Shown here one piece after another: positions 1 to 64,000 of a DNA stretch of 64,000 bases. The DNA comes from Methanomicrobia archaeon. Its GTDB lineage: Archaea; Methanobacteriota_B; Thermococci; Methanofastidiosales; NM3. The stretch's first letter is position 1; each line of letters begins with the position of its first letter. The stretch lies in contig JAUVXU010000003.1 in the NCBI GenBank assembly GCA_030603445.1, positions 23,059 to 87,058 on the forward strand, in the 5' to 3' direction. Both the position numbers and the translations under genes were made by a program. The notes under the pieces were generated by a model. The model made no database searches. It was not told the origin of the DNA and saw only the letters and a program-made list of their open reading frames with translations.

Positions 1-273
1 AAGGCCGATGCATTCAATTATATTGACCAAAAACATGACGGGGGGGCCGTCGTACATATGTAATTCGGGAAAAAATATGTGAAGAGAGGCAGTGATGATA
101 ATCACGATGCTTTTTAGCAAAAAAGCGGATGCAAAGAATATAAGGCCCATTGTGAACTTAGATTTTACATTCTTGTAGAGTCCCCGGAAAACGTAGAGCA
201 ATCCAAGTAATAGACAGAGGTTTATAACTTCCACCCCGAGCATTATGTATATCATCCATTCTGCTATAATCAT
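1..273 (-). CDS. hypothetical membrane protein (3' end runs off the window)
   Basis: Read by hand on the minus strand: ATG at 273-271, open to position 1 (MIIAEWMIYIMLGVEVINLCLLLGLLYVFRGLYKN...), hydrophobic. It lies 46 nt downstream of the ArsR-like ORF. It is absent from the ORF track because there is no stop inside the window. Confidence 0.45.
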   Translation of the reverse strand, partial: MIIAEWMIYIMLGVEVINLCLLLGLLYVFRGLYKNVKSKFTMGLIFFASAFLLKSIVIIITASLHIFFPELHMYDGPPVMFLVNIIECIGL

Positions 274-319
274 GTTCTTCCCTCTTTCACCAATTATTAT
301 AAATCATATCGTTCAGCTA

Positions 320-634
320 TTATTTTTTGCTGATTTGATCCCATATCTCCTTGAAAATATCGTAATTTTTTTCCGTACTAATCGAAAGGAAATACATTGT
401 GCCGTAGCTTTTCCCTCCAGACAATGAAATTATATTGTTATCTTCCAGGACTTTAAGATGATGTCTTACAGTCGTATAGTCCAATCCAAGTTTTTTAGTA
501 AGTTGATTTGCATTATAGGGCCTATCGTGAAGCATCTTGATTATTCTGGCACGATTCAAACCACCTTTCATTCCGCCAATTAAAAACCATAGGAGCCTTT
601 GCATATGTATATCTAACCCATTCGATCCAGACAT
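320..634 (-). CDS. ArsR/SmtB-type winged-helix transcriptional regulator
   Basis: 104 aa; HTH core NANQLTKKLGLDYTTVRHHLKVLEDNNIIS. Confidence 0.7.
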   Translation of the reverse strand: MSGSNGLDIHMQRLLWFLIGGMKGGLNRARIIKMLHDRPYNANQLTKKLGLDYTTVRHHLKVLEDNNIISLSGGKSYGTMYFLSISTEKNYDIFKEIWDQISKK

Positions 635-774
635 TCTATCATTCTCTATGGTTTTTATTCTTAGCTTTCTGTTGTGTTTGATATCTTAATCTATGATTTT
701 ATATACTTTGTTCATATTCCCTCTTTATTCTACAAGTCATGCACATCAATTACATGCCCTTTGTTGGTGATTTC

Positions 775-836
775 ACATAACGTCAGGAATATATGAAGTT
801 TTGTATAATGAAACAAAGCAAAATTTCGAGTTGTGA
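775..836. repeat. attC-like imperfect inverted repeat (short form)
   Basis: ACATAAC 775-781 ... GAAGTTTT/AAAATTTC stem ... GTTGTGA 830-836. Lies between the methyltransferase and ArsR cassettes. Confidence 0.6.
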
Positions 837-872
837 TTCCACCATATAAAAAAGATAGTTTCCGTCGGTAAC

Positions 873-1427
873 CTAATTTTCTAAAATAATCGCTCTGCTA
901 AAAAGCACCTTTTCTTTTTTAGATCGTTTTAATCCCGCTTCCTTTGCAATATTTATTGTATCTTCAAAAGCATTTTTAGAAACATGGAACATAGGTTCTA
1001 TAATAAACATTTTTCCATTTGTTTTTAACATAGACTTTATTTCTTTAAAAAAATTCATTTGATTAGGGACTTCATGAATCATATAAAAAGCTAGAACAAA
1101 ATCAACTTTTTCTGAGATTCCAATTTTGTTCTTTTCGCATTGATGTAATTTGATTCTTTTTTCAATTTCTGTTCCTATAATTTTATTTTCTACTTTTTTG
1201 AGCATGCCTTCTTGTAGATCTGCTGCAATGACTTTGCCTGTTTTACCAACCATTTTTGCCATTTCGATTGAAAAAAGTCCTGGACCACATCCGACATCTA
1301 ATGCGATCATTCCTTCTTTAACATAATCTTTTAGAAGTTTTTTAGGGTTATGAACCCATTTTCTAAAAATATTATCAAGATTTCCTGCATTTTCAACTGG
1401 GCATATTCTTTCATTTTTTTCTTTCAT
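873..1427 (-). CDS. class I SAM-dependent methyltransferase
   Basis: 184 aa; motif I ALDVGCGPGLFS. Confidence 0.85.
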   Translation of the reverse strand: MKEKNERICPVENAGNLDNIFRKWVHNPKKLLKDYVKEGMIALDVGCGPGLFSIEMAKMVGKTGKVIAADLQEGMLKKVENKIIGTEIEKRIKLHQCEKNKIGISEKVDFVLAFYMIHEVPNQMNFFKEIKSMLKTNGKMFIIEPMFHVSKNAFEDTINIAKEAGLKRSKKEKVLFSRAIILEN

Positions 1428-1446
1428 ATTTTATCATCTCTTTTCA

Positions 1447-1803
1447 TTATGATAATTTAAAAGATTCTTTAATATAAAATTCTACTTTTTTGTTTTTAAT
1501 GTCTTCAAACAGGAAAATTTTTATGTGTCTTCTCTGTTTTCCTGTTCCTTCTAAAATATTATCAGGATCAGGTATCATCGCCCCCAAGCTAAACTCAACG
1601 GAAATATGATTTTTTCTGATAAATATTCCACAAATTAATTTTGTATCAATTATAAAAACTAAACCGCCATATTTTATTTCTTCTTTTGCATCAGGTTTTA
1701 TTTCTAAAACCATTTTTCTTAAAGAGATTAGTATCTCTCCTTTTTCTTCATCAATAAAAAGTGTGTCTTGAATAAAGTTATCAATTTTAGGATTTGCTTT
1801 CAT
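1447..1803 (-). CDS. DUF1801 (YdhG-like) domain protein
   Basis: 118 aa. Size and EEIKYGGLVF / ISVEFSLG pattern resemble DUF1801 (assigned from memory). It lies 19 nt upstream of the methyltransferase with no repeat between them. Confidence 0.55.
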   Translation of the reverse strand: MKANPKIDNFIQDTLFIDEEKGEILISLRKMVLEIKPDAKEEIKYGGLVFIIDTKLICGIFIRKNHISVEFSLGAMIPDPDNILEGTGKQRRHIKIFLFEDIKNKKVEFYIKESFKLS

Positions 1804-1863
1804 AGTTATAATAATTCATCTTAGCTATTTAAATATTCATTTTTAGGTGAGGGACAAAATTTT

Positions 1864-1919
1864 GCCTAACGTTTCGCGGATATGAGAAGTTGCAAACGAA
1901 GTAAGCAATTTGGGTGATC
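1864..1919. repeat. attC-like imperfect inverted repeat (short form)
   Basis: GCCTAAC 1864-1870 ... GAGAAGTT ... CGAAG ... GCAATTTGG GTGATCT 1913-1919. It may extend to GTTTCAT 1927-1933, abutting the stop of the upstream ORF. Confidence 0.5.
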
Positions 1920-1932
1920 TCTGGGCGTTTCA

Positions 1933-2280
1933 TTAGCTCATCAATTTATATGATTCTTTAAGAAAGGCAACAAATTTTGTGTCAATGTCATCGGGTGTTT
2001 TTAATCTGAAATAATTGTGATATCTATTCTTTGACACTTGTTCGCATCTAATAATTCTCTCATCCTCGATAGGATGATCTAAAACCATATTGAAATCCAA
2101 CCAATTCTTTTTTGGATGAACTCCGCCAAAATCAGATTTACTTGTTAGATGAATACAAGTCTTCTTCGGGTTAATTTCTACTTGACCAATGTTTTTCTCA
2201 ATAGTTTCTACAATTTTCAAGTAAGTTTGATATACAATTGGATTTCTTTCTGAAAATAATTTTTCTGTTAATGAGTTCAT
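1933..2280 (-). CDS. small hypothetical protein (DUF5655-like)
   Basis: 115 aa ORF with codon usage consistent with its neighbours. The family call is weak. Confidence 0.5.
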   Translation of the reverse strand: MNSLTEKLFSERNPIVYQTYLKIVETIEKNIGQVEINPKKTCIHLTSKSDFGGVHPKKNWLDFNMVLDHPIEDERIIRCEQVSKNRYHNYFRLKTPDDIDTKFVAFLKESYKLMS

Positions 2281-2311
2281 TTTACCAATTTCTATTCCTA
2301 TAACATCTTTT

Positions 2312-2890
2312 TCATTTTCTCAGTTTCAAACAATAGTTCTTTCGCTTTACAATTTCATCCAATATTGAATGAAAAATCTTAGATTTATCTTTAATTTCTA
2401 ACCCGATAGAATCTTTCTTCGCTTTAGTTAATGCCTCTTTCAATTCTTCAACTTCAAAAATAGTAACGGCTATACAATAGTAGTTTTTCGAGCGCCCTTC
2501 ATTAAAATCTTGCAACATCTCCTTGAGTAATTTTTCTCTGATTTTCTGCACCTTTTCAAACTCACTAGCTCCATGCTTCCAGATAAAAGAAATATTATCT
2601 TCAAGTTTTTGATAACATTTGAATGTATCATGCAGTTTCCCAAATTCCCTATGCTTTTTCCATTTCTCACAAATTTGATTTTCCTCACAATCCGAGCAAA
2701 ACTCAATTCCTTTTTTCTTTACTGCACAAGTGATAAAAGGACAGCCGGCACCCATTCTAAATTCACTCTTGCACCCTTCGCATTTGCTTTTAGCCTCTGT
2801 ATGGTATCTAGGACAGAGTCTGCAAGAGAGCCCACAAATTCCGATTTCAGGGTATTTAATTTGCATGATTATTTCTTTTGACATATACAT
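2312..2890 (-). CDS. DUF3795 Cys-rich protein
   Basis: 192 aa; CGLSCRLCP ... CEGCKS ... GCPFITCA ... FCSDCEE cysteine pattern. Confidence 0.65.
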   Translation of the reverse strand: MYMSKEIIMQIKYPEIGICGLSCRLCPRYHTEAKSKCEGCKSEFRMGAGCPFITCAVKKKGIEFCSDCEENQICEKWKKHREFGKLHDTFKCYQKLEDNISFIWKHGASEFEKVQKIREKLLKEMLQDFNEGRSKNYYCIAVTIFEVEELKEALTKAKKDSIGLEIKDKSKIFHSILDEIVKRKNYCLKLRK

Positions 2891-2935
2891 TATATCCAGT
2901 AATATTTGTCACTTCAAAGAAGGAGTTCAGATTTT

Positions 2936-3015
2936 ATATAATGTTTGGCAGATAAAAGAAGTTACCAAAGGCAATTTGGGCGAAGCAAAGCGGAGTCGTG
3001 CAGTCGCTGTTAGGC
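2936..3015. repeat. attC-like imperfect inverted repeat (long form, 5' core degenerate)
   Basis: ATATAAT 2936-2942 ... AGAAGTTACC ... GGCAATTTGGGCGAAGC ... GTTAGGC 3009-3015. Confidence 0.5.
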
Positions 3016-3099
3016 GGCGTAATTAGGTTAGAGTCTCTAAAATATCCATTAAATTTATCAAATCCTCTGTTATATGATGACACGTATAATTCCTTTATT

Positions 3100-4083
3100 C
3101 TATTTTATATGGTATAACAGTTCCATTGCTTTTTTCTCTTTTTCTGATAAATCAACTAAAATTTCAGACGCTTGATTTATAAATTCAATATCTTTTGTTT
3201 TACCTGCTTTGTCAAATAGAGTTGAGACTTTTGCCCATTGATTCGCAATATCGGAAAACATTTTGTATGCTTGATTTAATTGTTCTATTTGCAACAAATC
3301 ATAACTTTCTTTTAAAAAGTCCCTGTAAAGATTTCGGAAAAGAGCTCCACCTGTTCCGGCTTTTTCCATTAACATTGCTGTTGTTGTAAAATCTCTTTCA
3401 ATGTCTTTACTGCTTTTGAACCATTTTTTTATTTCAACACTTGTTTTTAATATGCCTTTGTATCCTATGTTCTTTATTGGTGGGTTTAGATAATCTTTTG
3501 CATTATTCTTTATTGCTGTAATAATAGATTTTTTTAGGTTGTAGCTTTTTTCTGTTTTCTGAATAGTATAAAATAGATTTCTTGAAGACATTGGGCCTTT
3601 TTCATTTCGAGCTAATTCAAGGTTTTTTAAAGATGTTTTTACTTTTCCACCTTGTTGTTGAGTATCAATCAAATATGCAAATTCATTATCATATCCATAC
3701 ATTGCAACATAATGGCCTGCAAAATGAAATTTATTTGTAAAATATTCTAAATGATAGCAATCTAATTTTAAACCAACTGCAACTCCTTGATCAATATTGT
3801 TTTTCACGCTTTCCCATGCTTTTTTTATTGAAGATGTTTCTTTTACTATTAATTTTAAATTCAAATTATTCGTAATATTCTGAGTAAGAACATCTGGTTT
3901 TATTCTTCCGCCAATAAATGGGAAATCCATTATTTTCATATTCCAAAAAATAAAACCTAAACCTTCCCCTAATCCAAAAAGCATTGGTTCAGAAAGTTTA
4001 ATTCCAAGTTGATTCAATAAACTTCCAGTTGCTGTAGTTTCACAATGTTGTCCATTAAACTGCCTGAAATTTTTAATTGTCAT
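3100..4083 (-). CDS. BtrH-N/DUF4872-like (papain-like peptidase fold) protein
   Basis: 327 aa; N-terminus FNGQHCETTATGSLLNQLG resembles the BtrH N-terminal domain (from memory). Confidence 0.55.
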   Translation of the reverse strand: MTIKNFRQFNGQHCETTATGSLLNQLGIKLSEPMLFGLGEGLGFIFWNMKIMDFPFIGGRIKPDVLTQNITNNLNLKLIVKETSSIKKAWESVKNNIDQGVAVGLKLDCYHLEYFTNKFHFAGHYVAMYGYDNEFAYLIDTQQQGGKVKTSLKNLELARNEKGPMSSRNLFYTIQKTEKSYNLKKSIITAIKNNAKDYLNPPIKNIGYKGILKTSVEIKKWFKSSKDIERDFTTTAMLMEKAGTGGALFRNLYRDFLKESYDLLQIEQLNQAYKMFSDIANQWAKVSTLFDKAGKTKDIEFINQASEILVDLSEKEKKAMELLYHIK

Positions 4084-4114
4084 GATGTTTTCCTCTTTTT
4101 TTATGCGTGCTTTA

Positions 4115-4194
4115 ATATAACGTTTTAATAGTACAAGAAGTTGTCGAAGGCAATTTGGGGAAATATTTAGCTTCCCTCTTATCCGCTGTTGTGT
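4115..4194. repeat. attC-like imperfect inverted repeat (long form)
   Basis: ATATAAC 4115-4121 ... AGAAGTTGTCGAAGGCAATTTGGGG ... AGCTTCCCTCTT ... GTTGTGT 4188-4194. The arms pair with bulges. Confidence 0.6.
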
Positions 4195-4292
4195 GAGTGC
4201 AGCAGCACCGAAGCGTAACTAAGTGAGCTCAGAAATCAATTGTTCAGATGAGTGAATGCGATACATTAATAATACAAATTAAAGGGCAAATC

Positions 4293-5141
4293 TTACATAT
4301 CCTCCATTACAGGTTTATCTTCAATAAAATTAGAAGGCAATCCAATTTTCTTAAAATAATCAACCATTGACATGCATGCGAATTTTTCAGTAGAATAATG
4401 AGTTCCACCCAAAACATTTATTCTATGTTTTTCAGCAAATTCATGTGCTTTTTTTGAATGATCGTTTTTTGCAGTAATTCCTGTAACTAAAACATTTACC
4501 TTGTTTTGTGCTATTTCTTCGATGGTCTCATCTAAGCCACCGCCTGCGACAACTGCAACAGTTCCATTTGATATTTCACTATCCCCATAATTATACAAAC
4601 TAACCTTGTGGCCGACCATTTCTTGAAATTTTCTTCTTAAATCTTGAACTGTTGCTAAATCAGTTTTTCCAAACACTCCGCACAAGGAGCCAAAGTAGAG
4701 GGCAAAAGGTTTTTCCGGTTTAATATCTAATGCTTTTGCTAAAGTGACGCTTGTTGAATATTTCCCATAATTATCCAGAGGTACATGAAGATTGTAAATA
4801 GATATTCTTCTATCTTTGAATTGTTGCAATAATTTTCTATCCATCTGCTGAAAAACTTCTGGGGCTTTTCTAATATCCCATATCGAGGGATGATGAACAA
4901 AAAGCATCGCATCTTGAGTCCCGTCATCTAAAATTCTTTGCATAACCTCTCTTGATGGAAAAACAGCAGTATATACTTTATTAATTTCTGTTGCAAAATC
5001 ACAAACTAAACCCATTGATCTTTTCTTAAAGTTCTCACTAAGAAAATCAGCAACAGAGTCCATATACTCTGCCCATTCATCACTCATTTCTGGAGTGATA
5101 AAATCTTTTTCAAGTCGTTGATATAGTTGTGTTGCTTTCAT
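4293..5141 (-). CDS. Nif3-like dinuclear metal-centre protein
   Basis: 282 aa; LFVHHPSIWD and LGGTHYSTE motifs of the NIF3 family. Confidence 0.75.
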   Translation of the reverse strand: MKATQLYQRLEKDFITPEMSDEWAEYMDSVADFLSENFKKRSMGLVCDFATEINKVYTAVFPSREVMQRILDDGTQDAMLFVHHPSIWDIRKAPEVFQQMDRKLLQQFKDRRISIYNLHVPLDNYGKYSTSVTLAKALDIKPEKPFALYFGSLCGVFGKTDLATVQDLRRKFQEMVGHKVSLYNYGDSEISNGTVAVVAGGGLDETIEEIAQNKVNVLVTGITAKNDHSKKAHEFAEKHRINVLGGTHYSTEKFACMSMVDYFKKIGLPSNFIEDKPVMEDM

Positions 5142-5200
5142 AATAAAATTAAATAAACTTAATATTTTATAAGATTTGCTTCATTTGAAGAAAATAAGGC

Positions 5201-5602
5201 TTATTTGTGGGGTGCACAACGTATTAACCATAAACCGGTTAACAGGGCCATCAAGCTACCAAAACCATAGTAACCACAGATCCAATCAGCAACCATTGCC
5301 ACACCGCTGACAAGAGCCACATATTGTGCAATTTTAATCTCTGTAATGCCTTTAGCATATCGCAGTCGCCAGCCCCAGACGACATTCAATCCAGCTGAAA
5401 TAAGCACTATTAATCCACAAACTAGTCCTACGACTGGCGAAACCGAGTGCCAAGAAGATACTGGTGCCAACTTTCCACCTGGTGAAAAGAAAAGTGTCAG
5501 GTCCTGTGCTCCTCCATAAAGCATCAATATCCCGCCCAGAAGGAACACAACCAACCATGCCCAATGATGAAATCCTTGTTTTTTATATATATTTTCCATC
5601 AT
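5201..5602 (-). CDS. hypothetical membrane protein (about 4 TM)
   Basis: 133 aa, hydrophobic segments throughout. Confidence 0.55.
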   Translation of the reverse strand: MMENIYKKQGFHHWAWLVVFLLGGILMLYGGAQDLTLFFSPGGKLAPVSSWHSVSPVVGLVCGLIVLISAGLNVVWGWRLRYAKGITEIKIAQYVALVSGVAMVADWICGYYGFGSLMALLTGLWLIRCAPHK

Positions 5603-5630
5603 GATTAACTGTCCTTTGTCCTTTAAAAAT

Positions 5631-6077
5631 TTATAACTTCTTTTTCATTTCAATGGTGTCCCCAAAATCTTCTGAATGAAGCATTTTTATTTTCTTATAT
5701 CCCCTGTGTTTGTAAAATTCAAAAGAAGTCAAGCTAGAAGATAATTTGGCTGTTTTGTATCCGTTCTTTTTTGCTAAATCTTCAACTCTGTCCATTAGCT
5801 TTGAGCCAATGCCTTTGCCATGAATATTTGGATTAACAAAAACGGTCGATATATTATCATCTTTTAAACTAGCAGTTCCGAGAATTTTTTCATTCTCCGC
5901 GGCAACAAAAACATTTCTTTCTTTTGAATACTGAATTAGTTTAGCAGGGGTGAAATGCTTATGCATAAATTCTATTACACTTTTTGGATAATCTTTACTA
6001 TTGACCTCAGAAAGGCACTTTCTAGTTAAGTTAGAAACTTTTCTTGCATCTTCTTTTTTGAAGTTCCTAATACGCAT
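5631..6077 (-). CDS. GNAT family N-acetyltransferase
   Basis: 148 aa; VFVNPNIHGKGIGSKLMDRVEDLAKKNGY acetyl-CoA binding motif. Confidence 0.85.
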   Translation of the reverse strand: MRIRNFKKEDARKVSNLTRKCLSEVNSKDYPKSVIEFMHKHFTPAKLIQYSKERNVFVAAENEKILGTASLKDDNISTVFVNPNIHGKGIGSKLMDRVEDLAKKNGYKTAKLSSSLTSFEFYKHRGYKKIKMLHSEDFGDTIEMKKKL

Positions 6078-6133
6078 AGTATTAATAAGAATTTAAGATG
6101 CTATAAATTTTCTGTTCTCAGACGCAAAAGTGA

Positions 6134-6196
6134 ATACAATATTTTGAATATACGAAGTTTAGCAGAAAATTCCGAAAAGTAAAATTTGAGCTCCAA
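6134..6196. repeat. attC-like repeat, both core heptamers degenerate
   Basis: ATACAAT 6134-6140, 13 nt spacer, GAAGTTT 6154-6160 ... AAAATTTGA GCTCCAA 6190-6196. It has the same geometry as 775-836, but with AAC>AAT and GTT>GCT. Confidence 0.5.
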
Positions 6197-6333
6197 TCCA
6201 TATTTCCTTATTGCCCGGATACGCAACATAGAATATTTTAAAAAGAATCAAGTAAATACATTTACCATACATATTGAAAAAATTGGCAGAGAAATGTTGC
6301 AGATACTTTGTCAAAATTAAGGGATGAATAAAA

Positions 6334-7758
6334 ATGTTGGAAAAACATCAACTACTAATTAAAACACTTAATGAAAAACAAAAAGCCTATTTAAATTTAA
6401 ATTTGCCGAATCCAAGAAATGGAGAATATCTTCTTACAGTTTTTCATCTTATCCCTGGAGAAAAATTAAATATCTTGCAAGCAGCAGCAGAAGTTGCGGC
6501 CGAATCTTCTACTGGAACAAATTTTAAGGTAGATACGGAAACGCCCTTTTCTAGAGAAATGAACGCTCTTGTTTACCAACTTGATTTAAAAAGAGAATTA
6601 GTGTGGATAGCTTACCCCTGGAGACTTTTTGATAGGGGAGGAAATATTCAAAATATCTTTACATATATAGTGGGAAATGTTTTGGGAATGAAACAAGTCA
6701 ATGCCCTAAAATTATTAGATGTGTGGTTCCCTCCTGCAATGCTTGAACAATATGATGGTCCGAGTTATACGATTGATGATATGAGAAAATATTTAGATGT
6801 ATATGACAGACCTATTCTTGGAACCATTGTAAAGCCAAAAATGGGGCTTACATCTTCTGAGTATGCAGAAGTGGCTTATGATTTTTGGGCAGGAGGCGGA
6901 GATTTTGTCAAAAATGATGAGCCGCAGGCAAACCAGGATTTTTGTCCATATGACAAGATGGTAAAATATGTAAAAGAAGCAATGGATAAAGCAGTTAAAG
7001 ATACTGGAAAGAAAAAGGTCCATTCTTTCAATGTTTCTGCAGCTGATTTTGACACGATGGTTGAAAGATGTGAAATGATTATAAATGCTGGTTTTGAACC
7101 TGGAAGTTACGCATTTTTAATTGATGGAATTACTGCCGGGTGGATGGCAGTTCAAACTTTAAGAAGAAAATATCCAGATGTATTTATTCATTTTCATAGG
7201 GCGGCCCATGGGGCGTTTACAAGAGTAGAAAATCCATTGGGTTTTTCAGTTTTAGTTCTATCTAAATTTGCAAGGTTGGCAGGAGCATCAGGGATCCATA
7301 CTGGAACGGCTGGCGTTGGAAAGATGTCTGGAAACCCGGAAGAAGATGTTGTAGCTGCACATAACATTCAATACTTTACAGCAAAAGGGCATTTCTTTGA
7401 ACAGAGCTGGGGAAAGATTCCTGAAAAAGATGAAGATGCGATAAAACTTGTTCATGAAGATCTTACACATCTTCTTATTTTAGAAGATGATAGCTGGAGA
7501 GGAATGAAAAAATGCTGCCCCATTATCTCGGGAGGGTTAAATCCAGTTTTGTTAAAACCATTTATTGACATAATGAACAATACTAATTTTATAACTACAA
7601 TGGGGGCGGGGGTTCATGCTCATCCGGGAGGAACAAAAGCAGGAGCTAAGGCATTGGTTCAGGCGTGCGAAGCTTATAAAAAAGGAATAGATATTGAAAA
7701 ATATTCCAAGAAACACAGCGAGTTGGCAGATGCCATAAAATTCTTCTCAAAAAAATAA
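6334..7758 (+). CDS. rbcL: ribulose-1,5-bisphosphate carboxylase/oxygenase, form II/III large subunit
   Basis: 474 aa. Catalytic motifs present: VKPKMG, GGDFVKNDEPQ, HFHRAAHGA, GIHTGTAGVGKM, ISGGLN. A 29-aa insertion (KIPEKDEDAIKLVHEDLTHLLILEDDSWR) precedes GMKKCCPIISGG, as in Methanococcoides-type II/III enzymes. Confidence 0.95.
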   Translation: MLEKHQLLIKTLNEKQKAYLNLNLPNPRNGEYLLTVFHLIPGEKLNILQAAAEVAAESSTGTNFKVDTETPFSREMNALVYQLDLKRELVWIAYPWRLFDRGGNIQNIFTYIVGNVLGMKQVNALKLLDVWFPPAMLEQYDGPSYTIDDMRKYLDVYDRPILGTIVKPKMGLTSSEYAEVAYDFWAGGGDFVKNDEPQANQDFCPYDKMVKYVKEAMDKAVKDTGKKKVHSFNVSAADFDTMVERCEMIINAGFEPGSYAFLIDGITAGWMAVQTLRRKYPDVFIHFHRAAHGAFTRVENPLGFSVLVLSKFARLAGASGIHTGTAGVGKMSGNPEEDVVAAHNIQYFTAKGHFFEQSWGKIPEKDEDAIKLVHEDLTHLLILEDDSWRGMKKCCPIISGGLNPVLLKPFIDIMNNTNFITTMGAGVHAHPGGTKAGAKALVQACEAYKKGIDIEKYSKKHSELADAIKFFSKK

Positions 7759-7759
7759 A

Positions 7760-7878
7760 TTAAAGTAGAAATTGATGAGGATAGTGAAAGAAGTTAATGA
7801 GCTATAATCTTTGTTGAAAATCTTTTCAATTCCAAAAAGAGCACTCAAAAGATAGAAAACTAAAAATTTGAGTTAATC
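7760..7878. repeat. attC-like repeat (long spacer, 5' boundary uncertain)
   Basis: AGAAGTT 7789-7795 ... AAAAATTTGA GTTAATC 7872-7878. Lies between the rbcL stop and the GNAT stop. Confidence 0.45.
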
Positions 7879-7886
7879 ATAATTCT

Positions 7887-8363
7887 CTATAATAATATTC
7901 TCATTTTAACAAATTGGTGTTTGTCCCCATTTGTTTCCTGCATATACTCTTCAACTATCTCAAATCCTATCTTTTTGTATGTTTTTATTGCACGTTCATT
8001 AAACTTTGCTACTACTAACATTATATAATGCCCATCATATCCATAATGCTTTATACCAAATTTTATACCAGACATTGCAAAATCGGACCCATACCCTTTT
8101 CCTGTATATTTGGGGTTAAGCCCAAAACCAACCCACATGACATTATAGATAAAAGAAAAAGAATAAAAACCAATCAATTCTTTGGATTGATTTAAGACCG
8201 CAAATATATACTTCCATTGTTTTAAATCCAAGAAATCATTTAAATCTTCTTCATCAGCAGTCATATCATAAAAAGAATAAATACCTTCATATTTCCACTG
8301 ATAAGCAATTTCATTGGCATATTTTTCATTCATTGGGACATAATTATATTTCATAGAGATCAT
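7887..8363 (-). CDS. GNAT family N-acetyltransferase
   Basis: 158 aa; LNPKYTGKGYGSDF and NERAIKTYKKIGFE motifs. Confidence 0.8.
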   Translation of the reverse strand: MISMKYNYVPMNEKYANEIAYQWKYEGIYSFYDMTADEEDLNDFLDLKQWKYIFAVLNQSKELIGFYSFSFIYNVMWVGFGLNPKYTGKGYGSDFAMSGIKFGIKHYGYDGHYIMLVVAKFNERAIKTYKKIGFEIVEEYMQETNGDKHQFVKMRILL

Positions 8364-8380
8364 TTTTAGAGATGTATTTT

Positions 8381-8452
8381 AGATAACTATTTTAAACGGA
8401 TCTTCTGTTCGCTTAACATTCTTCTTAGGATTTAAAGCGAGATTTGATTAAA
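8381..8452. repeat. attC-like repeat, second sequence family, 3' half decayed
   Basis: AGATAAC 8381-8387 ... TTCGCTTAA/TTTAAAGCGA hairpin. Homologous to 12799-12877. Confidence 0.45.
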
Positions 8453-8602
8453 TCCAAATAAAAATATTTTGGAAATAAATAAATCTTTCCCCAAACCATT
8501 TTAAAAAAGTTAAATATATTTGATAATACTAATGCTGTAAAAACCTCATTTTTATAACAATGTTCTTTTTAGATTTTGTATAAAATTATCTTTTTTTGCA
8601 CC

Positions 8603-8694
8603 CTTAAGATTGTGATAAAAAAGAGAAGTTTTCACGAATTGAAGATTTGAGTGAGACACGAGCCGAGTGTCAAACCTTTTATCCATTGTTAGAC
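8603..8694. repeat. attC-like imperfect inverted repeat (long form)
   Basis: ATAAAAAAGAGAAGTTTTCAC pairs with GTGTCAAACCTTTTAT. Ends with GTTAGAC 8688-8694, a perfect GTTRRRY. Confidence 0.55.
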
Positions 8695-8709
8695 GACGAG
8701 CCAAAAACA

Positions 8710-9123
8710 TTATACAATTACTTCTTTTCCACATCTACTACATTTGTAATGATAAAAAATGACGATTCCTCCACAGGAAGGGCATGACCATCTTCGCTTC
8801 TGATACTCAAGATAGTTTACCATCCCTATTTGTTTCATCTTTTCAAAAATCTCCGGAATCTCATGTCTGTACCTAAATTTCGGGTCTCCAAGATGAGTAT
8901 CAAGAAGTTTCTTCCTATATTTTTCACATGGAAAATTACTACAATCAATGCAGAAATCTTTCTCTTCAATATTATAGCAACAATCCCTTATTTTGCATCC
9001 CCATTTGCTTGTTCTTTTTTGTTCTTTACTTTCTGAGGCACATCCAAGACAAGTCTTATTAAAGGAAGGACATGCTCCACAAAAAACTCCACAAGGAGCC
9101 AATTCATTTGGTATTTGTTTCAT
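8710..9123 (-). CDS. DUF3795 Cys-rich protein
   Basis: 137 aa; CGVFCGACP ... CLGCAS ... CKIRDCC ... FCIDCSNFPC pattern. Confidence 0.65.
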   Translation of the reverse strand: MKQIPNELAPCGVFCGACPSFNKTCLGCASESKEQKRTSKWGCKIRDCCYNIEEKDFCIDCSNFPCEKYRKKLLDTHLGDPKFRYRHEIPEIFEKMKQIGMVNYLEYQKRRWSCPSCGGIVIFYHYKCSRCGKEVIV

Positions 9124-9180
9124 ATTATTTCCTTCATTTGTTAGATATTTAGCATGCCATCTAACGTTTTGTGGATATTC

Positions 9181-9265
9181 TTAACGTCCTAAATTTCTTC
9201 ATCGTTCTGCCTTTAAAAACTCTAAAAACTCCTGGGTATGCTTGTTGATAAGAGGCATCCTTTAG
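9181..9265 (-). repeat. ~80 bp copy of the junction between the 378-aa and 133-aa genes at 16404-16489 (gene-fragment relic)
   Basis: Hand alignment of 9185-9262 to 16408-16486 gives 4-5 mismatches in ~78 nt. In this copy the 133-aa gene start survives only as MKKFRTLRISTKR-stop. Confidence 0.8.
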
Positions 9266-9321
9266 TAAATTAATTATTAGTTCTTTTTATATTTTATTTC
9301 AGGCGTTCCAAAGCCGATTGC

Positions 9322-9394
9322 GTATAACACTAAGATTTAAAGAAGTTTACGAAACGAAGTGGAGCCGGCTATTCGCTGATACATGTGGTTGTGT
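9322..9394. repeat. attC-like imperfect inverted repeat (long form)
   Basis: GTATAAC 9322-9328 ... AGAAGTTTACGAAACGAAG ... central AGCCGGCT palindrome ... GTTGTGT 9388-9394. Confidence 0.6.
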
Positions 9395-9402
9395 CAAATA
9401 TT

Positions 9403-10173
9403 TCAGGACACTTTATCAGCTCTTGTAACAATAAAAGCATTCGTGAATTCATCTAGTAATTCTTCGCCTTTATCCTCATAAAATCCGGAAATGCTAAAAC
9501 CAGCCTCTATCTGGCCATTGATTTGGTCTGTAAGGCTATGCCCGAATTCGAATGGCGCCATATTTTCAGTATACTCTTTCTTTTTAGCATCTGATAAAGA
9601 TTTTAAATCAGAATATGGGATAGCAGTTTCTATTACACATTTTCTTGTCTTCTCAGCTTTTTCCCAGTTTATCATATACATAATAGGATTATTAAATCCA
9701 GATAATAATCTGCCATTCTTTTTTAGGACCCTGTAAGCTTCCCTCCAAACAGGCAAAATATCATCAATAAAACAATTTGAAACTGGATGAATTATCAGAT
9801 CAAAAGTATCATCTGAAAATATTGACAGATCTTGCATATTTCCTTTTACAGTTTTTATATTTAAATTGTATTTAACTGCAATTTTTTTATCTTGTTCAAG
9901 CTGTTTGTCGGAATTATCAAATACAGTTACATTTGCACCTGCAGCAGCCAAGATAGGACCTTGCTGTCCTCCCCCCGAAGCTAAGCACAAAACATTCTTA
10001 TTAACTATATTTCCAATCCACTCTTCTGGAACGGTCTTAAAAGGCGTTAGGACAATTTTTATTATGCCTTTTTTAGCTTCCTGTATCTGTTCTTCTGAAA
10101 TTGGGATGGTCCATTGATTTCCTTTTTTAACTTCATTGTTCCATGCAATTCTATTATGTTCTAATAAATTCAT
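9403..10173 (-). CDS. class I SAM-dependent methyltransferase
   Basis: 256 aa; VLCLASGGGQQGPILAAAGANVTVFDNS. Confidence 0.8.
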   Translation of the reverse strand: MNLLEHNRIAWNNEVKKGNQWTIPISEEQIQEAKKGIIKIVLTPFKTVPEEWIGNIVNKNVLCLASGGGQQGPILAAAGANVTVFDNSDKQLEQDKKIAVKYNLNIKTVKGNMQDLSIFSDDTFDLIIHPVSNCFIDDILPVWREAYRVLKKNGRLLSGFNNPIMYMINWEKAEKTRKCVIETAIPYSDLKSLSDAKKKEYTENMAPFEFGHSLTDQINGQIEAGFSISGFYEDKGEELLDEFTNAFIVTRADKVS

Positions 10174-10202
10174 TTCTTATACTTCCTTTTTGGTATAATT
10201 AC

Positions 10203-10290
10203 ATATAACGCATGTCATTAAAAGAAGTTACGTAAGAAATTTGAATGGAGAAACCTGCAAGATTTCGTAGTCTTTTATCTGTCGTTATAT
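10203..10290. repeat. attC-like imperfect inverted repeat (long form, best preserved)
   Basis: ATATAAC 10203-10209 and GTTATAT 10284-10290 are exact inverse complements. The arms TTAAAAGAAGTTACGTAAGAAATTTG / CAAGATTTCGTAGTCTTTTAT pair with bulges. Confidence 0.7.
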
Positions 10291-10450
10291 TCCCAAAAAA
10301 AGAAATTTCAGAGTAAATCTGGAACCCGTTTATTTGAATTTAAAGGAATTGTCGTATTCAATTCTATCTATTTTGGAATTTTGCAACCAGTTCTTTTTGT
10401 TTTTTGTTCGATTGTAAGATTTTTTGGATTTTAGACATATTTTTACCTAT

Positions 10451-11041
10451 TCAAATATGAATTATAAATTTACAGCTTTTTGCTCCAGTGATTACTGATT
10501 GCACAAGTTCTACTTCAACTGGTTTTTCGAGCGCTACTTCAAAAAACTGCTTTTCCCATTCAGCACCACACTGACAATATGTGTCTGTAGAAAAAGGTTC
10601 TTTAGTTTGTTTAACCTGTCCGCAAAAGCATTTATCATACTCCACGATAACTGTATTCTTGTTTTTTAATTTGAAGCTAACGCCTTTATAATTTTCATTT
10701 AATTTATCAAGAAATTCATTAATAGACTTTGATTCACTCATCAATTTCTTCACAGTCTTTCTATGTCCCTGCCCGCAGCATTTTTGACCGCAGGCCTTCA
10801 TTATCTGGACTACTTTTTCCTTGTCCAATTCTTTTTCTAACTGTTCAATAGCTTCTTTCCACCACTCAGCTTGTTTGACGGGGTTAAATGAATTGTATTT
10901 GTCCGAACCCCGCATGATTTTCTCCAAAATCTCTTGATCAACTTCTGCCATAAGGATTTTTGCAAATCGTCCTATTCTGCCCGTTACTGGGATCTTTGCG
11001 CCGGATTTATTTTTTGTAATCATGGTGTTTTCTCCATTCAT
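10451..11041 (-). CDS. Cys-rich hypothetical protein (DUF6144-like)
   Basis: 196 aa; CGQKCCGQGH ... CFCGQV ... YCQCGAEW ... SCKF. Confidence 0.5.
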   Translation of the reverse strand: MNGENTMITKNKSGAKIPVTGRIGRFAKILMAEVDQEILEKIMRGSDKYNSFNPVKQAEWWKEAIEQLEKELDKEKVVQIMKACGQKCCGQGHRKTVKKLMSESKSINEFLDKLNENYKGVSFKLKNKNTVIVEYDKCFCGQVKQTKEPFSTDTYCQCGAEWEKQFFEVALEKPVEVELVQSVITGAKSCKFIIHI

Positions 11042-11060
11042 AATGTTAAATTAGCGTAAT

Positions 11061-11798
11061 TTAATATTGAATGACTTTTGGAACATCTTTAGAAACATTG
11101 ACACATAACTGAATATCTTTCACGGTAAATTTCCCTTTTGTATACTTCCTTTTATTATTAATTTCTGCAAGTTTCTTAAAAAGATTCTCTGCCTTTGATT
11201 TTGATATTTTTTCCGCTGTATCTGTTCCAGATTCTAAGAAAATTCTAGCAAATATTGGTCCAATCCATTTTATTCTTGATATATCTGTTAATTTTACAAG
11301 TTCCATTAGTTCTTCGCTTGAAATATTTGCTTGTTTGGCTAATTCAGATCTTTCCTTTTTTGTTTTAATTTTTCCAAATAAATGCTTCGTGTTTTTAAGG
11401 CCAAATTTTCCCAGTTTATCTATTACCTCATTTTTTATACCAGGAAATTTATTTAAGTTTACAGGTTTTGGCTGATAACTATTAACTTCCCTTATTAGAA
11501 TTGTAAGATAATCCTCCGGCAAACCTGATTTTTTAGCAAATTCTTTTACATTTTTTGGTGTTTTCAAAACATTGACTATATCCTGAAGATTTTTAATCCC
11601 CTGTTTTTTTAGGCATTTGATTCTTTCTCCTATTTGCTCTTTTAAAATCATTCTACTCGGAATCATTTCTGATTGTTCAAGCACTTTCTGGTATTTTTCA
11701 ATACTAAAATTTTCTAAATTGATATGATAGTTATCAGTCGTTTTGCTTGCATCCTTAACACTGATGTTTGGTGTAAGACTTTTCGTTGTTGCCCCCAT
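11061..11798 (-). CDS. DUF4332-like helix-hairpin-helix repeat protein
   Basis: 245 aa. Repeated K-rich HhH-like segments; the family call is from memory. Confidence 0.5.
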   Translation of the reverse strand: MGATTKSLTPNISVKDASKTTDNYHINLENFSIEKYQKVLEQSEMIPSRMILKEQIGERIKCLKKQGIKNLQDIVNVLKTPKNVKEFAKKSGLPEDYLTILIREVNSYQPKPVNLNKFPGIKNEVIDKLGKFGLKNTKHLFGKIKTKKERSELAKQANISSEELMELVKLTDISRIKWIGPIFARIFLESGTDTAEKISKSKAENLFKKLAEINNKRKYTKGKFTVKDIQLCVNVSKDVPKVIQY

Positions 11799-11857
11799 AA
11801 TTACTATATTAAAAATTAAAATTTATAAATATAATCATTTTTTGGAATTAAGTAGGA

Positions 11858-11884
11858 AAAAATACAATATTATCCCCCTCTTTT
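11858..11884. repeat. 27-nt exact repeat (cassette leader), copy 1
   Basis: AAAAATACAATATTATCCCCCTCTTTT, identical to 12957-12983. The homology continues towards the adjacent attC-like site. Confidence 0.85.
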
Positions 11885-11932
11885 TAGAAAGCCTATCTAA
11901 TGTATAAGAACGAAAAATATTTTTTGAATTAT

Positions 11933-11993
11933 ATATAACATTTGGGATATACGAAGTTTTGCGGAATGAAACGAAGCAAAATTTGGGTGAGGA
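11933..11993. repeat. attC-like imperfect inverted repeat (short form)
   Basis: ATATAAC 11933-11939, 13 nt spacer, GAAGTTTTGCGGAATGAAACGAAGCAAAATTTGG GTGAGGA 11987-11993. Same geometry as 775-836. Confidence 0.55.
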
Positions 11994-12101
11994 GCGATAA
12001 TGACGAAAGCGCAGCGTTCCTTTGAGTTCCGAACCCCACCCGTTTCAATCAATCATTATTCAGAAATTTTCTTTGATAAAATCACTGATCCATCTTCTTG
12101 A

Positions 12102-12719
12102 TTATTTTTTAGCCTCATTTTTCCATCGGGGTAGTTCTGGCATCATTTCATCAATCATTTTTTCTGCATCCTCTCTTGTTTTACCCATAAATTTCATTGC
12201 CGCGTTTATGCTCCCCTCTCTTACCTGTTCCTTGCTTGCCAATTCACCTGTTTGTTGATTCTGACAATGGATGCAATATCGGTTGTCGATTTTAGATGTT
12301 GTGCTTTCATCAATCGAAAGCGGCATTCCGCAACTTTCACACTGAACCATTCTTGCATCTTCATCACATTCCCAAAGCCCAAAGGTATTATTTTCAGTGT
12401 CAATGCAAATCGCAGCATATCCTATACTTGGGACAGCTGTTTTTGGCATCACTATTTTGCCACCGAGTTTTTCAACTTTGGCAATATATACATCAATTGA
12501 GGGAACATCAATATAATTGACAATTGCATCTGACGGGTTTTCTCTTTTTCCAAGCCCGCCGCCAAGACCTTTTTTACCGTCTTCATCTACTGTTTCAATT
12601 CCGTAGTATTCCACAGGGCCTGGCATTTTTTCAATTTTCCATCCAAATAGTTCAGTATAGAACTTCTTTGCTCGCTCTATATCATCTGCTGGCACCATAA
12701 AATGAGTTATTGCTGGCAT
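12102..12719 (-). CDS. VOC (glyoxalase/bleomycin-resistance fold) protein with C-terminal zinc ribbon
   Basis: 205 aa; HFMVPADDIERAKKFYTELFGWK followed by CESCG ... CIHCQ. Confidence 0.75.
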   Translation of the reverse strand: MPAITHFMVPADDIERAKKFYTELFGWKIEKMPGPVEYYGIETVDEDGKKGLGGGLGKRENPSDAIVNYIDVPSIDVYIAKVEKLGGKIVMPKTAVPSIGYAAICIDTENNTFGLWECDEDARMVQCESCGMPLSIDESTTSKIDNRYCIHCQNQQTGELASKEQVREGSINAAMKFMGKTREDAEKMIDEMMPELPRWKNEAKK

Positions 12720-12798
12720 TTTTATCCACCTCCTTATCTTATTTAAATTAAATTTGAATATATATAAAATTTTTTCTAAAAGCGGGGTTTGGAATTTT

Positions 12799-12877
12799 AT
12801 ATAACTAATATTAAACGAACCTTTTGTTCGCTTAATACCTTGTCTCAGAGTTAAAGCGAAGTTTTATAAAGTTGGAT
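12799..12877. repeat. attC-like imperfect inverted repeat (second sequence family)
   Basis: ATATAACTAATATTAAAC pairs with GTTTTATAAAGTTGGAT. Inner hairpin TTCGCTTAA/TTAAAGCGAA. R' is GTTGGAT at 12871-12877. Confidence 0.65.
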
Positions 12878-12956
12878 TGAAGCAGATTTGAAATTAAAAT
12901 TTCTCTATAAAAAGGCATGGACGCTAAGCATAGATTTCATCTAATAATTTATTGTC

Positions 12957-12983
12957 AAAAATACAATATTATCCCCCTCTTTT
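12957..12983. repeat. 27-nt exact repeat (cassette leader), copy 2, in an ORF-less unit
   Basis: Identical to 11858-11884. Confidence 0.85.
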
Positions 12984-13040
12984 GTTTTAGAAAAAATCAA
13001 TTTATTCCTTTTCATCTTAGAAAAATATTTTTTAGATTGA

Positions 13041-13134
13041 GCATAATATCGAGATTTAGAGAAGTTTTCGACGAAGTTAAAAATTTGAATGGAAGAAACT
13101 GAAATTTTCTGGAACCCCTAAATCTTTGTTATGT
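13041..13134. repeat. attC-like imperfect inverted repeat (long form)
   Basis: GCATAAT 13041-13047 ... GAGATTTAGAGAAGTTTTCGACGAAGTTAAAAATTTGA pairs with TGAAATTTTCTGGAACCCCTAAATCTT ... GTTATGT 13128-13134. Confidence 0.65.
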
Positions 13135-13257
13135 CTGTTTTGAAGAAACTAAGAGTTAGTGCAACGGTTGACGAAACCAAAACCCACGGAGTTTTTATAT
13201 TTAAGAATTATAATAAATTACGAACAAAGTGAGTGTAAAATTAAGAAAAAAAGCCCT

Positions 13258-13992
13258 CTAAAAAATTAATTTACTTTTTTGAGTATAAATCATGTAACTC
13301 TTCATTAAAGATATTACTATTAGAGTTGTTGATAATGAGGTAGTTTCCATAATTTTCCATCTTTGATTTTCTTTCTTATCAACACCGTGAGCTTTACCCA
13401 TTGACCTAATACTTGAAAGGCCCGCTGTTAAATTATTTAGCTTTGTTGGAAATTTATTATTTTGATTAAACAATTGAGCTATCTGTGCTATTCCCTGGCA
13501 CTTAGATAAGTTTAAACCACTATTAAGATCAATTCTTAAAAAATCCTCTAATGCTCTGCCTAAATCATTGATTGATTCTTCTGGATCAGATTTTGTATGG
13601 ATTATTGCAGTAATTAAATCTTTTAAGACATTTGGAGAAATTCGTTTATAATAATCTCCAAATTCTTCTTTTAAAAATTTTCCTGTTAAAACTTTATTCT
13701 GTACTGATTTTTCTAAACTTTCTAATGTTTTATTTTTATTTGTTTTGTCACTTATTCTTATTTTAAGTATCTTTATCCATCCATCCAAAATGTTTTCAAT
13801 AGTCGCATGATTTTGCTCAATATCATAAAATTTTTTTAGAAGTTTAATGGAATCTTGTTTTGATTTTTTCTTTGACAAGAAATATACATATTCAATTAGA
13901 ATTTTATCTTCAGCTAAAATTTTTTCGATTGTCCTTTTTGAACTTTCTTCTGTACCATCAATTTGATTGAAGATACCTTCTGAAAGAATCAA
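13258..13992 (-). CDS. hypothetical protein with possible C-terminal HEPN-like R-x5-H motif
   Basis: 244 aa starting at a TTG. Contains SIRSMGKAHG (R-x5-H). The frame stays open 54 codons further upstream (to 14151) and encodes a winged-helix-like segment with no ATG/GTG/TTG start. Confidence 0.4.
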   Translation of the reverse strand: MILSEGIFNQIDGTEESSKRTIEKILAEDKILIEYVYFLSKKKSKQDSIKLLKKFYDIEQNHATIENILDGWIKILKIRISDKTNKNKTLESLEKSVQNKVLTGKFLKEEFGDYYKRISPNVLKDLITAIIHTKSDPEESINDLGRALEDFLRIDLNSGLNLSKCQGIAQIAQLFNQNNKFPTKLNNLTAGLSSIRSMGKAHGVDKKENQRWKIMETTSLSTTLIVISLMKSYMIYTQKSKLIF

Positions 13993-14164
13993 CTGTTGTT
14001 TATTTTTTGAAACTACTAATTTTTGTTTCAGAAAATCAAGACCTCTTTGAATGTAGGAAGGGGTTTTATTTAAGTAGTTCAGAATATCTTGTTCAGTGCA
14101 ATCTTTTCCTTTCCTCCTACATTCAAAAAAAATTAGAATATTTGATATTATTTAAATTGGCGGA

Positions 14165-14896
14165 TTAATCAGTTTCATCTTCTTCTCTCTTTAATAGTTT
14201 CCTCTTTATTATTCCTAAGGCAGCTTCTACTAAAGTAAGATGATCTTCTTCAACAATTTCAATAGTTTGATTTATTGCAGGTCCACTTATATCAATAACA
14301 TAATTTCCGCTATTGGATATTAAAGTTGATTTCGGCTGCATGGTTTGCTGTTGTATAATTTCTGTTGTTTGTTCTACATCCTCTTCATTATCCTCAGGCT
14401 TGTTTCCTTGGTTTAATTCATTAAAAGAATCATCTGGATTTAGCAATTTGACTAATTTTGCAGCTTCAATGAAGTAACCTTTAACTTTTGAAGCATCTTT
14501 TTTAACTACATCAAACTCCCTAATTAAAATTTTATCAAAAATTTTTGTAACTAATTTTTTATCCTTATAAGTATCATAAACTTCTTTGAATAAAGGGATG
14601 TTAAAAAATGATTTTCTTAAGTTTTCAATTCTTTCGCTTTCATCGTAACTGTTTTTGTAATCCTTATAAAGTTGCGTTAGTACAAGATTACCTTCAGAAA
14701 ACTTAATTAAACCAAATTTATTGGCGGCACTTATCAAGTCAGTATATGCGCCACCTAATTTTCTCTTCATGTGGTCTGCACAAATTTCCTTATTGCATTT
14801 CCCACCTAACTCACTTACTGCTTTAGCTAGCTTTAAAGAATTCTTAAATGATGCTCGTGGGTAATCGATTAATTTTGGCATATTATCACTCTCCAT
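14165..14896 (-). CDS. hypothetical protein (N-terminal winged-helix-like, acidic C-terminal half)
   Basis: 243 aa AT-rich ORF. No family recognised. Confidence 0.5.
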   Translation of the reverse strand: MESDNMPKLIDYPRASFKNSLKLAKAVSELGGKCNKEICADHMKRKLGGAYTDLISAANKFGLIKFSEGNLVLTQLYKDYKNSYDESERIENLRKSFFNIPLFKEVYDTYKDKKLVTKIFDKILIREFDVVKKDASKVKGYFIEAAKLVKLLNPDDSFNELNQGNKPEDNEEDVEQTTEIIQQQTMQPKSTLISNSGNYVIDISGPAINQTIEIVEEDHLTLVEAALGIIKRKLLKREEDETD

Positions 14897-15093
14897 TTTT
14901 TTATTAGTTATAATAGTTATTACCTATTAGTTTAAATAGTTTTCGCTTGTAAGGTATTATAGTTATTAAAGAATATTTTTTTCTCGTTTTTAAGATACAA
15001 AAAATTATTTTTTGAATATCCAAATCCTCTCTGATGAATATACATCAATGCACGACCCCATGATTTATATAAAGGATATCAAAAATATGTTAC

Positions 15094-16023
15094 ATGGTTA
15101 CAGTTAAAGGTAGTGAAACTCAACTGCAGCATGCGTTTAGAAATGCCATGAAATCATCGCCCCATCGTGCTCCCGTTTTAGTCACTTACAACTTCTGCGC
15201 CCCCGAATCTATAGAAGAGAGGATCCGCTCTTTTCATGCAGACCTGTCCAATGCCAAGAAAACGTATTTTCATATATTCATATCAAAAGACGATGGCAAC
15301 TTCAATTTAAGATGCGCTATTGACCAAACATACCTCTCCGCGATAAAAAGCTATATCTCAGGACACCCTCCCCCCTTTTACCAAGAGTATGAGAATAGCA
15401 TCGACAAAGTGCTGCATGCAGTAGGAATAATTATGTCGGGAGGGGCCGTAAAAGAAGCAGACCCTCAAAGTATAACAATAACACCGCTAACAAAAATCGA
15501 TGGCCACTTCAATGGCATGTACAACGACAAGGCGCTCTCAGGCCTCTTTAAAGTTGCTCCAGGCCTTTCTCCCCAGCGCATCGGTGCCATCATCACAGAA
15601 CGAATGCAGTTTGCGTACAAGACGCTGCTCTCATTTATCACGCTTACAGGCGTTAAAAAAGCAGAAACGCTCTCACTGGCAATGGTCTACTCTGCCTTTG
15701 ACATGGGCTTTAAGTTTGGTTTTCCGGTAGCCCCAGTAGAACGCAACGTATGGAAGGAGACGTTCTCGATAGGCGGGGCGTTTGACAAGTGTGTGGATGA
15801 CGTGTGCGAATACCTAACATTAGACGCATATATCACGACCCTCTTCCCATCAATAGGTTTCATAGGACAGGAACGCCTGCTCTCGGAGCACAAACACTAC
15901 CTAAAAAATCTACGCACAGGAAAGTTGGGGGATAATATGCCAAAAGAGATCTTAGAAAATTTAAATATGGAACCAGAGGCAATAGATGCGAGAGTAAAGA
16001 AAATTGGGCTTATATATGACTAG
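15094..16023 (+). CDS. hypothetical protein
   Basis: 309 aa with host-like G+C. No family recognised. It lacks tyrosine-recombinase R/HxxR/Y motifs. Confidence 0.6.
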   Translation: MVTVKGSETQLQHAFRNAMKSSPHRAPVLVTYNFCAPESIEERIRSFHADLSNAKKTYFHIFISKDDGNFNLRCAIDQTYLSAIKSYISGHPPPFYQEYENSIDKVLHAVGIIMSGGAVKEADPQSITITPLTKIDGHFNGMYNDKALSGLFKVAPGLSPQRIGAIITERMQFAYKTLLSFITLTGVKKAETLSLAMVYSAFDMGFKFGFPVAPVERNVWKETFSIGGAFDKCVDDVCEYLTLDAYITTLFPSIGFIGQERLLSEHKHYLKNLRTGKLGDNMPKEILENLNMEPEAIDARVKKIGLIYD

Positions 16024-16425
16024 CTATTCCTCTTTTTCCCTGTTCTCGTCCTCTTTTAGAAGATAATATATTGTTCGTCTCGGAATTTCAAGCTCCTTGG
16101 ATACGCGTGTTATCGAAACCCCTATCTTTTGCATCTTTCGTATCTCTTTTACGTCCTGTTCAGAATAGACGCGTGGCCTTCCTGCACCGCCGCCAAGCGG
16201 GTTTAGCAAGACCCCTACTTTTTCCAACGCACGTTTCACGCGCGTTGAAGTAAGATTATAAAGTGACGGCGGGCAGTATATGCAAGACAAGTTAGGCCCA
16301 TTTTCCAGTAGCTCTACGACAATGTCTATGGACGGACGAAGGGCAACATAAACTTCTTCTTCAATAAAACCCTCGCGTATCTGCCTTATAATTTCCTCTT
16401 TATTTGACGCCCTAAATTTCTTCAT
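16024..16425 (-). CDS. small protein with resolvase-type C-terminal HTH (HTH_7-like); N-terminal part resembles methanogen DUF1699
   Basis: 133 aa. GRPRVYSEQDVKEIRKMQKIGVSITRVSKELEIPRRTIYYLLKE resembles the DNA-binding domain of serine recombinases, but no catalytic Ser domain is present. ATGA overlap with the upstream gene. Confidence 0.6.
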   Translation of the reverse strand: MKKFRASNKEEIIRQIREGFIEEEVYVALRPSIDIVVELLENGPNLSCIYCPPSLYNLTSTRVKRALEKVGVLLNPLGGGAGRPRVYSEQDVKEIRKMQKIGVSITRVSKELEIPRRTIYYLLKEDENREKEE

Positions 16426-16489
16426 CGTTCTGCCTTTAAAAACTCTAAAAACTCCTGGGTGCGCTTGTTGATAAGAGGTATCCCTTCAA
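16404..16489 (-). repeat. ~80 bp segment duplicated at 9181-9265
   Basis: Covers the last 13 codons of the 378-aa gene and the first codons of the 133-aa gene. Confidence 0.8.
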
Positions 16490-17558
16490 GCAGGCCCAGT
16501 TTCCTGAATCTACCTATCACACTATCTACTTTCTCAAAGTCAATGTTAAACATTTCGCTTGTTTCCTTCTCATTCTCGCTTATAAGGAAAAAAGCTGCTG
16601 CTCCCACAAGGGAGCTCTTTTCATGCATCTTTAGCTTTTCCATCTTTTGTTCAAGCTCTTCTTTTTTATCTACGGCCTTCCCATACTTCCCGAATAGCTG
16701 CTTGTTGGGGCATGGGTCTATCCCTGGAAATATGGATGTGAAGCGTTCGCGTTCAAACCTTGACTTCTTTAAATAGTATTTCAACACATCTTTGATAAAA
16801 ACGCCGTATGAGAGCCTGGCATAGCCGATGCCTAAGCACTTGCGTATATACTTGTCAACTATAAGCTCTTTATGCTTCCTATAATTGTGCTCTGTATCAG
16901 CAGGCGCCCTTGAATGTTTTTTTCCCATCATTAACGCTTCATAGTCTTTTCCAGTAGGCATACCAGAAAAGCTCTTGAGAGAAGATGGCTCGCGTTTGAA
17001 CTTAAATCCCCTTACCTTGCCTGTCTCCATCTGTTGGCGCTGCCCAAGCGCTCCTACTATCTTACGATACGCAAAGCGGTCCTTTTTGGGAAGATTTGAA
17101 AGCAGCAACATGTACTCCCCCCTGTAAGGAAGATGCTGCAGCACAGAAAAGTTATACACGCCATCAGGATTTAAGCAGTACTCTAGCCCATCGCCAGTGA
17201 TTGCTGCATATGCCTTGTCCCCTGTGATGCGTTTCTTGTCCTCACGGACTTCTATTGCATCTGCAAGGTGCGAAATGGCTATCTTGTGGGCGGCAATAGA
17301 ATACTGTATCCTGTCAAAAGCTATCTTCTTTTTTGTAGCAGTCTGCCTGAAAAACGGGTCTTTCCACGAGTCACGCACGCCTTTTACGACATAATAAGGA
17401 TTTTGGAAACCATAAAAATCCATCTCGCCCCTGAATTTTTTAAGGGTCGCATGATTGCTCTTTAGCGCATAGTAGCACTCCACGATGGAATCGGGAAGAG
17501 AAGAGAACTCGTATGATGTCCTGTCAAGGAATCCGTTCACCTCGCTGATAAGAGACAT
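16422..17558 (-). CDS. hypothetical protein
   Basis: 378 aa, basic. No family recognised. Confidence 0.6.
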   Translation of the reverse strand: MSLISEVNGFLDRTSYEFSSLPDSIVECYYALKSNHATLKKFRGEMDFYGFQNPYYVVKGVRDSWKDPFFRQTATKKKIAFDRIQYSIAAHKIAISHLADAIEVREDKKRITGDKAYAAITGDGLEYCLNPDGVYNFSVLQHLPYRGEYMLLLSNLPKKDRFAYRKIVGALGQRQQMETGKVRGFKFKREPSSLKSFSGMPTGKDYEALMMGKKHSRAPADTEHNYRKHKELIVDKYIRKCLGIGYARLSYGVFIKDVLKYYLKKSRFERERFTSIFPGIDPCPNKQLFGKYGKAVDKKEELEQKMEKLKMHEKSSLVGAAAFFLISENEKETSEMFNIDFEKVDSVIGRFRKLGLLEGIPLINKRTQEFLEFLKAER

Positions 17559-17562
17559 TAGT

Positions 17563-18297
17563 TCATCCTTTTACTGCACGTATCACTGCTATTAGCTGTG
17601 ATGTGTCTTTTTCTGTCAACGTCCCAGTGACTATTATATCGGCGCCTGCATCTGCTAGCTCCTTTGCCTTCTCAGGGGAACGAATCCCCCCTCCCACGAT
17701 AAGAGGAACGTCAATAATTGACTTTGTCTTTTTCACTATTTCCAGAGGAACTGTTTCATCTGCCCCGGAACCTGCTTCCAGATATACCATGCGCATGCCT
17801 AGATACTGTCCAGCAAGTGCATAAGCTACTGTTATATCAGGTTTATTTCTTGGAAGTAGGTCAGCTTCTCCAATAAAACCAACGGTCATGCCCGGTTCAA
17901 CAACAAGATACGCCATAGGAATTGGTTCTATTTTTGCCATCTTCACAGGCAAAGCACCCAGGGCCTGGGACTTTGTTATAAAATAAGGATTACGTGAATT
18001 TAATATCGACATGAAAAAAATGGCATCCGCATAAGGGGAAACAGCAGAAGGCCCGCCTGGGAATAGTATTACCGGCAAGTCTGTTGTTGCCTTTATCGTC
18101 TTGACCAGCGCATCAAGGCCCGGGCCGGATGCATTAGTGGAACCTCCTATCATTATACCATCGGTCCCTGCCTCCTGTGCCTGGTGCACAACTACGCTTG
18201 CCCTATCCAGACTTATTGAATCGGGATCAAGAAGCGTGAAGTGGAGTTTTGAACCTTTTAATTTTGAAAGAATATACGTTTCAACTTTGCCAATCAT
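17563..18297 (-). CDS. geranylgeranylglyceryl phosphate synthase (PcrB/GGGPS family)
   Basis: 244 aa; EAGTDGIMIGGS and IVGGGIRSPEKAKELADAGADIIVTG motifs. Confidence 0.9.
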   Translation of the reverse strand: MIGKVETYILSKLKGSKLHFTLLDPDSISLDRASVVVHQAQEAGTDGIMIGGSTNASGPGLDALVKTIKATTDLPVILFPGGPSAVSPYADAIFFMSILNSRNPYFITKSQALGALPVKMAKIEPIPMAYLVVEPGMTVGFIGEADLLPRNKPDITVAYALAGQYLGMRMVYLEAGSGADETVPLEIVKKTKSIIDVPLIVGGGIRSPEKAKELADAGADIIVTGTLTEKDTSQLIAVIRAVKG

Positions 18298-18375
18298 ACA
18301 AGCACCTACAAAAATATAGAAATGCCAATATATAAAAATGTTTATTTAAAATAAGAGATTATAAACAAAAAGGGC

Positions 18376-18519
18376 TTACGCCCTCTTATCCTTGGCCTTG
18401 TAACGAAGTGATGCAGAACCACATTTCCTGCACTTAGTGGCTTTCCAGCCATTTCTCGCGTTACATTTCATGCAAATCTTCATTTTGAATAATCTCATCT
18501 CAGCAACAGGTGATCTCAT
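18376..18519 (-). CDS. rpl40e: 50S ribosomal protein L40e
   Basis: Hand-translated 47 aa: [47 protein letters not shown] (CxxC ... CxxC zinc ribbon). Below the 60-aa cutoff of the ORF track. Starts 2 nt after the tsr3 stop. Confidence 0.85.
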
Positions 18520-18521
18520 CT

Positions 18522-19043
18522 TTAATCCTCTTCCATGTATTCTAATTGAATGGCAACGACCTCTTGGCTGTCGCGGGCCTTTGAATATCGCTCCAAGAGC
18601 TCTTCATTGAGCTTTATAAAGGTTATACCCCACCTGAACTTATCCATCGTATTTAAAGCTTTTGTCTTCTCCCCAAGTATGTACAATGCAGCCGCAACTG
18701 CCTCTGCGGTGGAGAGTTTTGTAGGTTTTCCATAGTTCACAGGATTAGCAGCGACAAGATACGGCAATGCCCTGTCCTGTACATGAGGGGATATCTTCAT
18801 GAACACCTCGTTTGCAACCTCCCATGAACAGTCAAGTGCCGATATACCATGCTTAAGGTATATCACGTCCGCAGGTGAAAGTGCCTTTTCAGAGAAGGGG
18901 TTGAGAAAAATAGAATTTTTTGGGATATGTGCCACTTTGTCAACTATCTTGGCCAGATCAAATTTTGCAAGCCTGTATGCTGTGCATTTTTTCGGGTCAC
19001 ACTGCTTCGAATGGTATATCACCACTTGTGTCACTGCTTCCAC
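18522..19043 (-). CDS. tsr3: 16S rRNA aminocarboxypropyltransferase Tsr3 (DUF367)
   Basis: 173 aa; [12 protein letters not shown] and ALDCSW motifs. Confidence 0.85.
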
Positions 19044-19591
19044 CCTTCCTTTGTTATAGCATGCACCGCCACATCACGGGGATTAACGCATCCTAGGTCT
19101 GTAAGACCGCATCTTTTGTACATTTTGATTGCCCGCGCATTCTTTATGTAAGGCAGCGTTATCATATCATCTGCCCCTGCTTTCGAGAAAATCACATCTA
19201 TAAGCTGCATGAAAGCATCATGCCCAAGGCTCCTTCCCCAATACTGCTTGTTTAGCTTGATATCTGCAAGAGCACAAGTCCGATTCTCGTCCTTTACCCA
19301 CGTTCCAAATGAAAATATATTCGGGAGCATTCCAAATGCCGTCTCGCCGATAGGTTTTCCATCCAAGGTCACGATATATTGCTCTGAAGCGCCCTTTGAG
19401 CGTGACTTAGCAAGCAGATATCCCTCATACCATTTTTTAATATCAATTCCCTGGGAAGGGATGCCTGTGTAGCAGGCGACCTCGGAGTCTTTCCATAGTG
19501 CATCAAGAAATCCAAGATAACGCTCCTCGAAAGGTACCAGTTGCGTTAGATAACATATGTCATCCATACTCTTATTGCTCCTTAAAATCAA
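19031..19591 (-). CDS. GNAT family N-acetyltransferase (RimJ/RimL-like)
   Basis: 186 aa; QYWGRSLGHDAF ... NARAIKMYKRCG. The true start may be the internal Met at 19567. Confidence 0.7.
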   Translation of the reverse strand: MILRSNKSMDDICYLTQLVPFEERYLGFLDALWKDSEVACYTGIPSQGIDIKKWYEGYLLAKSRSKGASEQYIVTLDGKPIGETAFGMLPNIFSFGTWVKDENRTCALADIKLNKQYWGRSLGHDAFMQLIDVIFSKAGADDMITLPYIKNARAIKMYKRCGLTDLGCVNPRDVAVHAITKEGWKQ

Positions 19592-19602
19592 ATACTACTT
19601 AA

Positions 19603-21336
19603 TCAGCTGTGGGCAAACACCGCTTTAATTCCATCTTCCTTTGAGTCGATACGCACGAACCCATATCTCTCAAACTGCACGATCTCGCCAACAGGAAGAG
19701 AAGCTATGTCCTTTTCTCCAAGCCCGTTTGAGAAGCGTATGCTATCCTCCTGAAGCTCCTTGCCAACGTATAAAGGCGAAAGCACCATGACCTGCACGTT
19801 GATGCCGTCAAGAGGGACCCACTGGATCTTCTTGAGTTTGCGCAAATCCACCTCTTCCTCAAAAAGTGATGCCCCAATCGTCTTATCCGCATGCTCGATG
19901 CGTATATTGCAAAAGTCCTTTAGGCGTATGACGCTTCCCACATCAAGTGATCTTGCGTCAGTGGCCGATATGTAAATCGAGGTGCCTACTTCAAGAGTGC
20001 GCTTTCCGAGATCTTTGGTCGGATGCATATTAATTGTCAGTGTCTTGGGATCTATTCCCTTTATGTCTACTCGAACAGGGTCTTCAACAAAGAAGAAGCG
20101 CTTTGTAACAGGGTCGATTAACTTCCTGTTCAAGGATTCTAAAAGCGACCAATCTATTTCTGGTTCGGCAGTAGAAAGCCCTATCTCCTTTGCAAGCTCA
20201 TGGACAGTTTCCGGAATTATGCCTCTACGCCTAAGACCGCGAATTGTTACAAGGCGCGGGTCGTCCCACCCCGTTACCATGTTATTCTCGATAAGGGGGC
20301 GTATGAGCCGCTTTGATGTTGGGGCTCCCCGTATGCCAAATCGTGAATACTGTTTTGTTATCGGGCAACGCAGGCCTAGAAGCGACCTGATATAATCATG
20401 CAGTTCTATACGAAGGGTAAACTCGTTGGAACGAAGCACATGGGTGACTCCAAGTATCGAGTCCTCTATTGCGCAGGCAAAGTCGTAGACAGGCCATACA
20501 GTATATTTATCCCCCTGCAAAGGATGTTCGTGTCTAATGACGCGAAAGAGCGTCGGGTCGCGCATTGCCGTGTTTTGCGACGCGTTGTCCCCTTTTATTC
20601 GTAGTACCATCTTCCCCTCATCAGCTGAGAAGAGATCATCCCAAAGCACCAGATTCTCTTCCTTGCTCCTGTTCCTGCAAGAGCAGGGCTGTCCTTTGAA
20701 TCGCAGTTTTGATACGATCTCCTGTTCACAATCGCACATGTATGCGCTGCCTGCATCTATAAGGTCCCTTGCATAAGTGTAGTAGATATCCATGTCATCA
20801 GACATGTTGTGTTCCTTGTCCCAAGAAAGGCCCATCCACTTCATGTCCTGTTTGATAGCATTATAATACTCCAGCTTCTCCGCTCTTGGGTTTGTGTCAT
20901 CGAAACGCAAGATGACCTTTCCATTGTACCTTTTCGCATAATAATAGTTAAAGAAGAAAGAAAGACCATGGCCAATGTGAGGATATCCGTTAGGCTCAGG
21001 TGGCAGGCGCGTTACGACCTTTCCATCCTCGGCCCCAGGAAGGGGCGGCAGGCCTTTTTTTTCTTTTTTCTCAGCCGAAAAGAAACCTGGGTCAATTGCC
21101 ATTACCTCTGCACGCTGGGCCTCTGCATCCATTGAATTCACGACTGATATGACCTGTATGACCGCAGGGATTACCTCTTTTGCATGCTTGCGAAGGTCTG
21201 GATTTTCCCCAAGAAGCTTGCTGATAACTGCTTTTTTATCTGCAACGCCTCCGTGAACGGCCGCATTTTTTAGTGCTAACTTACGGATAATGTCCTCCAT
21301 AGCCTCTCCCATGTGCAAGAATGAATGCAGCATCAA
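19603..21336 (-). CDS. gltX: glutamyl-tRNA synthetase (archaeal type)
   Basis: 577 aa; PEPNGYPHIGHG HIGH motif, class I catalytic core. The likely true start is Met at 21300 (MEDIIRK). Confidence 0.95.
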   Translation of the reverse strand: MMLHSFLHMGEAMEDIIRKLALKNAAVHGGVADKKAVISKLLGENPDLRKHAKEVIPAVIQVISVVNSMDAEAQRAEVMAIDPGFFSAEKKEKKGLPPLPGAEDGKVVTRLPPEPNGYPHIGHGLSFFFNYYYAKRYNGKVILRFDDTNPRAEKLEYYNAIKQDMKWMGLSWDKEHNMSDDMDIYYTYARDLIDAGSAYMCDCEQEIVSKLRFKGQPCSCRNRSKEENLVLWDDLFSADEGKMVLRIKGDNASQNTAMRDPTLFRVIRHEHPLQGDKYTVWPVYDFACAIEDSILGVTHVLRSNEFTLRIELHDYIRSLLGLRCPITKQYSRFGIRGAPTSKRLIRPLIENNMVTGWDDPRLVTIRGLRRRGIIPETVHELAKEIGLSTAEPEIDWSLLESLNRKLIDPVTKRFFFVEDPVRVDIKGIDPKTLTINMHPTKDLGKRTLEVGTSIYISATDARSLDVGSVIRLKDFCNIRIEHADKTIGASLFEEEVDLRKLKKIQWVPLDGINVQVMVLSPLYVGKELQEDSIRFSNGLGEKDIASLPVGEIVQFERYGFVRIDSKEDGIKAVFAHS

Positions 21337-22589
21337 TAAAAAGGTATCTCATACTCTAAAAAGTATATGCGCGCTTTGCTATCATAGATGCGCTGCATAT
21401 GCTCAATTGTTGCATCAGGGACTGATGACTCGACATAGATATGGCTAATCCCATATGCTTCAGGGACCCTGTAATCCTTGCTGCCCATTAATATTATGCC
21501 GGTCTGAGATGAAAGCCGTTTTCCGTGATCGGGTGAATAGGGATAGTATTCGTCAACTAGCACCGTGCTTCCATAATATGTCGCAAGGTGGCCGGCAGTT
21601 GACATCACAGGCATTAACGAATTTTCCCCAAGAAAGGAAACTCCTGCTACGTCCTGCTCAGAATAGATAGGGGAACGGTCCATTGAGTGCATGATGCCAA
21701 TAGCCAAGAACAACACCAGCAACGTGAAGAACATAGGCGTGCTCTTCTGCGCCACCTTTAGCATGCCTGTTCCCGCAACAATGCATAGGATCACTGCCCC
21801 AAGTGCAGGTATTCGATACGTTGCTACCTCCTGGGGAAGCAAGATGCACAAAACAAGAAACAATGCAAGAAAGAAAAACAGGCCTTTACTATTTTTGTTA
21901 TAGTGCATTGCAATTGATGCTAGCGGGACGTATATGCCAACGCACACAAAAAAGGGCAGAAGAAATGGCCTTCTGACATAATCAAGGGAGGGGCCCTGTA
22001 TAAATGCAAAAACAATTACCATGAAAAGAAGCGCCGCCGTTAATACCCTCATGCGGCGATTTGTAGAAAAGAGAAGCGCCGATGCGAAATAGAACAATGC
22101 ACTAAAAACATGGGTAAGGCACAGCACAACCCCTAAAATAGCGAAAAGCCGCTCGTTATCCTTGATAAGCGCATAGTAAAAGAATGGTGCAACAAAAATT
22201 GCAAGAAGCTCCGGGAAGAAGTAGACTCTCATCAAAAGCGCCGGATTTAGGGCAATAAGAAAGCTTGCAAGAAATGCCTCCTTCTCATGCTCCCTTAAAA
22301 GAAAATATGCCGCAGGAACTGTTAATGTGGAGAGGAGGGGTGGAATCAAGATCGCCTTTGCCACAAGAGACCCAGGAACAAATCCCATAAGCAGGTGAAA
22401 CAATGGAGGGTAAAGTGCAGTGCGACTGCCGGCATACATATGGTCCACTAGGAACAAACCCTGTATGAGGCGCATATGGTAGTAAGGGTCCGCACCCATG
22501 ATAGCCCCTCCCTTAAGATACGGGGCCATCCTTAATATCAGCGCCAGGATTATAATAGATGAGAATGCCAGCTTCTTTAGCACCTTCAT
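21333..22589 (-). CDS. polytopic membrane protein, GT-C-type glycosyltransferase-like
   Basis: 418 aa, more than 10 TM. The first loop GADPYYHMR resembles the STT3/AglB EL1 motif. No C-terminal WWDYG domain. Confidence 0.5.
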   Translation of the reverse strand: MKVLKKLAFSSIIILALILRMAPYLKGGAIMGADPYYHMRLIQGLFLVDHMYAGSRTALYPPLFHLLMGFVPGSLVAKAILIPPLLSTLTVPAAYFLLREHEKEAFLASFLIALNPALLMRVYFFPELLAIFVAPFFYYALIKDNERLFAILGVVLCLTHVFSALFYFASALLFSTNRRMRVLTAALLFMVIVFAFIQGPSLDYVRRPFLLPFFVCVGIYVPLASIAMHYNKNSKGLFFFLALFLVLCILLPQEVATYRIPALGAVILCIVAGTGMLKVAQKSTPMFFTLLVLFLAIGIMHSMDRSPIYSEQDVAGVSFLGENSLMPVMSTAGHLATYYGSTVLVDEYYPYSPDHGKRLSSQTGIILMGSKDYRVPEAYGISHIYVESSVPDATIEHMQRIYDSKARIYFLEYEIPFY

Positions 22590-24016
22590 TCCTCCAAAAC
22601 ACAGTAGAAGTTTGATGTGGCACCAGAATATGTCTTATTAAATAGATCACACTCATTAAGGAATGAATCGTCTTTGTAATCGTATAGCTCCTTTCTCCCA
22701 AAATACACGTATCTTATCAGGTATTTTTCAACTATTGCCGGGTCCCCCCTGTAGAAGCTGTTCGTATCTTTGGTACGCTCGTTGTAGTTAAAAGAGCCTG
22801 AATAGTAGGCGCCCTTTATCGGGACTTTATGGGAAATGGCAGCGCAGACCGGTGCGAAGAACCAACCAGTTATCACCTGCCCGTCCACAATGGTCTCCTC
22901 CCCAAGCCACGTGAACGCTTCGCCCTCATGCTCGTAGACTAGGGGGGATATTGAATGCATGTACATGTATGGGCCTGCAAGAGACACCAAAATCAGCCCG
23001 CATATCCCTATACCTACAGCAAGCCGATTTGACAATATCATCCTCTTTATAGCAATCCCTGCAAGTGCAGCAACAGGAAGCGCCATAAACTCTATGAACC
23101 TTGATGGCAGTATCCAAAACATCGATGTCGAGAGGGCAAACGTGACTAAAAACCAGGAAAACACCAACTGTTCGCTGCGTCTTCTTCTTGTAACAACCCA
23201 TCCCAATCCTATGCATGCAAGGCCAAGCTGCAGTGCCCCTAACTTGTTAGGATACGACTTAAGAGGTATAATTATGCTTTCTGGCAGGCGCGAATATATC
23301 CCGTGGCCAAGCAGGTGATGGATCCAGTATGAGGGTATGATCGCGGAAACTATGATAAACACCCCTAAAATCAACAATATGTTGCGTATGGAATCCTTGT
23401 CATGTCTTACATTAAGGATGAGGAAGAGAGTAAATAGCAATACCACCGATGCGGTGACTATTAGGGTAAGCCCATGCGTGAGCACGACGGCTGCCCCAAA
23501 TGCGCCTGCGACAAATGCCCATTTCCTATTATCTAGCGATTTAAAGAAAAAGATAAACACAAGCAACATGAATATGGTTGCCAAAGCCTGGGAAGAGGAT
23601 ATTACCCCCCTGTCAACAGACACTGGTATTGTAATTGCAAGAGCTGCTGAGATAATGGCGGTCTCCCTATCATATAATAGGGATATCAGCCAGTAGAAAA
23701 CACCTATTGTTAAAGGATACATCACAAGCGGCAGATATCGTGCGATGGTCTGGGTCGATGCGCTAAAAAAAAGAGATAATCCTGCTAAGAACATATGAAA
23801 TCCGGGAGAGTACAAATTGGGCCTTCCAGTCGGTCCAAAAGAACCCCAGTCCCACCAAACAAGACCCTCCTTGAACAAGTCCCCCATCCTCACATGATAC
23901 CAAACGTCCCATGAGAATGGCAGCTTAAAACGAAATACTGCTATTGCCATAAGGGAAAGCGCAAGCACTAGAACTGCGGCTAGCGCAATATGCCATGCCT
24001 CTAAACGATAACGCAT
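22586..24016 (-). CDS. polytopic membrane protein, GT-C-type glycosyltransferase-like (paralog of neighbour)
   Basis: 476 aa; first loop SWDVWYHVRM; 4-nt overlap with the downstream paralog. Confidence 0.5.
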   Translation of the reverse strand: MRYRLEAWHIALAAVLVLALSLMAIAVFRFKLPFSWDVWYHVRMGDLFKEGLVWWDWGSFGPTGRPNLYSPGFHMFLAGLSLFFSASTQTIARYLPLVMYPLTIGVFYWLISLLYDRETAIISAALAITIPVSVDRGVISSSQALATIFMLLVFIFFFKSLDNRKWAFVAGAFGAAVVLTHGLTLIVTASVVLLFTLFLILNVRHDKDSIRNILLILGVFIIVSAIIPSYWIHHLLGHGIYSRLPESIIIPLKSYPNKLGALQLGLACIGLGWVVTRRRRSEQLVFSWFLVTFALSTSMFWILPSRFIEFMALPVAALAGIAIKRMILSNRLAVGIGICGLILVSLAGPYMYMHSISPLVYEHEGEAFTWLGEETIVDGQVITGWFFAPVCAAISHKVPIKGAYYSGSFNYNERTKDTNSFYRGDPAIVEKYLIRYVYFGRKELYDYKDDSFLNECDLFNKTYSGATSNFYCVLEE

Positions 24017-24054
24017 ACGATATACTCACAAACAAGTAAATAATAAATCTATTG

Positions 24055-24387
24055 TTACTTCCATTTGTCTGGAGGGAAACGTTCCTCCATTATCGCAAGC
24101 TCCTTTCCAAATGCGTCCTCAAGATCCACTCCAAAGTGTGCTGCTAGTTGTAACATGAGGGCAAACGACTGTGCAAACTCGCGAGCAACTTCAGGATTTG
24201 AGCGCTCATGTCCTGCCCCTTCCTTCTTGTAACCTTCCTCAAAGAGTATCTCCTCTCCTATCTCGGATATCTCCTCAATCAAATGCATGTAAACAAGTGA
24301 TGCACTAAAATCATCCCAGTTGCGTGCCTTGCAAAAAGCCTCGATCTTCTCTTGAGCCAGTGATATTTTCATAGCTATTACCCACAT
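24055..24387 (-). CDS. MazG-like nucleotide pyrophosphohydrolase
   Basis: 110 aa; HLIEEISEIGEEI ... E-rich helices typical of the MazG fold. Confidence 0.65.
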   Translation of the reverse strand: MWVIAMKISLAQEKIEAFCKARNWDDFSASLVYMHLIEEISEIGEEILFEEGYKKEGAGHERSNPEVAREFAQSFALMLQLAAHFGVDLEDAFGKELAIMEERFPPDKWK

Positions 24388-24474
24388 CCAATAACAAGAC
24401 TTTGTTTAAGAATATTTGCCATGATAAAAAACCGAACAAAAGAATTATATACATCACTATCATGATAGAGGAAG

Positions 24475-25023
24475 ATGAGAGAGTTAAGCGATATAAAGCT
24501 GATACGCAAAAGGCTCGGGATTACCCAAAAACAGCTTTCTAAAATAGCGGGAGTATCACAATCCGTAATAGCAAAGGTTGAGCGTGACCAGCTAAATCTG
24601 AGCTATGAGAAGGCAAAGCGCATATTTGACACACTTTTAGAGATGGAGCAAACGGCGTCAAAAAAGATAGAAGACCTGATGACGACACATATTACATTTA
24701 TTAAATATGACCGCCTCCTCATTGAAGCGTCAAAGGAGATGCATGAGAAGGGATTTTCACAACTCCCTGTGATAGGGGAAAAAGGGACGATAGTGGGATC
24801 TGTCACTGATAAACTATTTACATCACTTATTTTAAAAGATGTGAAGGATTGGCAGAACAAGCGCATTTCAGAGTTGATGGGGGACCCGTTCCCGACAGTT
24901 GACAAGAACATCTCTGTTAGGGCAGTGGCACGCCTTTTGGAAGAGAGGGATGCTATCATCGTCAAGGACAAGGGAGAATATGTTGGCATAGTCACCCGAG
25001 ACAATCTGTTAAAAGAGATATGA
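24475..25023 (+). CDS. XRE-type HTH plus tandem CBS domain regulator
   Basis: 182 aa; RKRLGITQKQLSKIAGVSQSVIAKVERDQ followed by a CBS pair. Confidence 0.85.
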   Translation: MRELSDIKLIRKRLGITQKQLSKIAGVSQSVIAKVERDQLNLSYEKAKRIFDTLLEMEQTASKKIEDLMTTHITFIKYDRLLIEASKEMHEKGFSQLPVIGEKGTIVGSVTDKLFTSLILKDVKDWQNKRISELMGDPFPTVDKNISVRAVARLLEERDAIIVKDKGEYVGIVTRDNLLKEI

Positions 25024-26303
25024 TTGGTGAAACTATGATAGAGAAACTAAGGGGCGTAAGGGACTTCTACCCTGAGAATCAGTACGGAAGAAGGGTAATA
25101 TACGAAACGCTATACAACACGCTAAAGAGATTTGGTTTCAAAGAGGTATGCACACCCTCTATAGAAAGCCTAGAGATGATTACAAAGAAGTCTGGCGCTG
25201 GGATCGTGGACGAGATATATGCCTTCAAAGACAAGGGGGGGCGGGATATATGCTTGATCCCCGAACTTACCCCAAGCATCGCACGTATGGTCGTGCAGCG
25301 CCAAAAAGAACTTAGAAAACCAATTAAATGGTGCTCTTTTTCCAGGCATTGGCGTTATGAACGGCCGCAAAAGGGAAGACAGCGTGAGTTTTACCAGTTC
25401 AACGCGGACATTTTAGGAGTTCGATCCAGCCGTTCGGATTTTGAGATTATTGCTGCAGGCATCGAATGCATGCTTTTTCTGGGGCTTTCCAACTTCAAGT
25501 TCCACATATCAAACAGGAAAATATTAGAATCATTTTTTGATAGCCATGGCATCCCTGTAAAGGAGGCATTTACTATCGTTGATAAGCGCTCAAAGGTCTC
25601 TGAAGAGGAATTTAAGGAAATGATAAGGACGCTAGGGGCAGGAGAAGAGTGCTATTTGCAGCTAACGTCGCTCCTTGATATCTCTGGCACTGTAAGTGAA
25701 TGCATCCCTCAGATATCAGATGCCCTAAAGGATACAAACACCCATGTTAAGGAAGCACTTGACAATCTTAAGGAAATGGGCGCATTTATAGATCATTACG
25801 GCTTTTCGAAGCACTGCATGATCGACCTTTCCATAGTGCGCGGCCTGGCATACTATACGGATATGGTATTTGAGGTATTTGACAAGAAGAAGTCCATGCG
25901 CTCACTGTTTGGGGGAGGAAGGTACGATGACCTTATAGAACTCTTCGATGGACAGAAAACACCTGCTGTAGGTTTTGCCATTGGAATTCCAATGCTTGAG
26001 CTCCTTATGAAGGAAGAGGGAAAATGGCCAGAACCAGACTTCGGACCAGATTATTTTATAATAATGCTTGGAAATGTCGAAAAAGAAGCTTTTGCACTAA
26101 TCAAAAAACTAAGGGAATCATCCACAGTTGAGTATGCCCTTACAGGAAAGAACATGAAAAATCAGATGAACGAGGCAAACAGCATCGGAGCAAAAAACGC
26201 CATTATAATAGGCGAGCGGGACCTTGAAAACAAAACTGTCACTGTAAAGGATATGAAAACTGGGACACAAGAATCTGTGCAGCTAAATAAATTTTATGAA
26301 TAA
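25020..26303 (+). CDS. hisS: histidyl-tRNA synthetase
   Basis: 427 aa; RYERPQKGRQREFYQ, GGGRYDDL, AVGFAIG motifs. Confidence 0.95.
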   Translation: MIGETMIEKLRGVRDFYPENQYGRRVIYETLYNTLKRFGFKEVCTPSIESLEMITKKSGAGIVDEIYAFKDKGGRDICLIPELTPSIARMVVQRQKELRKPIKWCSFSRHWRYERPQKGRQREFYQFNADILGVRSSRSDFEIIAAGIECMLFLGLSNFKFHISNRKILESFFDSHGIPVKEAFTIVDKRSKVSEEEFKEMIRTLGAGEECYLQLTSLLDISGTVSECIPQISDALKDTNTHVKEALDNLKEMGAFIDHYGFSKHCMIDLSIVRGLAYYTDMVFEVFDKKKSMRSLFGGGRYDDLIELFDGQKTPAVGFAIGIPMLELLMKEEGKWPEPDFGPDYFIIMLGNVEKEAFALIKKLRESSTVEYALTGKNMKNQMNEANSIGAKNAIIIGERDLENKTVTVKDMKTGTQESVQLNKFYE

Positions 26304-26325
26304 ATAAAAAAAAGAAAGGAAGTTT

Positions 26326-27582
26326 TTAAAACCATCCTCTAAGTCGCATAGATTCAACTACGCGTGAAACTGCCAGAACGTATGCTGCAGTACGCATATC
26401 GATATTCTTTTCAGTTGATGTATTGTGTACTGCACAAAAAGACTCTGTCATTATCTTGTCAAGACGTTCAAATACCTCTTGCTCAGGCCAGTACAGACCG
26501 GTCTGATTCTGCACCCACTCAAAGTATGATACTGTCACGCCGCCCGCATTGCACAAAAAGTCCGGAATGTCGAATATACCTTTCTTCATAAAGATCTCAT
26601 CTGCATCAGGGGTCACCGGGCCATTGGCAAGTTCAGCAACTATCTTTGCCTTTATCTTGTCAGCATTCTTGCCAGTGATCTGATTTTCAAGCGCTGCTGG
26701 CATCAAAACATCGCAATCTACCTCCAAAAGCTCTGCGTTTGAGATGTTCTTTGCTCCAGGGAAGTTTATTACCGAGCGTGTCTTTCTCTTATGCTCAAGT
26801 ATTGCCTCTGGGTCCATGCCCTTAGGATTATATATCCCGCCTTTAGAGTCAGAGACTGCGATTATCTTTACGCCCATTCCCTTCATGATGTGTGCAGCAT
26901 AATACCCTGCATTGCCATAACCTTGTATTGCAGCTGTGGACTTGGACAAATCCATGTCAAGCAATTTTTCTGCTTCGCGAATGCAAAACACTGCTCCTTG
27001 GGCAGTTGCATTGCCTCTTCCAAGCGAGCCGCCAATAGGAATTGGTTTGCCTGTAATGATACCTGGAGCATTGTATCCTACAATCGTTGAGTACTCATCC
27101 ATCATCCATGCCATTACCTGGGGCGTTGTGTATACATCAGGGGCAGGTATGTCTTTAAGCGGGCTTATTATCTGTGCTATAGCCCGGACGTATCCCCTTG
27201 ATAAGCGTTCCAATTCAGAAACTGAAAGTTCTTTTGGATTGCATATGACCCCGCCTTTTCCTCCGCCATAAGGAATGCCTACGACTGCACACTTCCATGT
27301 CATCCACATTGAAAGCGCCTTTACTGTATCAAGCGTCTCATCAGGATGGAAGCGTAATCCTCCTTTCGTCGGTCCGCGTGCATCATTGTGCTGCACCCTA
27401 AACCCTGTGAAGGTCTTAGTTGTGCCATCATCCATCTTGATTGGTATGCGTACTTTAAATTCCCTCATTGGTTCCTTTAATATCTCATGTACTTCTTCCT
27501 CAAGCCCAAGAACCTCTACAGATTTTTCCAACTGTTTTTGGGCTATCTTAAATGGATTTAATTCCTCAGACAAATATCTCAC
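26326..27582 (-). CDS. gdhA: glutamate dehydrogenase
   Basis: 418 aa; [24 protein letters not shown] motifs. Confidence 0.95.
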
Positions 27583-28044
27583 TTCCTTATATTTAACGTG
27601 TTGACACTATTCATTTTTTATGTTTTTATATTTTATTATAATCATGGGGCAATAATGGCAGCTGTTGTCATAACGGGCAAATAAACTACCTAACAATCGC
27701 CACAATTTCATATAATCTAGTGCCATTTATAACATTTTATACTGCTTTTTAAGTTAATTTATATTAGTTTCCTACACTATTGCAATTATATGCAACATTT
27801 TTTTATTTATATCAAACTTATTGTTAAATTGTTGCATGAAAAAAAGATTATATTTACTTTTTAATTAGGCATGCATAGTTGGCCTGCCAAAAATATACCA
27901 TGCATGCATATTAATACATACATAATAATACATAAATAATTGGGGCAAACAGCATATTTTTTTACCTAAAAAAACAGCATGATTGGGAGTTCGATAACTT
28001 TTTATATGGGGAATTAAAAGCAACATTACGCCCCTGTATAACCT

Positions 28045-28197
28045 GGCGGGGTTGCCGAGTTTGGTCAAAGGCGATGGACTCAAGATCAGGTTCCTTTAGA
28101 GGAAGACCTTATATGCCTTTGTAACCTGGGTAGTAGGATGTGATGGGAAATCCATTCTTGTAGAGGTTCGAGGGTTCAAATCCCTTCCCCGCCACCA
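28045..28197 (+). tRNA. tRNA-Leu(CAA) with a 65-nt intron at the canonical 37/38 position (about 28085-28149) and genomically encoded CCA
   Basis: Folded by hand. Acceptor GGCGGGG/CCCCGCC; anticodon stem ATGGA/TCCAT with loop CTCAAGA interrupted after G37; 14-nt variable arm; T arm GAGGG-TTCAAAT-CCCTT; discriminator A; CCA at 28195-28197. Confidence 0.85.
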
Positions 28198-28226
28198 TCA
28201 TCCCCTAGTTTCTTAAAAAAAAGAAT

Positions 28227-28652
28227 CTACACATGTTTTTTTGAAAATCTATCCCAATATACGGCCATGTCCGGATCTGCAGGTCTTTCCATCTTTATAT
28301 TATGTGGTTCAGGTTTTCCGTCTTCCCCAAGAGTTACGAACGTTAAGGCCGTTTCAAGGATGTTCTGCTTGCCATACTTTTTACAATACATCCTGCCTAC
28401 GACCGTGATGCTCGTCCTTCCAGCATATGCAACAAAAGACTCTATATCTACAATAGCGCCATTTTCCACTGGTTTCTTGAACTGCAATCCCTGGATATTG
28501 ACACATACCACGTTGTCTGACTTCTTGTTTTCCTTTGCTGCTGCAATAAAACATGCCTCTACCACCCATTTCGCAGTTTCGCCTGCAAAAAGAGTTCCAT
28601 GATGATTTAGATTTGCCACGCGCACCAATCTTGATATTTTAGTTACACACAT
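28227..28652 (-). CDS. acyl-CoA thioesterase (hotdog fold)
   Basis: 141 aa; NHHGTLFAGETAKWVVE motif. Confidence 0.75.
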   Translation of the reverse strand: MCVTKISRLVRVANLNHHGTLFAGETAKWVVEACFIAAAKENKKSDNVVCVNIQGLQFKKPVENGAIVDIESFVAYAGRTSITVVGRMYCKKYGKQNILETALTFVTLGEDGKPEPHNIKMERPADPDMAVYWDRFSKKHV

Positions 28653-28922
28653 ATTAATGCCTCCAAAATTGTTTCATAATATTTCCCTAACTATTTAAAA
28701 AACATATGTTTTAAATAACAGATACGAATAAAACTATTATTCATCTTAGGGCATCTAATTTTAGGTATCATCTTCATTGACACTATAAAAAAACACTGCC
28801 ATGAAACTAAATGGCCGAAAATTCGAATTTTTTTCCATACATTATTTAAATTTGATAGTATATATAAATTATAATAAGATGAATAAACATCAGTTGTATC
28901 TGCTAATGTAGGATGGGAAAAA

Positions 28923-29705
28923 ATGGATTATGATGTGAATAAATCCCTAAGCTATGTTTTCGAATATGGCAATATGTTTGAAACCTATAAAATAGAGTTT
29001 GTTCTTCATATGGGCAGGGACGACAAAATACCTCTGGACTTTTTCAATGCCTACCAAAACAAAGATGGAGGATTTGCATATAATTTAAAAAAAGGAAACC
29101 CATCCTCGGTTGCAACAACTCTTTCGATATTCCCCTGGTACACAATATTAGATATAACATATAGCGGTTCTTATAAACGCTGCCTCAATTATATTTTAGA
29201 TAATCAAAAAAACGGCGCGTGGGATGAAAATCCTGAAATTAGTGTGCTAAATCCGCCAGAACTCATAAAACCAGGTGCTCTTAATACAAAACTCTGGCTT
29301 AGTGCCCAAGCAGCAAACGATATATTATTCTATGATAAAAACAAGCGCATAGCACAAAGTACACTAATGTTTTTACAACAATACATGCGCGAAGATGGAA
29401 CATTTGAAGGATTCCCAATAACTAACTGGATTGTATTTTCCATTTATTCGCAGATGGATATGACCGATGCCGCCCAGAAGCTAGTGCCATATATACGCAC
29501 CAACATCGTCCATGACCCCAAGCATATCGTGTGGTGCCTAAACTGCCTATGGAAAGCGCAAAGGGAAAACGTGCTTGCTGATGAGCTTCTTGACTTGCTT
29601 TTAAAAATGCAAGATCCAAATGGGTGCTGGAAGGACGAAGATAATAAATGCTGTCCAAACATCACAGCAGAAGCAATAGCCACTTTGCATATGTGGGGAA
29701 GATAA
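28923..29705 (+). CDS. prenyltransferase/squalene-oxidase-repeat (alpha/alpha toroid) protein
   Basis: 260 aa; recurring DGGFAY / NGAWDE / DGTFEG / NGCWKD repeat motifs. Confidence 0.55.
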   Translation: MDYDVNKSLSYVFEYGNMFETYKIEFVLHMGRDDKIPLDFFNAYQNKDGGFAYNLKKGNPSSVATTLSIFPWYTILDITYSGSYKRCLNYILDNQKNGAWDENPEISVLNPPELIKPGALNTKLWLSAQAANDILFYDKNKRIAQSTLMFLQQYMREDGTFEGFPITNWIVFSIYSQMDMTDAAQKLVPYIRTNIVHDPKHIVWCLNCLWKAQRENVLADELLDLLLKMQDPNGCWKDEDNKCCPNITAEAIATLHMWGR

Positions 29706-30161
29706 AACGACAATTATGCAAGGATTGCACCAAAAGTTTTAAATATCATTTTATGAATCCTATTCCGATAGCTATGAATATCATTTTTAGTATACAAACA
29801 TTCACAAATGATATATTTAGCTTTAGCCACTTCTATTTTTGATTAATTCTCCCTTGTGAGAGAAGTATGTTAACTTAACATGCAAAATCATAAGGGGCCG
29901 GACTACTTAAAAATCTCAAGTGGAAACTATTTAAAATATATGAGGGAACAACAATGAACTCCATAACATATAAAACAACTTCAGAACAAACAAAAAAGGG
30001 GGGCAGCCGTTACTGGCGCTGTTTTTTTATCCCCGTGCAAAATTTCTAGAAAATCGTACTCTTCTAAAAGTATGGTAGTGCATAAGTATCACGCACATCT
30101 TCTAAAAAATACTGATTTTATTAACACAAGTTTTGTTAAGTGTACCCCGGGGGGCGCCTAG

Positions 30162-30284
30162 ATGCTTGGAATAGCTGATCCACAAATATGGATAGGATAC
30201 CTCCTTGCAGTAGGATTAACGTTGCTATGCATAATTTATGGTGCCATTAACTGGAACAAAGGAGATGAAAACGATGGCAGTTAA
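30162..30284 (+). CDS. symporter small accessory protein
   Basis: Hand-translated 40 aa: MLGIADPQIWIGYLLAVGLTLLCIIYGAINWNKGDENDGS. One TM helix. Overlaps the symporter start. Below the track cutoff. Confidence 0.6.
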   Translation: MLGIADPQIWIGYLLAVGLTLLCIIYGAINWNKGDENDGS

Positions 30285-31854
30285 CACTCTTGTGCTTTCC
30301 GTATCTACTGCCATTTATTTGGCCGTCGTAATAGTGCTGGCCTATGTAGGCTACAAGAAGACTAAAAAAGCGGATGACTACCTCATCGCAGGGAGAAGCA
30401 TCTCGCCTATTATCCTCGCACTCTCATACGGTGCCACCTTCATCAGCACATCTGCCATAATAGGTTTCGGCGGGCTTGCAGGATATATGGGCATGGGGCT
30501 TATCTGGCTGACCGTGCTAAATATAGGCATCGGCATCTTCATTGCGTTCGTATTCTTTGGAAAGAAGACCAGGGAGATTGGGCATAAACTAGGCGCAGTC
30601 ACTTTTCCGGATTTGATGGGAAAGATATACAAATCAGAGTTCCTAAGAAACGCCAGTGGCCTTATAATAATTGTTGGGATGCCGCTTTACACAGCAGCCA
30701 TACTCATTGGAGGGGCGCGATTCATTGAAACAACGCTTTCTGTCCCGTACAATACAGCACTTATTGGATTTGCCATAGTCGTTGTTGCCTATGTCATCAT
30801 CGGGGGCCTCATAGCTGTTATGTACACAGACGCTATGCAGGGAACGCTTATGGCAATAGGCATGAGTATTTTGCTTGTATTGACATACATAAAATTAGGA
30901 GGGGTTTCAGAAGCGCATAGCGCCCTTACGTCACTTTCTCACTTAACGCCATCATCACTTGCATCTGCAGGCCAGGTCGGATGGACTTCGATGCCATCAC
31001 TGGGTTCTCCATTGTGGTACACCCTCGTCACGACAATTATTCTTGGTGTAGGGATAGGCGTACTTGCACAACCACAGCTTATCGTGCGCTTCATGACTGT
31101 AAAGGACAACAGATCACTTAATCGTGCAGTGCTTGTTGGAGGCCCATTCATAATATTAATGACAGGGGTAGCATTTACCGTAGGCGCACTTACCAATGTA
31201 TATTTCCAAAATACAACAGGACAAATCGCAATTGAGGCTGCAGGAGGCAACATAGATTCCATCATGCCAACATACATCAACGCCGCCATGCCAGATATCT
31301 TAATCGTCTTATTAATGCTAGTGCTTCTTTCTGCCGCTATGTCAACATTAAGCTCGCTACTACATACTATGGGAAGCACACTTGGCCATGACCTGTGGCA
31401 TAAGGCAAACAACAAAGAAGCGTCATTGAGAACCAGCCAAAAAGGGACCCTGCTTATGATGATAGTCAGTGTGCTTCTGGCTTATATGCTGCCTATAAGC
31501 ATCATTGCACGTGCAACTGCAATGTTCATGGGACTATGTGCCTCTGCATTTCTTCCTAGCTTCGTTATGGGGCTTTATTCAAAAAATCCTTCAAAAACGG
31601 CAGCAAAGACTAGCCTCATAACTGGGGCAGTTGTATGGTTTGCATGGACTGCATTTGTGCATATCAAGGAATCCGGGCCCCTTGGCATATCCCAGGCGCT
31701 CTTTGGGAAGGCAACGCTTCTAGATATGCCGTGGCCTGTAGTAGACCCGCTAATGCTGGCACTGCCACTATCAACAGCAGCTCTTGTCGTAGTGTGGCTT
31801 TTGGAACGAAAACGCATTGCTCCACAGACTAAGGAATCTATGGATGCCAATTAA
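30265..31854 (+). CDS. sodium:solute symporter (SSS) family transporter
   Basis: About 13 TM. The track ORF begins at 30238, but the ATG at 30265 preceded by GGAG (MKTMAVNTLV...) is the more likely start. Confidence 0.9.
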   Translation: MKTMAVNTLVLSVSTAIYLAVVIVLAYVGYKKTKKADDYLIAGRSISPIILALSYGATFISTSAIIGFGGLAGYMGMGLIWLTVLNIGIGIFIAFVFFGKKTREIGHKLGAVTFPDLMGKIYKSEFLRNASGLIIIVGMPLYTAAILIGGARFIETTLSVPYNTALIGFAIVVVAYVIIGGLIAVMYTDAMQGTLMAIGMSILLVLTYIKLGGVSEAHSALTSLSHLTPSSLASAGQVGWTSMPSLGSPLWYTLVTTIILGVGIGVLAQPQLIVRFMTVKDNRSLNRAVLVGGPFIILMTGVAFTVGALTNVYFQNTTGQIAIEAAGGNIDSIMPTYINAAMPDILIVLLMLVLLSAAMSTLSSLLHTMGSTLGHDLWHKANNKEASLRTSQKGTLLMMIVSVLLAYMLPISIIARATAMFMGLCASAFLPSFVMGLYSKNPSKTAAKTSLITGAVVWFAWTAFVHIKESGPLGISQALFGKATLLDMPWPVVDPLMLALPLSTAALVVVWLLERKRIAPQTKESMDAN

Positions 31855-32051
31855 GGCATCCATTTTTTTATTATATTTCCAAAACTACTGCTGGTATTCT
31901 AATTTGTCCGGCAAAAAAAAATCATTGGGAAAAATAATTCTTAAAATAGCATTAATGCTAAATTAATGGAGTTTTACTATTATGCTGCCTTCTTAAATTA
32001 TACCAAAAAGCTTAATAAACATGGCAAATCTATCTACCAACATTCTATGAG

Positions 32052-32285
32052 GTGAAAATAGTGACAGTGTATGTAGACCACGATAAATGCTGCACATATG
32101 AGGCCAAATGCAGTTGCAATAGCTGTTCATGTACAAAGGTGAACAACAGCTGCAAGATGTGTGTAGATGCATGCCCCACAGGTGCCATAAAAAACGACTG
32201 CGGCATAGTCATAGAACAAGATTTATGCAACGACTGCGGCGTATGTATAGATGCATGCTCTAATGGCGCATTATATCAAAACTGA
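32052..32285 (+). CDS. 2x[4Fe-4S] ferredoxin-like protein
   Basis: 77 aa; CKMCVDACPTGAI and CNDCGVCIDACSNGAL. Confidence 0.8.
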   Translation: MKIVTVYVDHDKCCTYEAKCSCNSCSCTKVNNSCKMCVDACPTGAIKNDCGIVIEQDLCNDCGVCIDACSNGALYQN

Positions 32286-32314
32286 TATATTTGCAAGCCT
32301 TTTCTTTTCTCTGC

Positions 32315-33184
32315 TTAATTATTCCATATTACCAGCGCTCCACCGCCGATAAGAAGCAGTGCACCCACTATCTGGACATACGTTATAGACTCCCCTAACA
32401 GCAATACTGCAAACAAGGCAGAAAAAACAGATCCTGCTGTGAAGAAAAGCGAAGCTATGTTTGGGCCTGCAAGTGAAATTCCTCTATAAAAGGCAACGAC
32501 AAAACCAGTATATAGGACTGATGATAACAGCACTATACCCCACTGAAAACCTGTTACAGCCAAAATTTCACGATGTATATGAGGGACTAAAAACACCAAA
32601 AGAAAAGAAGTTCCAAAAAAGAATCTGCCTACGGTCACCAAGTCTGCCGGCACTATTGCCATTGTCTTTTTTGCATATGCATTGGTAAAGCCAAGCCCGA
32701 TAGCGGCCATTACTACAAAAATATCGCCCAACATTGGAAAGATTATGTTTCCTCCCGTTGATATCAGAAAAGCGCCGCCAAGCATCATTGCCGCAACTGC
32801 AATAAATATGCGCCCAATGTCTTCTTTTAGTAATATATATGCAAAAGGAAATGTGAATAGGAATGTAAGGCGAATAAGAAAACCTGCATTTACTGCAGAA
32901 GTATTCTTTTGTCCTACGAAGAGGATTAGTATTACCAAACCTTCTGCTATGATGCCGACAATGGCGATGTCTTTATAGTTGCGTCTTGATAGGCATTGTA
33001 ACGTAGCTCCATGACGCAGTGCCAGCGGCACTACAAGAACAAGACAAAACAAAGTGCGAAGAAATGAGAACACAAGGGGATGCAATCCATCGTTTAGCCC
33101 CTCCTTTACCACAATTATCCCAAGACCGTAAATTGCTGAAGCGAAAAGCAACAACGATACGGATTCCCTGTCCATGCCGCACAC
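32315..33184 (-). CDS. EamA/DMT family transporter
   Basis: 289 aa, about 10 TM in two EamA-like halves. Confidence 0.75.
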   Translation of the reverse strand: MCGMDRESVSLLLFASAIYGLGIIVVKEGLNDGLHPLVFSFLRTLFCLVLVVPLALRHGATLQCLSRRNYKDIAIVGIIAEGLVILILFVGQKNTSAVNAGFLIRLTFLFTFPFAYILLKEDIGRIFIAVAAMMLGGAFLISTGGNIIFPMLGDIFVVMAAIGLGFTNAYAKKTMAIVPADLVTVGRFFFGTSFLLVFLVPHIHREILAVTGFQWGIVLLSSVLYTGFVVAFYRGISLAGPNIASLFFTAGSVFSALFAVLLLGESITYVQIVGALLLIGGGALVIWNN

Positions 33185-33970
33185 CTATATGATATCCATT
33201 ATGTCTGTTATGGCATCAACGACAAAGCTTGCCTCCTTGAAGAGTGCAGGATTTTTCTCAAGCCCGTCTTGTAGGACTAGAATCGATGAGTCTGCTTCCT
33301 TAAATGCCGCGAGGTCGTTGGAATCATTGCCCACCATCACGACAGTATCGTACTTTTCCTTAAGCTGCTTGATAGATGAGGCCTTCTTGCTCTCGGTCTG
33401 AAAATAAAACACATTTCTGCAAGGTACGTTTAGTGATGAGGCTATCTTTCTCATGCCGGCCCCAGTATCACCCGTAGCTAAAAATATGTCCCAACCTTTA
33501 TCACAAAGGTATGTGAAAAGCCTTTCCACGCCTGGCATGAGATGCCCGCCTGTGCTAAGTACGTAAGTAGGCTTTTCTTCTTTTATATCATAAATGATGC
33601 CGTTATTAGTGTATATGTCGTTGCCAAATCTTTCAAAAATACGCTTTAGGGTCTTCTTAAAAGCAGCCATGGGCACTGTGTTGCACCTAACTAGTGCATC
33701 ATCAACTGATAAGACCTCAAAATTGTTAGAATAAATGCATTTCAAACACAAGTTGTTCTCATTGCAAAAGGTTGCAAAATCCATATCATCCTTTGCAGGC
33801 AATATATCCTCTTTCACGCTCTTTTCAAGAATAAGGAGTGCACCCATCTCCATGTTATCAACTATGCTAGTAGAAGAGATGCCTTCCAAAATATCACTTG
33901 ATTTTAGGTCATAAGCCACTCTAAAGGTATCTACTATAGTTCCTGATTTATCAAAGACTATGGCTTTCAT
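33185..33970 (-). CDS. HAD-superfamily soluble P-type-ATPase-like phosphatase
   Basis: 261 aa; FDKSGT (P-type DKTGT-like), LATGDTG, VGNDSNDLAAF motifs; 4-nt overlap with mcrC. Confidence 0.7.
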   Translation of the reverse strand: MKAIVFDKSGTIVDTFRVAYDLKSSDILEGISSTSIVDNMEMGALLILEKSVKEDILPAKDDMDFATFCNENNLCLKCIYSNNFEVLSVDDALVRCNTVPMAAFKKTLKRIFERFGNDIYTNNGIIYDIKEEKPTYVLSTGGHLMPGVERLFTYLCDKGWDIFLATGDTGAGMRKIASSLNVPCRNVFYFQTESKKASSIKQLKEKYDTVVMVGNDSNDLAAFKEADSSILVLQDGLEKNPALFKEASFVVDAITDIMDII

Positions 33971-34569
33971 TTATTATCAATCACATGTAATGTTTTCTTG
34001 ACTTTAAATACGATCTCATCAAGCTTTTTCTGGTCCACGGTTACCCCGCGAGTAACGCCTGATATGATGTCGTAGAGCTCCCCGCCAGTTCCGTTATTGT
34101 GTGGCCTAACTATGCGGGTCTTTATGCCGACCTTTGCAAAATCCTCAAAGTCCACCGGTATCTGGCATACAACTATCGCAGGAATAGTTATGCGGCTTAA
34201 TATGAACTTAGCCTTGTATATAAGATGGTTTTTCACATTTCCATGATGTATGAGGGCCATTTTGAAACAATTGGACTTTTTGATCTCCTCATCCTCAAGT
34301 CCGAACCTTGCCCCCATCTTCCCGAACGGGCAGTCGGATGGAACTCCTGTGCCGGCATTAAGTACGAGTACGGAGGTATCAATCCCTTCCTCTCTCAATG
34401 CGTAGGTAATCTCACACACAGGTTTTGTTATATGCCTCCTCCCGGGCGACATTGCCATTGCTAAAACATCGCCGCCGCATATAGCAATAGTACCACGTTG
34501 TGCCATGCCTCCGCCAAGGCCCATTCCCATTGCGGCCCTGCAGTTCACAATATGGTGTGTTCTTTCCAT
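33967..34569 (-). CDS. mcrC: methyl-coenzyme M reductase operon protein C
   Basis: CRAAMGMGLGGGMAQRGT ... MSPGRRHITKPVCEITYALRE ... VVCQIPVDFEDFAKVGIKT closely matches McrC as I remember it. Start taken at MERTHH (34569), 1 nt after the atwA stop; the track ORF extends to 34602. Confidence 0.9.
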   Translation of the reverse strand: MERTHHIVNCRAAMGMGLGGGMAQRGTIAICGGDVLAMAMSPGRRHITKPVCEITYALREEGIDTSVLVLNAGTGVPSDCPFGKMGARFGLEDEEIKKSNCFKMALIHHGNVKNHLIYKAKFILSRITIPAIVVCQIPVDFEDFAKVGIKTRIVRPHNNGTGGELYDIISGVTRGVTVDQKKLDEIVFKVKKTLHVIDNK

Positions 34570-34570
34570 T

Positions 34571-36181
34571 TTATGCCAGCACCTTGGGATTTTTATCTGC
34601 ACTTTCCTGCATACTCTTTACTATTTCATCTGCAGTGCCTGTGTTCACTACCTTTCCATCCTCCATCAAGGATACGCGATCACACACCTCAAGTGCAAAG
34701 TCCATATTGTGTGTTACAATTATAAATGTCTCTTCAAGATTTTTTCTGGCGTTTTTAATTGCCATAGCAACTTTCGTTCTTGTTATAGGGTCCATCGTTC
34801 CAGAAGGTTCATCAAGGATTATGACTTCAGGTTCTCGGATGAGTATCTGGGATAAAGCGATTCTATGGCGCTCCCCTACTGAGAGCTCGTTTGGGTACTT
34901 GTTGAGGATATTATTAGTCTTTTCACTATCAAATCCAATAGAGGTAAGCACTTGTATGGCCTTGATGCGTGCTAGTTCCTTTGGCAGTGTTATCCCGATG
35001 GAATCAGTAAGATTCTCAAACACCGTTCTTGATGGATACAGCGAGTATTCCTGGTGAAGCAGACCTACGTGGCGCTTTGCTCTTCCCCTCTCCAAGAATC
35101 CAGGTATTGTCATATCAATCCATTCGTCTCCGACCTTGACTGATATTTCCCCTTCAGTAGGTTCTGTTACGCCGCCTATAAGGCGTGAAAGCGTGGTTTT
35201 CCCTGCTCCACTTGTTCCAAGAAGCCCATATATCTCATTTTCATTTATTTCCAGATCTACGTCGTCAACTGCTTTTATAAGCCCACGCATGATAGAATAA
35301 AAATATTTTTTGACTCCTTTAATTATTATTTTCGGATTAGAATTTCCTTCATATTTTTCTTCCTCAAAGGGAGGCATTTCCTCAAGGAACTGTGATATTA
35401 ATTTATCAGGTTTTCCAAATCCCCTGACCTTTCCCCCATCCATCCAAAGCACCTTATCAACGATCTCTTGGAAAGAGGATGGATTGTGTGAGGTTAGTAT
35501 AAGGGGCATTCCTGTTCGTATGGCAACATCTTTTAGGATACGCAGCACTATTTTAGATGTTTTAGGGTCCAATGTCCCTGTGGGTTCGTCTGCCAGTAGT
35601 ATTAATGGTTCCATTGCAAGCTGTCTTGCCAATACGATACGCTGTTTTTCCCCTCCAGAAAGGTCTTTTGCGATATGTATCATCCTATGCCCCATCTTTA
35701 CCATTTTCAATAATTCGGTAACACGCAAGATACGCTTATCGTGAGGATAATTTATTTCGTTTAGCTCCCTTAAGACATTTTCATATACGGTAAGATCGCC
35801 ATAAAGGGCAAATGTTCGCTGGAGCATTATTGAAATGTGGCTCTTAACTCTTTTTAATTCTGAGATTTCCAGGTCCCATAAATCAAAAGATTTCGCTGCA
35901 AAAGTTCCATCGCATTTTGGACAACTTTTTCCTGATTTTGCTGGAAAATCATAATTTTTGCATTTCTCACAATATCCAAAATTATATGCTATGCCCCCTT
36001 TATCGGGCCTATAGCCTTTTGATCCACGCAACATATGAATAAGGACCGACTTCCCAGAACCACTCTTGCCAATAATTCCAAGGATCTCACCGGGTTTCAG
36101 GTCAAAAGTAACATTTTCTACAACATTGGCGCCATCATATGATTTTGAAATTCCATTTACCGAAAGTAAGCTTTGTTGCAA
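34571..36181 (-). CDS. atwA: methyl-coenzyme M reductase system component A2 (double ABC ATPase)
   Basis: 536 aa. Two ABC cassettes (GKSGSGKS/LSGGEKQR and GTSGAGKTT/LSVGERHR) with the Cys-rich insert CEKC ... CPKC in the first. TTG start. Confidence 0.9.
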   Translation of the reverse strand: MQQSLLSVNGISKSYDGANVVENVTFDLKPGEILGIIGKSGSGKSVLIHMLRGSKGYRPDKGGIAYNFGYCEKCKNYDFPAKSGKSCPKCDGTFAAKSFDLWDLEISELKRVKSHISIMLQRTFALYGDLTVYENVLRELNEINYPHDKRILRVTELLKMVKMGHRMIHIAKDLSGGEKQRIVLARQLAMEPLILLADEPTGTLDPKTSKIVLRILKDVAIRTGMPLILTSHNPSSFQEIVDKVLWMDGGKVRGFGKPDKLISQFLEEMPPFEEEKYEGNSNPKIIIKGVKKYFYSIMRGLIKAVDDVDLEINENEIYGLLGTSGAGKTTLSRLIGGVTEPTEGEISVKVGDEWIDMTIPGFLERGRAKRHVGLLHQEYSLYPSRTVFENLTDSIGITLPKELARIKAIQVLTSIGFDSEKTNNILNKYPNELSVGERHRIALSQILIREPEVIILDEPSGTMDPITRTKVAMAIKNARKNLEETFIIVTHNMDFALEVCDRVSLMEDGKVVNTGTADEIVKSMQESADKNPKVLA

Positions 36182-36281
36182 GTATCTCCCCCCTTGATTA
36201 TTTGTTGCATGATAGAATCCCCTTGTTTCGAATGTGATATATTATAATTTATAAAACTATTCCCAAAACCTTATAAATAAA

Positions 36282-36295
36282 TTAGGCTAACCTAA
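36282..36295. promoter_or_regulatory. DtxR/IdeR-type operator upstream of feoA
   Basis: TTAGGCTAACCTAA, identical to the right 14 nt of the IdeR consensus TTAGGTTAGGCTAACCTAA (from memory). Lies directly after the TATA-like TTATAAATAA. Confidence 0.65.
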
Positions 36296-36299
36296 CTTT

Positions 36300-36527
36300 G
36301 TGACAAAACGATTATCAGACATTGCAAAAGAACGTAGCGTAGAGATCAAAGGCATCGAAGGAGGCCTCGGGATCCGACAACGCCTGTGTGAACTTGGGCT
36401 CCATCCAGGAGAACGCGTTACTATAGAAAAAACAGGTATATTGGGTGGGCCATTCATGCTAAAGGTCGGCGACCACCATATAGCCATAGGGCGCGGGCTT
36501 GCAAGAAATATAATTGTAGAGGAATAA
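36300..36527 (+). CDS. feoA: ferrous iron transport protein A
   Basis: 75 aa; SH3-like FeoA pattern LGIRQRLCELGLHPGERVTI ... HHIAIGRGLARNIIV; GTG start. Confidence 0.85.
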   Translation: MTKRLSDIAKERSVEIKGIEGGLGIRQRLCELGLHPGERVTIEKTGILGGPFMLKVGDHHIAIGRGLARNIIVEE

Positions 36528-36628
36528 AACGATTGTAAATGTCATAGATACTGGCCATATCTGTCTTCTAAACAGAAAAATATTAAATCCATCATACAAA
36601 ATATTAATAATAAAGCATTCTTATATAA

Positions 36629-36642
36629 TTTAGGCAAACCTA
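36629..36642. promoter_or_regulatory. second DtxR/IdeR-type operator, upstream of feoA'-feoB
   Basis: TTAGGCAAACCTAA directly after TTATATAA. Confidence 0.6.
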
Positions 36643-36655
36643 AAAAAGGGATACT

Positions 36656-36820
36656 ATGAAGCATCTTTACTTAACAGACATCAAAAAAGGCATATTTCCT
36701 GGTGTCACGATGCAAGTAGAGATGAATGAAAGAGAATCACTAATGGTCAGGACAGGATGCTGCCATATTGCCATTAACAAATCGCTTGTGCATAGAATAA
36801 TCATCGGGGAACGAACATGA
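36656..36820 (+). CDS. short FeoA-like protein
   Basis: Hand-translated 54 aa: MKHLYLTDIKKGIFPGVTMQVEMNERESLMVRTGCCHIAINKSLVHRIIIGERT. The stop overlaps the feoB ATG (ATGA). Below the track cutoff. Confidence 0.45.
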   Translation: MKHLYLTDIKKGIFPGVTMQVEMNERESLMVRTGCCHIAINKSLVHRIIIGERT

Positions 36821-38724
36821 TAATCACACTGGCAGGCCAACCTAACAGTGGCAAGAGCACCATATTCAATGATGTTGCGGGATACAAGACCATAACAGCA
36901 AATTTCCCAGGAAAGACCGTAGAGTATACAGAGAGCAAGATAAGAATTGGAAAAGAGATACACACACTAACAGACCTTCCCGGCACGTACTCACTAACCT
37001 CACTAGACCCTGCAGAACTAGAGACAAGGACCTATTTGCTCAAAGGGATATCTGGTATTACTGTAAATGTCATAGACGCTTCCCTCCTTGCACGCAGCAT
37101 AGAGCTTACAATTCAGCTCTCTGAGCTTGATGTGCCGTACTTGGTATGCCTCAATATGATGGATGAAGCAAAAAAGAAAGGGGTCATAATTGATAAAGAG
37201 GCACTTTCAGAAGAGCTGGGTGTGTCTGTTGTTGAGACCGTTGCCAATAAGGGTATAGGCATAACAGATCTTCTCCAAACAGCTGTAAGGGATGGAAAAA
37301 AAACTAAAAAATCGGCTACAATAACTTATTCCAAACAAGTAGAAGATGCCATATCTGCCCTCATCCCTTCTATACGTTCTCTTGCCGCGCGCCATTCCCT
37401 GCCTGAACGATTAGTTGCAATAAAACTGCTTGAAAATGATGAGTATTTCGATTCACTAATCAACAGCGATTCCCTGCTAGAAGAAGTATATGCACTGCGT
37501 AAAAAACTAGAAGACAGTTATGGACATCCATCCGATATTGTGATATCATCAGAGCGGCATGCAGAAGCGCTAAATATATTTGAGCGTGTTGCAGTAGTAA
37601 CGCATGCAAAAAATACGACAACTGAAAAGATAGATAATTTCCTGATGCACCCATTTTATGGGTACGTGGCATTAGTAATTGTGCTAGTCGCATTGTTTAA
37701 TATAGTGTTTAGGCTTGGAAGCATGATAGAGTCCCCTATTCTAGACTTCTTCTCTACGGGCGTTCAGCCTTTTATCCTGGAGTTTGTACCAGAAGGGTTT
37801 GCTACCACCATAGTTTCCGGAACAGTTGATGGAATTGCTGGAGGTATAGGTATAGTGCTTCCCTTTTTGGTCCCGTTCCTCATAGGCCTTTCCATTCTGG
37901 AGGATGTAGGTTACCTGCCGCGAATAGCATTTCTTCTTGACTCTTTCCTGCACAAGATAGGACTGCACGGAAAATCCATAATCCCCTTAATACTCGGATA
38001 TGGTTGCAGCGTGCCGGCAATTATGGGGGCACGAATCTTAGAATCAAGGCGCGACCGTTTCATTGTAATCACCCTTACGTCCATGATTCCATGCGCTGCT
38101 CGCATCACCGTGATACTGGCCCTAGTTGGAATCTACCTGGGTGCTAACTGGGCGCTTGGAGTATTTATCATAAACATAGTGGTACTTGCCATCGTAGGGT
38201 ACATTCTCTCAAAATTGATGCCGGAGATGGCTGCTGGAATGATGCTTGAGATACCAAAATACCATATGCCATCAGTTAAGTCTGTGCTTAATAAGACCTG
38301 GTTTAGGATAAAGGAATTTATCATAGTTGCCTGGCCGATAATAATCCTTGGGTCAATAACATTATCATTTCTAAATTACTATAACATAGACTCCTACCTA
38401 AACACTGCCATATCCCCCTTAACACTGCTCTTAGGCCTGCCTACAGTAATAGGGGTAACCCTGGTGTTTGGCGTATTACGAAAGGAGTTGGCCATGCTCA
38501 TGCTTTTCCAGGCCCTGGGAACCGAGAACGTCATCTCAATAATGAGCAAGACGCAGATCCTAACGTTTACCATGTTCATCGTTTTTTACATCCCTTGTGT
38601 AGCAACAATAGGCGTCATGTTAAAAGAGATTGGAAGGCGTGACACATTTTTTGCTGTCCTAATCGGGACTGTTGTGGCAATTATCATGGCGATTTTGGTG
38701 CGCATAGGCGGGATGCTGTTATGA
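36817..38724 (+). CDS. feoB: ferrous iron transport protein B
   Basis: 635 aa; G-domain GQPNSGKST / DLPGTYSL, then a polytopic membrane domain. Confidence 0.95.
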   Translation: MIITLAGQPNSGKSTIFNDVAGYKTITANFPGKTVEYTESKIRIGKEIHTLTDLPGTYSLTSLDPAELETRTYLLKGISGITVNVIDASLLARSIELTIQLSELDVPYLVCLNMMDEAKKKGVIIDKEALSEELGVSVVETVANKGIGITDLLQTAVRDGKKTKKSATITYSKQVEDAISALIPSIRSLAARHSLPERLVAIKLLENDEYFDSLINSDSLLEEVYALRKKLEDSYGHPSDIVISSERHAEALNIFERVAVVTHAKNTTTEKIDNFLMHPFYGYVALVIVLVALFNIVFRLGSMIESPILDFFSTGVQPFILEFVPEGFATTIVSGTVDGIAGGIGIVLPFLVPFLIGLSILEDVGYLPRIAFLLDSFLHKIGLHGKSIIPLILGYGCSVPAIMGARILESRRDRFIVITLTSMIPCAARITVILALVGIYLGANWALGVFIINIVVLAIVGYILSKLMPEMAAGMMLEIPKYHMPSVKSVLNKTWFRIKEFIIVAWPIIILGSITLSFLNYYNIDSYLNTAISPLTLLLGLPTVIGVTLVFGVLRKELAMLMLFQALGTENVISIMSKTQILTFTMFIVFYIPCVATIGVMLKEIGRRDTFFAVLIGTVVAIIMAILVRIGGMLL

Positions 38725-39140
38725 GCGAGACCATGGAAGAATACCTAAAGACCATATGGGTCCTAGAAGAAGAGAACATCAAGTCCATACGTATCAAAGA
38801 TATCTCCACAGCGCTTGCTGTAAAACCGCCTAGCGTTGTGCAAATGCTAACGAAGTTAGAAGAAGTTGGCCTTATCCATTACATAAAACACAAAGAGGTA
38901 TGCCTGACAAAAAAGGGCAAGGATGCTGGACAGGCCATTGTACGCTACCATCGCCTTATGGAAGTGCTCTTCTCCGATGTTATTGAAGGCAGCAACGAAG
39001 ACGTTGAGATCCTCTCATGCGGTGCAGAACACTTCGTTACGCCCGATATTGCCAAGAAGATATGCACATTCCTTAATCATCCGGATACGTGCCCCCACGG
39101 CAAGCCCATACCAAGGGGCGATTGTTGTAATGGTGATTAA
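38721..39140 (+). CDS. DtxR/MntR/IdeR family metal-dependent transcriptional regulator
   Basis: 139 aa; MEEYLKTIWVLEE ... VKPPSVVQMLTKLEEVGLI ... HRLMEVL; 4-nt overlap with feoB. Confidence 0.9.
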   Translation: MSETMEEYLKTIWVLEEENIKSIRIKDISTALAVKPPSVVQMLTKLEEVGLIHYIKHKEVCLTKKGKDAGQAIVRYHRLMEVLFSDVIEGSNEDVEILSCGAEHFVTPDIAKKICTFLNHPDTCPHGKPIPRGDCCNGD

Positions 39141-39206
39141 AAGGTCGTCCGTGCCAAAGACGAAACGTTTAAAAAGAAATATATATTAGATATCGCAGGT
39201 GGAATC

Positions 39207-40058
39207 ATGGGTTCTGACAATCTTAATTCGCCAGAAACTGGCAATAGTTCATTTTTTAAGAGAAATTCCAAGCTCATTGGAGCCATTTTCATTTTAGTAG
39301 TTTTAATTTCATCATTATATGTTATAAGCAATCGCGATGGAGGAATAGATGCCGATTTTGCAAGAAATAACGCGTTTCTTCCAGAACAAAATCTACAGCA
39401 TTGGTACATATCCTACTTTGCAGGAACGGGCCTTTACAACTTTGAGATAAGTGAGAAGGTAAGTGAGACAGAAGACCAAAGGGAATACTCCATACTTGGT
39501 AATGACGACGTGCCATACACCTTAATACTTTATTGTGAAGAGGAAGAGGTTAACGGCCTTTTGGTAGACCAGTGGTACGCAGAGCTCAAAGGAGAGAACG
39601 TTTCTTCGCCTCCAGAGGAGATAGACCTATTTTTTGAGATAATAAGCTATGTACAGACAGATCCCTTCACGGCTATCCCTGAAACCGTGTCATACCATTA
39701 TCTTGATCATATATACTTGCTATTCGGGGCATGGGAGGAAGCAGGAATAGAGAATCAGCAGCTTGCATATGGCATGGCAGACATATCAAAGGCAGTTGGA
39801 AATCGCATAGGAGATATAGACAAGATATCAATAGCAGAGATATCAGACCAGCACTTTATAGACATATATAAGAAGAAGATAGGTACACCAGCAAAACCCG
39901 TCATCTATGTAATGACCGAACCACACGGTGCAATGAAGAACAATTTAGTCATGCCCTACGACGGTGTCATAATTGTAGAGATACCACAGTATCAGGACAT
40001 TCGTTTGTTCTGCTTGCTTATAGGCGAGATAATAGCACCAAGTGGAGGAACTGCATGA
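39207..40058 (+). CDS. hypothetical membrane-anchored protein
   Basis: 283 aa. N-terminal TM helix (LIGAIFILVVLISSLYVI), acidic extracytoplasmic domain. Confidence 0.55.
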   Translation: MGSDNLNSPETGNSSFFKRNSKLIGAIFILVVLISSLYVISNRDGGIDADFARNNAFLPEQNLQHWYISYFAGTGLYNFEISEKVSETEDQREYSILGNDDVPYTLILYCEEEEVNGLLVDQWYAELKGENVSSPPEEIDLFFEIISYVQTDPFTAIPETVSYHYLDHIYLLFGAWEEAGIENQQLAYGMADISKAVGNRIGDIDKISIAEISDQHFIDIYKKKIGTPAKPVIYVMTEPHGAMKNNLVMPYDGVIIVEIPQYQDIRLFCLLIGEIIAPSGGTA

Positions 40059-40897
40059 GAAGGATTAACATCATAGATGCCGCCATAATTCTTATTGTAC
40101 TTTTTTCCTTTTATTCTTTTATCACACATGAGCCTTCAGTAAACGAACAGGTGGACGAGTATTATTATTCGGGATCGCAAATATACAAAGCGACAAATTA
40201 CATGAACTACCTTGATTCCAAAGGTTTCCTGTATGACACGTACGTCAAGGGATACTGGTGGTCAGACTACCTAGAGTTCGACGAGACGGGTTATGTCATA
40301 GATACTGGCCAAGGCTCGTTCATACTTTTGCGCTCCAATGGAGAGCTTGTCACAATAGGCGGGCGCATGAGCTATAAGGAACAAATTGGGGCAAACGAGA
40401 TACGGCTAAAGATCAAGACAAAATCAACAGTGTCTTACAGGATGTATGCGCAAAGTTTTCCTGGATTAGAGAACTATTTCGCAACTATAGAGGATACTGC
40501 TTCTTTTTTAGATATATTTGATATCGACGACATCGCTATCACAAGCTCTATTACCTTCGATTATGGGGAATCCCCGACAGCGGTCTTTATCGCAGAAGTA
40601 AACGATGCCCTAAGAAAGGGGCTCTACTATGTCAAAGACACCTCAATAGCCGACACCCAAAATGGCCTTACCCTCTCTTTCTCACAGGCTAGTATAAAAG
40701 AGCTGGCAAAAATGGAAAATATCCTAAACGAGTACGGTATAACGATAGGCAACGTGTTTTCGTCAGATATTATAACTATTGTGCGTACAGGAACAGAGAT
40801 AGGGGAGCTTGACAAATATTGGATAAAACAGCATATTACGGACAATCTTTCATCGATTATAGACGATGATGAGAATTCCATCCACATCAGGTTATGA
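40055..40897 (+). CDS. hypothetical membrane-anchored protein (DUF4330-like N-terminus)
   Basis: 280 aa. RRINIIDAAIILIVLFSF resembles the DUF4330 start (from memory). ATGA overlap at both ends. Confidence 0.5.
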   Translation: MRRINIIDAAIILIVLFSFYSFITHEPSVNEQVDEYYYSGSQIYKATNYMNYLDSKGFLYDTYVKGYWWSDYLEFDETGYVIDTGQGSFILLRSNGELVTIGGRMSYKEQIGANEIRLKIKTKSTVSYRMYAQSFPGLENYFATIEDTASFLDIFDIDDIAITSSITFDYGESPTAVFIAEVNDALRKGLYYVKDTSIADTQNGLTLSFSQASIKELAKMENILNEYGITIGNVFSSDIITIVRTGTEIGELDKYWIKQHITDNLSSIIDDDENSIHIRL

Positions 40898-42534
40898 GCA
40901 TGTTTGATAAACTGGTTGTCAAAACAGTCAACTGCACCTTGGCATTTATAGGGCGCCTTACAAAAAGGAAATTCCCCATATTTATGCCTGATGCTCTGGC
41001 ACGCTATGATATCCAAACAACGATCTCGATAGTACCACGCGCAATCGACAAGACATTTGATGCCATCAATGAAGAGATACAAAAAAGCAGGGGAAGCGCC
41101 CTGACAAAAAAAAGTCTAAAAACCATATTATCGCGCCTACCAGCACTTCCCTTATTAGCCAATACTAAATTTTTAAACAAGGCTGATGTTTGCCGCCTCA
41201 CGTCCCCTTTTATCTTCATTGTTGCATTTATTGCATTTTTAGGGATGAGCGATCATGGAATTTCCTCCTTCGCCCTTTTTTCTATTGTTATGGCGCTTGT
41301 GGCCTACGCCATTGGAACAGTAGTTGCAAAACTACATATGCGAAGTATCCCGGAGAAGGCCGCTCCCTATCTTCTTGCCTCACTAATCATCCTGGTCCTT
41401 GGAATTATCCCTTTTGGCGATATATCTGCAAAAATAAGCATCATACCTTTAGTAATACTGATTTTTTCAAGAACATATGGAGGCAAGATATCGCTTGCAG
41501 CCGCACTAGGGGGATATGTGTTATTTCGCCAAGGCATGTTGACACTGGGCATGCCATATCTTCTTATCGGCATCTTGGGAAGCGCACATAACTTTCGCAG
41601 CACAAGATTTGATGCCCTCCTGGAAGATAACGCCACCCTTATAGCATTCCTGTTAATGGGTATAGGCACCCTTTACTGGGTGTTTGACATAGCACTCGTT
41701 GGAAGAATCCCCCTCCTAACAACCCGGGAGGGCCTGGACCCTACATTCACCATGCGCTCCCACCTGTTGCCCATTGGAACCATACTTCTTGTATCATTAT
41801 TAGGAGAATATGCAAAAAAGACAGGATCTATCGGGAAGGCCAGAATGCTTACCCTGATATCTGTTACATTTTCTGTAATCCTAATGGCACTATTAGGATA
41901 CAGGACACAGGTCTTAATCACCCTTGTTGCATCTATGATAGTAGTGATATTATGGGAACTTGTAACGGTTGCAGAGCTATTTGCTATTACATCTGTTGCC
42001 GTGGGATTTTTTGCAATAATGACCTTTTTGAGGACAGAAACTACAGGCGCCCATGTAGGCATCTTAGAATCTATCTCCATACGCACAGGGTTAACACTTG
42101 ATATTTATGATACCATGGCACAATTAGGAGGTTATCTTGGGTTCACAAAGGGGCAGACCTATATGGCGGCTATAAGGTCCTTTGCGACGCTTATGCCGGG
42201 TATTGCATTTTCCCCAAGGAGATATATCGCCATATTCGCAGGAGCTGGAGGCATATCCATGACATCAACAATACTGGGTCCGATAGCACTAGATTTTGGC
42301 CTTGTTGGAACAATAGTAGCAATGGTTGCACTAGGTTTTTTCCTGCAGCGTTCCTATATGCTTGTAAAAGCAGCATCCGGCACAAGGAAAAGCTACATGA
42401 CAGCACTCTACGGCCTCACACTAGGTTATGCATTAATAGGTATAGAGACTGGACTTGTAGACTATGAAGTACTGCTTCTCTTCGCCTGCTCTTTCCTTTA
42501 CACCTTACATATCTCAACAATATCACAAGGTTAA
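40894..42534 (+). CDS. polytopic membrane protein, possibly oligosaccharide repeat-unit polymerase (Wzy-like)
   Basis: 546 aa, more than 10 TM. The function call is weak. Confidence 0.45.
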   Translation: MSMFDKLVVKTVNCTLAFIGRLTKRKFPIFMPDALARYDIQTTISIVPRAIDKTFDAINEEIQKSRGSALTKKSLKTILSRLPALPLLANTKFLNKADVCRLTSPFIFIVAFIAFLGMSDHGISSFALFSIVMALVAYAIGTVVAKLHMRSIPEKAAPYLLASLIILVLGIIPFGDISAKISIIPLVILIFSRTYGGKISLAAALGGYVLFRQGMLTLGMPYLLIGILGSAHNFRSTRFDALLEDNATLIAFLLMGIGTLYWVFDIALVGRIPLLTTREGLDPTFTMRSHLLPIGTILLVSLLGEYAKKTGSIGKARMLTLISVTFSVILMALLGYRTQVLITLVASMIVVILWELVTVAELFAITSVAVGFFAIMTFLRTETTGAHVGILESISIRTGLTLDIYDTMAQLGGYLGFTKGQTYMAAIRSFATLMPGIAFSPRRYIAIFAGAGGISMTSTILGPIALDFGLVGTIVAMVALGFFLQRSYMLVKAASGTRKSYMTALYGLTLGYALIGIETGLVDYEVLLLFACSFLYTLHISTISQG

Positions 42535-42560
42535 TAAACCACTAAATGTGATGTTAATCT

Positions 42561-43265
42561 ATGTATCTTGAAACGCTGACATCAAAGCAATTTAAGAGAT
42601 GCCAGTGCTCCTGTGCCGTTATTCCTGTTGGCACGATAGAGGCGCATGGAAATCATATGCCTCTTGGCAGCGATAACATCATACCTGCAAAGATATTATC
42701 CTGCATTGAAGAAGAGATTGGAGATGAGGTTCTCCTGGCGCCCCCAATACATTATGGGCATACATATTTCCTAGAAGACTGGCCGGGAAGCATCAATATC
42801 CCAACAGATGTGCTGCGAGACTATATCGTTGCCGTTGGAAAGGAAATCAATAGAAATGGGATAAACAAAATACTTTTCTTAAATGGACATGGTGGCAACA
42901 CCCGCGCCATTAAAGACGCAGCAGAGTTGCTCTCATATGACGGCGTCAGGAGCCGTGTTGTCAATTGGTGGGAGGAATATTTTGAAGAGATAAAAAAGAT
43001 AGCGCCAGGCACTGGGCATGGCGGAGAGGACGAGACCTCCCTTATGCTTGCGTGTGATGAAAAGTTAGTGGACATGGCGCAGGCCACATCTGGGCCCATG
43101 TGGCCGCTTGCACACGAAATATCAATACCACAAAGGAAAATCATGCTTCCTGATGGAATGACCGGCGATGCCACGAGTGCAAGCACAAAAAAGGGAAATA
43201 AAATATACAAAATCATATGCTCACACATTCTCATGCTAATAAAAGAGCTAAATGAGGAGAAGTAA
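42561..43265 (+). CDS. creatininase-family amidohydrolase (ArfB-like candidate)
   Basis: 234 aa; VIPVGTIEAHGNHMPLGSD ... LNGHGGN. Confidence 0.8.
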   Translation: MYLETLTSKQFKRCQCSCAVIPVGTIEAHGNHMPLGSDNIIPAKILSCIEEEIGDEVLLAPPIHYGHTYFLEDWPGSINIPTDVLRDYIVAVGKEINRNGINKILFLNGHGGNTRAIKDAAELLSYDGVRSRVVNWWEEYFEEIKKIAPGTGHGGEDETSLMLACDEKLVDMAQATSGPMWPLAHEISIPQRKIMLPDGMTGDATSASTKKGNKIYKIICSHILMLIKELNEEK

Positions 43266-43804
43266 TGACACAACTCATTCTTATAGTGGGGATGCCTGGG
43301 TGCGGGAAAGGAGAGTTCATCTCCATAGCAGAGGAATATGGGTATACGCCTCTGGTAATGGGCGACGTTGTTAGAGAAGAGGCCATAAAACGGGGACTAG
43401 ACATAAAGGACTCAGGAAATGTTGCAAAGAAGCTGCGCGATGAAAGGGGGGCTGCTGCAATAGCACACCTAACACTTCAAAAAATAGGGAAAGAAAAAAA
43501 GTATATAATCGATGGTGTGAGAGGCATAAGCGAGGTAGAAGAGTTCAAGAAACACTTCAACACAGTACTAGTCGCCATCCACTCGTCACCGCGCGCAAGG
43601 TTTGAACGGCTACGGCGCAGGGGAAGGGATGACGATCCTAAAACCTATGAAGACTTCAATACCCGTGACCGGCGGGAACTAGGTTTCGGTTTAGAGGATG
43701 CAATTGCTATAGCGGATTTTATGATAATAAACGAAGAGTGTATTGGGACTATGCAAAAAAATGTACGAGAGTGTTTGGAAAGGTTGAGGGAAAATGGATT
43801 TTAA
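43265..43804 (+). CDS. P-loop nucleotide kinase-like protein (archaeal UPF0200-like)
   Basis: 179 aa; Walker A GMPGCGKG; adenylate-kinase-like fold. Confidence 0.65.
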   Translation: MTQLILIVGMPGCGKGEFISIAEEYGYTPLVMGDVVREEAIKRGLDIKDSGNVAKKLRDERGAAAIAHLTLQKIGKEKKYIIDGVRGISEVEEFKKHFNTVLVAIHSSPRARFERLRRRGRDDDPKTYEDFNTRDRRELGFGLEDAIAIADFMIINEECIGTMQKNVRECLERLRENGF

Positions 43805-45200
43805 AAAGATCCAAGAAAACCTATGGGAAATGCCAAAAGAAGGCTTGATGAACGTACCTGTAAGAATTTTTTCAGACGAACAGCTGTTGCAGGCAATGCA
43901 AAAAGACATGACAATTCAACAGGCAAAAAACGTTGCAATGCTGCCAGGCATCATTAAAGCTAGTATTGTGATGCCGGATGGGCACCAAGGTTATGGTTTT
44001 CCGATAGGTGGTGTTGCCGCATTTGATGAGAAAGAGGGAGTAATATCACCTGGGGGGGTAGGTTATGACATAAATTGCGGTGTCCGCTTACTGACCTCAG
44101 ATCTCGTGCGAGAGGATATGGAAGGGAAGATTGAAAAGCTGCTTGAAATCATCTTTAAGAACGTGCCTTCAGGCCTTGGATCAAAAGGAAAGATATCGCG
44201 GCTCTCCTCCCTGGAGATGGATAACGTGCTTGAGCTTGGTGCACGCTGGGCAGTGGAGCACGACTATGGGGATATCAAAGATCTAAATCATATTGAAGAG
44301 CGCGGCGAGATGAGATCTAATGCGGCACTGATAAGTCCTACAGCAAAAAAAAGGGGATCTACACAACTTGGAAGCTTGGGATCAGGGAATCATTTCATCG
44401 AGGTGCAGTATGTATCGGATATATACGACCCCGCTGTTGCAAAGACGTTTGGCCTCTTTGAAGGGCAAATCGTTGTTATGATACATACAGGATCTCGCGG
44501 TTGTGGGCATCAGGTATGTTCAGATTATCTCAGGAGCATGGAAAAGGTCGCAAAGAAGTTTAACATACGATTGCCAGACAGGGAGCTTGTGTGCGCACCC
44601 ATACTATCCAAGGAAGGGCAGGATTACTATAAGGCAATGGGGGGTGCGGCAAACTTCGCCTGGGCAAACAGGCAGATGATAACCCACTGGGTAAGAGAGT
44701 CCTTTGATGCAGTATTTAATACCCCCGAGCTTGAAGTGCTTTATGATGTAGCACATAACATCGCAAAATATGAAAAACATGACAATAAGACTTACATGAT
44801 TCATCGCAAAGGCGCTACGCGTGCACTTTGGAAAAGAAGAAAAGAGCTCCCACATGATTACTGGAAAACCGGGCAGCCCGTTATTCTCCCTGGAAGCATG
44901 GGCACTTCATCCTACGTTTTATGTGGAGCAAAAGGCTCCTCGCAATCATTTGCATCAACAGCCCACGGTGCTGGAAGGGTTCTCTCGCGCTCCAAGGCAA
45001 TTAAAACGTACACAGGACAAGATATCCAGGGGGAACTGGCAAGAAAAAACATAATAGTGCGTGCGGAGAGCATGAGAACTATTGCTGAGGAAGCTCCAGC
45101 AGTGTATAAGGACATAGACCGCGTTGCAGCCATATCCCACAACGCAGGTATTGCTACAAGGGTCGTGCGCCTCAAACCCATAGGTGTGGTCAAAGGATAA
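43794..45200 (+). CDS. rtcB: RNA-splicing ligase RtcB
   Basis: 468 aa; MPDGHQGYGFPIGGV, GSGNHF, HGAGR motifs. Confidence 0.95.
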   Translation: MDFKKIQENLWEMPKEGLMNVPVRIFSDEQLLQAMQKDMTIQQAKNVAMLPGIIKASIVMPDGHQGYGFPIGGVAAFDEKEGVISPGGVGYDINCGVRLLTSDLVREDMEGKIEKLLEIIFKNVPSGLGSKGKISRLSSLEMDNVLELGARWAVEHDYGDIKDLNHIEERGEMRSNAALISPTAKKRGSTQLGSLGSGNHFIEVQYVSDIYDPAVAKTFGLFEGQIVVMIHTGSRGCGHQVCSDYLRSMEKVAKKFNIRLPDRELVCAPILSKEGQDYYKAMGGAANFAWANRQMITHWVRESFDAVFNTPELEVLYDVAHNIAKYEKHDNKTYMIHRKGATRALWKRRKELPHDYWKTGQPVILPGSMGTSSYVLCGAKGSSQSFASTAHGAGRVLSRSKAIKTYTGQDIQGELARKNIIVRAESMRTIAEEAPAVYKDIDRVAAISHNAGIATRVVRLKPIGVVKG

Positions 45201-45274
45201 AGGATTACAGATACGTAAAATATTTGTATGAATAACCCATTATATAATTAGTAAACATAAGTTTTGGTGATATT

Positions 45275-45643
45275 GTGTTTGAATGGCATGAGTACAGGCC
45301 TTTTGAAAAAGGATATATAAAAGTATTAGGCCCGCTGGAAACGGAGATAATGGAAATAGTTTGGAACCACAAGGTAGGGACTGCACGCGAAGTATATGAC
45401 GTACTAAAGGATGAGAAGAAAAGTATAAGGCGTTCCACCATATCTATAATAATGAACAGGCTGTGCGAACGAGGCCTTATTAATAAGAGAATAGAGAAAG
45501 GAAGAGGCGGGCTCAAATACGTCTACAGCGTGAAGATATCTAAAAAAGAGTTTGAAAAAGAAGTAGTCAGCAAAATAATCGAATCATTAATAGAGACATT
45601 TCCGCAGGAAACCGCCACACATATGAATAAACTGCAACAGTAG
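45275..45643 (+). CDS. winged-helix regulator (BlaI/MecI/CopY-like)
   Basis: 122 aa; LETEIMEIVWNHKVGTAREVYDVL ... STISIIMNRLCERGLI; GTG start. Confidence 0.55.
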   Translation: MFEWHEYRPFEKGYIKVLGPLETEIMEIVWNHKVGTAREVYDVLKDEKKSIRRSTISIIMNRLCERGLINKRIEKGRGGLKYVYSVKISKKEFEKEVVSKIIESLIETFPQETATHMNKLQQ

Positions 45644-45645
45644 GG

Positions 45646-46608
45646 ATGAGCAACATGAACTTTGAAAAACCTTGGACAGAGAAGTATAGGCCACAGACAC
45701 TTGACGAGGTAGTAGGAAGGCCTTATATCATTGAGCGCCTGCGCTCATATGTTGAGCGAAAGAATATGCCGCACCTCTTATTCGCAGGGCCTTCGGGTGT
45801 TGGGAAGACAACATGCGCCCTTGCCCTGGCAAGAGAAATGTATGGGGAGTCATGGCACCAAAACTTCCAGGAAACAAACGCTTCTGATGAGAGGGGCATA
45901 AACGTTGTGAGGGAACGCATAAAGGACTTTGCAAGAACGATGGCGCTAGGCGGTAACTTCAAGATAATATTTCTTGACGAATCGGATGCGCTTACATCTG
46001 ATGCCCAAAACGCACTGCGAAGGACTATGGAAATATACACCTCTACTTGCAGATTCATACTATCATGCAACTATTCCTCAAAAATAATTGCACCAATACA
46101 ATCACGCTGCGCCGTCTTTAGATTCGGCCCTCTTGCAGAAGACGCTATCGAGGAGAAACTAAGAAGGATAGAAGAAAGTGAAGGCATTACAATTACCCAA
46201 GACGGCATTGAAGCAATAAAGTATATTGCCGAAGGAGATATGCGAAAAGCAGAGAACATATTGCAGGCTGCGGCATTTCTTGGAAAGGAAATAAACCATG
46301 AGCTTGTATACCAGGTATCATCTCGCGCCCGCCCTGAAGAGATAGAGGATATGATACAAGCCGCAATAACTGGGAACTTCATGGCAGCCAGAAAACTTTT
46401 GGATAGTTTACTAATTGATAAGGGGCTCTCCGGAGAGGACATTATCACACAAACACACAAACAAATCATCTCACTAGACATCCCGGAGGATATAAAAGTA
46501 GATTTCATAGACAAGATCGGCGAGCATGAGTTCCGGTTGGTTGAAGGCGCCAACGAGCGCATACAACTTGAGGCGCTCCTTGCCAGAATATCCAAAACAC
46601 AAAGGTAA
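45646..46608 (+). CDS. rfcS: replication factor C small subunit
   Basis: 320 aa; PWTEKYRP, GPSGVGKTT, LDESDALT, SRC motif IQSRCAVF. Confidence 0.95.
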   Translation: MSNMNFEKPWTEKYRPQTLDEVVGRPYIIERLRSYVERKNMPHLLFAGPSGVGKTTCALALAREMYGESWHQNFQETNASDERGINVVRERIKDFARTMALGGNFKIIFLDESDALTSDAQNALRRTMEIYTSTCRFILSCNYSSKIIAPIQSRCAVFRFGPLAEDAIEEKLRRIEESEGITITQDGIEAIKYIAEGDMRKAENILQAAAFLGKEINHELVYQVSSRARPEEIEDMIQAAITGNFMAARKLLDSLLIDKGLSGEDIITQTHKQIISLDIPEDIKVDFIDKIGEHEFRLVEGANERIQLEALLARISKTQR

Positions 46609-46610
46609 GA

Positions 46611-47951
46611 ATGATGTTTAACGAAGAGTATCGTCCTAGATCCTTTAAAGAAATACATGGACAAAACAAACCACTAAAAGACATCATAGCATGGCTTAAC
46701 ACATGGCCAAACGACAAGAAGGCACTGTTAATACACGGCCCTTCTGGTGTAGGAAAGACTGTTGCAATATATGTTATCAAAAATGAGATGGACCTAGACT
46801 TAATAGAGCTCAACACGTCTGATACCCGTAATGCAGAGACCATATCAAGAATAGTTGGGAATGCTGCAAGCTCAAAAGCACTCTTCTCAACAAAGAAGGC
46901 CATCCTAATTGATGAGGCAGACAACATAAAAGGGCGCTCGGATATTGGGGGGATCCGTGCCCTTGCAAAAGTTATTCAAGAAACGGAAAATCCCATCATA
47001 CTCCTTGCTAACGACCCGTATAAGCTGCCTATATCGATAAAAGACCTTTGCAATATCATACGTTTCAACTCACTAAGAAGCGCAAGCATAAGAAACAGGC
47101 TTAAAGAGATAGTTACAGCAGCGAACATAAAGATAAGTGAAGATGTCTTAAAGGAGCTAGCATCTAAATCTGCAGGGGATATGAGGGCAGCGATAAACGA
47201 TCTAGAATCGCTTGGCCGCACCATCTACCAAGAAGACGTTGAGCAGCTGTTTGACAGGGATGTTAAGAACAGCATATTCGAAGGGCTTACAGCTATCTTC
47301 AAAAGCAAAGGCACATCATGCCGGAAAGTATTCTATGATATTGACATGCCTCCTGAAGAGATACTTTACTGGATAGATGAGAATATGCCAAGAATTTATG
47401 ATCCCCGGGACGTGGCATGCGCATACTACTATCTCTCCCGTGCCGATGTCTTCCTTGGCAGGGTGAACAAAAGACAATATTATCGCCTATGGGCTTACGC
47501 TTCTGACCTAATGACAGGTGGCGTATCTGTATGCCACAAATACAACGTTAACTTCGCACGCTACGAGTCCCCGGGTTACTTCAAATCACTAGGAAGAACG
47601 AAAGCTAAACGAAAGCTAACGAAGTCTGCCCTTTTCAAGATAGGTGCAAAGACACACTCATCCACATATGACGCCAAAGCGTTCCTGCCAATGCTAAACT
47701 ACGCATGTATAAAACCTGAGAGCGGTGTAAATGTTGCCCGCTACTTCGGATTTGACCCTGATGAGTTGGAACTTGTCTGCCCAAAAACAGCAAAAGACAT
47801 CTTATCTTTAATAAAAAAAGAGGAAGCAAAGATAAAGCAGCTTGAACAAAAGGCCAGGAAGAAAAAGGAAAAAGACGAGGAAAAAAAGAAACCACAGATA
47901 AAAAAATCCTCTTCAGTAAAATCCCAGCAAACATCTTTATTTCAATTCTAA
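46611..47951 (+). CDS. rfcL: replication factor C large subunit
   Basis: 446 aa; HGPSGVGKT, IDEADNI, Lys-rich C-terminal tail ending with a PIP-like QQTSLFQF. Confidence 0.9.
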   Translation: MMFNEEYRPRSFKEIHGQNKPLKDIIAWLNTWPNDKKALLIHGPSGVGKTVAIYVIKNEMDLDLIELNTSDTRNAETISRIVGNAASSKALFSTKKAILIDEADNIKGRSDIGGIRALAKVIQETENPIILLANDPYKLPISIKDLCNIIRFNSLRSASIRNRLKEIVTAANIKISEDVLKELASKSAGDMRAAINDLESLGRTIYQEDVEQLFDRDVKNSIFEGLTAIFKSKGTSCRKVFYDIDMPPEEILYWIDENMPRIYDPRDVACAYYYLSRADVFLGRVNKRQYYRLWAYASDLMTGGVSVCHKYNVNFARYESPGYFKSLGRTKAKRKLTKSALFKIGAKTHSSTYDAKAFLPMLNYACIKPESGVNVARYFGFDPDELELVCPKTAKDILSLIKKEEAKIKQLEQKARKKKEKDEEKKKPQIKKSSSVKSQQTSLFQF

Positions 47952-49012
47952 TGCAAAAACAGCTTTAAATTTCTCATAATTACAGACAATGTTTTAGGAT
48001 TTAACAAAAATGTTTTGATGGCAGTGGAATGCTTCTCGAAGTCTGCTTCTGCCTCTATATATTTCTTCTTTTCCATTAATACGGAAAAAAGAAGACTCAA
48101 ATCGTTCTTGGAAATGTGTTCGTATAGCCTGCGGGCGGCAAGCCCTAAGCGAATTTCTCGGCCAAATTCCTTGTTCCAATATTTTTGGTAACGTTCTGGT
48201 GCGCCCTCGCCAACAGCCTTTGCAAGCAGTTCTGCACCACGCAACCCATAATAAAGTCCGCCTCCTGTCGTGGGTTTTGTCTGTGCCGCAGCATCCCCCA
48301 AGAGAAAAGCGCCATCCTTGACAAGCTCCGCTCTTCCAACAGGTATCGGCGCCTGTATAAAATCTATGACCTCGCCCTTGATGCCAAACTTCTCTCTCAT
48401 GGCATCTACGCCTTTCATGCTTCCGATAGCACCAACGCGCACGATACCATTTCCTTCTGGTATTGCCCATGAGAAAAAAGGTCGATTTATATCAACAATT
48501 ACCATATGTTCATCCTCAAGCTCTGTCCTTATCCTCTGCTGGCATCCCGAGAAGTAACGTATGCTGCTTTTCATTTCCAATGATTTTCTCACTATTGAAA
48601 CTGGGCCATCGGCACCTATGATGGCATCGGCACAAATCGATGAGCCGGGCGTTTTAATATGAAACTTTCCAGAGGGATCCTTGGCCACCGACACGACCCG
48701 TTGATCATACTCGATAGAGATATCAATTGCAAAAGACCTGTCAAATCCGTACCTGTCAAGAACAAAAGCCACGTTTTTTCGCTTAAGGAAAAACCCAGTG
48801 TCATTTAGAAAAATATGCGCACCGTCGATATTATTAATGACATGGCGAGATCCAAATTTATCCACAAGCTTCTTTCCCACAAGCCCGGCGCAATGTATCG
48901 GGGCACCCACCCTGTCGTGCTCCTCAAGGATTGTGACCTCATGGCCTTGCTTCAAAAGCAACTGTGAAACATGCAACCCGCAAGGCCCGGCACCGACAGT
49001 TACAAACTTCAT
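47948..49012 (-). CDS. geranylgeranyl reductase family (digeranylgeranylglycerophospholipid reductase-like)
   Basis: MKFVTVGAGPCGLHVSQLLLKQGHEVTILEE FAD-binding motif. Start taken at the Met at 49012; the track ORF extends to 49084. Confidence 0.85.
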   Translation of the reverse strand: MKFVTVGAGPCGLHVSQLLLKQGHEVTILEEHDRVGAPIHCAGLVGKKLVDKFGSRHVINNIDGAHIFLNDTGFFLKRKNVAFVLDRYGFDRSFAIDISIEYDQRVVSVAKDPSGKFHIKTPGSSICADAIIGADGPVSIVRKSLEMKSSIRYFSGCQQRIRTELEDEHMVIVDINRPFFSWAIPEGNGIVRVGAIGSMKGVDAMREKFGIKGEVIDFIQAPIPVGRAELVKDGAFLLGDAAAQTKPTTGGGLYYGLRGAELLAKAVGEGAPERYQKYWNKEFGREIRLGLAARRLYEHISKNDLSLLFSVLMEKKKYIEAEADFEKHSTAIKTFLLNPKTLSVIMRNLKLFLH

Positions 49013-49096
49013 CAAAGGAGAGTTAACAATAGTATATAAATAATCCACTGGTAACTTCAAATCCAAAAACAATATGTAAAACAAAAAGAGAAAAAA

Positions 49097-49666
49097 CTAC
49101 ACTTCATCATATCTAAAACAGGAAGTCAGATGATCATTTACCATCCCGATTGCCTGCATAAAAGAGTAGCATATTATTGGACCTACAAACTTGAATCCTC
49201 TCTTTTTTAGGTCTATGCCCATATCCTCGGCTTCCTGGATAAATGTAGGGACGTCAGCAAAAGAGGAGTAGTTATGCTTGATCTGCTCTCCATTAACAAA
49301 CCCCCAAATATATGCATCAAAGCTTCCATATTCTTCTTGCACCTCAAGGAATCTTTTGGCATTTGTAATTGCGGCACGTATCTTGAGCTTATTACGTATG
49401 ATGCCTGAATTGCCAACAAGCCTTTCAAAATCCTTTTCTGTATATGTGGCCACTTTCACGGGATCGAAGTTGTCAAATGCCTTGAGGTAGCTTTCGCGCT
49501 TGTTAAGCACTATCTCCCAGCTCAATCCAGCCTGGACGCCCTCAAGAATAAGAAACTCAAAAAGTGTCCTGTCATCGTGGACCTGAACACCCCATTCCTT
49601 ATCATGATACGCCTGATATAATGGATTTTTCGTTCCCCAACATCGTATTTTTTCTTTCATATGCAA
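49097..49666 (-). CDS. tag: DNA-3-methyladenine glycosylase I
   Basis: 189 aa; YHDKEWG motif, Tag family. Confidence 0.9.
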   Translation of the reverse strand: MHMKEKIRCWGTKNPLYQAYHDKEWGVQVHDDRTLFEFLILEGVQAGLSWEIVLNKRESYLKAFDNFDPVKVATYTEKDFERLVGNSGIIRNKLKIRAAITNAKRFLEVQEEYGSFDAYIWGFVNGEQIKHNYSSFADVPTFIQEAEDMGIDLKKRGFKFVGPIICYSFMQAIGMVNDHLTSCFRYDEV

Positions 49667-50006
49667 GAGATGTGTTTTATGAATTCATAAGTGTTCCTAA
49701 TTATCGTTGAAAAGAAACAATTGTGTAGACTTCTTCCCTTTTCTTTATTATTTAATAATAAGTTATATCATGCATTTATTACTTACAAAACCAAGGCCTT
49801 TTTGTAATAATTAACTAAATAGCAAGTCCGATGGACTCAGGGGGCTAAATTTACCGAAAAGTATAATAAGCACCAAAATCTTTTTTTGAAAGTGATATCC
49901 ATGGACATGAGTAGCGATACTGGCGAATGTTTTTTGCTGCAAAAACGATGATAACCTTATACCAACACCTAATTCTGATTCTATGATAAATAATGTGGTG
50001 GGTTAA

Positions 50007-52832
50007 ATGACATTAGAATCCTTAGAATTCAACAAACTTGAAAAGAAATGGCAAGCAAGATGGGCTAAAGATAATATTTTTGAATCAGACCCAGATAGCA
50101 GGGAAAAATTCTTTCTAAACATACCTTACCCCTACATGAATGGCTTTTTACATATGGGGCGCCTATTCACATATCTTAGGGGAGAAGTTCTTGCACGATA
50201 CAAGCGCATGAATAACTATAACGTGCTTTTCCCGTTTGCGTTCCATTGTACTGGGAGCCCAATAGTAAACGCCGCTAAGCGCATAGCTGAGGGAGAAGAG
50301 AAACAGGTAGATATCCTAAAGAAAATGGGCATAGAGGATGACCAGATACCTAAATTCTCCAGTCCCAAATATTGGACAGAATTCTTTCCTTCAAAAACAA
50401 AGGAACACCTGCAAGCCATGGGGCTTTCAATTGACTGGCGACGCTCATTTATTACCACCTCCCAAAACCCCCACTATGACAATTTCATCCAGTGGCAGTT
50501 CAGGACCCTTAAAAAGAAAGGTTATATCGTCAAAGGTGCTCACCCTGTAATTTGGTGTAGCAAATGCCAAAATCCAGTAAGCGACCACAGCAGACTAGAA
50601 GGGGAAGGAGAAACTCCGCAAGAGTTCACTCTACTAAAGTTCAAGTATGGCGACGAATACATTATTGCAGCAACTCTTCGCCCGGAGACCGTGTTTGGCC
50701 AGACAAATCTATGGGTCGACCCTGAAGAAGAATATGTGCGTGCAAAGGTCGATGAAGAGATATGGATAATCTCCATGCCAGCCGCACAAAAGCTTGCAGA
50801 CCAGGAAAAGGAAGTTGAGATATTAGGAACTGTAAAAGGGAGCGAGATAATAGGCAAGAACGCTATTGCCCCTGTAATAGAGAAGTCAATCCCAATACTG
50901 CCATCAGCGTTTTGCAATCCATGCAAGGGGACTGGCATAGTTACGAGCGTGCCATCAGATGCCCCGGATGATTGGATGGGATTAGTGGACCTTAAAAATG
51001 ATCCTGAAATGCTTGCAAAGTATAACATAGATAAAAAAGAAATAGAGAAAATAGAGCCTGTATCTATCTTAATCTCAAAAGGATGGGGTCCGTTCCCTGC
51101 AAAAGAGATCTGCGAGAAGATGTGTATAAAAAATCAGCATGACCGTGAAAAACTCACCATGGCAAAGAAGGAAATATACAAGTCTGGATTTTATACAGGT
51201 ATCATGAACAAATCCTGCGGGAAATATGCTGGAATGAGTGTTGAGGAAGCAAAGGAAAAAGTAAAGCAGATGATGCTTAAAACAGGCGATGCAAGCGTTA
51301 TGCATGAACCATCAGGCGATGTTATATGCAGATGCCTAGTCAATTGCACTGTAAAAATAGTGCGCGACCAATACTTCATAGCCTACGGCGATCCAGAATG
51401 GAAGAAGCTTACGCACAAGGCATTCTCAAACATAAAATTCTATCCTGAGCTTATTCACAAGCAGTTCGACTACGTGGTGGATTGGCTTAACAATTGGGCT
51501 TGTACAAGAAAACTTGGGATTGGCACTAAATTACCCTGGGACGAGAAATGGATGATAGAATCACTATCGGATTCTACCATATACATGGCATACTACACCA
51601 TCGCCCATAAAATAAGTGAGATAGATCCCGAAAAGATTTATGATGGATTCTTTGACTATGTCTTCTTAGACAACGGACCAACTTCACTTGAAGTGGCAGA
51701 GGAGATTGGAAAGGATGTACAGTTCGTAGAGTCGCTAAAGACCGAGTTCAACTATTGGTATCCTTTTGATCTTAGAACATCTGGAAAAGACCTTATACAA
51801 AACCACCTCACATTCTGCATATTCAATCATACAGCCATCTTTCCTGAGAAACACTGGCCCCGGGGCATAGGCGTCAACGGTTGGCTCTTAGTTGACAATG
51901 AGAAGATGAGCACTTCAAAAGGAAATGTCTACTTATCAAAAGAACTAGGCGAGAAATACGGGGCAGATGTTGTGCGCATTGGCCTAATGTACAGCGGGGA
52001 GGGTATTGATGATCCAAACTGGGAAACAAGCTTCGTAGAAGGTGTTGGAGACAAACTCACAGCATGGTACAACTTTGCCACACAACACTACAACAAGGGG
52101 CGCGAGGATGTTCAGTATATAGACAAATGGTTTGAGTCCATCGTACTAAACCTCATGGCAGAAGTAAGTGTATCGATTGAAGAGATGATGTATAGGACTG
52201 CCATCCAAAAGGGTTACTTTGACATGCAACGTGCTCTCAAGTGGTACTTACGCAGGACAGAAGTTCCAAACAAGGAGCTTATCAGCAGGTTCATAGAAGT
52301 GCAGACAAAACTCCTAGTGCCATTTTGCCCGCATGTGGCAGAGGAGATATGGGAAGCTATAGGCAATCATGAGTTCATATCAACTGCTGCATGGCCAACT
52401 CCATGGGCAGAACCAGACGAGAATATGATTGCAGCAGAAGATTATATCAAGGATGTAATAGATGACATAAAAGAGATAATAAAGGTCGCAAAAATAGAGA
52501 ATCCAAACACAGTATATATCTACACCACCCCCTCATGGAAATGGGACGTCGTTAAAATAGCTACAGATGTGCAGGATATGAAACAAGCAATGGGGCAGGT
52601 CATGCAAGATGAAAAGATGAGAAAGCATGGCAAAAAGGTTTCTAAGTTCTTAACGACCATCATCAAGAACAGGATGTTTATGGATTATATAGATGAAAAA
52701 AGCATACTAACACAAGCAAGATTATTCGTATCAAAAGAGATTGGGGCGAAAATAGAGATAGACACAGACTATGATCCTGAAAACAAAAAAGATATTGCAA
52801 TGCCTAGAAGAGTGGCAATCTATATAGAGTGA
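50007..52832 (+). CDS. leuS: leucyl-tRNA synthetase (archaeal type)
   Basis: 941 aa; PYPYMNGFLHMGR, KMSTSKGN, CP1 editing insert. Confidence 0.95.
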   Translation: MTLESLEFNKLEKKWQARWAKDNIFESDPDSREKFFLNIPYPYMNGFLHMGRLFTYLRGEVLARYKRMNNYNVLFPFAFHCTGSPIVNAAKRIAEGEEKQVDILKKMGIEDDQIPKFSSPKYWTEFFPSKTKEHLQAMGLSIDWRRSFITTSQNPHYDNFIQWQFRTLKKKGYIVKGAHPVIWCSKCQNPVSDHSRLEGEGETPQEFTLLKFKYGDEYIIAATLRPETVFGQTNLWVDPEEEYVRAKVDEEIWIISMPAAQKLADQEKEVEILGTVKGSEIIGKNAIAPVIEKSIPILPSAFCNPCKGTGIVTSVPSDAPDDWMGLVDLKNDPEMLAKYNIDKKEIEKIEPVSILISKGWGPFPAKEICEKMCIKNQHDREKLTMAKKEIYKSGFYTGIMNKSCGKYAGMSVEEAKEKVKQMMLKTGDASVMHEPSGDVICRCLVNCTVKIVRDQYFIAYGDPEWKKLTHKAFSNIKFYPELIHKQFDYVVDWLNNWACTRKLGIGTKLPWDEKWMIESLSDSTIYMAYYTIAHKISEIDPEKIYDGFFDYVFLDNGPTSLEVAEEIGKDVQFVESLKTEFNYWYPFDLRTSGKDLIQNHLTFCIFNHTAIFPEKHWPRGIGVNGWLLVDNEKMSTSKGNVYLSKELGEKYGADVVRIGLMYSGEGIDDPNWETSFVEGVGDKLTAWYNFATQHYNKGREDVQYIDKWFESIVLNLMAEVSVSIEEMMYRTAIQKGYFDMQRALKWYLRRTEVPNKELISRFIEVQTKLLVPFCPHVAEEIWEAIGNHEFISTAAWPTPWAEPDENMIAAEDYIKDVIDDIKEIIKVAKIENPNTVYIYTTPSWKWDVVKIATDVQDMKQAMGQVMQDEKMRKHGKKVSKFLTTIIKNRMFMDYIDEKSILTQARLFVSKEIGAKIEIDTDYDPENKKDIAMPRRVAIYIE

Positions 52833-52962
52833 TCCACTCTATTTAACCTCTTTTTTCACCAGGCAACGTGAGAGATCATTCTTTTTTTAAAATAACGATG
52901 TGAATTGTTGTTCCACAACTTTCCAAAATATTTATAATAATCTTCATATTTTACATTTTAGT

Positions 52963-53871
52963 ATGTATGATGTTGTCATAGTCGGAGGGGGCCCCGGGGG
53001 CCTCACAGCAGCACTTTACTGTATCAGGTCAAACTTGAATACACTTCTCATTGAAAAAGAGTTTATTGGAGGGAATGTGTCCTACGCAGGTTTAATTGAA
53101 AATTATCCTGGTTTCCCCGAAGGAATAAAAGGGTTCGAACTAGGACAAAAAATGGAAAACCAAGTAAAAAATACAGATGTTGAGATAAAATATGGTGTAG
53201 TCAAAAAAATTGACTTTAAAAACATGAAAATAATTCTTGAAGATGAGGATATCAAGACCTCATCTATCATCCTGTCCCCTGGGCTTACCCACAAGAAACT
53301 TGATGTTCCAGGCGAGGAGAAGTTTATTGGCAAAGGCGTAGTCTACTGCACTACATGCGATGGCCCGCTTTACAATGGGAAAAAGACGGTCGTTGCCGGA
53401 CGGGGAATTCCAGGAATAACGGCCGCCTTGTATCTCGACGAGATTGCAAAAAGCGTCATACTAGTTACTCCCACCAAGGAATTAAAGGCAAAAGAAGCGA
53501 TATATCTTGACAAAATAAATGCAAGCAATGTTAAGGTCATCACAAATACCACGATAAAAGAATTACAAGGGCAAAAAATGCTTGAGAAGGTAGTTATAAA
53601 GCACAAGGACAGCGGCGAGGAAAAAGTCCTTGATGCAGATGGGATCTTCGTTAACATAGGAAAAATACCAAACACAAAATTCCTTCATGAGGGTGGTATT
53701 GCTCTTGACAAAAAAGGATTTATCGTAATAGATGCTACCCAGAAGACTTCAATTGATGGGGTCTATGCCATAGGCGATGTGACAACAGACCCATATAAAC
53801 AGATATCTACTGCAGTCGGTGACGGTTGCAAGGCTGCACTTAATATTGCAAAAATACTAAAAGACAGGTGA
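52963..53871 (+). CDS. trxB: thioredoxin-disulfide reductase
   Basis: MYDVVIVGGGPGG, redox CTTCDG, GDV motif. The track ORF starts at a GTG at 52900; the ATG at 52963 is more likely. Confidence 0.9.
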   Translation: MYDVVIVGGGPGGLTAALYCIRSNLNTLLIEKEFIGGNVSYAGLIENYPGFPEGIKGFELGQKMENQVKNTDVEIKYGVVKKIDFKNMKIILEDEDIKTSSIILSPGLTHKKLDVPGEEKFIGKGVVYCTTCDGPLYNGKKTVVAGRGIPGITAALYLDEIAKSVILVTPTKELKAKEAIYLDKINASNVKVITNTTIKELQGQKMLEKVVIKHKDSGEEKVLDADGIFVNIGKIPNTKFLHEGGIALDKKGFIVIDATQKTSIDGVYAIGDVTTDPYKQISTAVGDGCKAALNIAKILKDR

Positions 53872-53875
53872 ATAC

Positions 53876-54469
53876 ATGAACAAACGCATAATTCTTACAT
53901 TTTTTTTATTAGCAGGCTTGCTCTTATCAGGGTGCATTTCAGGAGGGAGTGAAGAACCCTCACCAACAGCCGCCCCAACTACCACCATAGCTCCGACAAC
54001 GCTGCCGCCGACAACAGCGCCTACGGTAACGGTAACTCCACCGATAATATATGGTAATGTAACATGGCAATACTATGATGATGCAGTTGCACAATCTGTT
54101 GATGAAAACAAGCATGTTTACGTATACATGTGGCGCCAAAGCTGCCCCTATTGTGATATGATGAAAGATCGCACCTTCAAAGATCCGGATGTTGTTGCGT
54201 ATCTTGAGGAGAACTTTGCCGTAGTTGCTGTGAACGTCTGGTCAAATGACCCGATATCTTCAAAAAATCCAGGATTGTCAGGTGCTTATTTAGGGAGTGC
54301 TTTTGAAATTCCTGGCGCGCCATCATCAGGTTTCATAGACCCAGATGGCATCCTAATAGGTCCAATTCCAGGATACAAGGATTCTGAAGAGTTCTTATTA
54401 ATATTAGAATACGTTGCAACGGATTCCTATAAAAGTATGACCTACCAACAGTTCATAGACTCCAAGTAA
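53876..54469 (+). CDS. secreted/lipobox thioredoxin-fold protein (CPYC)
   Basis: 197 aa; signal plus LLSGC lipobox, Thr/Pro-rich linker, WRQSCPYCDMM thioredoxin-like active site. Confidence 0.7.
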   Translation: MNKRIILTFFLLAGLLLSGCISGGSEEPSPTAAPTTTIAPTTLPPTTAPTVTVTPPIIYGNVTWQYYDDAVAQSVDENKHVYVYMWRQSCPYCDMMKDRTFKDPDVVAYLEENFAVVAVNVWSNDPISSKNPGLSGAYLGSAFEIPGAPSSGFIDPDGILIGPIPGYKDSEEFLLILEYVATDSYKSMTYQQFIDSK

Positions 54470-54633
54470 CCTCATGCATATCATGAAATCCATGATTTTG
54501 TATTGTGAATACTTTAACAATAAAAATATAAAAAAGAGCTATTCCCACATATTTCCACAAAGATACTTTTAAATGAAAATTAATATAAAAGAGTAAAAAG
54601 CTTTTATAATATAGAATCGGACTGTGAAAGTAT

Positions 54634-56673
54634 ATGGCAAATAGATGTGGAATATGCGGCAAAGGGATTAATCCTTCAGAAATAGCATCGTGCATGCACT
54701 GCAACACACCCTACCATTTTGGCTGTATAAAGGAACATCTTTTTACTAACAAGAGCTGCCCCCGCTGTGGCAGGACATCATCATTGATGCACTATCGAAG
54801 AGGTAATAAAGGAAAGCCAGCACCGCAACCATCCAAAGAACCAACTGCCAAGATGCCATCACAAACACCTTCTCCAAAATCATCTTTTGTATATGGGGGG
54901 ACGATAAAGAAAAAAGCGCCACAGCCACATGCGCCTTCTCCTAAAAAAGAAAAATCACCTAAACAAAAAGGCATCAGTGGTCTATTCATAAGCTTCATCA
55001 TTGTGCTGCTTCTATTGGCATCCACCTACTACGTAACTACGACGTATGTTGGGTATGCGCCTGTTCTCTCGGCCGACGAGCTCAGCAAAACGGTGATTCC
55101 CGGACAGGCTGTGGAATTCCCAATATCATTTGAGAACAGTGGTAATATTATCTCACATTACAATGTATATATTGACGACAAAAACAGCGCATTGCCTGAT
55201 GAATTGGAACCTGTCCTTATGGATGATACCCCTGAATATGGAAAATCACTTTCCACTGTTGTTGAACCTGGTTCTTCCTTTCACTTTCGTTTGCGTGTCA
55301 CTAGCGCCAGTGGTGTCTTGTCCGAAGTACAGGGAACCGTAATGGTAGTTGTAGAGTCACGTGATGGAAAATATAGTGACAAAAAAATATTTACTATCAC
55401 ATCCCAAACCATATACAGCTATGAAGTCATCCAAAGTGATACCCAAAAATACGTATCTGCAGGTGGGACTGCCACATTCTCTGCAACCCTTGTGAACAAG
55501 GGAAATACTGTGGATACGTATTTTATCCGTCTTGAGAACACAACATCTGGATGGCAGTCGTCTCTACTTTATGATAAGGTAACAATAGAACCCAACATGT
55601 CTGCCCAGGTCCTCCTAACCCTCAAGTCGCCTGACGCAGCACCTGGTAATGAAAAAGGAGAGACTATTTTAAAAATTATGTCCCAAAATAACTCTAGTGA
55701 CGTTAAGACTGTGAAATACAGCCTTATAGTGAATCCAACTTATGGATTTGATCTTCTTGTTGGTGATCACTCCAAAGTTGTGCTCCCTGGATCTACAACA
55801 TCTTATACATTCAAAATACGCAACCAGGGTAACTCTTCTGACACGTATGATCTTCAGGCAGTGCCTGTCATGCCCTATGGGTGGAGCGTGGAACTCTCAA
55901 AGACCTCAGTTACAATAAGACAAGGCGAAGAGATGACAATAGGAGTGAGTATAAAGGTTCCAGAAAGCGCAGCGCCCAATCAAAGTGGTATTGTTAATGT
56001 AAACATCGTATCTGCAGGCAATCAGGAAACAAAGAACCAAAATTTTGAAGTAACAACGGCAGAAGGACAAAACAAGATTGTGCTTGTGGAACTCTTTACG
56101 TCTGTGAACTGCACGTTTTGCCCCTATGCAGAAAATGCAGTAGAACAGCTTCTTTTTGATTATCCGGACAATTATATAGCCTTGGAATATCATCTCAATG
56201 ACAGCTTAAACATAACTTTCTCGTCATCGCGTGCTGGACTTTATTCCATCCCAGGGACACCTACTTCGATGTTTGATGGTACGCGCAAGGAAGCAGGTGG
56301 TTCACCCCTAACTTACAATAAGTATGTGACAAAGACCCAGGATCTTATCCAAGAAGAACTGCAGCTTCGTATAGACCTATCACTCTCAGAGTCATCTGTG
56401 CCAGGCCACACGAATGTCAACGCCGTAATCAAGTCCACAGGCCTGCCAGCAGGCAAAGACTTAGATGTCTTCTTTGTCACGTATAGCAACGGCGTGTCTA
56501 GTGGTTCCAAGACATTCAATCACGTCGTAGTTGATGGAGCAAAGCGGACATTGACATCTTTTGATAATATCGAGAACATCACGCTTGCATTTGAGATCCC
56601 AGAAGATGGAGGTATTGTAGTCTTCGTTCAAGATAGATCTACAAAGAAGGTATATCAGGTCGCCACTATATGA
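54634..56673 (+). CDS. membrane-anchored multidomain surface protein: N-terminal C4HC3 zinc finger, TM helix, CARDB/NEW3-like beta-sandwich repeats, C-terminal thioredoxin-like CxxC domain
   Basis: 679 aa. C5-x2-C8-x11-C20-x2-C23-x4-H28-x2-C31-x10-C42-x2-C45; Lys/Pro-rich linker; TM LFISFIIVLLLLAS; repeats of the type ...TFSATLVNKGNTVDTY...; VELFTSVNCTFCPYAE. Confidence 0.7.
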   Translation: MANRCGICGKGINPSEIASCMHCNTPYHFGCIKEHLFTNKSCPRCGRTSSLMHYRRGNKGKPAPQPSKEPTAKMPSQTPSPKSSFVYGGTIKKKAPQPHAPSPKKEKSPKQKGISGLFISFIIVLLLLASTYYVTTTYVGYAPVLSADELSKTVIPGQAVEFPISFENSGNIISHYNVYIDDKNSALPDELEPVLMDDTPEYGKSLSTVVEPGSSFHFRLRVTSASGVLSEVQGTVMVVVESRDGKYSDKKIFTITSQTIYSYEVIQSDTQKYVSAGGTATFSATLVNKGNTVDTYFIRLENTTSGWQSSLLYDKVTIEPNMSAQVLLTLKSPDAAPGNEKGETILKIMSQNNSSDVKTVKYSLIVNPTYGFDLLVGDHSKVVLPGSTTSYTFKIRNQGNSSDTYDLQAVPVMPYGWSVELSKTSVTIRQGEEMTIGVSIKVPESAAPNQSGIVNVNIVSAGNQETKNQNFEVTTAEGQNKIVLVELFTSVNCTFCPYAENAVEQLLFDYPDNYIALEYHLNDSLNITFSSSRAGLYSIPGTPTSMFDGTRKEAGGSPLTYNKYVTKTQDLIQEELQLRIDLSLSESSVPGHTNVNAVIKSTGLPAGKDLDVFFVTYSNGVSSGSKTFNHVVVDGAKRTLTSFDNIENITLAFEIPEDGGIVVFVQDRSTKKVYQVATI

Positions 56674-56742
56674 TATCCGCCCCAATCAGGGAAAAACTAT
56701 ATATAATACATAACTATATACTTTAAATACATAAGTATATAA

Positions 56743-57162
56743 GTGGGAACTATGGAGAGCCCTACGGATATAATGGCATTGCTAGAAGATATGAAAAAAG
56801 ATCTTGAGCAGATAAAAAAAAACACGAGTGATAACAGTATTGTTGAGACCGTATCACTTGAAAACCTTAAACCTATTGGTGTGGATGTGACACTATGTGC
56901 AGACCTATTCAAGGCCCTGTCAAATGAGGAGCGCCTCAAACTGCTTACTGCCCTTGGGAGGGAGGACCACTACTTTGCCCAGCTAATTGCGCTATCCAAC
57001 CTTGATAATAGCCCTTTAAGATTTCATCTTACAATATTAAAAGAAGTAAATCTAATCTCCCAGGAACGCTTCAGAGGCAAGTATGCAATAACGGATCTGG
57101 GAAGACAAGCCCTTTCCATATCATCATATTTTTTCCGCTTGATGCGTGAACAGGAAGTGTAA
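56743..57162 (+). CDS. ArsR-type winged-helix regulator
   Basis: 139 aa; LFKALSNEERLKLLTAL ... FAQLIALSNLDNSPLRFHLTILKEVNLI. The likely start is the ATG at 56752. Confidence 0.7.
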   Translation: MGTMESPTDIMALLEDMKKDLEQIKKNTSDNSIVETVSLENLKPIGVDVTLCADLFKALSNEERLKLLTALGREDHYFAQLIALSNLDNSPLRFHLTILKEVNLISQERFRGKYAITDLGRQALSISSYFFRLMREQEV

Positions 57163-57164
57163 AA

Positions 57165-58766
57165 ATGAAAGATAATATAACAAAGAGGATTATAGATAAA
57201 ATTGCGCTTGTATTTTTCGTATTATGGCTTGTTAGTCTAGCTACAAATGTGTTAGGCCGCTATGAATATAAGGAAACATTTCTATTTGCTGCTTTTTCCT
57301 TTTGGGTTTTAGGATCGTTTGTTGATGGGCTTACTAAGAGGCGCTATGCTAAAAGGAGGATATCTGTATCCTTAAGAAAAGGTGGAACCACTCTTTTTGG
57401 CATCTGGGTCCTACTATTAATATTTGAAGTTCTTGGGTGGCTGGGTGCCTGGTGGGAAGGATATAGCATTTATGCATTGTGGCTTTCGCTCCTTTGCTTT
57501 TCTAGCTCAGTGATAATAAACTCTATTGCCAAGAAAAGAGGATACTGGCAGATTAGATCCATTTTTTACACGACAGGCATGATAATAGTCATCGTGTGGG
57601 CAGCGCTTAAGTATACTGGCAGCTATGTCGACTCGCAAGATGCCATACTTATTGGAGGCATTGCTCTTCTGGCAATTGGTTTTGTGATAGGTGCCTCAAA
57701 AAAAGAGGACGATTTTGAATTTTTTGTAGATGTAAAGAAAGAAATATCAGAAAAAATGAGGGAAGTGCCGGATTTAACGGAGACCGCAGAAAACGTGATG
57801 GCACTTGATGAATCTGTCAAAATAGGACAAGATCCCTCTGTAACTATCAAAAAGGGTGCGTTAAGTGTAGATATATACGAAGATGAGAGGCGCATAGGAA
57901 CAGTTTACTTTGGGGAGGGGTCCTACAAAGTAGCAACAGAGATTTACACTTTTGAGGAGCCGTTTATGGGTTACTGCTACTCGCATGGTGCAAAATGGGA
58001 AAAATACGCCCCAAAAAAACAAGCTGTAAAAGCTGAACAAAAACATTTTGATGCCATTGGTCTGACCAAAGAGGATATTAAGGAATTAGCTATAATACTT
58101 TCCACTAATGATTCGTCGGCACATGAAAGAATAGATGACGTGAAAGCACGATTAAAGTCTAGAAACACCGAGATAACCTTGCCATTTATGAAAATCATAG
58201 AAAGCAAGGAGGGGGAATATGTGAAGATAGGCCCTCTTGAAGTCGTGGACCTTCATGACAAAGGCAGCCGTATACGCTTCAAAGGAAAGGAGTTTGTAGA
58301 AAGAAATGGATATGAGAAAGACAAAGACATGCCAAGTGATCTCGTGTTTAAAATATTCACCACAGATGGCACGACCACAATTGTCACAAACAATGGGAAT
58401 ACGCACCTTTCAACAGAAGAAGGCACTATTACTGTTGAAAATGACCTGCTTGAGTTCAACATCAAGAGTATAAAATATATTAAGATGCCATCTATGCAAA
58501 GGCTTGAAGCGCCTAATCTGGATATAATAGTGAGAAAAGAAAAGAAAGTATCAGTAAAAATAGATGATTTCAAGCTAAAGGTGCAGGATGATGCTATTTC
58601 CATGGATCACAAAGGACGCCACATACACACTAGCAACGTAGAACAGGCTGATACCCTAAAGGAAATTGTAGCTGCACATGTCCCATATATCATAAAGGAC
58701 GTCCTAAACGAATCATCTATAGCTCAAAATCAGTTGATGATGCAGCTCATTGAAGAACTGGATTAG
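57165..58766 (+). CDS. hypothetical membrane protein (N-terminal multi-TM, large soluble C-terminal domain)
   Basis: 533 aa, 2 nt after the ArsR-like gene. No family recognised. Confidence 0.55.
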   Translation: MKDNITKRIIDKIALVFFVLWLVSLATNVLGRYEYKETFLFAAFSFWVLGSFVDGLTKRRYAKRRISVSLRKGGTTLFGIWVLLLIFEVLGWLGAWWEGYSIYALWLSLLCFSSSVIINSIAKKRGYWQIRSIFYTTGMIIVIVWAALKYTGSYVDSQDAILIGGIALLAIGFVIGASKKEDDFEFFVDVKKEISEKMREVPDLTETAENVMALDESVKIGQDPSVTIKKGALSVDIYEDERRIGTVYFGEGSYKVATEIYTFEEPFMGYCYSHGAKWEKYAPKKQAVKAEQKHFDAIGLTKEDIKELAIILSTNDSSAHERIDDVKARLKSRNTEITLPFMKIIESKEGEYVKIGPLEVVDLHDKGSRIRFKGKEFVERNGYEKDKDMPSDLVFKIFTTDGTTTIVTNNGNTHLSTEEGTITVENDLLEFNIKSIKYIKMPSMQRLEAPNLDIIVRKEKKVSVKIDDFKLKVQDDAISMDHKGRHIHTSNVEQADTLKEIVAAHVPYIIKDVLNESSIAQNQLMMQLIEELD

Positions 58767-58834
58767 TAAATAAAATCCATTCTCTCTTTTTATTTTAGTA
58801 AACCTTTATAAGTTAAATTATAATATTTCATCCT

Positions 58835-59785
58835 ATGTATGCCGGGAAAATACCTCCTGCACTGCTCAAGAAAATAGTTCTCTCCTCACTTGGGGCACCT
58901 CCAAAGGACGTTGTTGTTGGCCCATCTGTTGGAGAAGACGCCGCGGTATTGAAACTAGGGGACATATACCAAGTTGTTGCATGCGACCCTGTTACTGGGG
59001 CGAACAAGAACATTGGTTACCATGCAGTCCACGTCAATGCAAACGATGTGGCAGTGACAGGGGCAGACCCTAAATACTTCATGCCGGCAATTCTCCTGCA
59101 TAAAGACTCGACCGAGGATGACCTTAAAGAAATTACCAGACAAATAGATGTTGCATGCAAAGAAGTCGGGGCAAGTGTGATAGGGGGCCATACTGAGATA
59201 ACCCCAGGCATAGACCATACCATCATAGTAGGCACTATGTTTGGCTACACAAAGCGTTACATAACAACGTCTGGTGCATCTCCGGGTGATGCCATAATTC
59301 TTACCAAGGGCGCTGCCATCGAAGGCACCTCTATTCTTGCTAACGAGTATGAGGAAACTTTAAACAGGAACATTGGAAAAGAGGTTACCTCGATTGCAAA
59401 AACCTATTCATCCAAACTTTCAATTGTTCCGGAGGCAAGGATGATAAGAGAATACGTCACATCCATGCACGACCCTACCGAAGGAGGGATAGCAGGCGCG
59501 CTTAATGAGCTTTCTGCAGCATCAGGATGTGGGTTTTCTGTCCCTCGTGAAGCTGTTCTTGTGTCACCAGAAACGGCCGCCATCTGCTCATTTTATTCTT
59601 GTGACCCATTAACGCTCATAAGCTCTGGTGCCCTTATTGCAACAGTTAGGGAACCTGATGTAAAAAAAGTATTATCCCTACTAAATGATGCAGGGATAGA
59701 TGCTTCCAAAATAGGGTCTATAAAATCATCAGGACGCACCCTTGCAATGCCAGAACACGATGCACTCTGGGACATCTTAATGTGA
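58835..59785 (+). CDS. AIR-synthase-related protein (PurM/ThiL/HypE superfamily; possibly methanogenesis marker 2-type)
   Basis: 316 aa; VGPSVGEDAAVL ... DPVTGA ... GGHTEITPG. Confidence 0.75.
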   Translation: MYAGKIPPALLKKIVLSSLGAPPKDVVVGPSVGEDAAVLKLGDIYQVVACDPVTGANKNIGYHAVHVNANDVAVTGADPKYFMPAILLHKDSTEDDLKEITRQIDVACKEVGASVIGGHTEITPGIDHTIIVGTMFGYTKRYITTSGASPGDAIILTKGAAIEGTSILANEYEETLNRNIGKEVTSIAKTYSSKLSIVPEARMIREYVTSMHDPTEGGIAGALNELSAASGCGFSVPREAVLVSPETAAICSFYSCDPLTLISSGALIATVREPDVKKVLSLLNDAGIDASKIGSIKSSGRTLAMPEHDALWDILM

Positions 59786-59791
59786 CTGGCA

Positions 59792-61717
59792 TCAATAAAC
59801 CCTGAAAGTTTCCATATTCAATGGCGAACGGGTCTCTATCCTGAAATTCTTATATACGGCAGATGCAAGATCGATGCACTTGCTGCTCTCACCATGGTTG
59901 GTGAATACTCTTTCTGTCCCGTTGTTAACTTTTCTCACAAATTTAAGCAATTGGTTTCTATCCGAGTGCCCGGAGAATCCTTCTATAGTGTGGATCCCCA
60001 TTTTAACGTTGATAACTTCGGTCCTTCCGTTGCCATTTCTTATTGGGATCTCATCCCATCCTTTCTGTACACGTGAACCCATAGAACCCTCTGCCTGATA
60101 GCTAACGAAAATTATCGCATTGCGTGGATCTGGTGCAAAGTTCTTAAAGTATTCAACAGAAGAGCCGCCTATAAGCATGCCGGATGTCGCCAATATAATT
60201 GCTGGATCCCCTTCCATTATTTCTCTTCTTCTAGTGGAGTTTGCAACGCCGTCAAAAACCTTGGATAAAAATGGGTTATGTTCTTGATGGAATATCTGGT
60301 CTCGTACCGCCTTTGAAAGGTACTCGGGGTATGCCGTGTGAATAGCAGTTGCTTCCCATATCATCCCATCAAGATATATCGGAACACTAGGAATTATGCC
60401 TTTTCGGGCTGCCTCTTCAAGAGCTAGCATAAGCTCCTGCGCACGCCCAACCGCCAAAACAGGTATGAGCACTTTTCCCTTGCGCTCGATAGTTCTCTTA
60501 ATAATTCTCAACAAGTCACTTTCTGCATCTTCCCTGCTGGGTTGGATATTTTTGCTTCCACCATACGTGCTCTCCATTATAAGGGTCTCGAGTCGTGGAA
60601 ACCTAATGTTCGCAGGTTCTAATAATCGGGATCTGGAGAATTTGAAATCCCCTGAATAGGCAATATTATGCAATCCATTTCCTACATGCAGGTGAACTAT
60701 AGAAGAACCAAGTATATGGCCTGCATTATGCAGTGTAAGGCGTACGTCTGGTGCAATATCACGCACTTCCTTGTAATCGAGTGGGATGGTATGCAGGATT
60801 TCCTCCTTGATCTCCTTTATGTCATAAGGGCATGGTTTTCCCTCGCGTTTTGCTATCTCTACAAAATCTTTTTGTAGAAGCATCATAAGATCGCGTGTTG
60901 CAGGTGTGCAGTATACTGGACCATCGTACAGCGATTTGTATAAATATGGGACAAAACCCGAATGATCAAGATGTGCGTGTGTAACGATGATTGCGTCAAG
61001 CTCGTTGGCCGAGAGGATATATTTAAACTCTGGACAGCTCAAGTATGGATAGGCCTTAGATGGATCATCCGACGCCACATTTACCCCGCAATCCATGAGA
61101 ATATTACTTTCATCAGTCTGTAAAAGAACACAGGAGCGCCCGACCTCCCTAAATCCCCCAAGTGCGGTGATACGAATCCATTTCGAACGCACATTTTCGC
61201 TACGATAGATTTTATGTCCCACAGCGCGCATTATCCTTTTGCGTTCACTATGCTCCCTGTGTAATGTCGCACGTATGCCTTGAACTGTTGTTGACGTCAT
61301 GGGGGGAGTTCGCACGATGCGTGGTGCCCAACGAACATTTTTCGTTATTTCCCTAAGCGTGCTCCCTGATTTTCCTATTGCAAGCCCGGGTTTTTTTGAT
61401 TCTATGATTACTTCAGATATGCCTGGATCAAAATTTATATTCGTTATCTCGGCCTCGTCAGGAATTATCTGCTTGATTTTCTTAACTGCTTCTTCCTCGG
61501 AAGTAATAATGGATACATCAGGTCGTATTACAACGCGCTTACGAAGTTTCTTTGCAAGATCTTTTATCAAGTCTGCATCGCTTACTAACATAGAAGGATT
61601 TCGTGTGTAAATGACAACTTCAGGCCCTTCAAAATCTATATTTGTGATGGTAGCACCAGGCGGGATAGACTTATGTACTATTTGTTCTATGTTCTTCAGT
61701 ATTTCTTCTGACGACAA
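59792..61717 (-). CDS. aCPSF1-type KH-domain beta-CASP metallo-beta-lactamase ribonuclease
   Basis: 641 aa; N-terminal KH domains, HAHLDHSG, beta-CASP region; TTG start. Confidence 0.95.
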   Translation of the reverse strand: MSSEEILKNIEQIVHKSIPPGATITNIDFEGPEVVIYTRNPSMLVSDADLIKDLAKKLRKRVVIRPDVSIITSEEEAVKKIKQIIPDEAEITNINFDPGISEVIIESKKPGLAIGKSGSTLREITKNVRWAPRIVRTPPMTSTTVQGIRATLHREHSERKRIMRAVGHKIYRSENVRSKWIRITALGGFREVGRSCVLLQTDESNILMDCGVNVASDDPSKAYPYLSCPEFKYILSANELDAIIVTHAHLDHSGFVPYLYKSLYDGPVYCTPATRDLMMLLQKDFVEIAKREGKPCPYDIKEIKEEILHTIPLDYKEVRDIAPDVRLTLHNAGHILGSSIVHLHVGNGLHNIAYSGDFKFSRSRLLEPANIRFPRLETLIMESTYGGSKNIQPSREDAESDLLRIIKRTIERKGKVLIPVLAVGRAQELMLALEEAARKGIIPSVPIYLDGMIWEATAIHTAYPEYLSKAVRDQIFHQEHNPFLSKVFDGVANSTRRREIMEGDPAIILATSGMLIGGSSVEYFKNFAPDPRNAIIFVSYQAEGSMGSRVQKGWDEIPIRNGNGRTEVINVKMGIHTIEGFSGHSDRNQLLKFVRKVNNGTERVFTNHGESSKCIDLASAVYKNFRIETRSPLNMETFRVY

Positions 61718-62088
61718 AACATCACCTTAGTAATAATTTACATATTCTAAATATTACAGTTCACTGTAACTACATATGCTACTATCATAAATTAGCAACC
61801 TATTGAATTTACAAGCTGGTTTATTTCTCTAATGAAAAAATAAGCTAATGTGACTTTCAAGAAAATTGAAAGCTAAATTGTAATATTAGATTTATAAATA
61901 ATCTATATTATCTCACATAGTTTATTTTATTCATAGAAGACTAACCTTAAAGGCTTTAAAAATCAGCTAAATATCCTTTTTCAGAGAGTGTATATAAATT
62001 TTTCGGTTTGTCTAAATTATCTTTTCAATACATGAGAACCTCATTTTTTCTCTTGTATAAAGATACCCCTGAGGGTGCTATGATAGAT

Positions 62089-63744
62089 TTATCTAAATGC
62101 ATCTTTAAATTTTGTTGCTTGTGCCATTTTAATCTGGGCTGATGTTGTTTTATGCCCTCCTTCTACAAATAATGATATCAGGGCCCGGACAGCTTCTTTG
62201 TTGTCCCCTCTATTAAGGGAAGTAGTCAAAAGCGTTGAGGATGAAATACACATTAACGCATTATCACTAGACAAGGCCACAAGAATGGGGCATGACCCCT
62301 CCTCATGTAAAATTTCTCCATCCACACTTAGTGTCTGTGCAGTGGGTGAAGCGCGTAGAAATGCCATTCCATCGGAAACTTCAAGTGCACATCCGTATGC
62401 AAAATGAATCTCTGTGACAGTTTCGGGAAAGACGCAAGGCCCAAATACCGTGATTAGAGGATAGTAGTGTTTTCCTGTGTTATGTTCGTAATCAACTACC
62501 TCGCTGTTAGTGAATCTGATGCCATGCTGTTCTGATATGGGGTTGATAAAGTCTGGAAATAGATATTTGTAGTATTGCCCAGAAAGCAGCAACTTTCCGC
62601 CATTTTGCATAAAACATTCAAGCGTTGTTACCTCTGCATCAGAGAATGCGCGTTGTGGATTTGGTATGATTACCAAACACGCATCGGAAATGACATCTTT
62701 TGTTATCTCCCCGCTACTGCATACTGTTACTGAAAAAGACATTTCTTCGAGAAGGTCAAGCAGCTGCACTGCTTTAACATGATCATAATACTGTAACATG
62801 TTGTCACAAAAAACTACTTTGGGCTTTTGTGTTCCCACATCATTTTTTGAATTGTTCGTAAGATGTTCACAAATCACGACTTGTTCTTGTGAAAGGGCTA
62901 TGAAATGCTTCGCACGCAAAAAATCACCAGATTGCACCCTATACAACGCACGTTGGTACGCATCTAAAGCCAACGCCATATGCGTGGCATAAGAATTTAT
63001 CACATTAGCGTTCGTATTGTGTGGAAAACTGTACAAGGCCACATCCTGTATAGATTGTTCCAACTGCCCCATCATCATGGCAGCTTGGAAGGAGAAAACC
63101 TTCATGATGGCATAAAAAGGAACAGCTGCAAGCGTCTCTGAAATATTTTGATAACAGCTGTTTTGTGCGCCTGGCGTCCCACAATCCCCATCACCATATG
63201 TAACAGTGCTTTCGTGCCAATGACAACCTCTTGAATTATCCTTTGTAGGATTGATAAGTTCAATAGAGCACCCATTAGGTATCTCAAAAGAATGTATCCC
63301 CGAGTACTCCACAACATCTACTAAAATCCCCTCATTGTTATAAATAAACAGAGCATCACCGTTGTTTGAAAGATACATCCCGCTATAAACGTAATCTATC
63401 TCAACACCGCCATTCAAACTATTGTCCCCATTCCTTCCAAACACAAAATAATCGTTTGCAGGAACTATAGCCCCGTTAATAGTGAACGAGTCGTTGTTTC
63501 CATCATTGATGGTCCATCCATCAAGAGACACAGGTGATGCAGAGGAATTGTAAATCTCAAACCATTCCCCCCTAGTATCAGAGACTGCAGATGGATTTAT
63601 CATTATTTCATTTATTACTATGATATCTTGAGCCTCTGACGCAATTGGTGGTGTATGCATTCCAAAAAGGCTTAGAATAAAGGCACAAAGAAGGAACATT
63701 TTAAACTTTTTCATGTTATTACCGCATCTAGCTGGATTTACCAT
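62089..63744 (-). CDS. secreted lamin-tail-domain (LTD) protein with C-terminal DUF4350-like domain
   Basis: 551 aa; signal peptide, VINEIMINPSAVSDTRGEWFEIYNSSASPVSLDGWTINDG LTD signature. Confidence 0.65.
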   Translation of the reverse strand: MVNPARCGNNMKKFKMFLLCAFILSLFGMHTPPIASEAQDIIVINEIMINPSAVSDTRGEWFEIYNSSASPVSLDGWTINDGNNDSFTINGAIVPANDYFVFGRNGDNSLNGGVEIDYVYSGMYLSNNGDALFIYNNEGILVDVVEYSGIHSFEIPNGCSIELINPTKDNSRGCHWHESTVTYGDGDCGTPGAQNSCYQNISETLAAVPFYAIMKVFSFQAAMMMGQLEQSIQDVALYSFPHNTNANVINSYATHMALALDAYQRALYRVQSGDFLRAKHFIALSQEQVVICEHLTNNSKNDVGTQKPKVVFCDNMLQYYDHVKAVQLLDLLEEMSFSVTVCSSGEITKDVISDACLVIIPNPQRAFSDAEVTTLECFMQNGGKLLLSGQYYKYLFPDFINPISEQHGIRFTNSEVVDYEHNTGKHYYPLITVFGPCVFPETVTEIHFAYGCALEVSDGMAFLRASPTAQTLSVDGEILHEEGSCPILVALSSDNALMCISSSTLLTTSLNRGDNKEAVRALISLFVEGGHKTTSAQIKMAQATKFKDAFR

Positions 63745-63846
63745 GATTTATACAATATCTAAAAGAAATAATCTAATTTTGTAAGAGCAATTGTTATAAT
63801 GCACCAATACGGCAATGTTAATATATGTAATACCCCTATTGTGGTT

Positions 63847-64000
63847 ATGAAAATTACGCCAACAGGGATTCTTATTTTGTTGCTTTTGTTATCCTTACCT
63901 ACTGCTGCAGCGTGGGGGGGAGAGACGCATAAGGTCGTGACAGGCGCATCTATACATCTGTTATGTGGGGAAGAATACGAATTTTACTCCCAATACGCAA
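63847..64000 (+). CDS. secreted protein, 5' part only (zinc phospholipase C / S1-P1 nuclease-like N-terminus?)
   Basis: Hand-read MKITPTGILILLLLLSLPTAAAWGGETHKVV..., open to the window end. Confidence 0.4.
   Translation, partial: MKITPTGILILLLLLSLPTAAAWGGETHKVVTGASIHLLCGEEYEFYSQYA

Follow-up and report, generated by a model that had tools for sequence, protein, structure and literature searches.

Sedentary chromosomal integrons such as the Vibrio VCR arrays carry homogeneous attC sites, which agree with the attC model and on which a true IntI acts. Dif-type sites are duplexes of ~28 bp with an 11-6-11 layout, and the sites on either side of pdif modules alternate in orientation. In archaea, canonical CALINs were described in metagenome-assembled genomes (MAGs) of Methanofastidiosum, Methanoperedens, ANME-1, Methanosalsum, Methanoregulaceae and Methanothrix (Ghaly et al. 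2022; PMC9668308, Data S1). The archaeal attCs of that study are canonical and most of them recombine with IntI1, and the archaeal IntIs possess the additional domain. Lastly, Smyshlyaev et al. (bioRxiv 10.1101/542381) described, in IS91 and IS3 elements, an 'integron-like' subgroup of tyrosine recombinases without the IntI insertion.

The window analysed here is a 64-kb stretch (64,000 nucleotides) of a 131.7-kb contig. A first, sequence-only reading took its left part for an integron cassette array and considered such an array in a methanogen worth characterising; that an integron in a methanogen would be new does not hold as such, since the CALINs listed above include methanogen MAGs. Our analyses suggest, with a probability of roughly 0.7, that positions 1 to 14998 represent an orphan array, decayed in part, which belongs to a non-canonical integron-like system and has no recombinase within the 64 kb.

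An AT-rich island in an archaeal chromosome

The window is archaeal, Mcr-encoding and Methanofastidiosa-like. It codes for GGGPS, DUF530 and RFC, and its mcrC and AtwA products exceed the NCBIfam cut-offs. The GC content is 0.27-0.36 across positions 1-15000 and 0.37-0.48 in the remainder. The island and the adjoining gene are as follows:

1..14998, minus strand: AT-rich cassette island (GC profile; blastn blocks against a close relative, L260)
15094..16023, plus strand: first gene of the chromosomal flank, used as the anchor for finding this relative

The left end of the island lies beyond the left edge of the window, and its right boundary, at ~14999, is the point where collinearity with the relative resumes (blastn blocks). 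The minus strand carries 17 of the 18 main ORFs; the gene for a RuBisCO large subunit is on the plus strand (Pfam). The other Pfam families comprise ArsR, two SAM-MTases, DUF1801, DUF5655, two DUF3795, BtrH_N/DUF4872, NIF3, two GNATs, DUF6144, DUF4332 and a glyoxalase with a Zn-ribbon. Thus, the AT-richness of the block, its near-uniform orientation, its unrelated accessory products (GNAT, SAM-MTase, glyoxalase, DUF3795, DUF1801, NIF3, ArsR) and the host genes GGGPS, RFC, mcrC and AtwA, all pointed out from the sequence alone, were recovered.

The repeats of the island

The island harbours ten type-1 sites (E1 to E10), two hairpin-type sites (H1 and H2) and one remnant, about the same number as the 13 previously proposed. 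They are listed below with E values from R2, a model built from metagenome copies only, with no window copies in it, or from an HMM of the 3' half, and with fold z-scores relative to dinucleotide shuffles.

770..836, minus strand: E1, type-1, degenerate; inner hairpin, L' and R' (3' half) recognizable, 5' arm lost; 79% identity over 57 nt with 11928-11984; 3'-half HMM E 0.07 (770-800); z -0.06
1864..1931, minus strand: E2, type-1, 3' half only; R2 E 0.0034 (1864-1953), 3'-half HMM E 4e-13; ORF 1933-2280 abuts where the 5' arm would be
2936..3017, minus strand: E3, type-1, chimeric by junction analysis with the relative; R2 E 2.5e-8, many L pairs broken
4115..4196, minus strand: E4, type-1, chimeric by the same analysis; R2 E 1.5e-11; z +0.27
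6134..6218, minus strand: E5, type-1, weak or degenerate; R2 E 0.67; 82% identity over 34 nt with 11933-11966; adjoins the plus-strand RuBisCO gene
8382..8452, minus strand: H1, hairpin-type, attI-like by comparison with such sites in L257, L176 and L168; kept in the relative (block 4), where it is the outermost array site
8602..8696, minus strand: E6, type-1; R2 E 0.037
8673..9177, minus strand: DUF3795 cassette, with an 87% DNA-identical copy in metagenome contig L250 that has two intact elements on its sides
9154..9177, minus strand: element remnant reduced to L'-spacer-R', at the 5' end of the DUF3795 cassette; 3'-half HMM E 0.016; alignment with L250
9322..9394, minus strand: E7, type-1, degenerate; R box and GAAGTT kept, AATTTG absent; 3'-half HMM E 0.15 (9317-9347); z +1.6
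10203..10292, minus strand: E8, type-1, best preserved; R2 E 4.9e-5; z -1.84, 10 of 200 shuffles equally good
11933..12047, minus strand: E9, type-1; 3' half kept, 5' arm diverged; 3'-half HMM E 0.0023 (11928-11988)
12799..12877, minus strand: H2, hairpin-type (attI-like); TATTAAGCGAAC-loop-GTTCGTTTAATA, TTA, GTTATAT
13041..13136, minus strand: E10, type-1, rightmost and upstream-most site; R2 E 8.8e-4

The heptamer boxes and the common GAAGTT...AATTTG motif are located where the sequence-only reading had placed them, and the second sequence family that it distinguished (H1 and H2) is real. GAAGTT-N6-30-AATTTG occurs seven times in the window, always on the plus strand and within 1886-13087, as compared with a mean of 0.7 occurrences in shuffles, none of which (0 of 100) reached seven. 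The motif has no occurrence between 15 and 64 kb, and R2 gave no significant match to the window outside the island. The repeats thus have a single orientation throughout, as was claimed, and are restricted to the island, with no scatter in the 49-kb flank.

R2 matches six sites at E < 0.05 (E2, E3, E4, E6, E8 and E10), all on the minus strand, and the 3'-half HMM adds E1, E7, E9 and the remnant. Because the pattern used for the metagenome scan was derived from window copies, the likeness of the central 42 nt of E2-E4 is by construction; the independent evidence for membership is provided by the arms, and by E6, E8 and E10.

The chief conserved part of the sites is the RYYYAAC-bearing half with the GAAGTT..AATTTG inner hairpin, i.e. 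the 5' half as read on the plus strand, or the 3' half as read in gene sense. Most sites have kept this half, and their arms are non-complementary. The end-to-end pairing described for each site was not borne out: only E8 and E10 form a terminal-to-terminal DNA hairpin, and none of the 12 sites folded is convincingly better than its dinucleotide shuffles (z from -1.84 to +1.6, several positive). Most window copies are worn, with broken stems and a foldability no longer above that of shuffles.

A family of structured elements in metagenomes

Scanning metagenomes with a subfamily pattern (20.5 bases) yielded at least 120 matching contigs, for a chance estimate of about 18. The element is 82-100 nt long. 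It has two stems, R''/R' (TATAAC/GTTATA) and L (11 bp), and two hairpins, of which one is variable and the other, the inner hairpin, is conserved. In gene sense, the order is R'' (yATAAC), A, L'' (11 nt), variable hairpin, inner hairpin (CCCAAATTGC..GCAACTTC), L', AAAAC, R' (GTTAyry) and GAAAT. Among 43 sequences with <90% identity, 91% of the cells pair, as compared with 30-48% when the partners are slid, and compensatory changes are found at four of seven R pairs and seven of 11 L pairs. The stems are thus strongly supported by covariation. Intact metagenome copies have fold z-scores of -2.35 to -4.1.

R2 detected 174 matches across 100 loci; a contig has up to eight of them in a co-oriented run. 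In 37 of 43 inter-element intervals the longest ORF runs in the sense of the element, and the median unit is 814 nt. This family of sites is widespread and apparently undescribed so far, and what is new seems to be the kind of site together with the kind of recombinase.

A tyrosine recombinase linked to the elements

A tyrosine recombinase gene is found directly upstream of elements, on the same strand, in three loci (L182, L194 and L176), with fragments in three others (L199, L251 and L140). The array-linked recombinase passes the XerA model NF040815 (score 245, cut-off 220) and fails the integron integrase model TIGR02249 (222, cut-off 265), its match to the latter being split into two stretches. 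About 43 IntI1 positions of residues 179-245 are gapped in its alignment, i.e. the IntI additional domain is absent, and it carries an extra N-terminal domain of ~90 residues. The nearest solved structures are IntI4 (2a3v) and XerA (5hxy), and XerA and IntI are about equally close.

Three of the four loci fetched by recombinase homology alone have R2 elements downstream in the same orientation, two of them being one locus in sister genomes. At least one family member (L256) has no element nearby, and the linkage concerns a handful of contigs of a recombinase family with thousands of members. In the 64-kb window, tblastn searches with IntI1 and with the array-linked recombinase gave no match, in agreement with the earlier remark that no integrase was in view. 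The rest of the source contig could hold a recombinase.

Cassette turnover

The close relative is collinear with the window in the flank and lacks four window segments inside the island:

1432..2287, minus strand: window-only segment with DUF1801, E2 and DUF5655; one intact element instead in the relative
2981..4110, minus strand: single-gene cassette BtrH_N/DUF4872 (ORF 3100-4083), bounded by E3 and E4, absent in the relative
5179..5620, minus strand: window-only segment with an ORF for a 133-residue membrane protein; an element instead in the relative
8522..14998, minus strand: multi-cassette segment of 6.5 kb, absent from the relative; its ORFs 13258-13992 and 14165-14896 gave no family match

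The cassette presence/absence differences that the sequence-only reading proposed to look for thus exist, but three of the four indel junctions lie away from R boxes. Therefore, site-specific exchange does not explain the recent history of this array. In place of E3, the cassette and E4, the relative has one intact element (E 1.1e-13). The L' arm of E3 matches the L'' arm of E4, with outer arms complementary at nine of 11 positions, and such chimeras with still-matching outer arms point to an exchange inside the conserved core.

Elsewhere, one cassette replacement is bounded by such sites. The near-identical WOR-3 genomes L257 and L258 differ in their first cassette, with 99.8% identity between their flanks; the breakpoints lie within 8 nt of an attI-like GTTAGGC on the left and, on the right, 2 nt ahead of GTTATCT, the R' of an element. 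Window cassettes also recur beside different neighbours in the arrays of L250 and L168. The DUF1801 cassette directly follows a homologue of the glyoxalase ORF of the window in L168.

It is conceivable, though rather unlikely, that the repeats here are portable homology only, with host homologous or short-homology recombination between the ~45-nt cores and no site-specific recombinase acting. The chimeras that cross over inside the core, the single intact element of the relative, the broken stems and the lack of a recombinase in 64 kb all agree with this. Nevertheless, the cores are short and those of E3 and E4 are only ~76% identical, the three other junctions lie outside the cores, and family members elsewhere break at R' (L257/L258). 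Moreover, this explanation concerns the recent history of the array rather than the identity of the element, and it is compatible with an orphan integron-like array.

Canonical attC sites and other explanations

An ordinary CALIN of the kind described in PMC9668308, with canonical attCs on which a true IntI from another locus acts in trans, would account for the RYYYAAC/GTTRRRY-like end boxes, the co-oriented array, the accessory cargo and the AT-rich composition, and CALINs are on record in Methanofastidiosum and other methanogens. R1, a covariance model made from seven verified attCs (Ghaly et al. 2022) as a proxy for that of IntegronFinder, found seven of nine annotated junctions of control integrons at E < 0.01; two of the nine are near-copies of training sequences, which leaves six of seven independent ones. 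R1 had no match among the window repeats at E up to 10, and with a limit of E 1 it likewise missed every intact metagenome copy. The geometry also differs: a loop of 1 nt against 5 nt separates the R stem from the L stem, the latter is 11 bp long, and the inner hairpin is conserved. The linked recombinases fail the IntI model. This explanation is thus quite improbable, and canonical attC identity was rejected based on the R1 results and on the missing IntI-specific domain. Of the integron array initially proposed, the co-oriented, recombination-site-like repeats in an archaeal chromosome stand, whereas integron-type attCs do not, given R1, the recombinase and the lost folding.

Hardly credible is a role as 3'-UTR or intergenic regulatory structures (terminators, RNA-processing or promoter modules) or as a REP/MITE-like selfish repeat between accessory genes: the elements do follow stop codons, co-oriented with the genes, their conserved hairpin has a TTCG loop and, in several window units, the AT-rich R' region, which resembles a TATA box, lies 20-60 nt ahead of the next ATG, but the stems show no G.U excess over A.C on the transcribed strand (G.T 30, A.C 37), a count that speaks against an RNA structure and favours neither strand as the one that folds, Rfam searches gave no matching family, the repeats are restricted to arrays and absent from the 49-kb flank, and there remain the recombinase linkage and the cassette replacement bounded by GTT boxes (L257/L258).

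A model for the integron-like system

Based on sequence comparisons of related loci, the intact system consists of a tyrosine recombinase without the IntI additional domain; an attI-like site immediately downstream on the same strand, in which a short perfect hairpin is followed by a spacer of 3-5 nt and by GTTRNNN; cassettes, mostly with one ORF, in the same sense; and an 82-100 nt element closing each cassette. We infer that the element folds into a three-way junction, as single-stranded DNA or as a cruciform, in which the R and L stems would present an Xer-like core site. Strand exchange by the recombinase would take place at or beside the G/TT in R' and in the attI-like site, so that cassettes would be inserted and excised as in an integron. 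For the archaeal array, such servicing has probably ended or is only weak. The exchange in the core could result either from short-homology recombination or from a second crossover point, and AT-biased decay may also have contributed.

Comparison with known systems

The present recombinases resemble the subgroup of Smyshlyaev et al. (bioRxiv 10.1101/542381) in being IntI relatives without the insertion, and differ from it in their link to cassette arrays. They share with Xer-dependent elements (XerA/dif, pdif modules and IMEXs) a recombinase above the NCBIfam XerA cut-off, but the sites here are 82-100 nt long, structured and co-oriented. The Vibrio VCR arrays are similarly long, with sequence identity among sites extending beyond structure; here, by contrast, the conserved core is a distinct one and many copies are chimeric or decayed.

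The archaeal integrons of PMC9668308 are also arrays of archaeal MAGs, including methanogens and Methanofastidiosum, mostly CALINs, with attI immediately downstream of the recombinase gene and a cargo of GNAT, cupin and methyltransferase genes. The window differs by its non-canonical sites, and the linked recombinases by their lack of the additional domain.

With classical integrons and CALINs, the system has in common a tyrosine recombinase from the Xer/IntI branch with an insertion site next to its gene, orphan arrays without recombinase, and co-oriented, mostly single-ORF cassettes that end in a structured imperfect palindrome with RYYYAAC...GTTRRRY outer boxes. Cassette replacement between close genomes likewise has GTT boxes at its borders, here those of the attI-like site and of R' (L257/L258). 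However, the recombinase has no IntI additional domain, fails TIGR02249, has an extra N-terminal domain and points the same way as the cassettes. Unlike attCs, which have a 5/6-nt unpaired spacer and extrahelical bases, the sites have R and L stems separated by a loop of 1 nt against 5 nt, an 11-bp L stem and a ~45-nt conserved core that forms a second hairpin and hence a three-way junction, and they are missed by the canonical-attC model R1.

Composition and cargo of the island

GC content is 0.27-0.36 in the left 15 kb of the window versus 0.37-0.48 in the remainder, and 17 of the 18 main ORFs of this AT-rich island (1-14998) are on the minus strand, hereafter the gene sense. According to Pfam, the cargo comprises ArsR, two SAM methyltransferases, two GNATs, two DUF3795 proteins, BtrH_N/DUF4872, NIF3, DUF1801, DUF5655, DUF6144, DUF4332 and a glyoxalase with a zinc ribbon. 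The flank codes for DUF530, GGGPS, GluRS, HisRS, RFC, mcrC and AtwA, the last two above the NCBIfam cut-offs. These data agree with the sequence-only reading, which had described an AT-rich block of mixed accessory genes next to an archaeal core genome. Among the species-level genomes, DUF530 is most similar to proteins of Methanofastidiosia/Thermococci MAGs and NM3, at 57-62% identity. The mcrC and atwA genes adjoin at 33967-36181 (-), with no mcrABG within the window. Rfam analysis of the window returned only one tRNA, at 28045-28194 (+), which probably contains an intron, since 150 nt are matched to a model of 71 positions.

The single main ORF of the island on the plus strand, at 6334-7758 (+), codes for a RuBisCO large subunit that scores 649 bits on NCBIfam PRK13475, under the type III cut-off, and is found at the same place in L260, the contig of a close relative. 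Two AT-rich ORFs of ~244 residues each at the upstream end of the island, 13258-13992 and 14165-14896 (-), are absent from L260 and match neither a Pfam family above threshold nor a PADLOC entry; in all, PADLOC was run on four island ORFs without clear function and gave zero matches. For the 256-residue methyltransferase cassette at 9403-10173 (-), thousands of metagenome contigs, Chloroflexota and Deltaproteobacteria MAGs among them, contain homologues at 61-87% identity, usually without the element described below. Those at 74-85% identity (L010-L015) are in unrelated contexts without the element, which shows only that the gene is mobile.

An 80-nt stretch (9181-9260) within an ORF-less interval of the array closely duplicates 16404-16483, which covers the 3' end of the chromosomal DUF530 gene and the sequence downstream of it. 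This stretch came to light because it matches the orthologous sequence of L260 at 94%, and it suggests copying of part of the flank into the array. At 11858-11884 and 12957-12983 there is a perfect 27-nt repeat, AAAAATACAATATTATCCCCCTCTTTT, followed by a palindromic GAAAAATATTTTTTG motif beside two elements (11905-11930 and 13020-13049). A motif similar to the latter is located at the right boundary of the island (~14995-15012) in the window and in L260, and in metagenome contig L182 (2670-2700) the string AAGAACGAAAAATATTTTTTGAA likewise precedes an element.

A structured element family in metagenomic cassette arrays

JGI metagenome contigs were scanned with a pattern derived from three window copies, in gene sense CCCAAATTGC-N3-15-AACTTCT-N12-14-RTTA. 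This yielded at least 120 matches, with ~18 estimated by chance. The matching sequences have far more in common than the pattern itself, and in gene sense they read ..yATAAC A GCGGATAAAAG G (variable hairpin) CCCAAATTGCC-TTCG-GGCAACTTC TTTTATCCGC AAAAC GTTATAT GAAAT... The outer arms R'' and R', the latter bearing the GTT, and the inner arms L'' and L' form the R and L stems. In 43 sequences at <90% identity, 91% of the cells pair, versus 30-48% with partners slid by 1-3 columns, and compensatory changes are found in 4/7 R-stem and 7/11 L-stem pairs (in the L stem, for instance, GCGGATATGAG/CTCATATCCGC, GCGTGTATGAG/CTCATACACGC and AAGAATTAACAG/CTGTTAATTCT). Intact copies fold as the predicted three-way junction, with z-scores of -2.35 to -4.1. 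G.T and A.C mismatches are balanced (30 vs 37), with no strand preference, which fits a structure formed at the DNA level better than one in RNA; reading the folding strand from wobble pairs was given up with such counts. Rfam analysis of seven array loci returned nothing at E up to 0.1. A loose pattern gave at least 120 single matches on viral contigs, attributable to chance, and the corresponding loci (L016 to L135) were discarded.

A model built solely from the metagenome copies, R2, gave 174 matches in 100 loci, in co-oriented runs (eight in L209, five in L138, four each in L212 and L151). In 37 of 43 inter-element intervals from 17 arrays, the longest ORF runs in the sense of the element, with a median unit of 814 nt, and start codons with GGAGG-type ribosome-binding sites are located 30-50 nt after R'. 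GAAAT or GCAAT directly follows R' in nearly all cassettes, and a subset of cassettes opens with an extra motif, GTTAnnnGAAATTCCGAACCCnnCCTTT, just after R' (L144, L155, L159, L156, L169, L244, L253 and others); conservation thus reaches past the heptamer into the next cassette.

The sites of the window are decayed members of the family

The heptamer boxes and the shared GAAGTT...AATTTG motif reported from the sequence alone were found again. GAAGTT-N6-30-AATTTG occurs seven times, always on the plus strand and within 1886-13087, versus 0.7 in shuffled sequences, and terminal RYYYAAC/GTTRRRY boxes are present in most copies. Altogether, 12 sites and one remnant lie in a single orientation over 13 kb; they include co-oriented sites (at least two) less than 4 kb apart, among ORFs that are mostly in one orientation, and so form an array. 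Six match R2 at E <=0.037 and one at 0.67, and four more are supported by an HMM of the 3' half; nothing significant was found with R2 over 15-64 kb of the window.

Matches of the window to the element family
4115-4196 (-), R2, E 1.5e-11 (element E4)
2936-3017 (-), R2, E 2.5e-8 (element E3)
10203-10292 (-), R2, E 4.9e-5
13041-13136 (-), R2, E 8.8e-4
1864-1953 (-), R2, E 0.0034
8602-8696 (-), R2, E 0.037
6134-6218 (-), R2, E 0.67
11928-11988 (-), 3'-half HMM, E 0.0023
9154-9177 (-), 3'-half HMM, E 0.016, remnant
770-800 (-), 3'-half HMM, E 0.07
9317-9347 (-), 3'-half HMM, E 0.15

The sites at 4115-4196, 2936-3017 and 1864-1953 match the scan pattern centrally by construction, and the independent evidence is provided by their arms and by the sites at 10203, 13041 and 8602. 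These alignments establish that the window sites belong to the family and that they have decayed. Many L-stem pairs are broken in them, in agreement with poor folding: no site clearly beats dinucleotide shuffles (z -1.84 to +1.6). The proposal that every repeat is a foldable imperfect palindrome therefore did not hold, as folding with DNA parameters pairs only 10203-10292 and 13041-13136 end to end.

The second sequence family that had been noticed, at 8382-8452 and 12799-12877, is real and has the layout of attI-like sites, e.g. TATTAAGCGAAC-AAAAG-GTTCGTTTAATA, TTA, GTTATAT. Such hairpin-type sites adjoin the recombinase in L257 and L176 and stand between cassettes in L168; those of the window have no recombinase beside them. 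As anticipated, no tyrosine recombinase is encoded within the 64-kb window, and no cognate recombinase with an attI-like hairpin was found at the upstream end of the array within these 64 kb.

Canonical attC sites have the layout R''-5 nt-L'' (with an extrahelical base)...L'-6 nt-R', and recombine as folded single (bottom) strands whose polarity is set by extrahelical bases. Ten experimentally used attC top strands, aadA7 and nine archaeal ones, are printed in Ghaly et al. 2022 (PMC9668308). From an alignment of seven of these, constrained to the textbook R''/R' and L''/L' pairing plus two unpaired bases, we derived a proxy covariance model, R1. As a positive control, it detected 7/9 annotated cassette junctions of two class-1 integrons at E <0.01 on the right strand; two of the seven junctions found are nearly identical to the aadA7 training site, and of the seven control attCs that differ from the training sequences it recovered six. 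A search of the whole window with filters off gave R1 matches of E 0.4-9 at best, none of them on a repeat, and the intact metagenome arrays gave no match at E up to 1. The repeats had been taken for attC sites; the proxy model misses them though it recovers independent control attCs, and in sequence the window sites are not canonical attCs.

A recombinase linked to the arrays

Recombinases were searched by tblastn with IntI1 and next with its best match as the query. A tyrosine recombinase gene immediately precedes the first cassette, in the same orientation, in L182, L194 and L176; L199, L251 and L140 contain fragments of it. It scores 245 bits on NF040815 (XerA; cut-off 220) and 222 on TIGR02249 (integron integrase; cut-off 265), the latter split in two stretches. 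It is 31% identical to IntI1, with ~43 of the IntI1 positions in 179-245, which correspond to the additional domain, gapped in the alignment. The nearest solved structures are IntI4 (2a3v) and XerA (5hxy, 4a8e), with similar E-values. An N-terminal extra domain of ~90 residues with a conserved RWHPEEKYWSFP motif (L182 397-660, L194 1326-1487, L176 1480-1600) has no Pfam match at E <=0.001. The recombinase genes of L194 and L176 resemble pseudogenes, the former with a frame change and the latter with an internal deletion.

The best 120 homologues listed share 58-91% identity and are often named 'site-specific tyrosine recombinase/integron integrase'. Their NCBI names indicate MAGs of Nitrospirota, Acidobacteriota, WOR-3, Thermodesulfobacteriota and Armatimonadetes, on which the proposed bacterial spread of the system is based, and of Micrarchaeota. 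With recombinase homology alone as the bait, R2 elements were found downstream in the same orientation in three of four loci, namely L257 and L258 (WOR-3; one locus in two sister genomes) and L259 (labelled Micrarchaeota). The latter contig and the Methanofastidiosa-like chromosome of the window would represent the archaeal occurrence. In the fourth locus, L256 (Acidobacteriota), the recombinase at 10001-11116, which also bears the above name, has no R2 element in the following 2 kb of contig; this is either a locus of In0 type or one where the enzyme has an unrelated role. Sequence comparisons thus define a family of elements with a covariation-supported structure, arranged in co-oriented arrays and linked to a recombinase intermediate between XerA and IntI that is devoid of the additional domain.

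Evidence for cassette movement

The WOR-3 loci L257 and L258 have identical recombinases and flanks that are 99.8% identical. L257 11334-12140 (a DUF5714 cassette) is swapped for L258 7033-7954 (two other genes), and each swapped segment has its own element with complementary arms. The left break follows, by <=8 nt, the GTTAGGC belonging to an attI-like site (TATAATAGCAC-TCG-GTGCTATTATA, then AACGA, then GTTAGGC), and the right break is 2 nt before the GTTATCT (R') of the R2 element. This GTT-bounded replacement, documented in one genome pair, is the pattern expected from recombination between attI and a site at G/TT.

Cassettes of the window also have counterparts elsewhere. The DUF3795 cassette (9177-8673) is 87% identical at the DNA level to L250 5926-6433, which has intact elements on both sides. 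In L168, a homologue of the glyoxalase ORF (12123-12383) is directly followed by the DUF1801 cassette (1857-1414), and the two are 10 kb apart in the window; homology of the DUF1801 cassette begins ~11 nt past the GTT of the preceding site.

The flank protein encoded at 15094-16023 has one homologue in the protein collection, at 88% identity, whose contig is L260. L260 harbours the same island at the same place. Distant DUF530-bearing relatives have no island, with no R2 matches in L001-L003.

Comparison of the window with L260 (blastn)
815-1431, collinear, 90-93% identity
1432-2287, window only
2288-2980, collinear, 90-93% identity
2981-4110, window only
4111-5178, collinear, 90-93% identity
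5179-5620, window only
5621-8521, collinear, 90-93% identity
8522-14998 (6.5 kb), window only
14999-17452, collinear, 90-93% identity

At 2981-4110, the window has E3, the BtrH_N cassette and E4, where L260 has one intact element (R2 E 1.1e-13, z -3.3) that consists of the left part of E3 (on the plus strand) joined to the right part of E4. The L' arm of E3 and the L'' arm of E4 are still complementary at 9/11 positions, so the BtrH_N cassette was inserted, or precisely lost, through an exchange within the conserved core. E3 and E4 are unpaired because this core exchange left two chimeric elements. The three other junctions are away from R boxes, and at two of these L260 has an element that is missing from the window. 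Cassette differences between relatives had been predicted to break at G/TT. The differences exist, but one break is inside an element core and three are elsewhere; breaks within a few nt of GTT on both sides were seen between L257 and L258. The alignments establish turnover relative to L260, and judging from the junctions away from R boxes, G/TT exchange alone does not explain the recent history of an array that is dynamic between sister genomes.

Interpretation and comparison with known systems

The island would thus be an orphan, partly decayed array of a non-canonical integron-like system, with a probability of roughly 0.7. The recombinase may act on the folded element, with the crossover at R'; in this archaeon, shuffling might now proceed by short-homology recombination in the cores or through a second crossover point. 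More tentatively, at somewhat less than even odds, element and recombinase could represent a second, undescribed lineage of integron-like gene-capture platforms, with a XerA/IntI-intermediate recombinase without additional domain and a three-way-junction site, present across many bacterial phyla and in Archaea and probably invisible to current integron finders. Literature searches by conserved sequence words and by concept found no description of the element family, which, the library being incomplete, shows no more than a lack of evidence; the odds that the entire family is undescribed are likewise a little short of even.

Integron surveys depend on the attC model and the additional domain of IntI. 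If a parallel system fails both, a great many mobile cassettes, and a path of gene exchange between bacteria and archaea, have been missed. An enzyme at much the same distance from XerA as from IntI, if it acts on folded sites while lacking the domain that recognises extrahelical bases, would bear on the origin of integrons from Xer systems, and the system on the evolution of IntI and attC from Xer/dif. The window offers a view of an array stranded in an archaeal chromosome, with chimeric, decaying sites and cassettes yet turning over relative to a sister genome.

Integrons are the closest known systems. They share the RYYYAAC/GTTRRRY terminal boxes with the element family, whose R stem is 82% paired, with compensatory changes in 4/7 pairs; however, the IntI-specific additional domain is absent from the linked recombinases, and the window encodes no such enzyme at all. 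In canonical archaeal integrons, the attCs fit the bacterial model and the IntIs carry the additional domain, whereas the system described here has neither (Ghaly et al. 2022, PMC9668308). Contrary to what had been suggested, finding an integron in a methanogen would not in itself be new, because canonical CALINs are listed in Methanofastidiosum, Methanoperedens, ANME-1, Methanosalsum, Methanoregulaceae and Methanothrix MAGs (PMC9668308). IntI relatives without the insertion were noted by Smyshlyaev et al., but in IS91 and IS3 elements (bioRxiv 10.1101/542381).

The elements of the window are all co-oriented, unlike dispersed repeats of the REP/MITE type, and within the window they have no copies in the 49-kb flank. 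Xer/dif modules have ~28-bp 11-6-11 duplex sites in alternating orientation around the modules. In contrast, the sites here are 82-100 nt long, structured and co-oriented. A simple terminator repeat was rejected, as the elements are confined to arrays, linked to a recombinase and involved in the GTT-bounded replacement between L257 and L258, and so was a CRISPR-like array, as the units contain genes.

Follow-up and report, generated by a model that had tools for sequence, protein, structure and literature searches.

How does the gene of a central metabolic enzyme come to stand, reversed, within an integron-type array on an archaeal chromosome? The question is raised by 64,000 nucleotides of a Methanofastidiosales contig (JAUVXU010000003.1; this whole stretch is termed the window), in which a form II/III RuBisCO gene lies among small cassette-like genes. 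Form II/III RuBisCO is scattered by lateral transfer over the DPANN, the CPR and a few methanogen lineages, and neither a landing site nor a vehicle has been pinned down. Such transfer among CPR, DPANN and methanogens was treated by Jaffe et al. (2019, PMC6389311); phage are proposed there as a possible route, and word searches of that paper turned up no mention of integrases or mobile elements. A preliminary description of the window had presented the gene as a single inverted cassette that is being moved, or was captured and then fixed. We conclude that the locus is probably a DPANN-derived RuBisCO segment which has become fixed, in reverse, in an old, decaying and integrase-less attC array of a Candidatus Methanofastidiosia chromosome. 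The features on which this reading is built are collected in Table 1.

Table 1. Features of the window, in order of position
Feature	Position	Strand	Evidence or remarks
Low-GC cassette array (CALIN), running off the window start	1..14998	-	GC, GC3, Pfam, site census, strain-level cassette gain/loss
attC-family site	2935..3016	-	R2 55.8 bits, E 1e-10
attC-family site	4114..4195	-	R2 59.3 bits, E 2e-11
Low-side GNAT acetyltransferase cassette gene, 148 aa	5631..6077	-	Pfam Acetyltransf_10/7/1; same neighbour in L001-L004
Truncated, degenerate putative attC	6130..6180	-	L'-R' arm and conserved internal module only; half-site profile E 9e-4
Putative imported upstream region	6181..6333	+	81% nucleotide identity to L005 218-333 and L006 9616-9727
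ArsR-type regulator stump	6267-6320	+	start codon gone, most of gene deleted; alignment and translation
Form II/III RuBisCO large-subunit gene, intact	6334..7758	+	474 aa; Pfam RuBisCO_large, RuBisCO_large_N; 5MAC match
Decayed remnant of 13-codon acidic C-terminal tail	7759..7797	+	in-frame translation IKVEIDEDSERS, then stop
Spacer, 89 nt, between convergent RuBisCO and GNAT genes	7798..7886		two small hairpins (fold)
High-side GNAT acetyltransferase cassette gene, 158 aa	7887..8363	-	Pfam Acetyltransf_1/3; same neighbour in L001-L004
attC-family site, full R/L hairpin in DNA fold	10202..10291	-	partner test p=0.038; R2 48.2 bits (not independent, the site being among those used to build R2)
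attC-family site	13040..13135	-	R2 27.4 bits, E 7e-4
Start of conserved host chromosome	14999..18297		309-aa orphan ORF (+), DUF1699/HTH_7, DUF530 and GGGP synthase genes (Pfam)

The RuBisCO ORF matches PF00016 (E 1e-91) and PF02788 (E 4e-29), and residues 6-472 of its product align with the form II/III structure of Methanococcoides burtonii, 5MAC (phmmer, E 4e-273), a protein of the same length. Like that enzyme and those of the DPANN and CPR it has the 29-residue insert and all catalytic motifs. Every motif quoted in the preliminary description was recovered, starting at residues 166 (VKPKMG), 188 (GGDFVKNDEPQ), 286 (HFHRAAHGA), 320 (GIHTGTAGVGKM) and 398 (ISGGLN), and these are identical to their 5MAC counterparts or differ by conservative non-catalytic changes (GNVLGM vs GNILGM; AGVGKM vs AGIGKM). 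The M. burtonii-type insert that had been remarked upon is borne out by a gapless alignment of residues 361-389 to the 5MAC and 8VGS segments. Among the 240 columns conserved in the family (the same residue in at least 97% of 80 RuBisCO homologues) 238 are kept, the deviants L109F and D418N both lying outside the motifs. These data identify the enzyme as a form II/III RuBisCO that is intact, not a RuBisCO-like protein, and the gene is under purifying selection, its codons differing from those of the sister strain L001 at 43 synonymous and 15 non-synonymous positions. It is the sole credible plus-strand gene of the ~15 kb low-GC block, as had been claimed; the only other plus-strand ORF of at least 100 aa in that block (2573-2881) overlaps a Pfam-supported gene on the minus strand. 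The salvage-pathway partners are also missing from the window, as the preliminary description had it: domains of AMP phosphorylase, ribose-1,5-bisphosphate isomerase and phosphoribulokinase occur in none of the scanned ORFs of the 64 kb, and neither of the first two enzymes is encoded next to RuBisCO in Nanoarchaeota locus L006 or in the Methanofastidiosum-clade loci L039 and L066.

The array around the gene differs in composition from the rest of the window (GC 0.27-0.36 vs 0.37-0.48; GC3 0.18-0.37 vs 0.36-0.51). Pfam assigns its small minus-strand genes to GNATs, methyltransferases, a glyoxalase, DUF1801, DUF3795, ArsR, NIF3 and others, and sites or remnants of one repeat family stand between them. 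Cargo of the GNAT, glyoxalase, methyltransferase and DUF kinds is typical of cassettes in integron surveys. Within the window the repeat is confined to the array and always lies on one strand. Its full-length copies, from ~30 metagenome contigs, are palindromes of 82-90 nt, for which a test on 21 sequences found 88% of cells paired vs 35-55% in slid controls. Compensatory changes on both sides occur in nine pairs, a number that none of 500 shuffles reached; pairing in the L helix amounts to 92.6%, and the AAC/GTT ends are invariant or nearly so. The family is AT-rich, with a conserved unpaired internal module of ~22 nt (CCCAAATTGCCTTCGGTAACTT); a significant complementary partner was detected in 12 of 23 metagenome copies and in 5 of 17 copies from the window and its sisters. 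A top-strand gene ends just before the site in 32 of the 34 scorable copies. The opposite polarity for the array, suggested by bulges on the plus strand of the best-folded window site, was rejected because the full-length members, the family covariance model (R2) and the order of genes and sites all make the minus strand the top strand.

A CALIN calls for at least two attC sites that point the same way and are separated by less than 4 kb; in the window such neighbours are 1.1 kb (2935/4114) and 2.7 kb (10202/13040) apart, all on the minus strand, as scored with the family-specific R2 rather than with IntegronFinder. The array is classed as a CALIN because an integrase is absent from the 64 kb. 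A general attC model (R1), made from nine archaeal attCs (PMC9668308 Data S9) and attC-aadA7, a small set of mostly G+C-rich training sites, gave the best-formed family copies only 4-6 bits, a weak negative. In contig L108, family sites share array and polarity with a canonical attC (R1, E 0.0065). We regard the repeats as putative attC sites on the grounds of structure and context, not of a standard detector, and to that extent the earlier view that RuBisCO sits inverted in an integron-type array is sustained, the repeat passing the structural tests for an attC-like site. Many array sites besides the one next to RuBisCO have decayed to a single arm. Breakpoints between strains are not confined to the canonical G|TT: some lie mid-site, others remove whole sites, and they are therefore unusable as proof of integrase action. 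No copy of the family was found on IMG/VR viral contigs. An R2 match near the RuBisCO gene of Methanofastidiosales locus L066 (2455-2521, E 0.014) lies inside a coding region and was taken as chance.

Neither the window nor its sister contigs L001-L004 yielded a tyrosine recombinase in the Pfam, phmmer and gene-table searches, and the arrangement of a complete integron, an IntI with its integron-specific domain beside attI, does not occur. In another contig (L099) an array of the family follows a tyrosine recombinase gene which is XerA-like and lacks the IntI insertion. We infer that an integrase has acted, or still acts, on the array. The 309-aa ORF at 15094-16023, in the classical intI position, was considered as a hidden recombinase and rejected, having neither a Pfam or PDB match nor a recombinase signature; a search of 1.84 billion representatives brought up just 12 remote relatives at E <= 1e-10, and its single-sequence model has a pLDDT of 40.

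The preliminary description had placed RuBisCO exactly between two attC-like sites, with both core heptamers mutated in the lower one. A genuine repeat copy does lie on the low side, at 6134, and ATACAAT is its mutated terminal box (R' reads ATTGTAT where the family has GTTATAT or, on the other strand, ATACAAT vs ATATAAC); GCTCCAA (6190-6196), the other heptamer, lies outside any attC arm in DNA homologous to Nanoarchaeota chromosomes. This homology begins at 6181, directly at the internal module of the site. No complementary partner could be detected (p=0.5; p=1.0 for the L001 orthologue), and at full length (6133-6217) the site has non-canonical pairs and scores 11.7 bits with R2, an E of ~4 window-wide. 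An R''-L'' arm would not fit there, in the window or in L001, where less has been deleted. The low-side site appears to be a half-site, whose other arm has been replaced by imported donor DNA.

The high side fared differently. A TCA->TAA change has severed the RuBisCO tail, creating a premature TAA at 7756-7758 ahead of the ancestral stop at 7795-7797. Four sister contigs read through to a protein of 487 aa ending ...KKSTEAEIAENSERS, and the Nanoarchaeota L006 enzyme ends ...KKPKDVEVAEETEKS. What had been taken for the high-side attC opens with this coding remnant and continues into 89 nt in which no attC signal was found: the best R2 score in 7740-7900 is 4.6 bits, the half-site profile has no match there, and the orthologous spacer of L001 has no R2 match at ~9.7 bits or above. 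The 89-nt spacer, with a TAAC-like TATAAT (7804-7809) and a GTTA-like GTTAATC (7872-7878) near its ends, is about as long as a family attC and may be one that has totally decayed. RuBisCO shares one inter-site interval with the GNAT gene on this side, and the claim of a single cassette bounded by two sites is reduced to one degenerate half-site. The motif AAATTTGRG was also tried as the true crossover core, in direct repeats around RuBisCO, and rejected: its high-side copy (7864-7872) is unconserved in sister strains (AAATAGGAG), and its low-side copy belongs to donor-homologous DNA.

Several lines of evidence support a foreign, DPANN-derived origin of the gene. In a neighbor-joining tree, a distance-based tree of a very conserved protein, it clusters with two loci labelled Nanoarchaeota by MAG binning (L005 and L006; bootstrap 98/100), to whose proteins it is 88-89% identical. 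The Methanofastidiosum RuBisCOs form a clade (100/100) that excludes it in 100 of 100 replicates, so that the phylogenetic check proposed beforehand came out in favour of DPANN relatives. The proposed GC3 comparison agrees, the gene having 0.26 vs 0.36-0.51 for host genes; the GC of the L005 and L006 contigs is 0.30-0.31. Nucleotide homology to these two loci extends beyond the ORF, over 6181-6333 upstream and to 7795-7798 downstream. The upstream part holds, in order, a conserved TATA-like element (~6233-6245), the ArsR-type stump and the RuBisCO ribosome-binding region. In L006 the counterpart of the stump is an intact regulator of 108 aa (ArsR/HTH_5), and among 80 RuBisCO loci this regulator/RuBisCO arrangement occurs only in L005, L006 and L059. 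Since the regulator is intact in L005 and L006 and a mere stump in the window, the direction of change is polarised. We infer a donor-type promoter region from the ~150 nt of retained upstream DNA; a scan for bacterial-type promoters and terminators was uninformative for archaeal DNA.

Outside the array the window is archaeal chromosome, its RtcB sharing 98% identity with the protein of a Ca. Methanofastidiosia MAG. The region at the start of the conserved chromosome is collinear in all sister contigs at 93-94% identity (blastn), and the GNAT-RuBisCO-GNAT trio lies beside or near the same host genes in four independent contigs (L001-L004). The array between is strain-variable, cassettes having been gained and lost. 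RuBisCO is 95.6% identical in nucleotides to its counterpart in a sister strain vs 93.8-95.2% for host genes. Synteny and host-like divergence indicate that it is fixed at one chromosomal site, and the earlier proposal that it is now immobilised fits the degenerate flanking site and the same position in five assemblies.

Is the RuBisCO unit then a cassette? A cassette would have an attC of its own at one end, R'' pairing with R' and L'' with L' and the cores reading AAC and GTT, and the unit falls short of this; the R' of a preceding attC, which would form the second boundary, was not found in 7740-7900; and in place of a compact promoterless ORF on the attC top strand there is a bottom-strand gene, preceded by ~150 nt of donor sequence in which the conserved TATA-like element and the remains of the regulator lie. 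At 97% identity RuBisCO matches only four protein clusters, all syntenic (the next match is at 87%), and all contexts amount to one position. The statement that the gene is being moved is without evidence because no second context was found among 5.8 billion proteins, and it gains nothing from the recombinase searches of the window and sister contigs. Reverse-oriented, self-promoted cassettes of bacterial chromosomal integrons, e.g. those for toxin-antitoxin systems, keep two functional boundaries, namely their own attC and the R' of a neighbour. Like these, RuBisCO runs against the polarity of its array and is probably driven by a promoter of its own; unlike these, it has a single degenerate half-site. 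The segment resembles a fragment of a donor chromosome more than it does a cassette that has been trimmed and has no promoter, and capture as a canonical cassette is unproven.

The history that we favour would begin with the acquisition, from a Nanoarchaeota-like donor, of one small chromosome piece, on which rbcL was accompanied by an ArsR-type regulator gene and a promoter. The imported segment would extend over ~6181-7797, its low side abutting the truncated attC and replacing the R''-L'' arm. Nearly all of the regulator would then have been deleted and, in the window strain, the 13-residue acidic tail lost as well, while the catalytic protein would have remained under purifying selection and been passed on by vertical descent from a time earlier than the split between the window strain and the sister population. 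Transcription would start from the retained donor-type TATA element ~95 nt upstream. Nucleoside salvage reportedly runs via AMP phosphorylase, ribose-1,5-bisphosphate isomerase and RuBisCO (Sato et al. 2007), and an archaeal phosphoribulokinase is said to be a further source of ribulose-1,5-bisphosphate (Kono et al. 2017, as cited in PMC7302380); the enzyme would carboxylate the substrate supplied by either route, the partner genes lying elsewhere in the genome. The array would be the landing place, and the junctions may have been made by an integrase or by illegitimate recombination.

Three other explanations were weighed. That RuBisCO entered as a true reverse-oriented cassette through an integrase (attC x attI or attC x attC), with its own attC on the low side and that of the upstream cassette on the high side, both of which later decayed and immobilised it, we consider unlikely. 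The integron-type array of defined polarity speaks for such an entry, as do the end of donor homology at the ancestral stop codon, which fits a tightly trimmed end, the attC-like length and end boxes of the high-side spacer, and the frequency of one-arm decay elsewhere in the array. These points are set against a spacer that gives no model or profile signal in the window or the sister strain, a claimed site that is in part RuBisCO coding remnant, donor DNA that reaches the internal module and leaves no space for the second arm, a promoter and neighbouring-gene stump that are unusual for cassettes, and the single context of the unit. Another reading sees in the repeats portable promoters or regulatory elements instead of recombination sites, in the low-GC block a hypervariable island that owes its shape to homologous and illegitimate recombination, and in RuBisCO one island gene more. 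The best-conserved arm does end in the TATA-box-like GTTATAT(A), 25-60 nt before several cassette start codons, and in the decayed copies of the window only the arm beside the downstream gene is conserved; the off-centre strain breakpoints, the failure of the canonical model and the integrase-free window would also suit it. We nevertheless hold it to be improbable: palindromy, inner-helix compensatory changes and near-invariant AAC/GTT ends are needless for a promoter, the distance from box to start codon ranges from 25 to >300 nt, the sites regularly follow same-strand genes, and they keep company with a canonical attC in L108 and with a tyrosine recombinase in L099.

Very improbable, in our judgement, is vertical inheritance of the enzyme within the Methanofastidiosia, the Nanoarchaeota likeness arising from reverse transfer or mis-binning. 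Form II/III RuBisCO does occur in Methanofastidiosum genomes, the window gene keeps its synteny throughout the five assemblies of its lineage, and the labels of L005 and L006 come from binning. The Methanofastidiosum genes, however, lie in unrelated, ordinary chromosomal contexts and form the clade that excludes the window gene, whose GC3 fits the Nanoarchaeota contigs and not the host, and the polarised decay of the regulator runs against this account. As to the vehicle, it is a long shot that the attC family makes up an archaeal integron-like system in its own right. Its recombinase would be of the XerA type without the IntI domain, like the one directly upstream of the L099 array, its sites would double as promoters of the next cassette, and through it metabolic genes of kilobase size, RuBisCO for one, would pass from DPANN episymbionts to the chromosomes of their hosts; if true, it would be a real vehicle for the patchy II/III distribution.

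Compared with its relatives, the window gene is unlike those of M. burtonii and the DPANN/CPR in lying in a cassette array instead of an ordinary chromosomal neighbourhood, and unlike its closest kin in having no acidic tail and only a stump of the regulator. The case resembles the transfers of PMC6389311 in its host-conflicting form II/III phylogeny and in leading from a DPANN-type donor to a euryarchaeal recipient; beyond them, the recipient locus, the extent of the segment and the cassette-array landing structure can be read directly. The transferred piece is delimited to ~1.6 kb, with the donor type given by the regulator stump and the phylogeny, and the recipient lineage is related to methyl-reducing methanogens, plausible hosts of DPANN symbionts. 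The landing place of a transferred RuBisCO appears to be visible here; its movement by integron machinery is not demonstrated by the sequence.

Ghaly et al. (2022, PMC9668308, Data S1/S3) reported archaeal CALINs, one of the genomes being Methanofastidiosum GCA_001587715.1. The window array is like these in its tandem short same-strand genes, each followed by an AAC...GTT imperfect-palindrome site, in the lack of a nearby integrase, in sites more alike within than between lineages, in a cargo with many acetyltransferases and uncharacterised proteins, and in its host class. It is unlike them in its AT-rich site family with the unpaired module, missed by the published-attC model, in the one-armed state of most copies, and in one interval with a large, reversed central-metabolism gene and its own promoter region. 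It offers a testable example that archaeal integron-type arrays can hold, besides small accessory genes, such large metabolic ones for long enough to be under selection. The attC family is widespread in metagenomes and goes unscored by the ten-attC model; if standard detectors also miss it, archaeal arrays may be under-counted.

The RuBisCO large-subunit gene is the sole credible plus-strand gene of the array, the low-GC cassette block that makes up the first ~15 kb of the window, as claimed in the preliminary description. Its product aligns over residues 6-472 to the solved form II/III enzyme of M. burtonii (5MAC; E 4e-273), and the 29-residue insert noticed earlier is present and aligns without gaps to that of 5MAC. 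Across 240 alignment columns that are ≥97% conserved in 80 other II/III sequences the protein deviates at two (L109F and D418N), both outside the catalytic motifs. Since every motif quoted in the preliminary description was found and just these two residues deviate (238/240 conserved columns kept), the gene encodes an intact RuBisCO, not a RuBisCO-like protein. The enzyme would carboxylate RuBP provided by salvage enzymes or a PRK encoded elsewhere; as reported before, AMP phosphorylase, R15P isomerase and phosphoribulokinase are absent from the ORFs scanned in the 64 kb.

A distance tree built from 85 II/III sequences (100 bootstraps) groups the RuBisCOs of the window and its sister strains with those of L005 and L006, contigs of Nanoarchaeota MAGs, in 98/100 replicates. 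They never group with the five sequences of the Methanofastidiosum clade, which form a clade of their own (100/100). The protein shares 88-89% identity with the L005/L006 homologs and ~83% with those of Methanofastidiosum. Evidence independent of the tree comes from a 108-aa ArsR-type regulator gene which overlaps the RuBisCO start in L005/L006, an arrangement found in only 3/80 RuBisCO loci. The window and the sister contig L001 retain the promoter region and first ~17 codons of this regulator; its start codon is lost and the remainder deleted. Because the regulator is intact in L005/L006 and a stump in the window the direction of change is known, and we read the transfer as having run from a Nanoarchaeota-like source into the window array. 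A conserved TATA-like element (~6233-6245) precedes the old regulator start by ~28 nt and the start of RuBisCO by ~95 nt; this imported promoter would be the source of RuBisCO transcription. An attC array is absent from all five RuBisCO loci of the Methanofastidiosum clade, and the neighbours of the RuBisCO gene in the two of these that were examined (L039 and L066) are ordinary metabolic genes.

Beyond ~15.0 kb the window is an ordinary archaeal chromosome with genes for GGGP synthase, GluRS, HisRS, RFC subunits, RtcB and FttA. At 98% identity RtcB matches a protein from a MAG labelled Ca. Methanofastidiosia, and its next-best matches (~70%) carry Methanofastidiosia/Methanofastidiosa names. 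The G+C content is 0.27-0.36 in the first 15 kb and 0.37-0.48 in the rest, while the corresponding GC3 values are 0.18-0.37 and 0.36-0.51. An intron-containing tRNA gene of 150 nt (28045-28194, plus strand; Rfam 40.8 bits), missed by ARAGORN, fits an archaeal host.

Four metagenome contigs of sister strains (L001-L004) encode a RuBisCO 97% identical to that of the window, and in these the GNAT-RuBisCO-GNAT trio is joined to the same host genes: a 309-aa ORF, DUF1699, DUF530 and GGGP synthase. Since the junction between array and host is seen in five independent assemblies, a chimeric assembly is ruled out. DNA identity between the window and the sister contigs is 91-94% in the array and host parts alike. 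The RuBisCO genes of the window and L001 are 95.6% identical at the nucleotide level (93.8-95.2% for three host genes); of their codon differences 43 are synonymous and 15 non-synonymous. Because of this host-like divergence and the ratio of codon differences, the gene was in place before the populations diverged, and purifying selection has acted on it since they split.

Otherwise small minus-strand genes fill the array: two GNATs, two methyltransferases, a glyoxalase/bleomycin-type protein, DUF1801, DUF5655, two DUF3795, ArsR, NIF3, a BtrH_N/DUF4872 protein, DUF6144 and DUF4332. Cargo such as this (GNATs, methyltransferases, glyoxalase, DUFs) is typical of the cassettes in integron surveys. 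Cargo types recur as paralogs, with two each of the GNATs, methyltransferases and DUF3795 proteins; the cysteine-rich DUF3795 genes (2312-2890 and 8710-9123) are different from one another.

The array spacers share a repeat which is confined to the array and to a single strand, while neither the remaining 49 kb of the window nor 80 other RuBisCO loci have a copy. Of 17 copies from the window and sister strains only 5 possess a second arm with significant complementarity, and a model built from nine published archaeal attCs and attC-aadA7 (PMC9668308, Data S9/S10) scores the best copies at 4-6 bits only. Scanning metagenomes with a pattern specific to the family gave 38 contigs, ~30 of which are true members, and here the copies are well-formed imperfect palindromes of 82-90 nt. 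The sequence of the top strand is RYYYAAC-AGC-GGATAAAAG-(short variable hairpin)-CCCAAATTGCCTTCGGTAACTT-CTTTTATCCGC-AAAAC-GTTATAYG. In 21 family sequences 88% of the cells pair, against 35-55% with the partners slid, and nine pairs show double-sided changes, a result reached by none of 500 shuffles; pairing in the inner helix reaches 92.6%, and the AAC/GTT positions vary little or not at all. A top-strand gene ends just upstream of the site in 32 of the 34 scorable cases. Two metagenome contigs supply further context: L108 carries, on one strand, a canonical attC (E 0.0065 with the model from published attCs) together with four family sites, and L099 has two family sites downstream of, and on the same strand as, a tyrosine recombinase gene. 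Ghaly et al. described a Methanofastidiosum genome with CALINs comprising 16 attCs and no IntI (PMC9668308). On the basis of the palindrome pairing, covariation, gene-site order, context on L108 and L099, and these earlier CALINs, we accept the array as a CALIN, an integron-type cassette array that lacks an integrase, the site family being distinctive and largely decayed in the window. No tyrosine recombinase was found among the ORFs scanned across the 64 kb. The clear sites all lie on the minus strand. This makes it the top strand of the attCs, and the RuBisCO gene does have the reverse orientation with respect to the array, as had been proposed.

Coordinates of the RuBisCO gene and of the attC-family sites in the window
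Feature	Position	Strand	Remarks
RuBisCO large-subunit ORF, 474 codons	6334-7758	+	both large-subunit domains
Clear attC-family site	2935-3016	-	family model
Clear attC-family site	4114-4195	-	family model
Clear attC-family site	10202-10291	-	family model
Clear attC-family site	13040-13135	-	family model
attC-family remnant, L'-R' arm and internal module only	6130-6180	-	R' box mutated (ATTGTAT)

In two variant repeats (8383-8455 and 12803-12900) an extra hairpin of ~35 nt (TTAAACG..CTT.TGTTCGCTTAA) separates the terminal box from the GAAGTT module.

The gene had been placed exactly between two attC-like sites, and this does not hold: the high side consists of a coding remnant and a spacer without signal, and the low side of a half-site. 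The RuBisCOs of the sister strains (487 aa) and the nanoarchaeal homologs are 13-15 residues longer, with an acidic C-terminal tail; in the window a TCA to TAA change at 7756-7758 removes 13 residues of this tail, and 7759-7797 read in frame gives its remnant, IKVEIDEDSERS*. The repeat-like GAAGTT on this side represents the last codons of the tail. In the 89-nt spacer up to the stop codon of the GNAT gene the family model gives ≤4.6 bits and there is no profile match, nor was an attC detected in the orthologous spacer of L001. The low-side site was correctly described as mutated, and one arm is left; with the full family model it scores 11.7 bits, which is the noise level window-wide. From 6181 onwards the sequence matches the DNA that precedes the RuBisCO genes of L005 and L006 at 80-81% identity, and since this homology begins there the place of the other attC arm has been taken by imported DNA.

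The low-side junction thus falls inside an attC site, and we favour, though not strongly, an illegitimate insertion of the RuBisCO segment into the attC following a GNAT gene. Canonical capture as a reverse cassette, with one site later lost entirely and the other by half, is less favoured; it would account for the donor homology stopping at the old RuBisCO stop codon and for the attC size of the high-side spacer. Integron machinery as the vehicle of RuBisCO, suggested in the preliminary description, is not demonstrated by a fixed gene adjoined by one degenerate half-site with no integrase.

Archaeal CALINs, including those in the class of Methanofastidiosum, were known (PMC9668308), as was lateral transfer of II/III RuBisCO (PMC6389311). 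A full-text search returned no report linking RuBisCO with integrons or cassettes. New are a delimited DPANN-to-Methanofastidiosia RuBisCO transfer that lies within a cassette array, and an attC family that is widespread but missed by the model from ten published attCs.

The gene content of the array varies between strains by cassette-sized blocks. Relative to its sisters the window has a BtrH-like unit (~2981-4159), a DUF1801/DUF5655 pair and, at the host-proximal end, an extra 6.5 kb of cassettes (8522-14998) found in this strain only. The breakpoints of the latter fall in A/T-rich runs without a recognisable site; its position would be the entry point for new cassettes had attI been there. 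A 133-aa predicted membrane ORF (5201-5602, in the region 5179-5620) with a host-like G+C content of 0.44 occurs where the sister strains have an attC-family copy (9166-9272 in L001), a whole site being replaced by this gene. Host DNA has also been copied into the array: 9153-9263 joins a truncated attC arm (CATCTAACGTTTTGTGGATATTC) to an 83-nt copy, with 93% identity, of 16404-16486. The copy covers the final 21 codons of the DUF530 gene and the first seven of the DUF1699 gene, both of which lie 7 kb distant where the array borders on the host chromosome.

The 309-aa orphan ORF (15094-16023, plus strand) lies exactly on this boundary and is divergent from the cassettes, the classical position of intI. 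It has no Pfam or PDB match and only 12 distant relatives (E ≤ 1e-10) among 1.84 billion representatives; its single-sequence structure model is poor, and two of the four sister contigs carry the ORF in split form.

On L099 (1-2691; Ga0209410_1023014) the recombinase is XerA-like (best NCBIfam NF040815), lacks the IntI-specific insertion, and lies ~160 nt upstream of the co-oriented two-cassette array. The intergenic region ends, directly before the first cassette, in an ATATAAC...GTTATAT mini-palindrome, and the recombinase and this region are possibly the integrase and attI of this attC family. On L108 (1-11249; Ga0209991_10001305) the family sites (3673-3754, 4996-5082, 6138-6224 and 10573-10653) follow HEAT-repeat genes, with the canonical attC at 8924-8982. 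This contig also carries a degenerate fragment of an L099-type recombinase (9810-10043) and repeated small modules of XRE-HTH and 65-aa ORFs.
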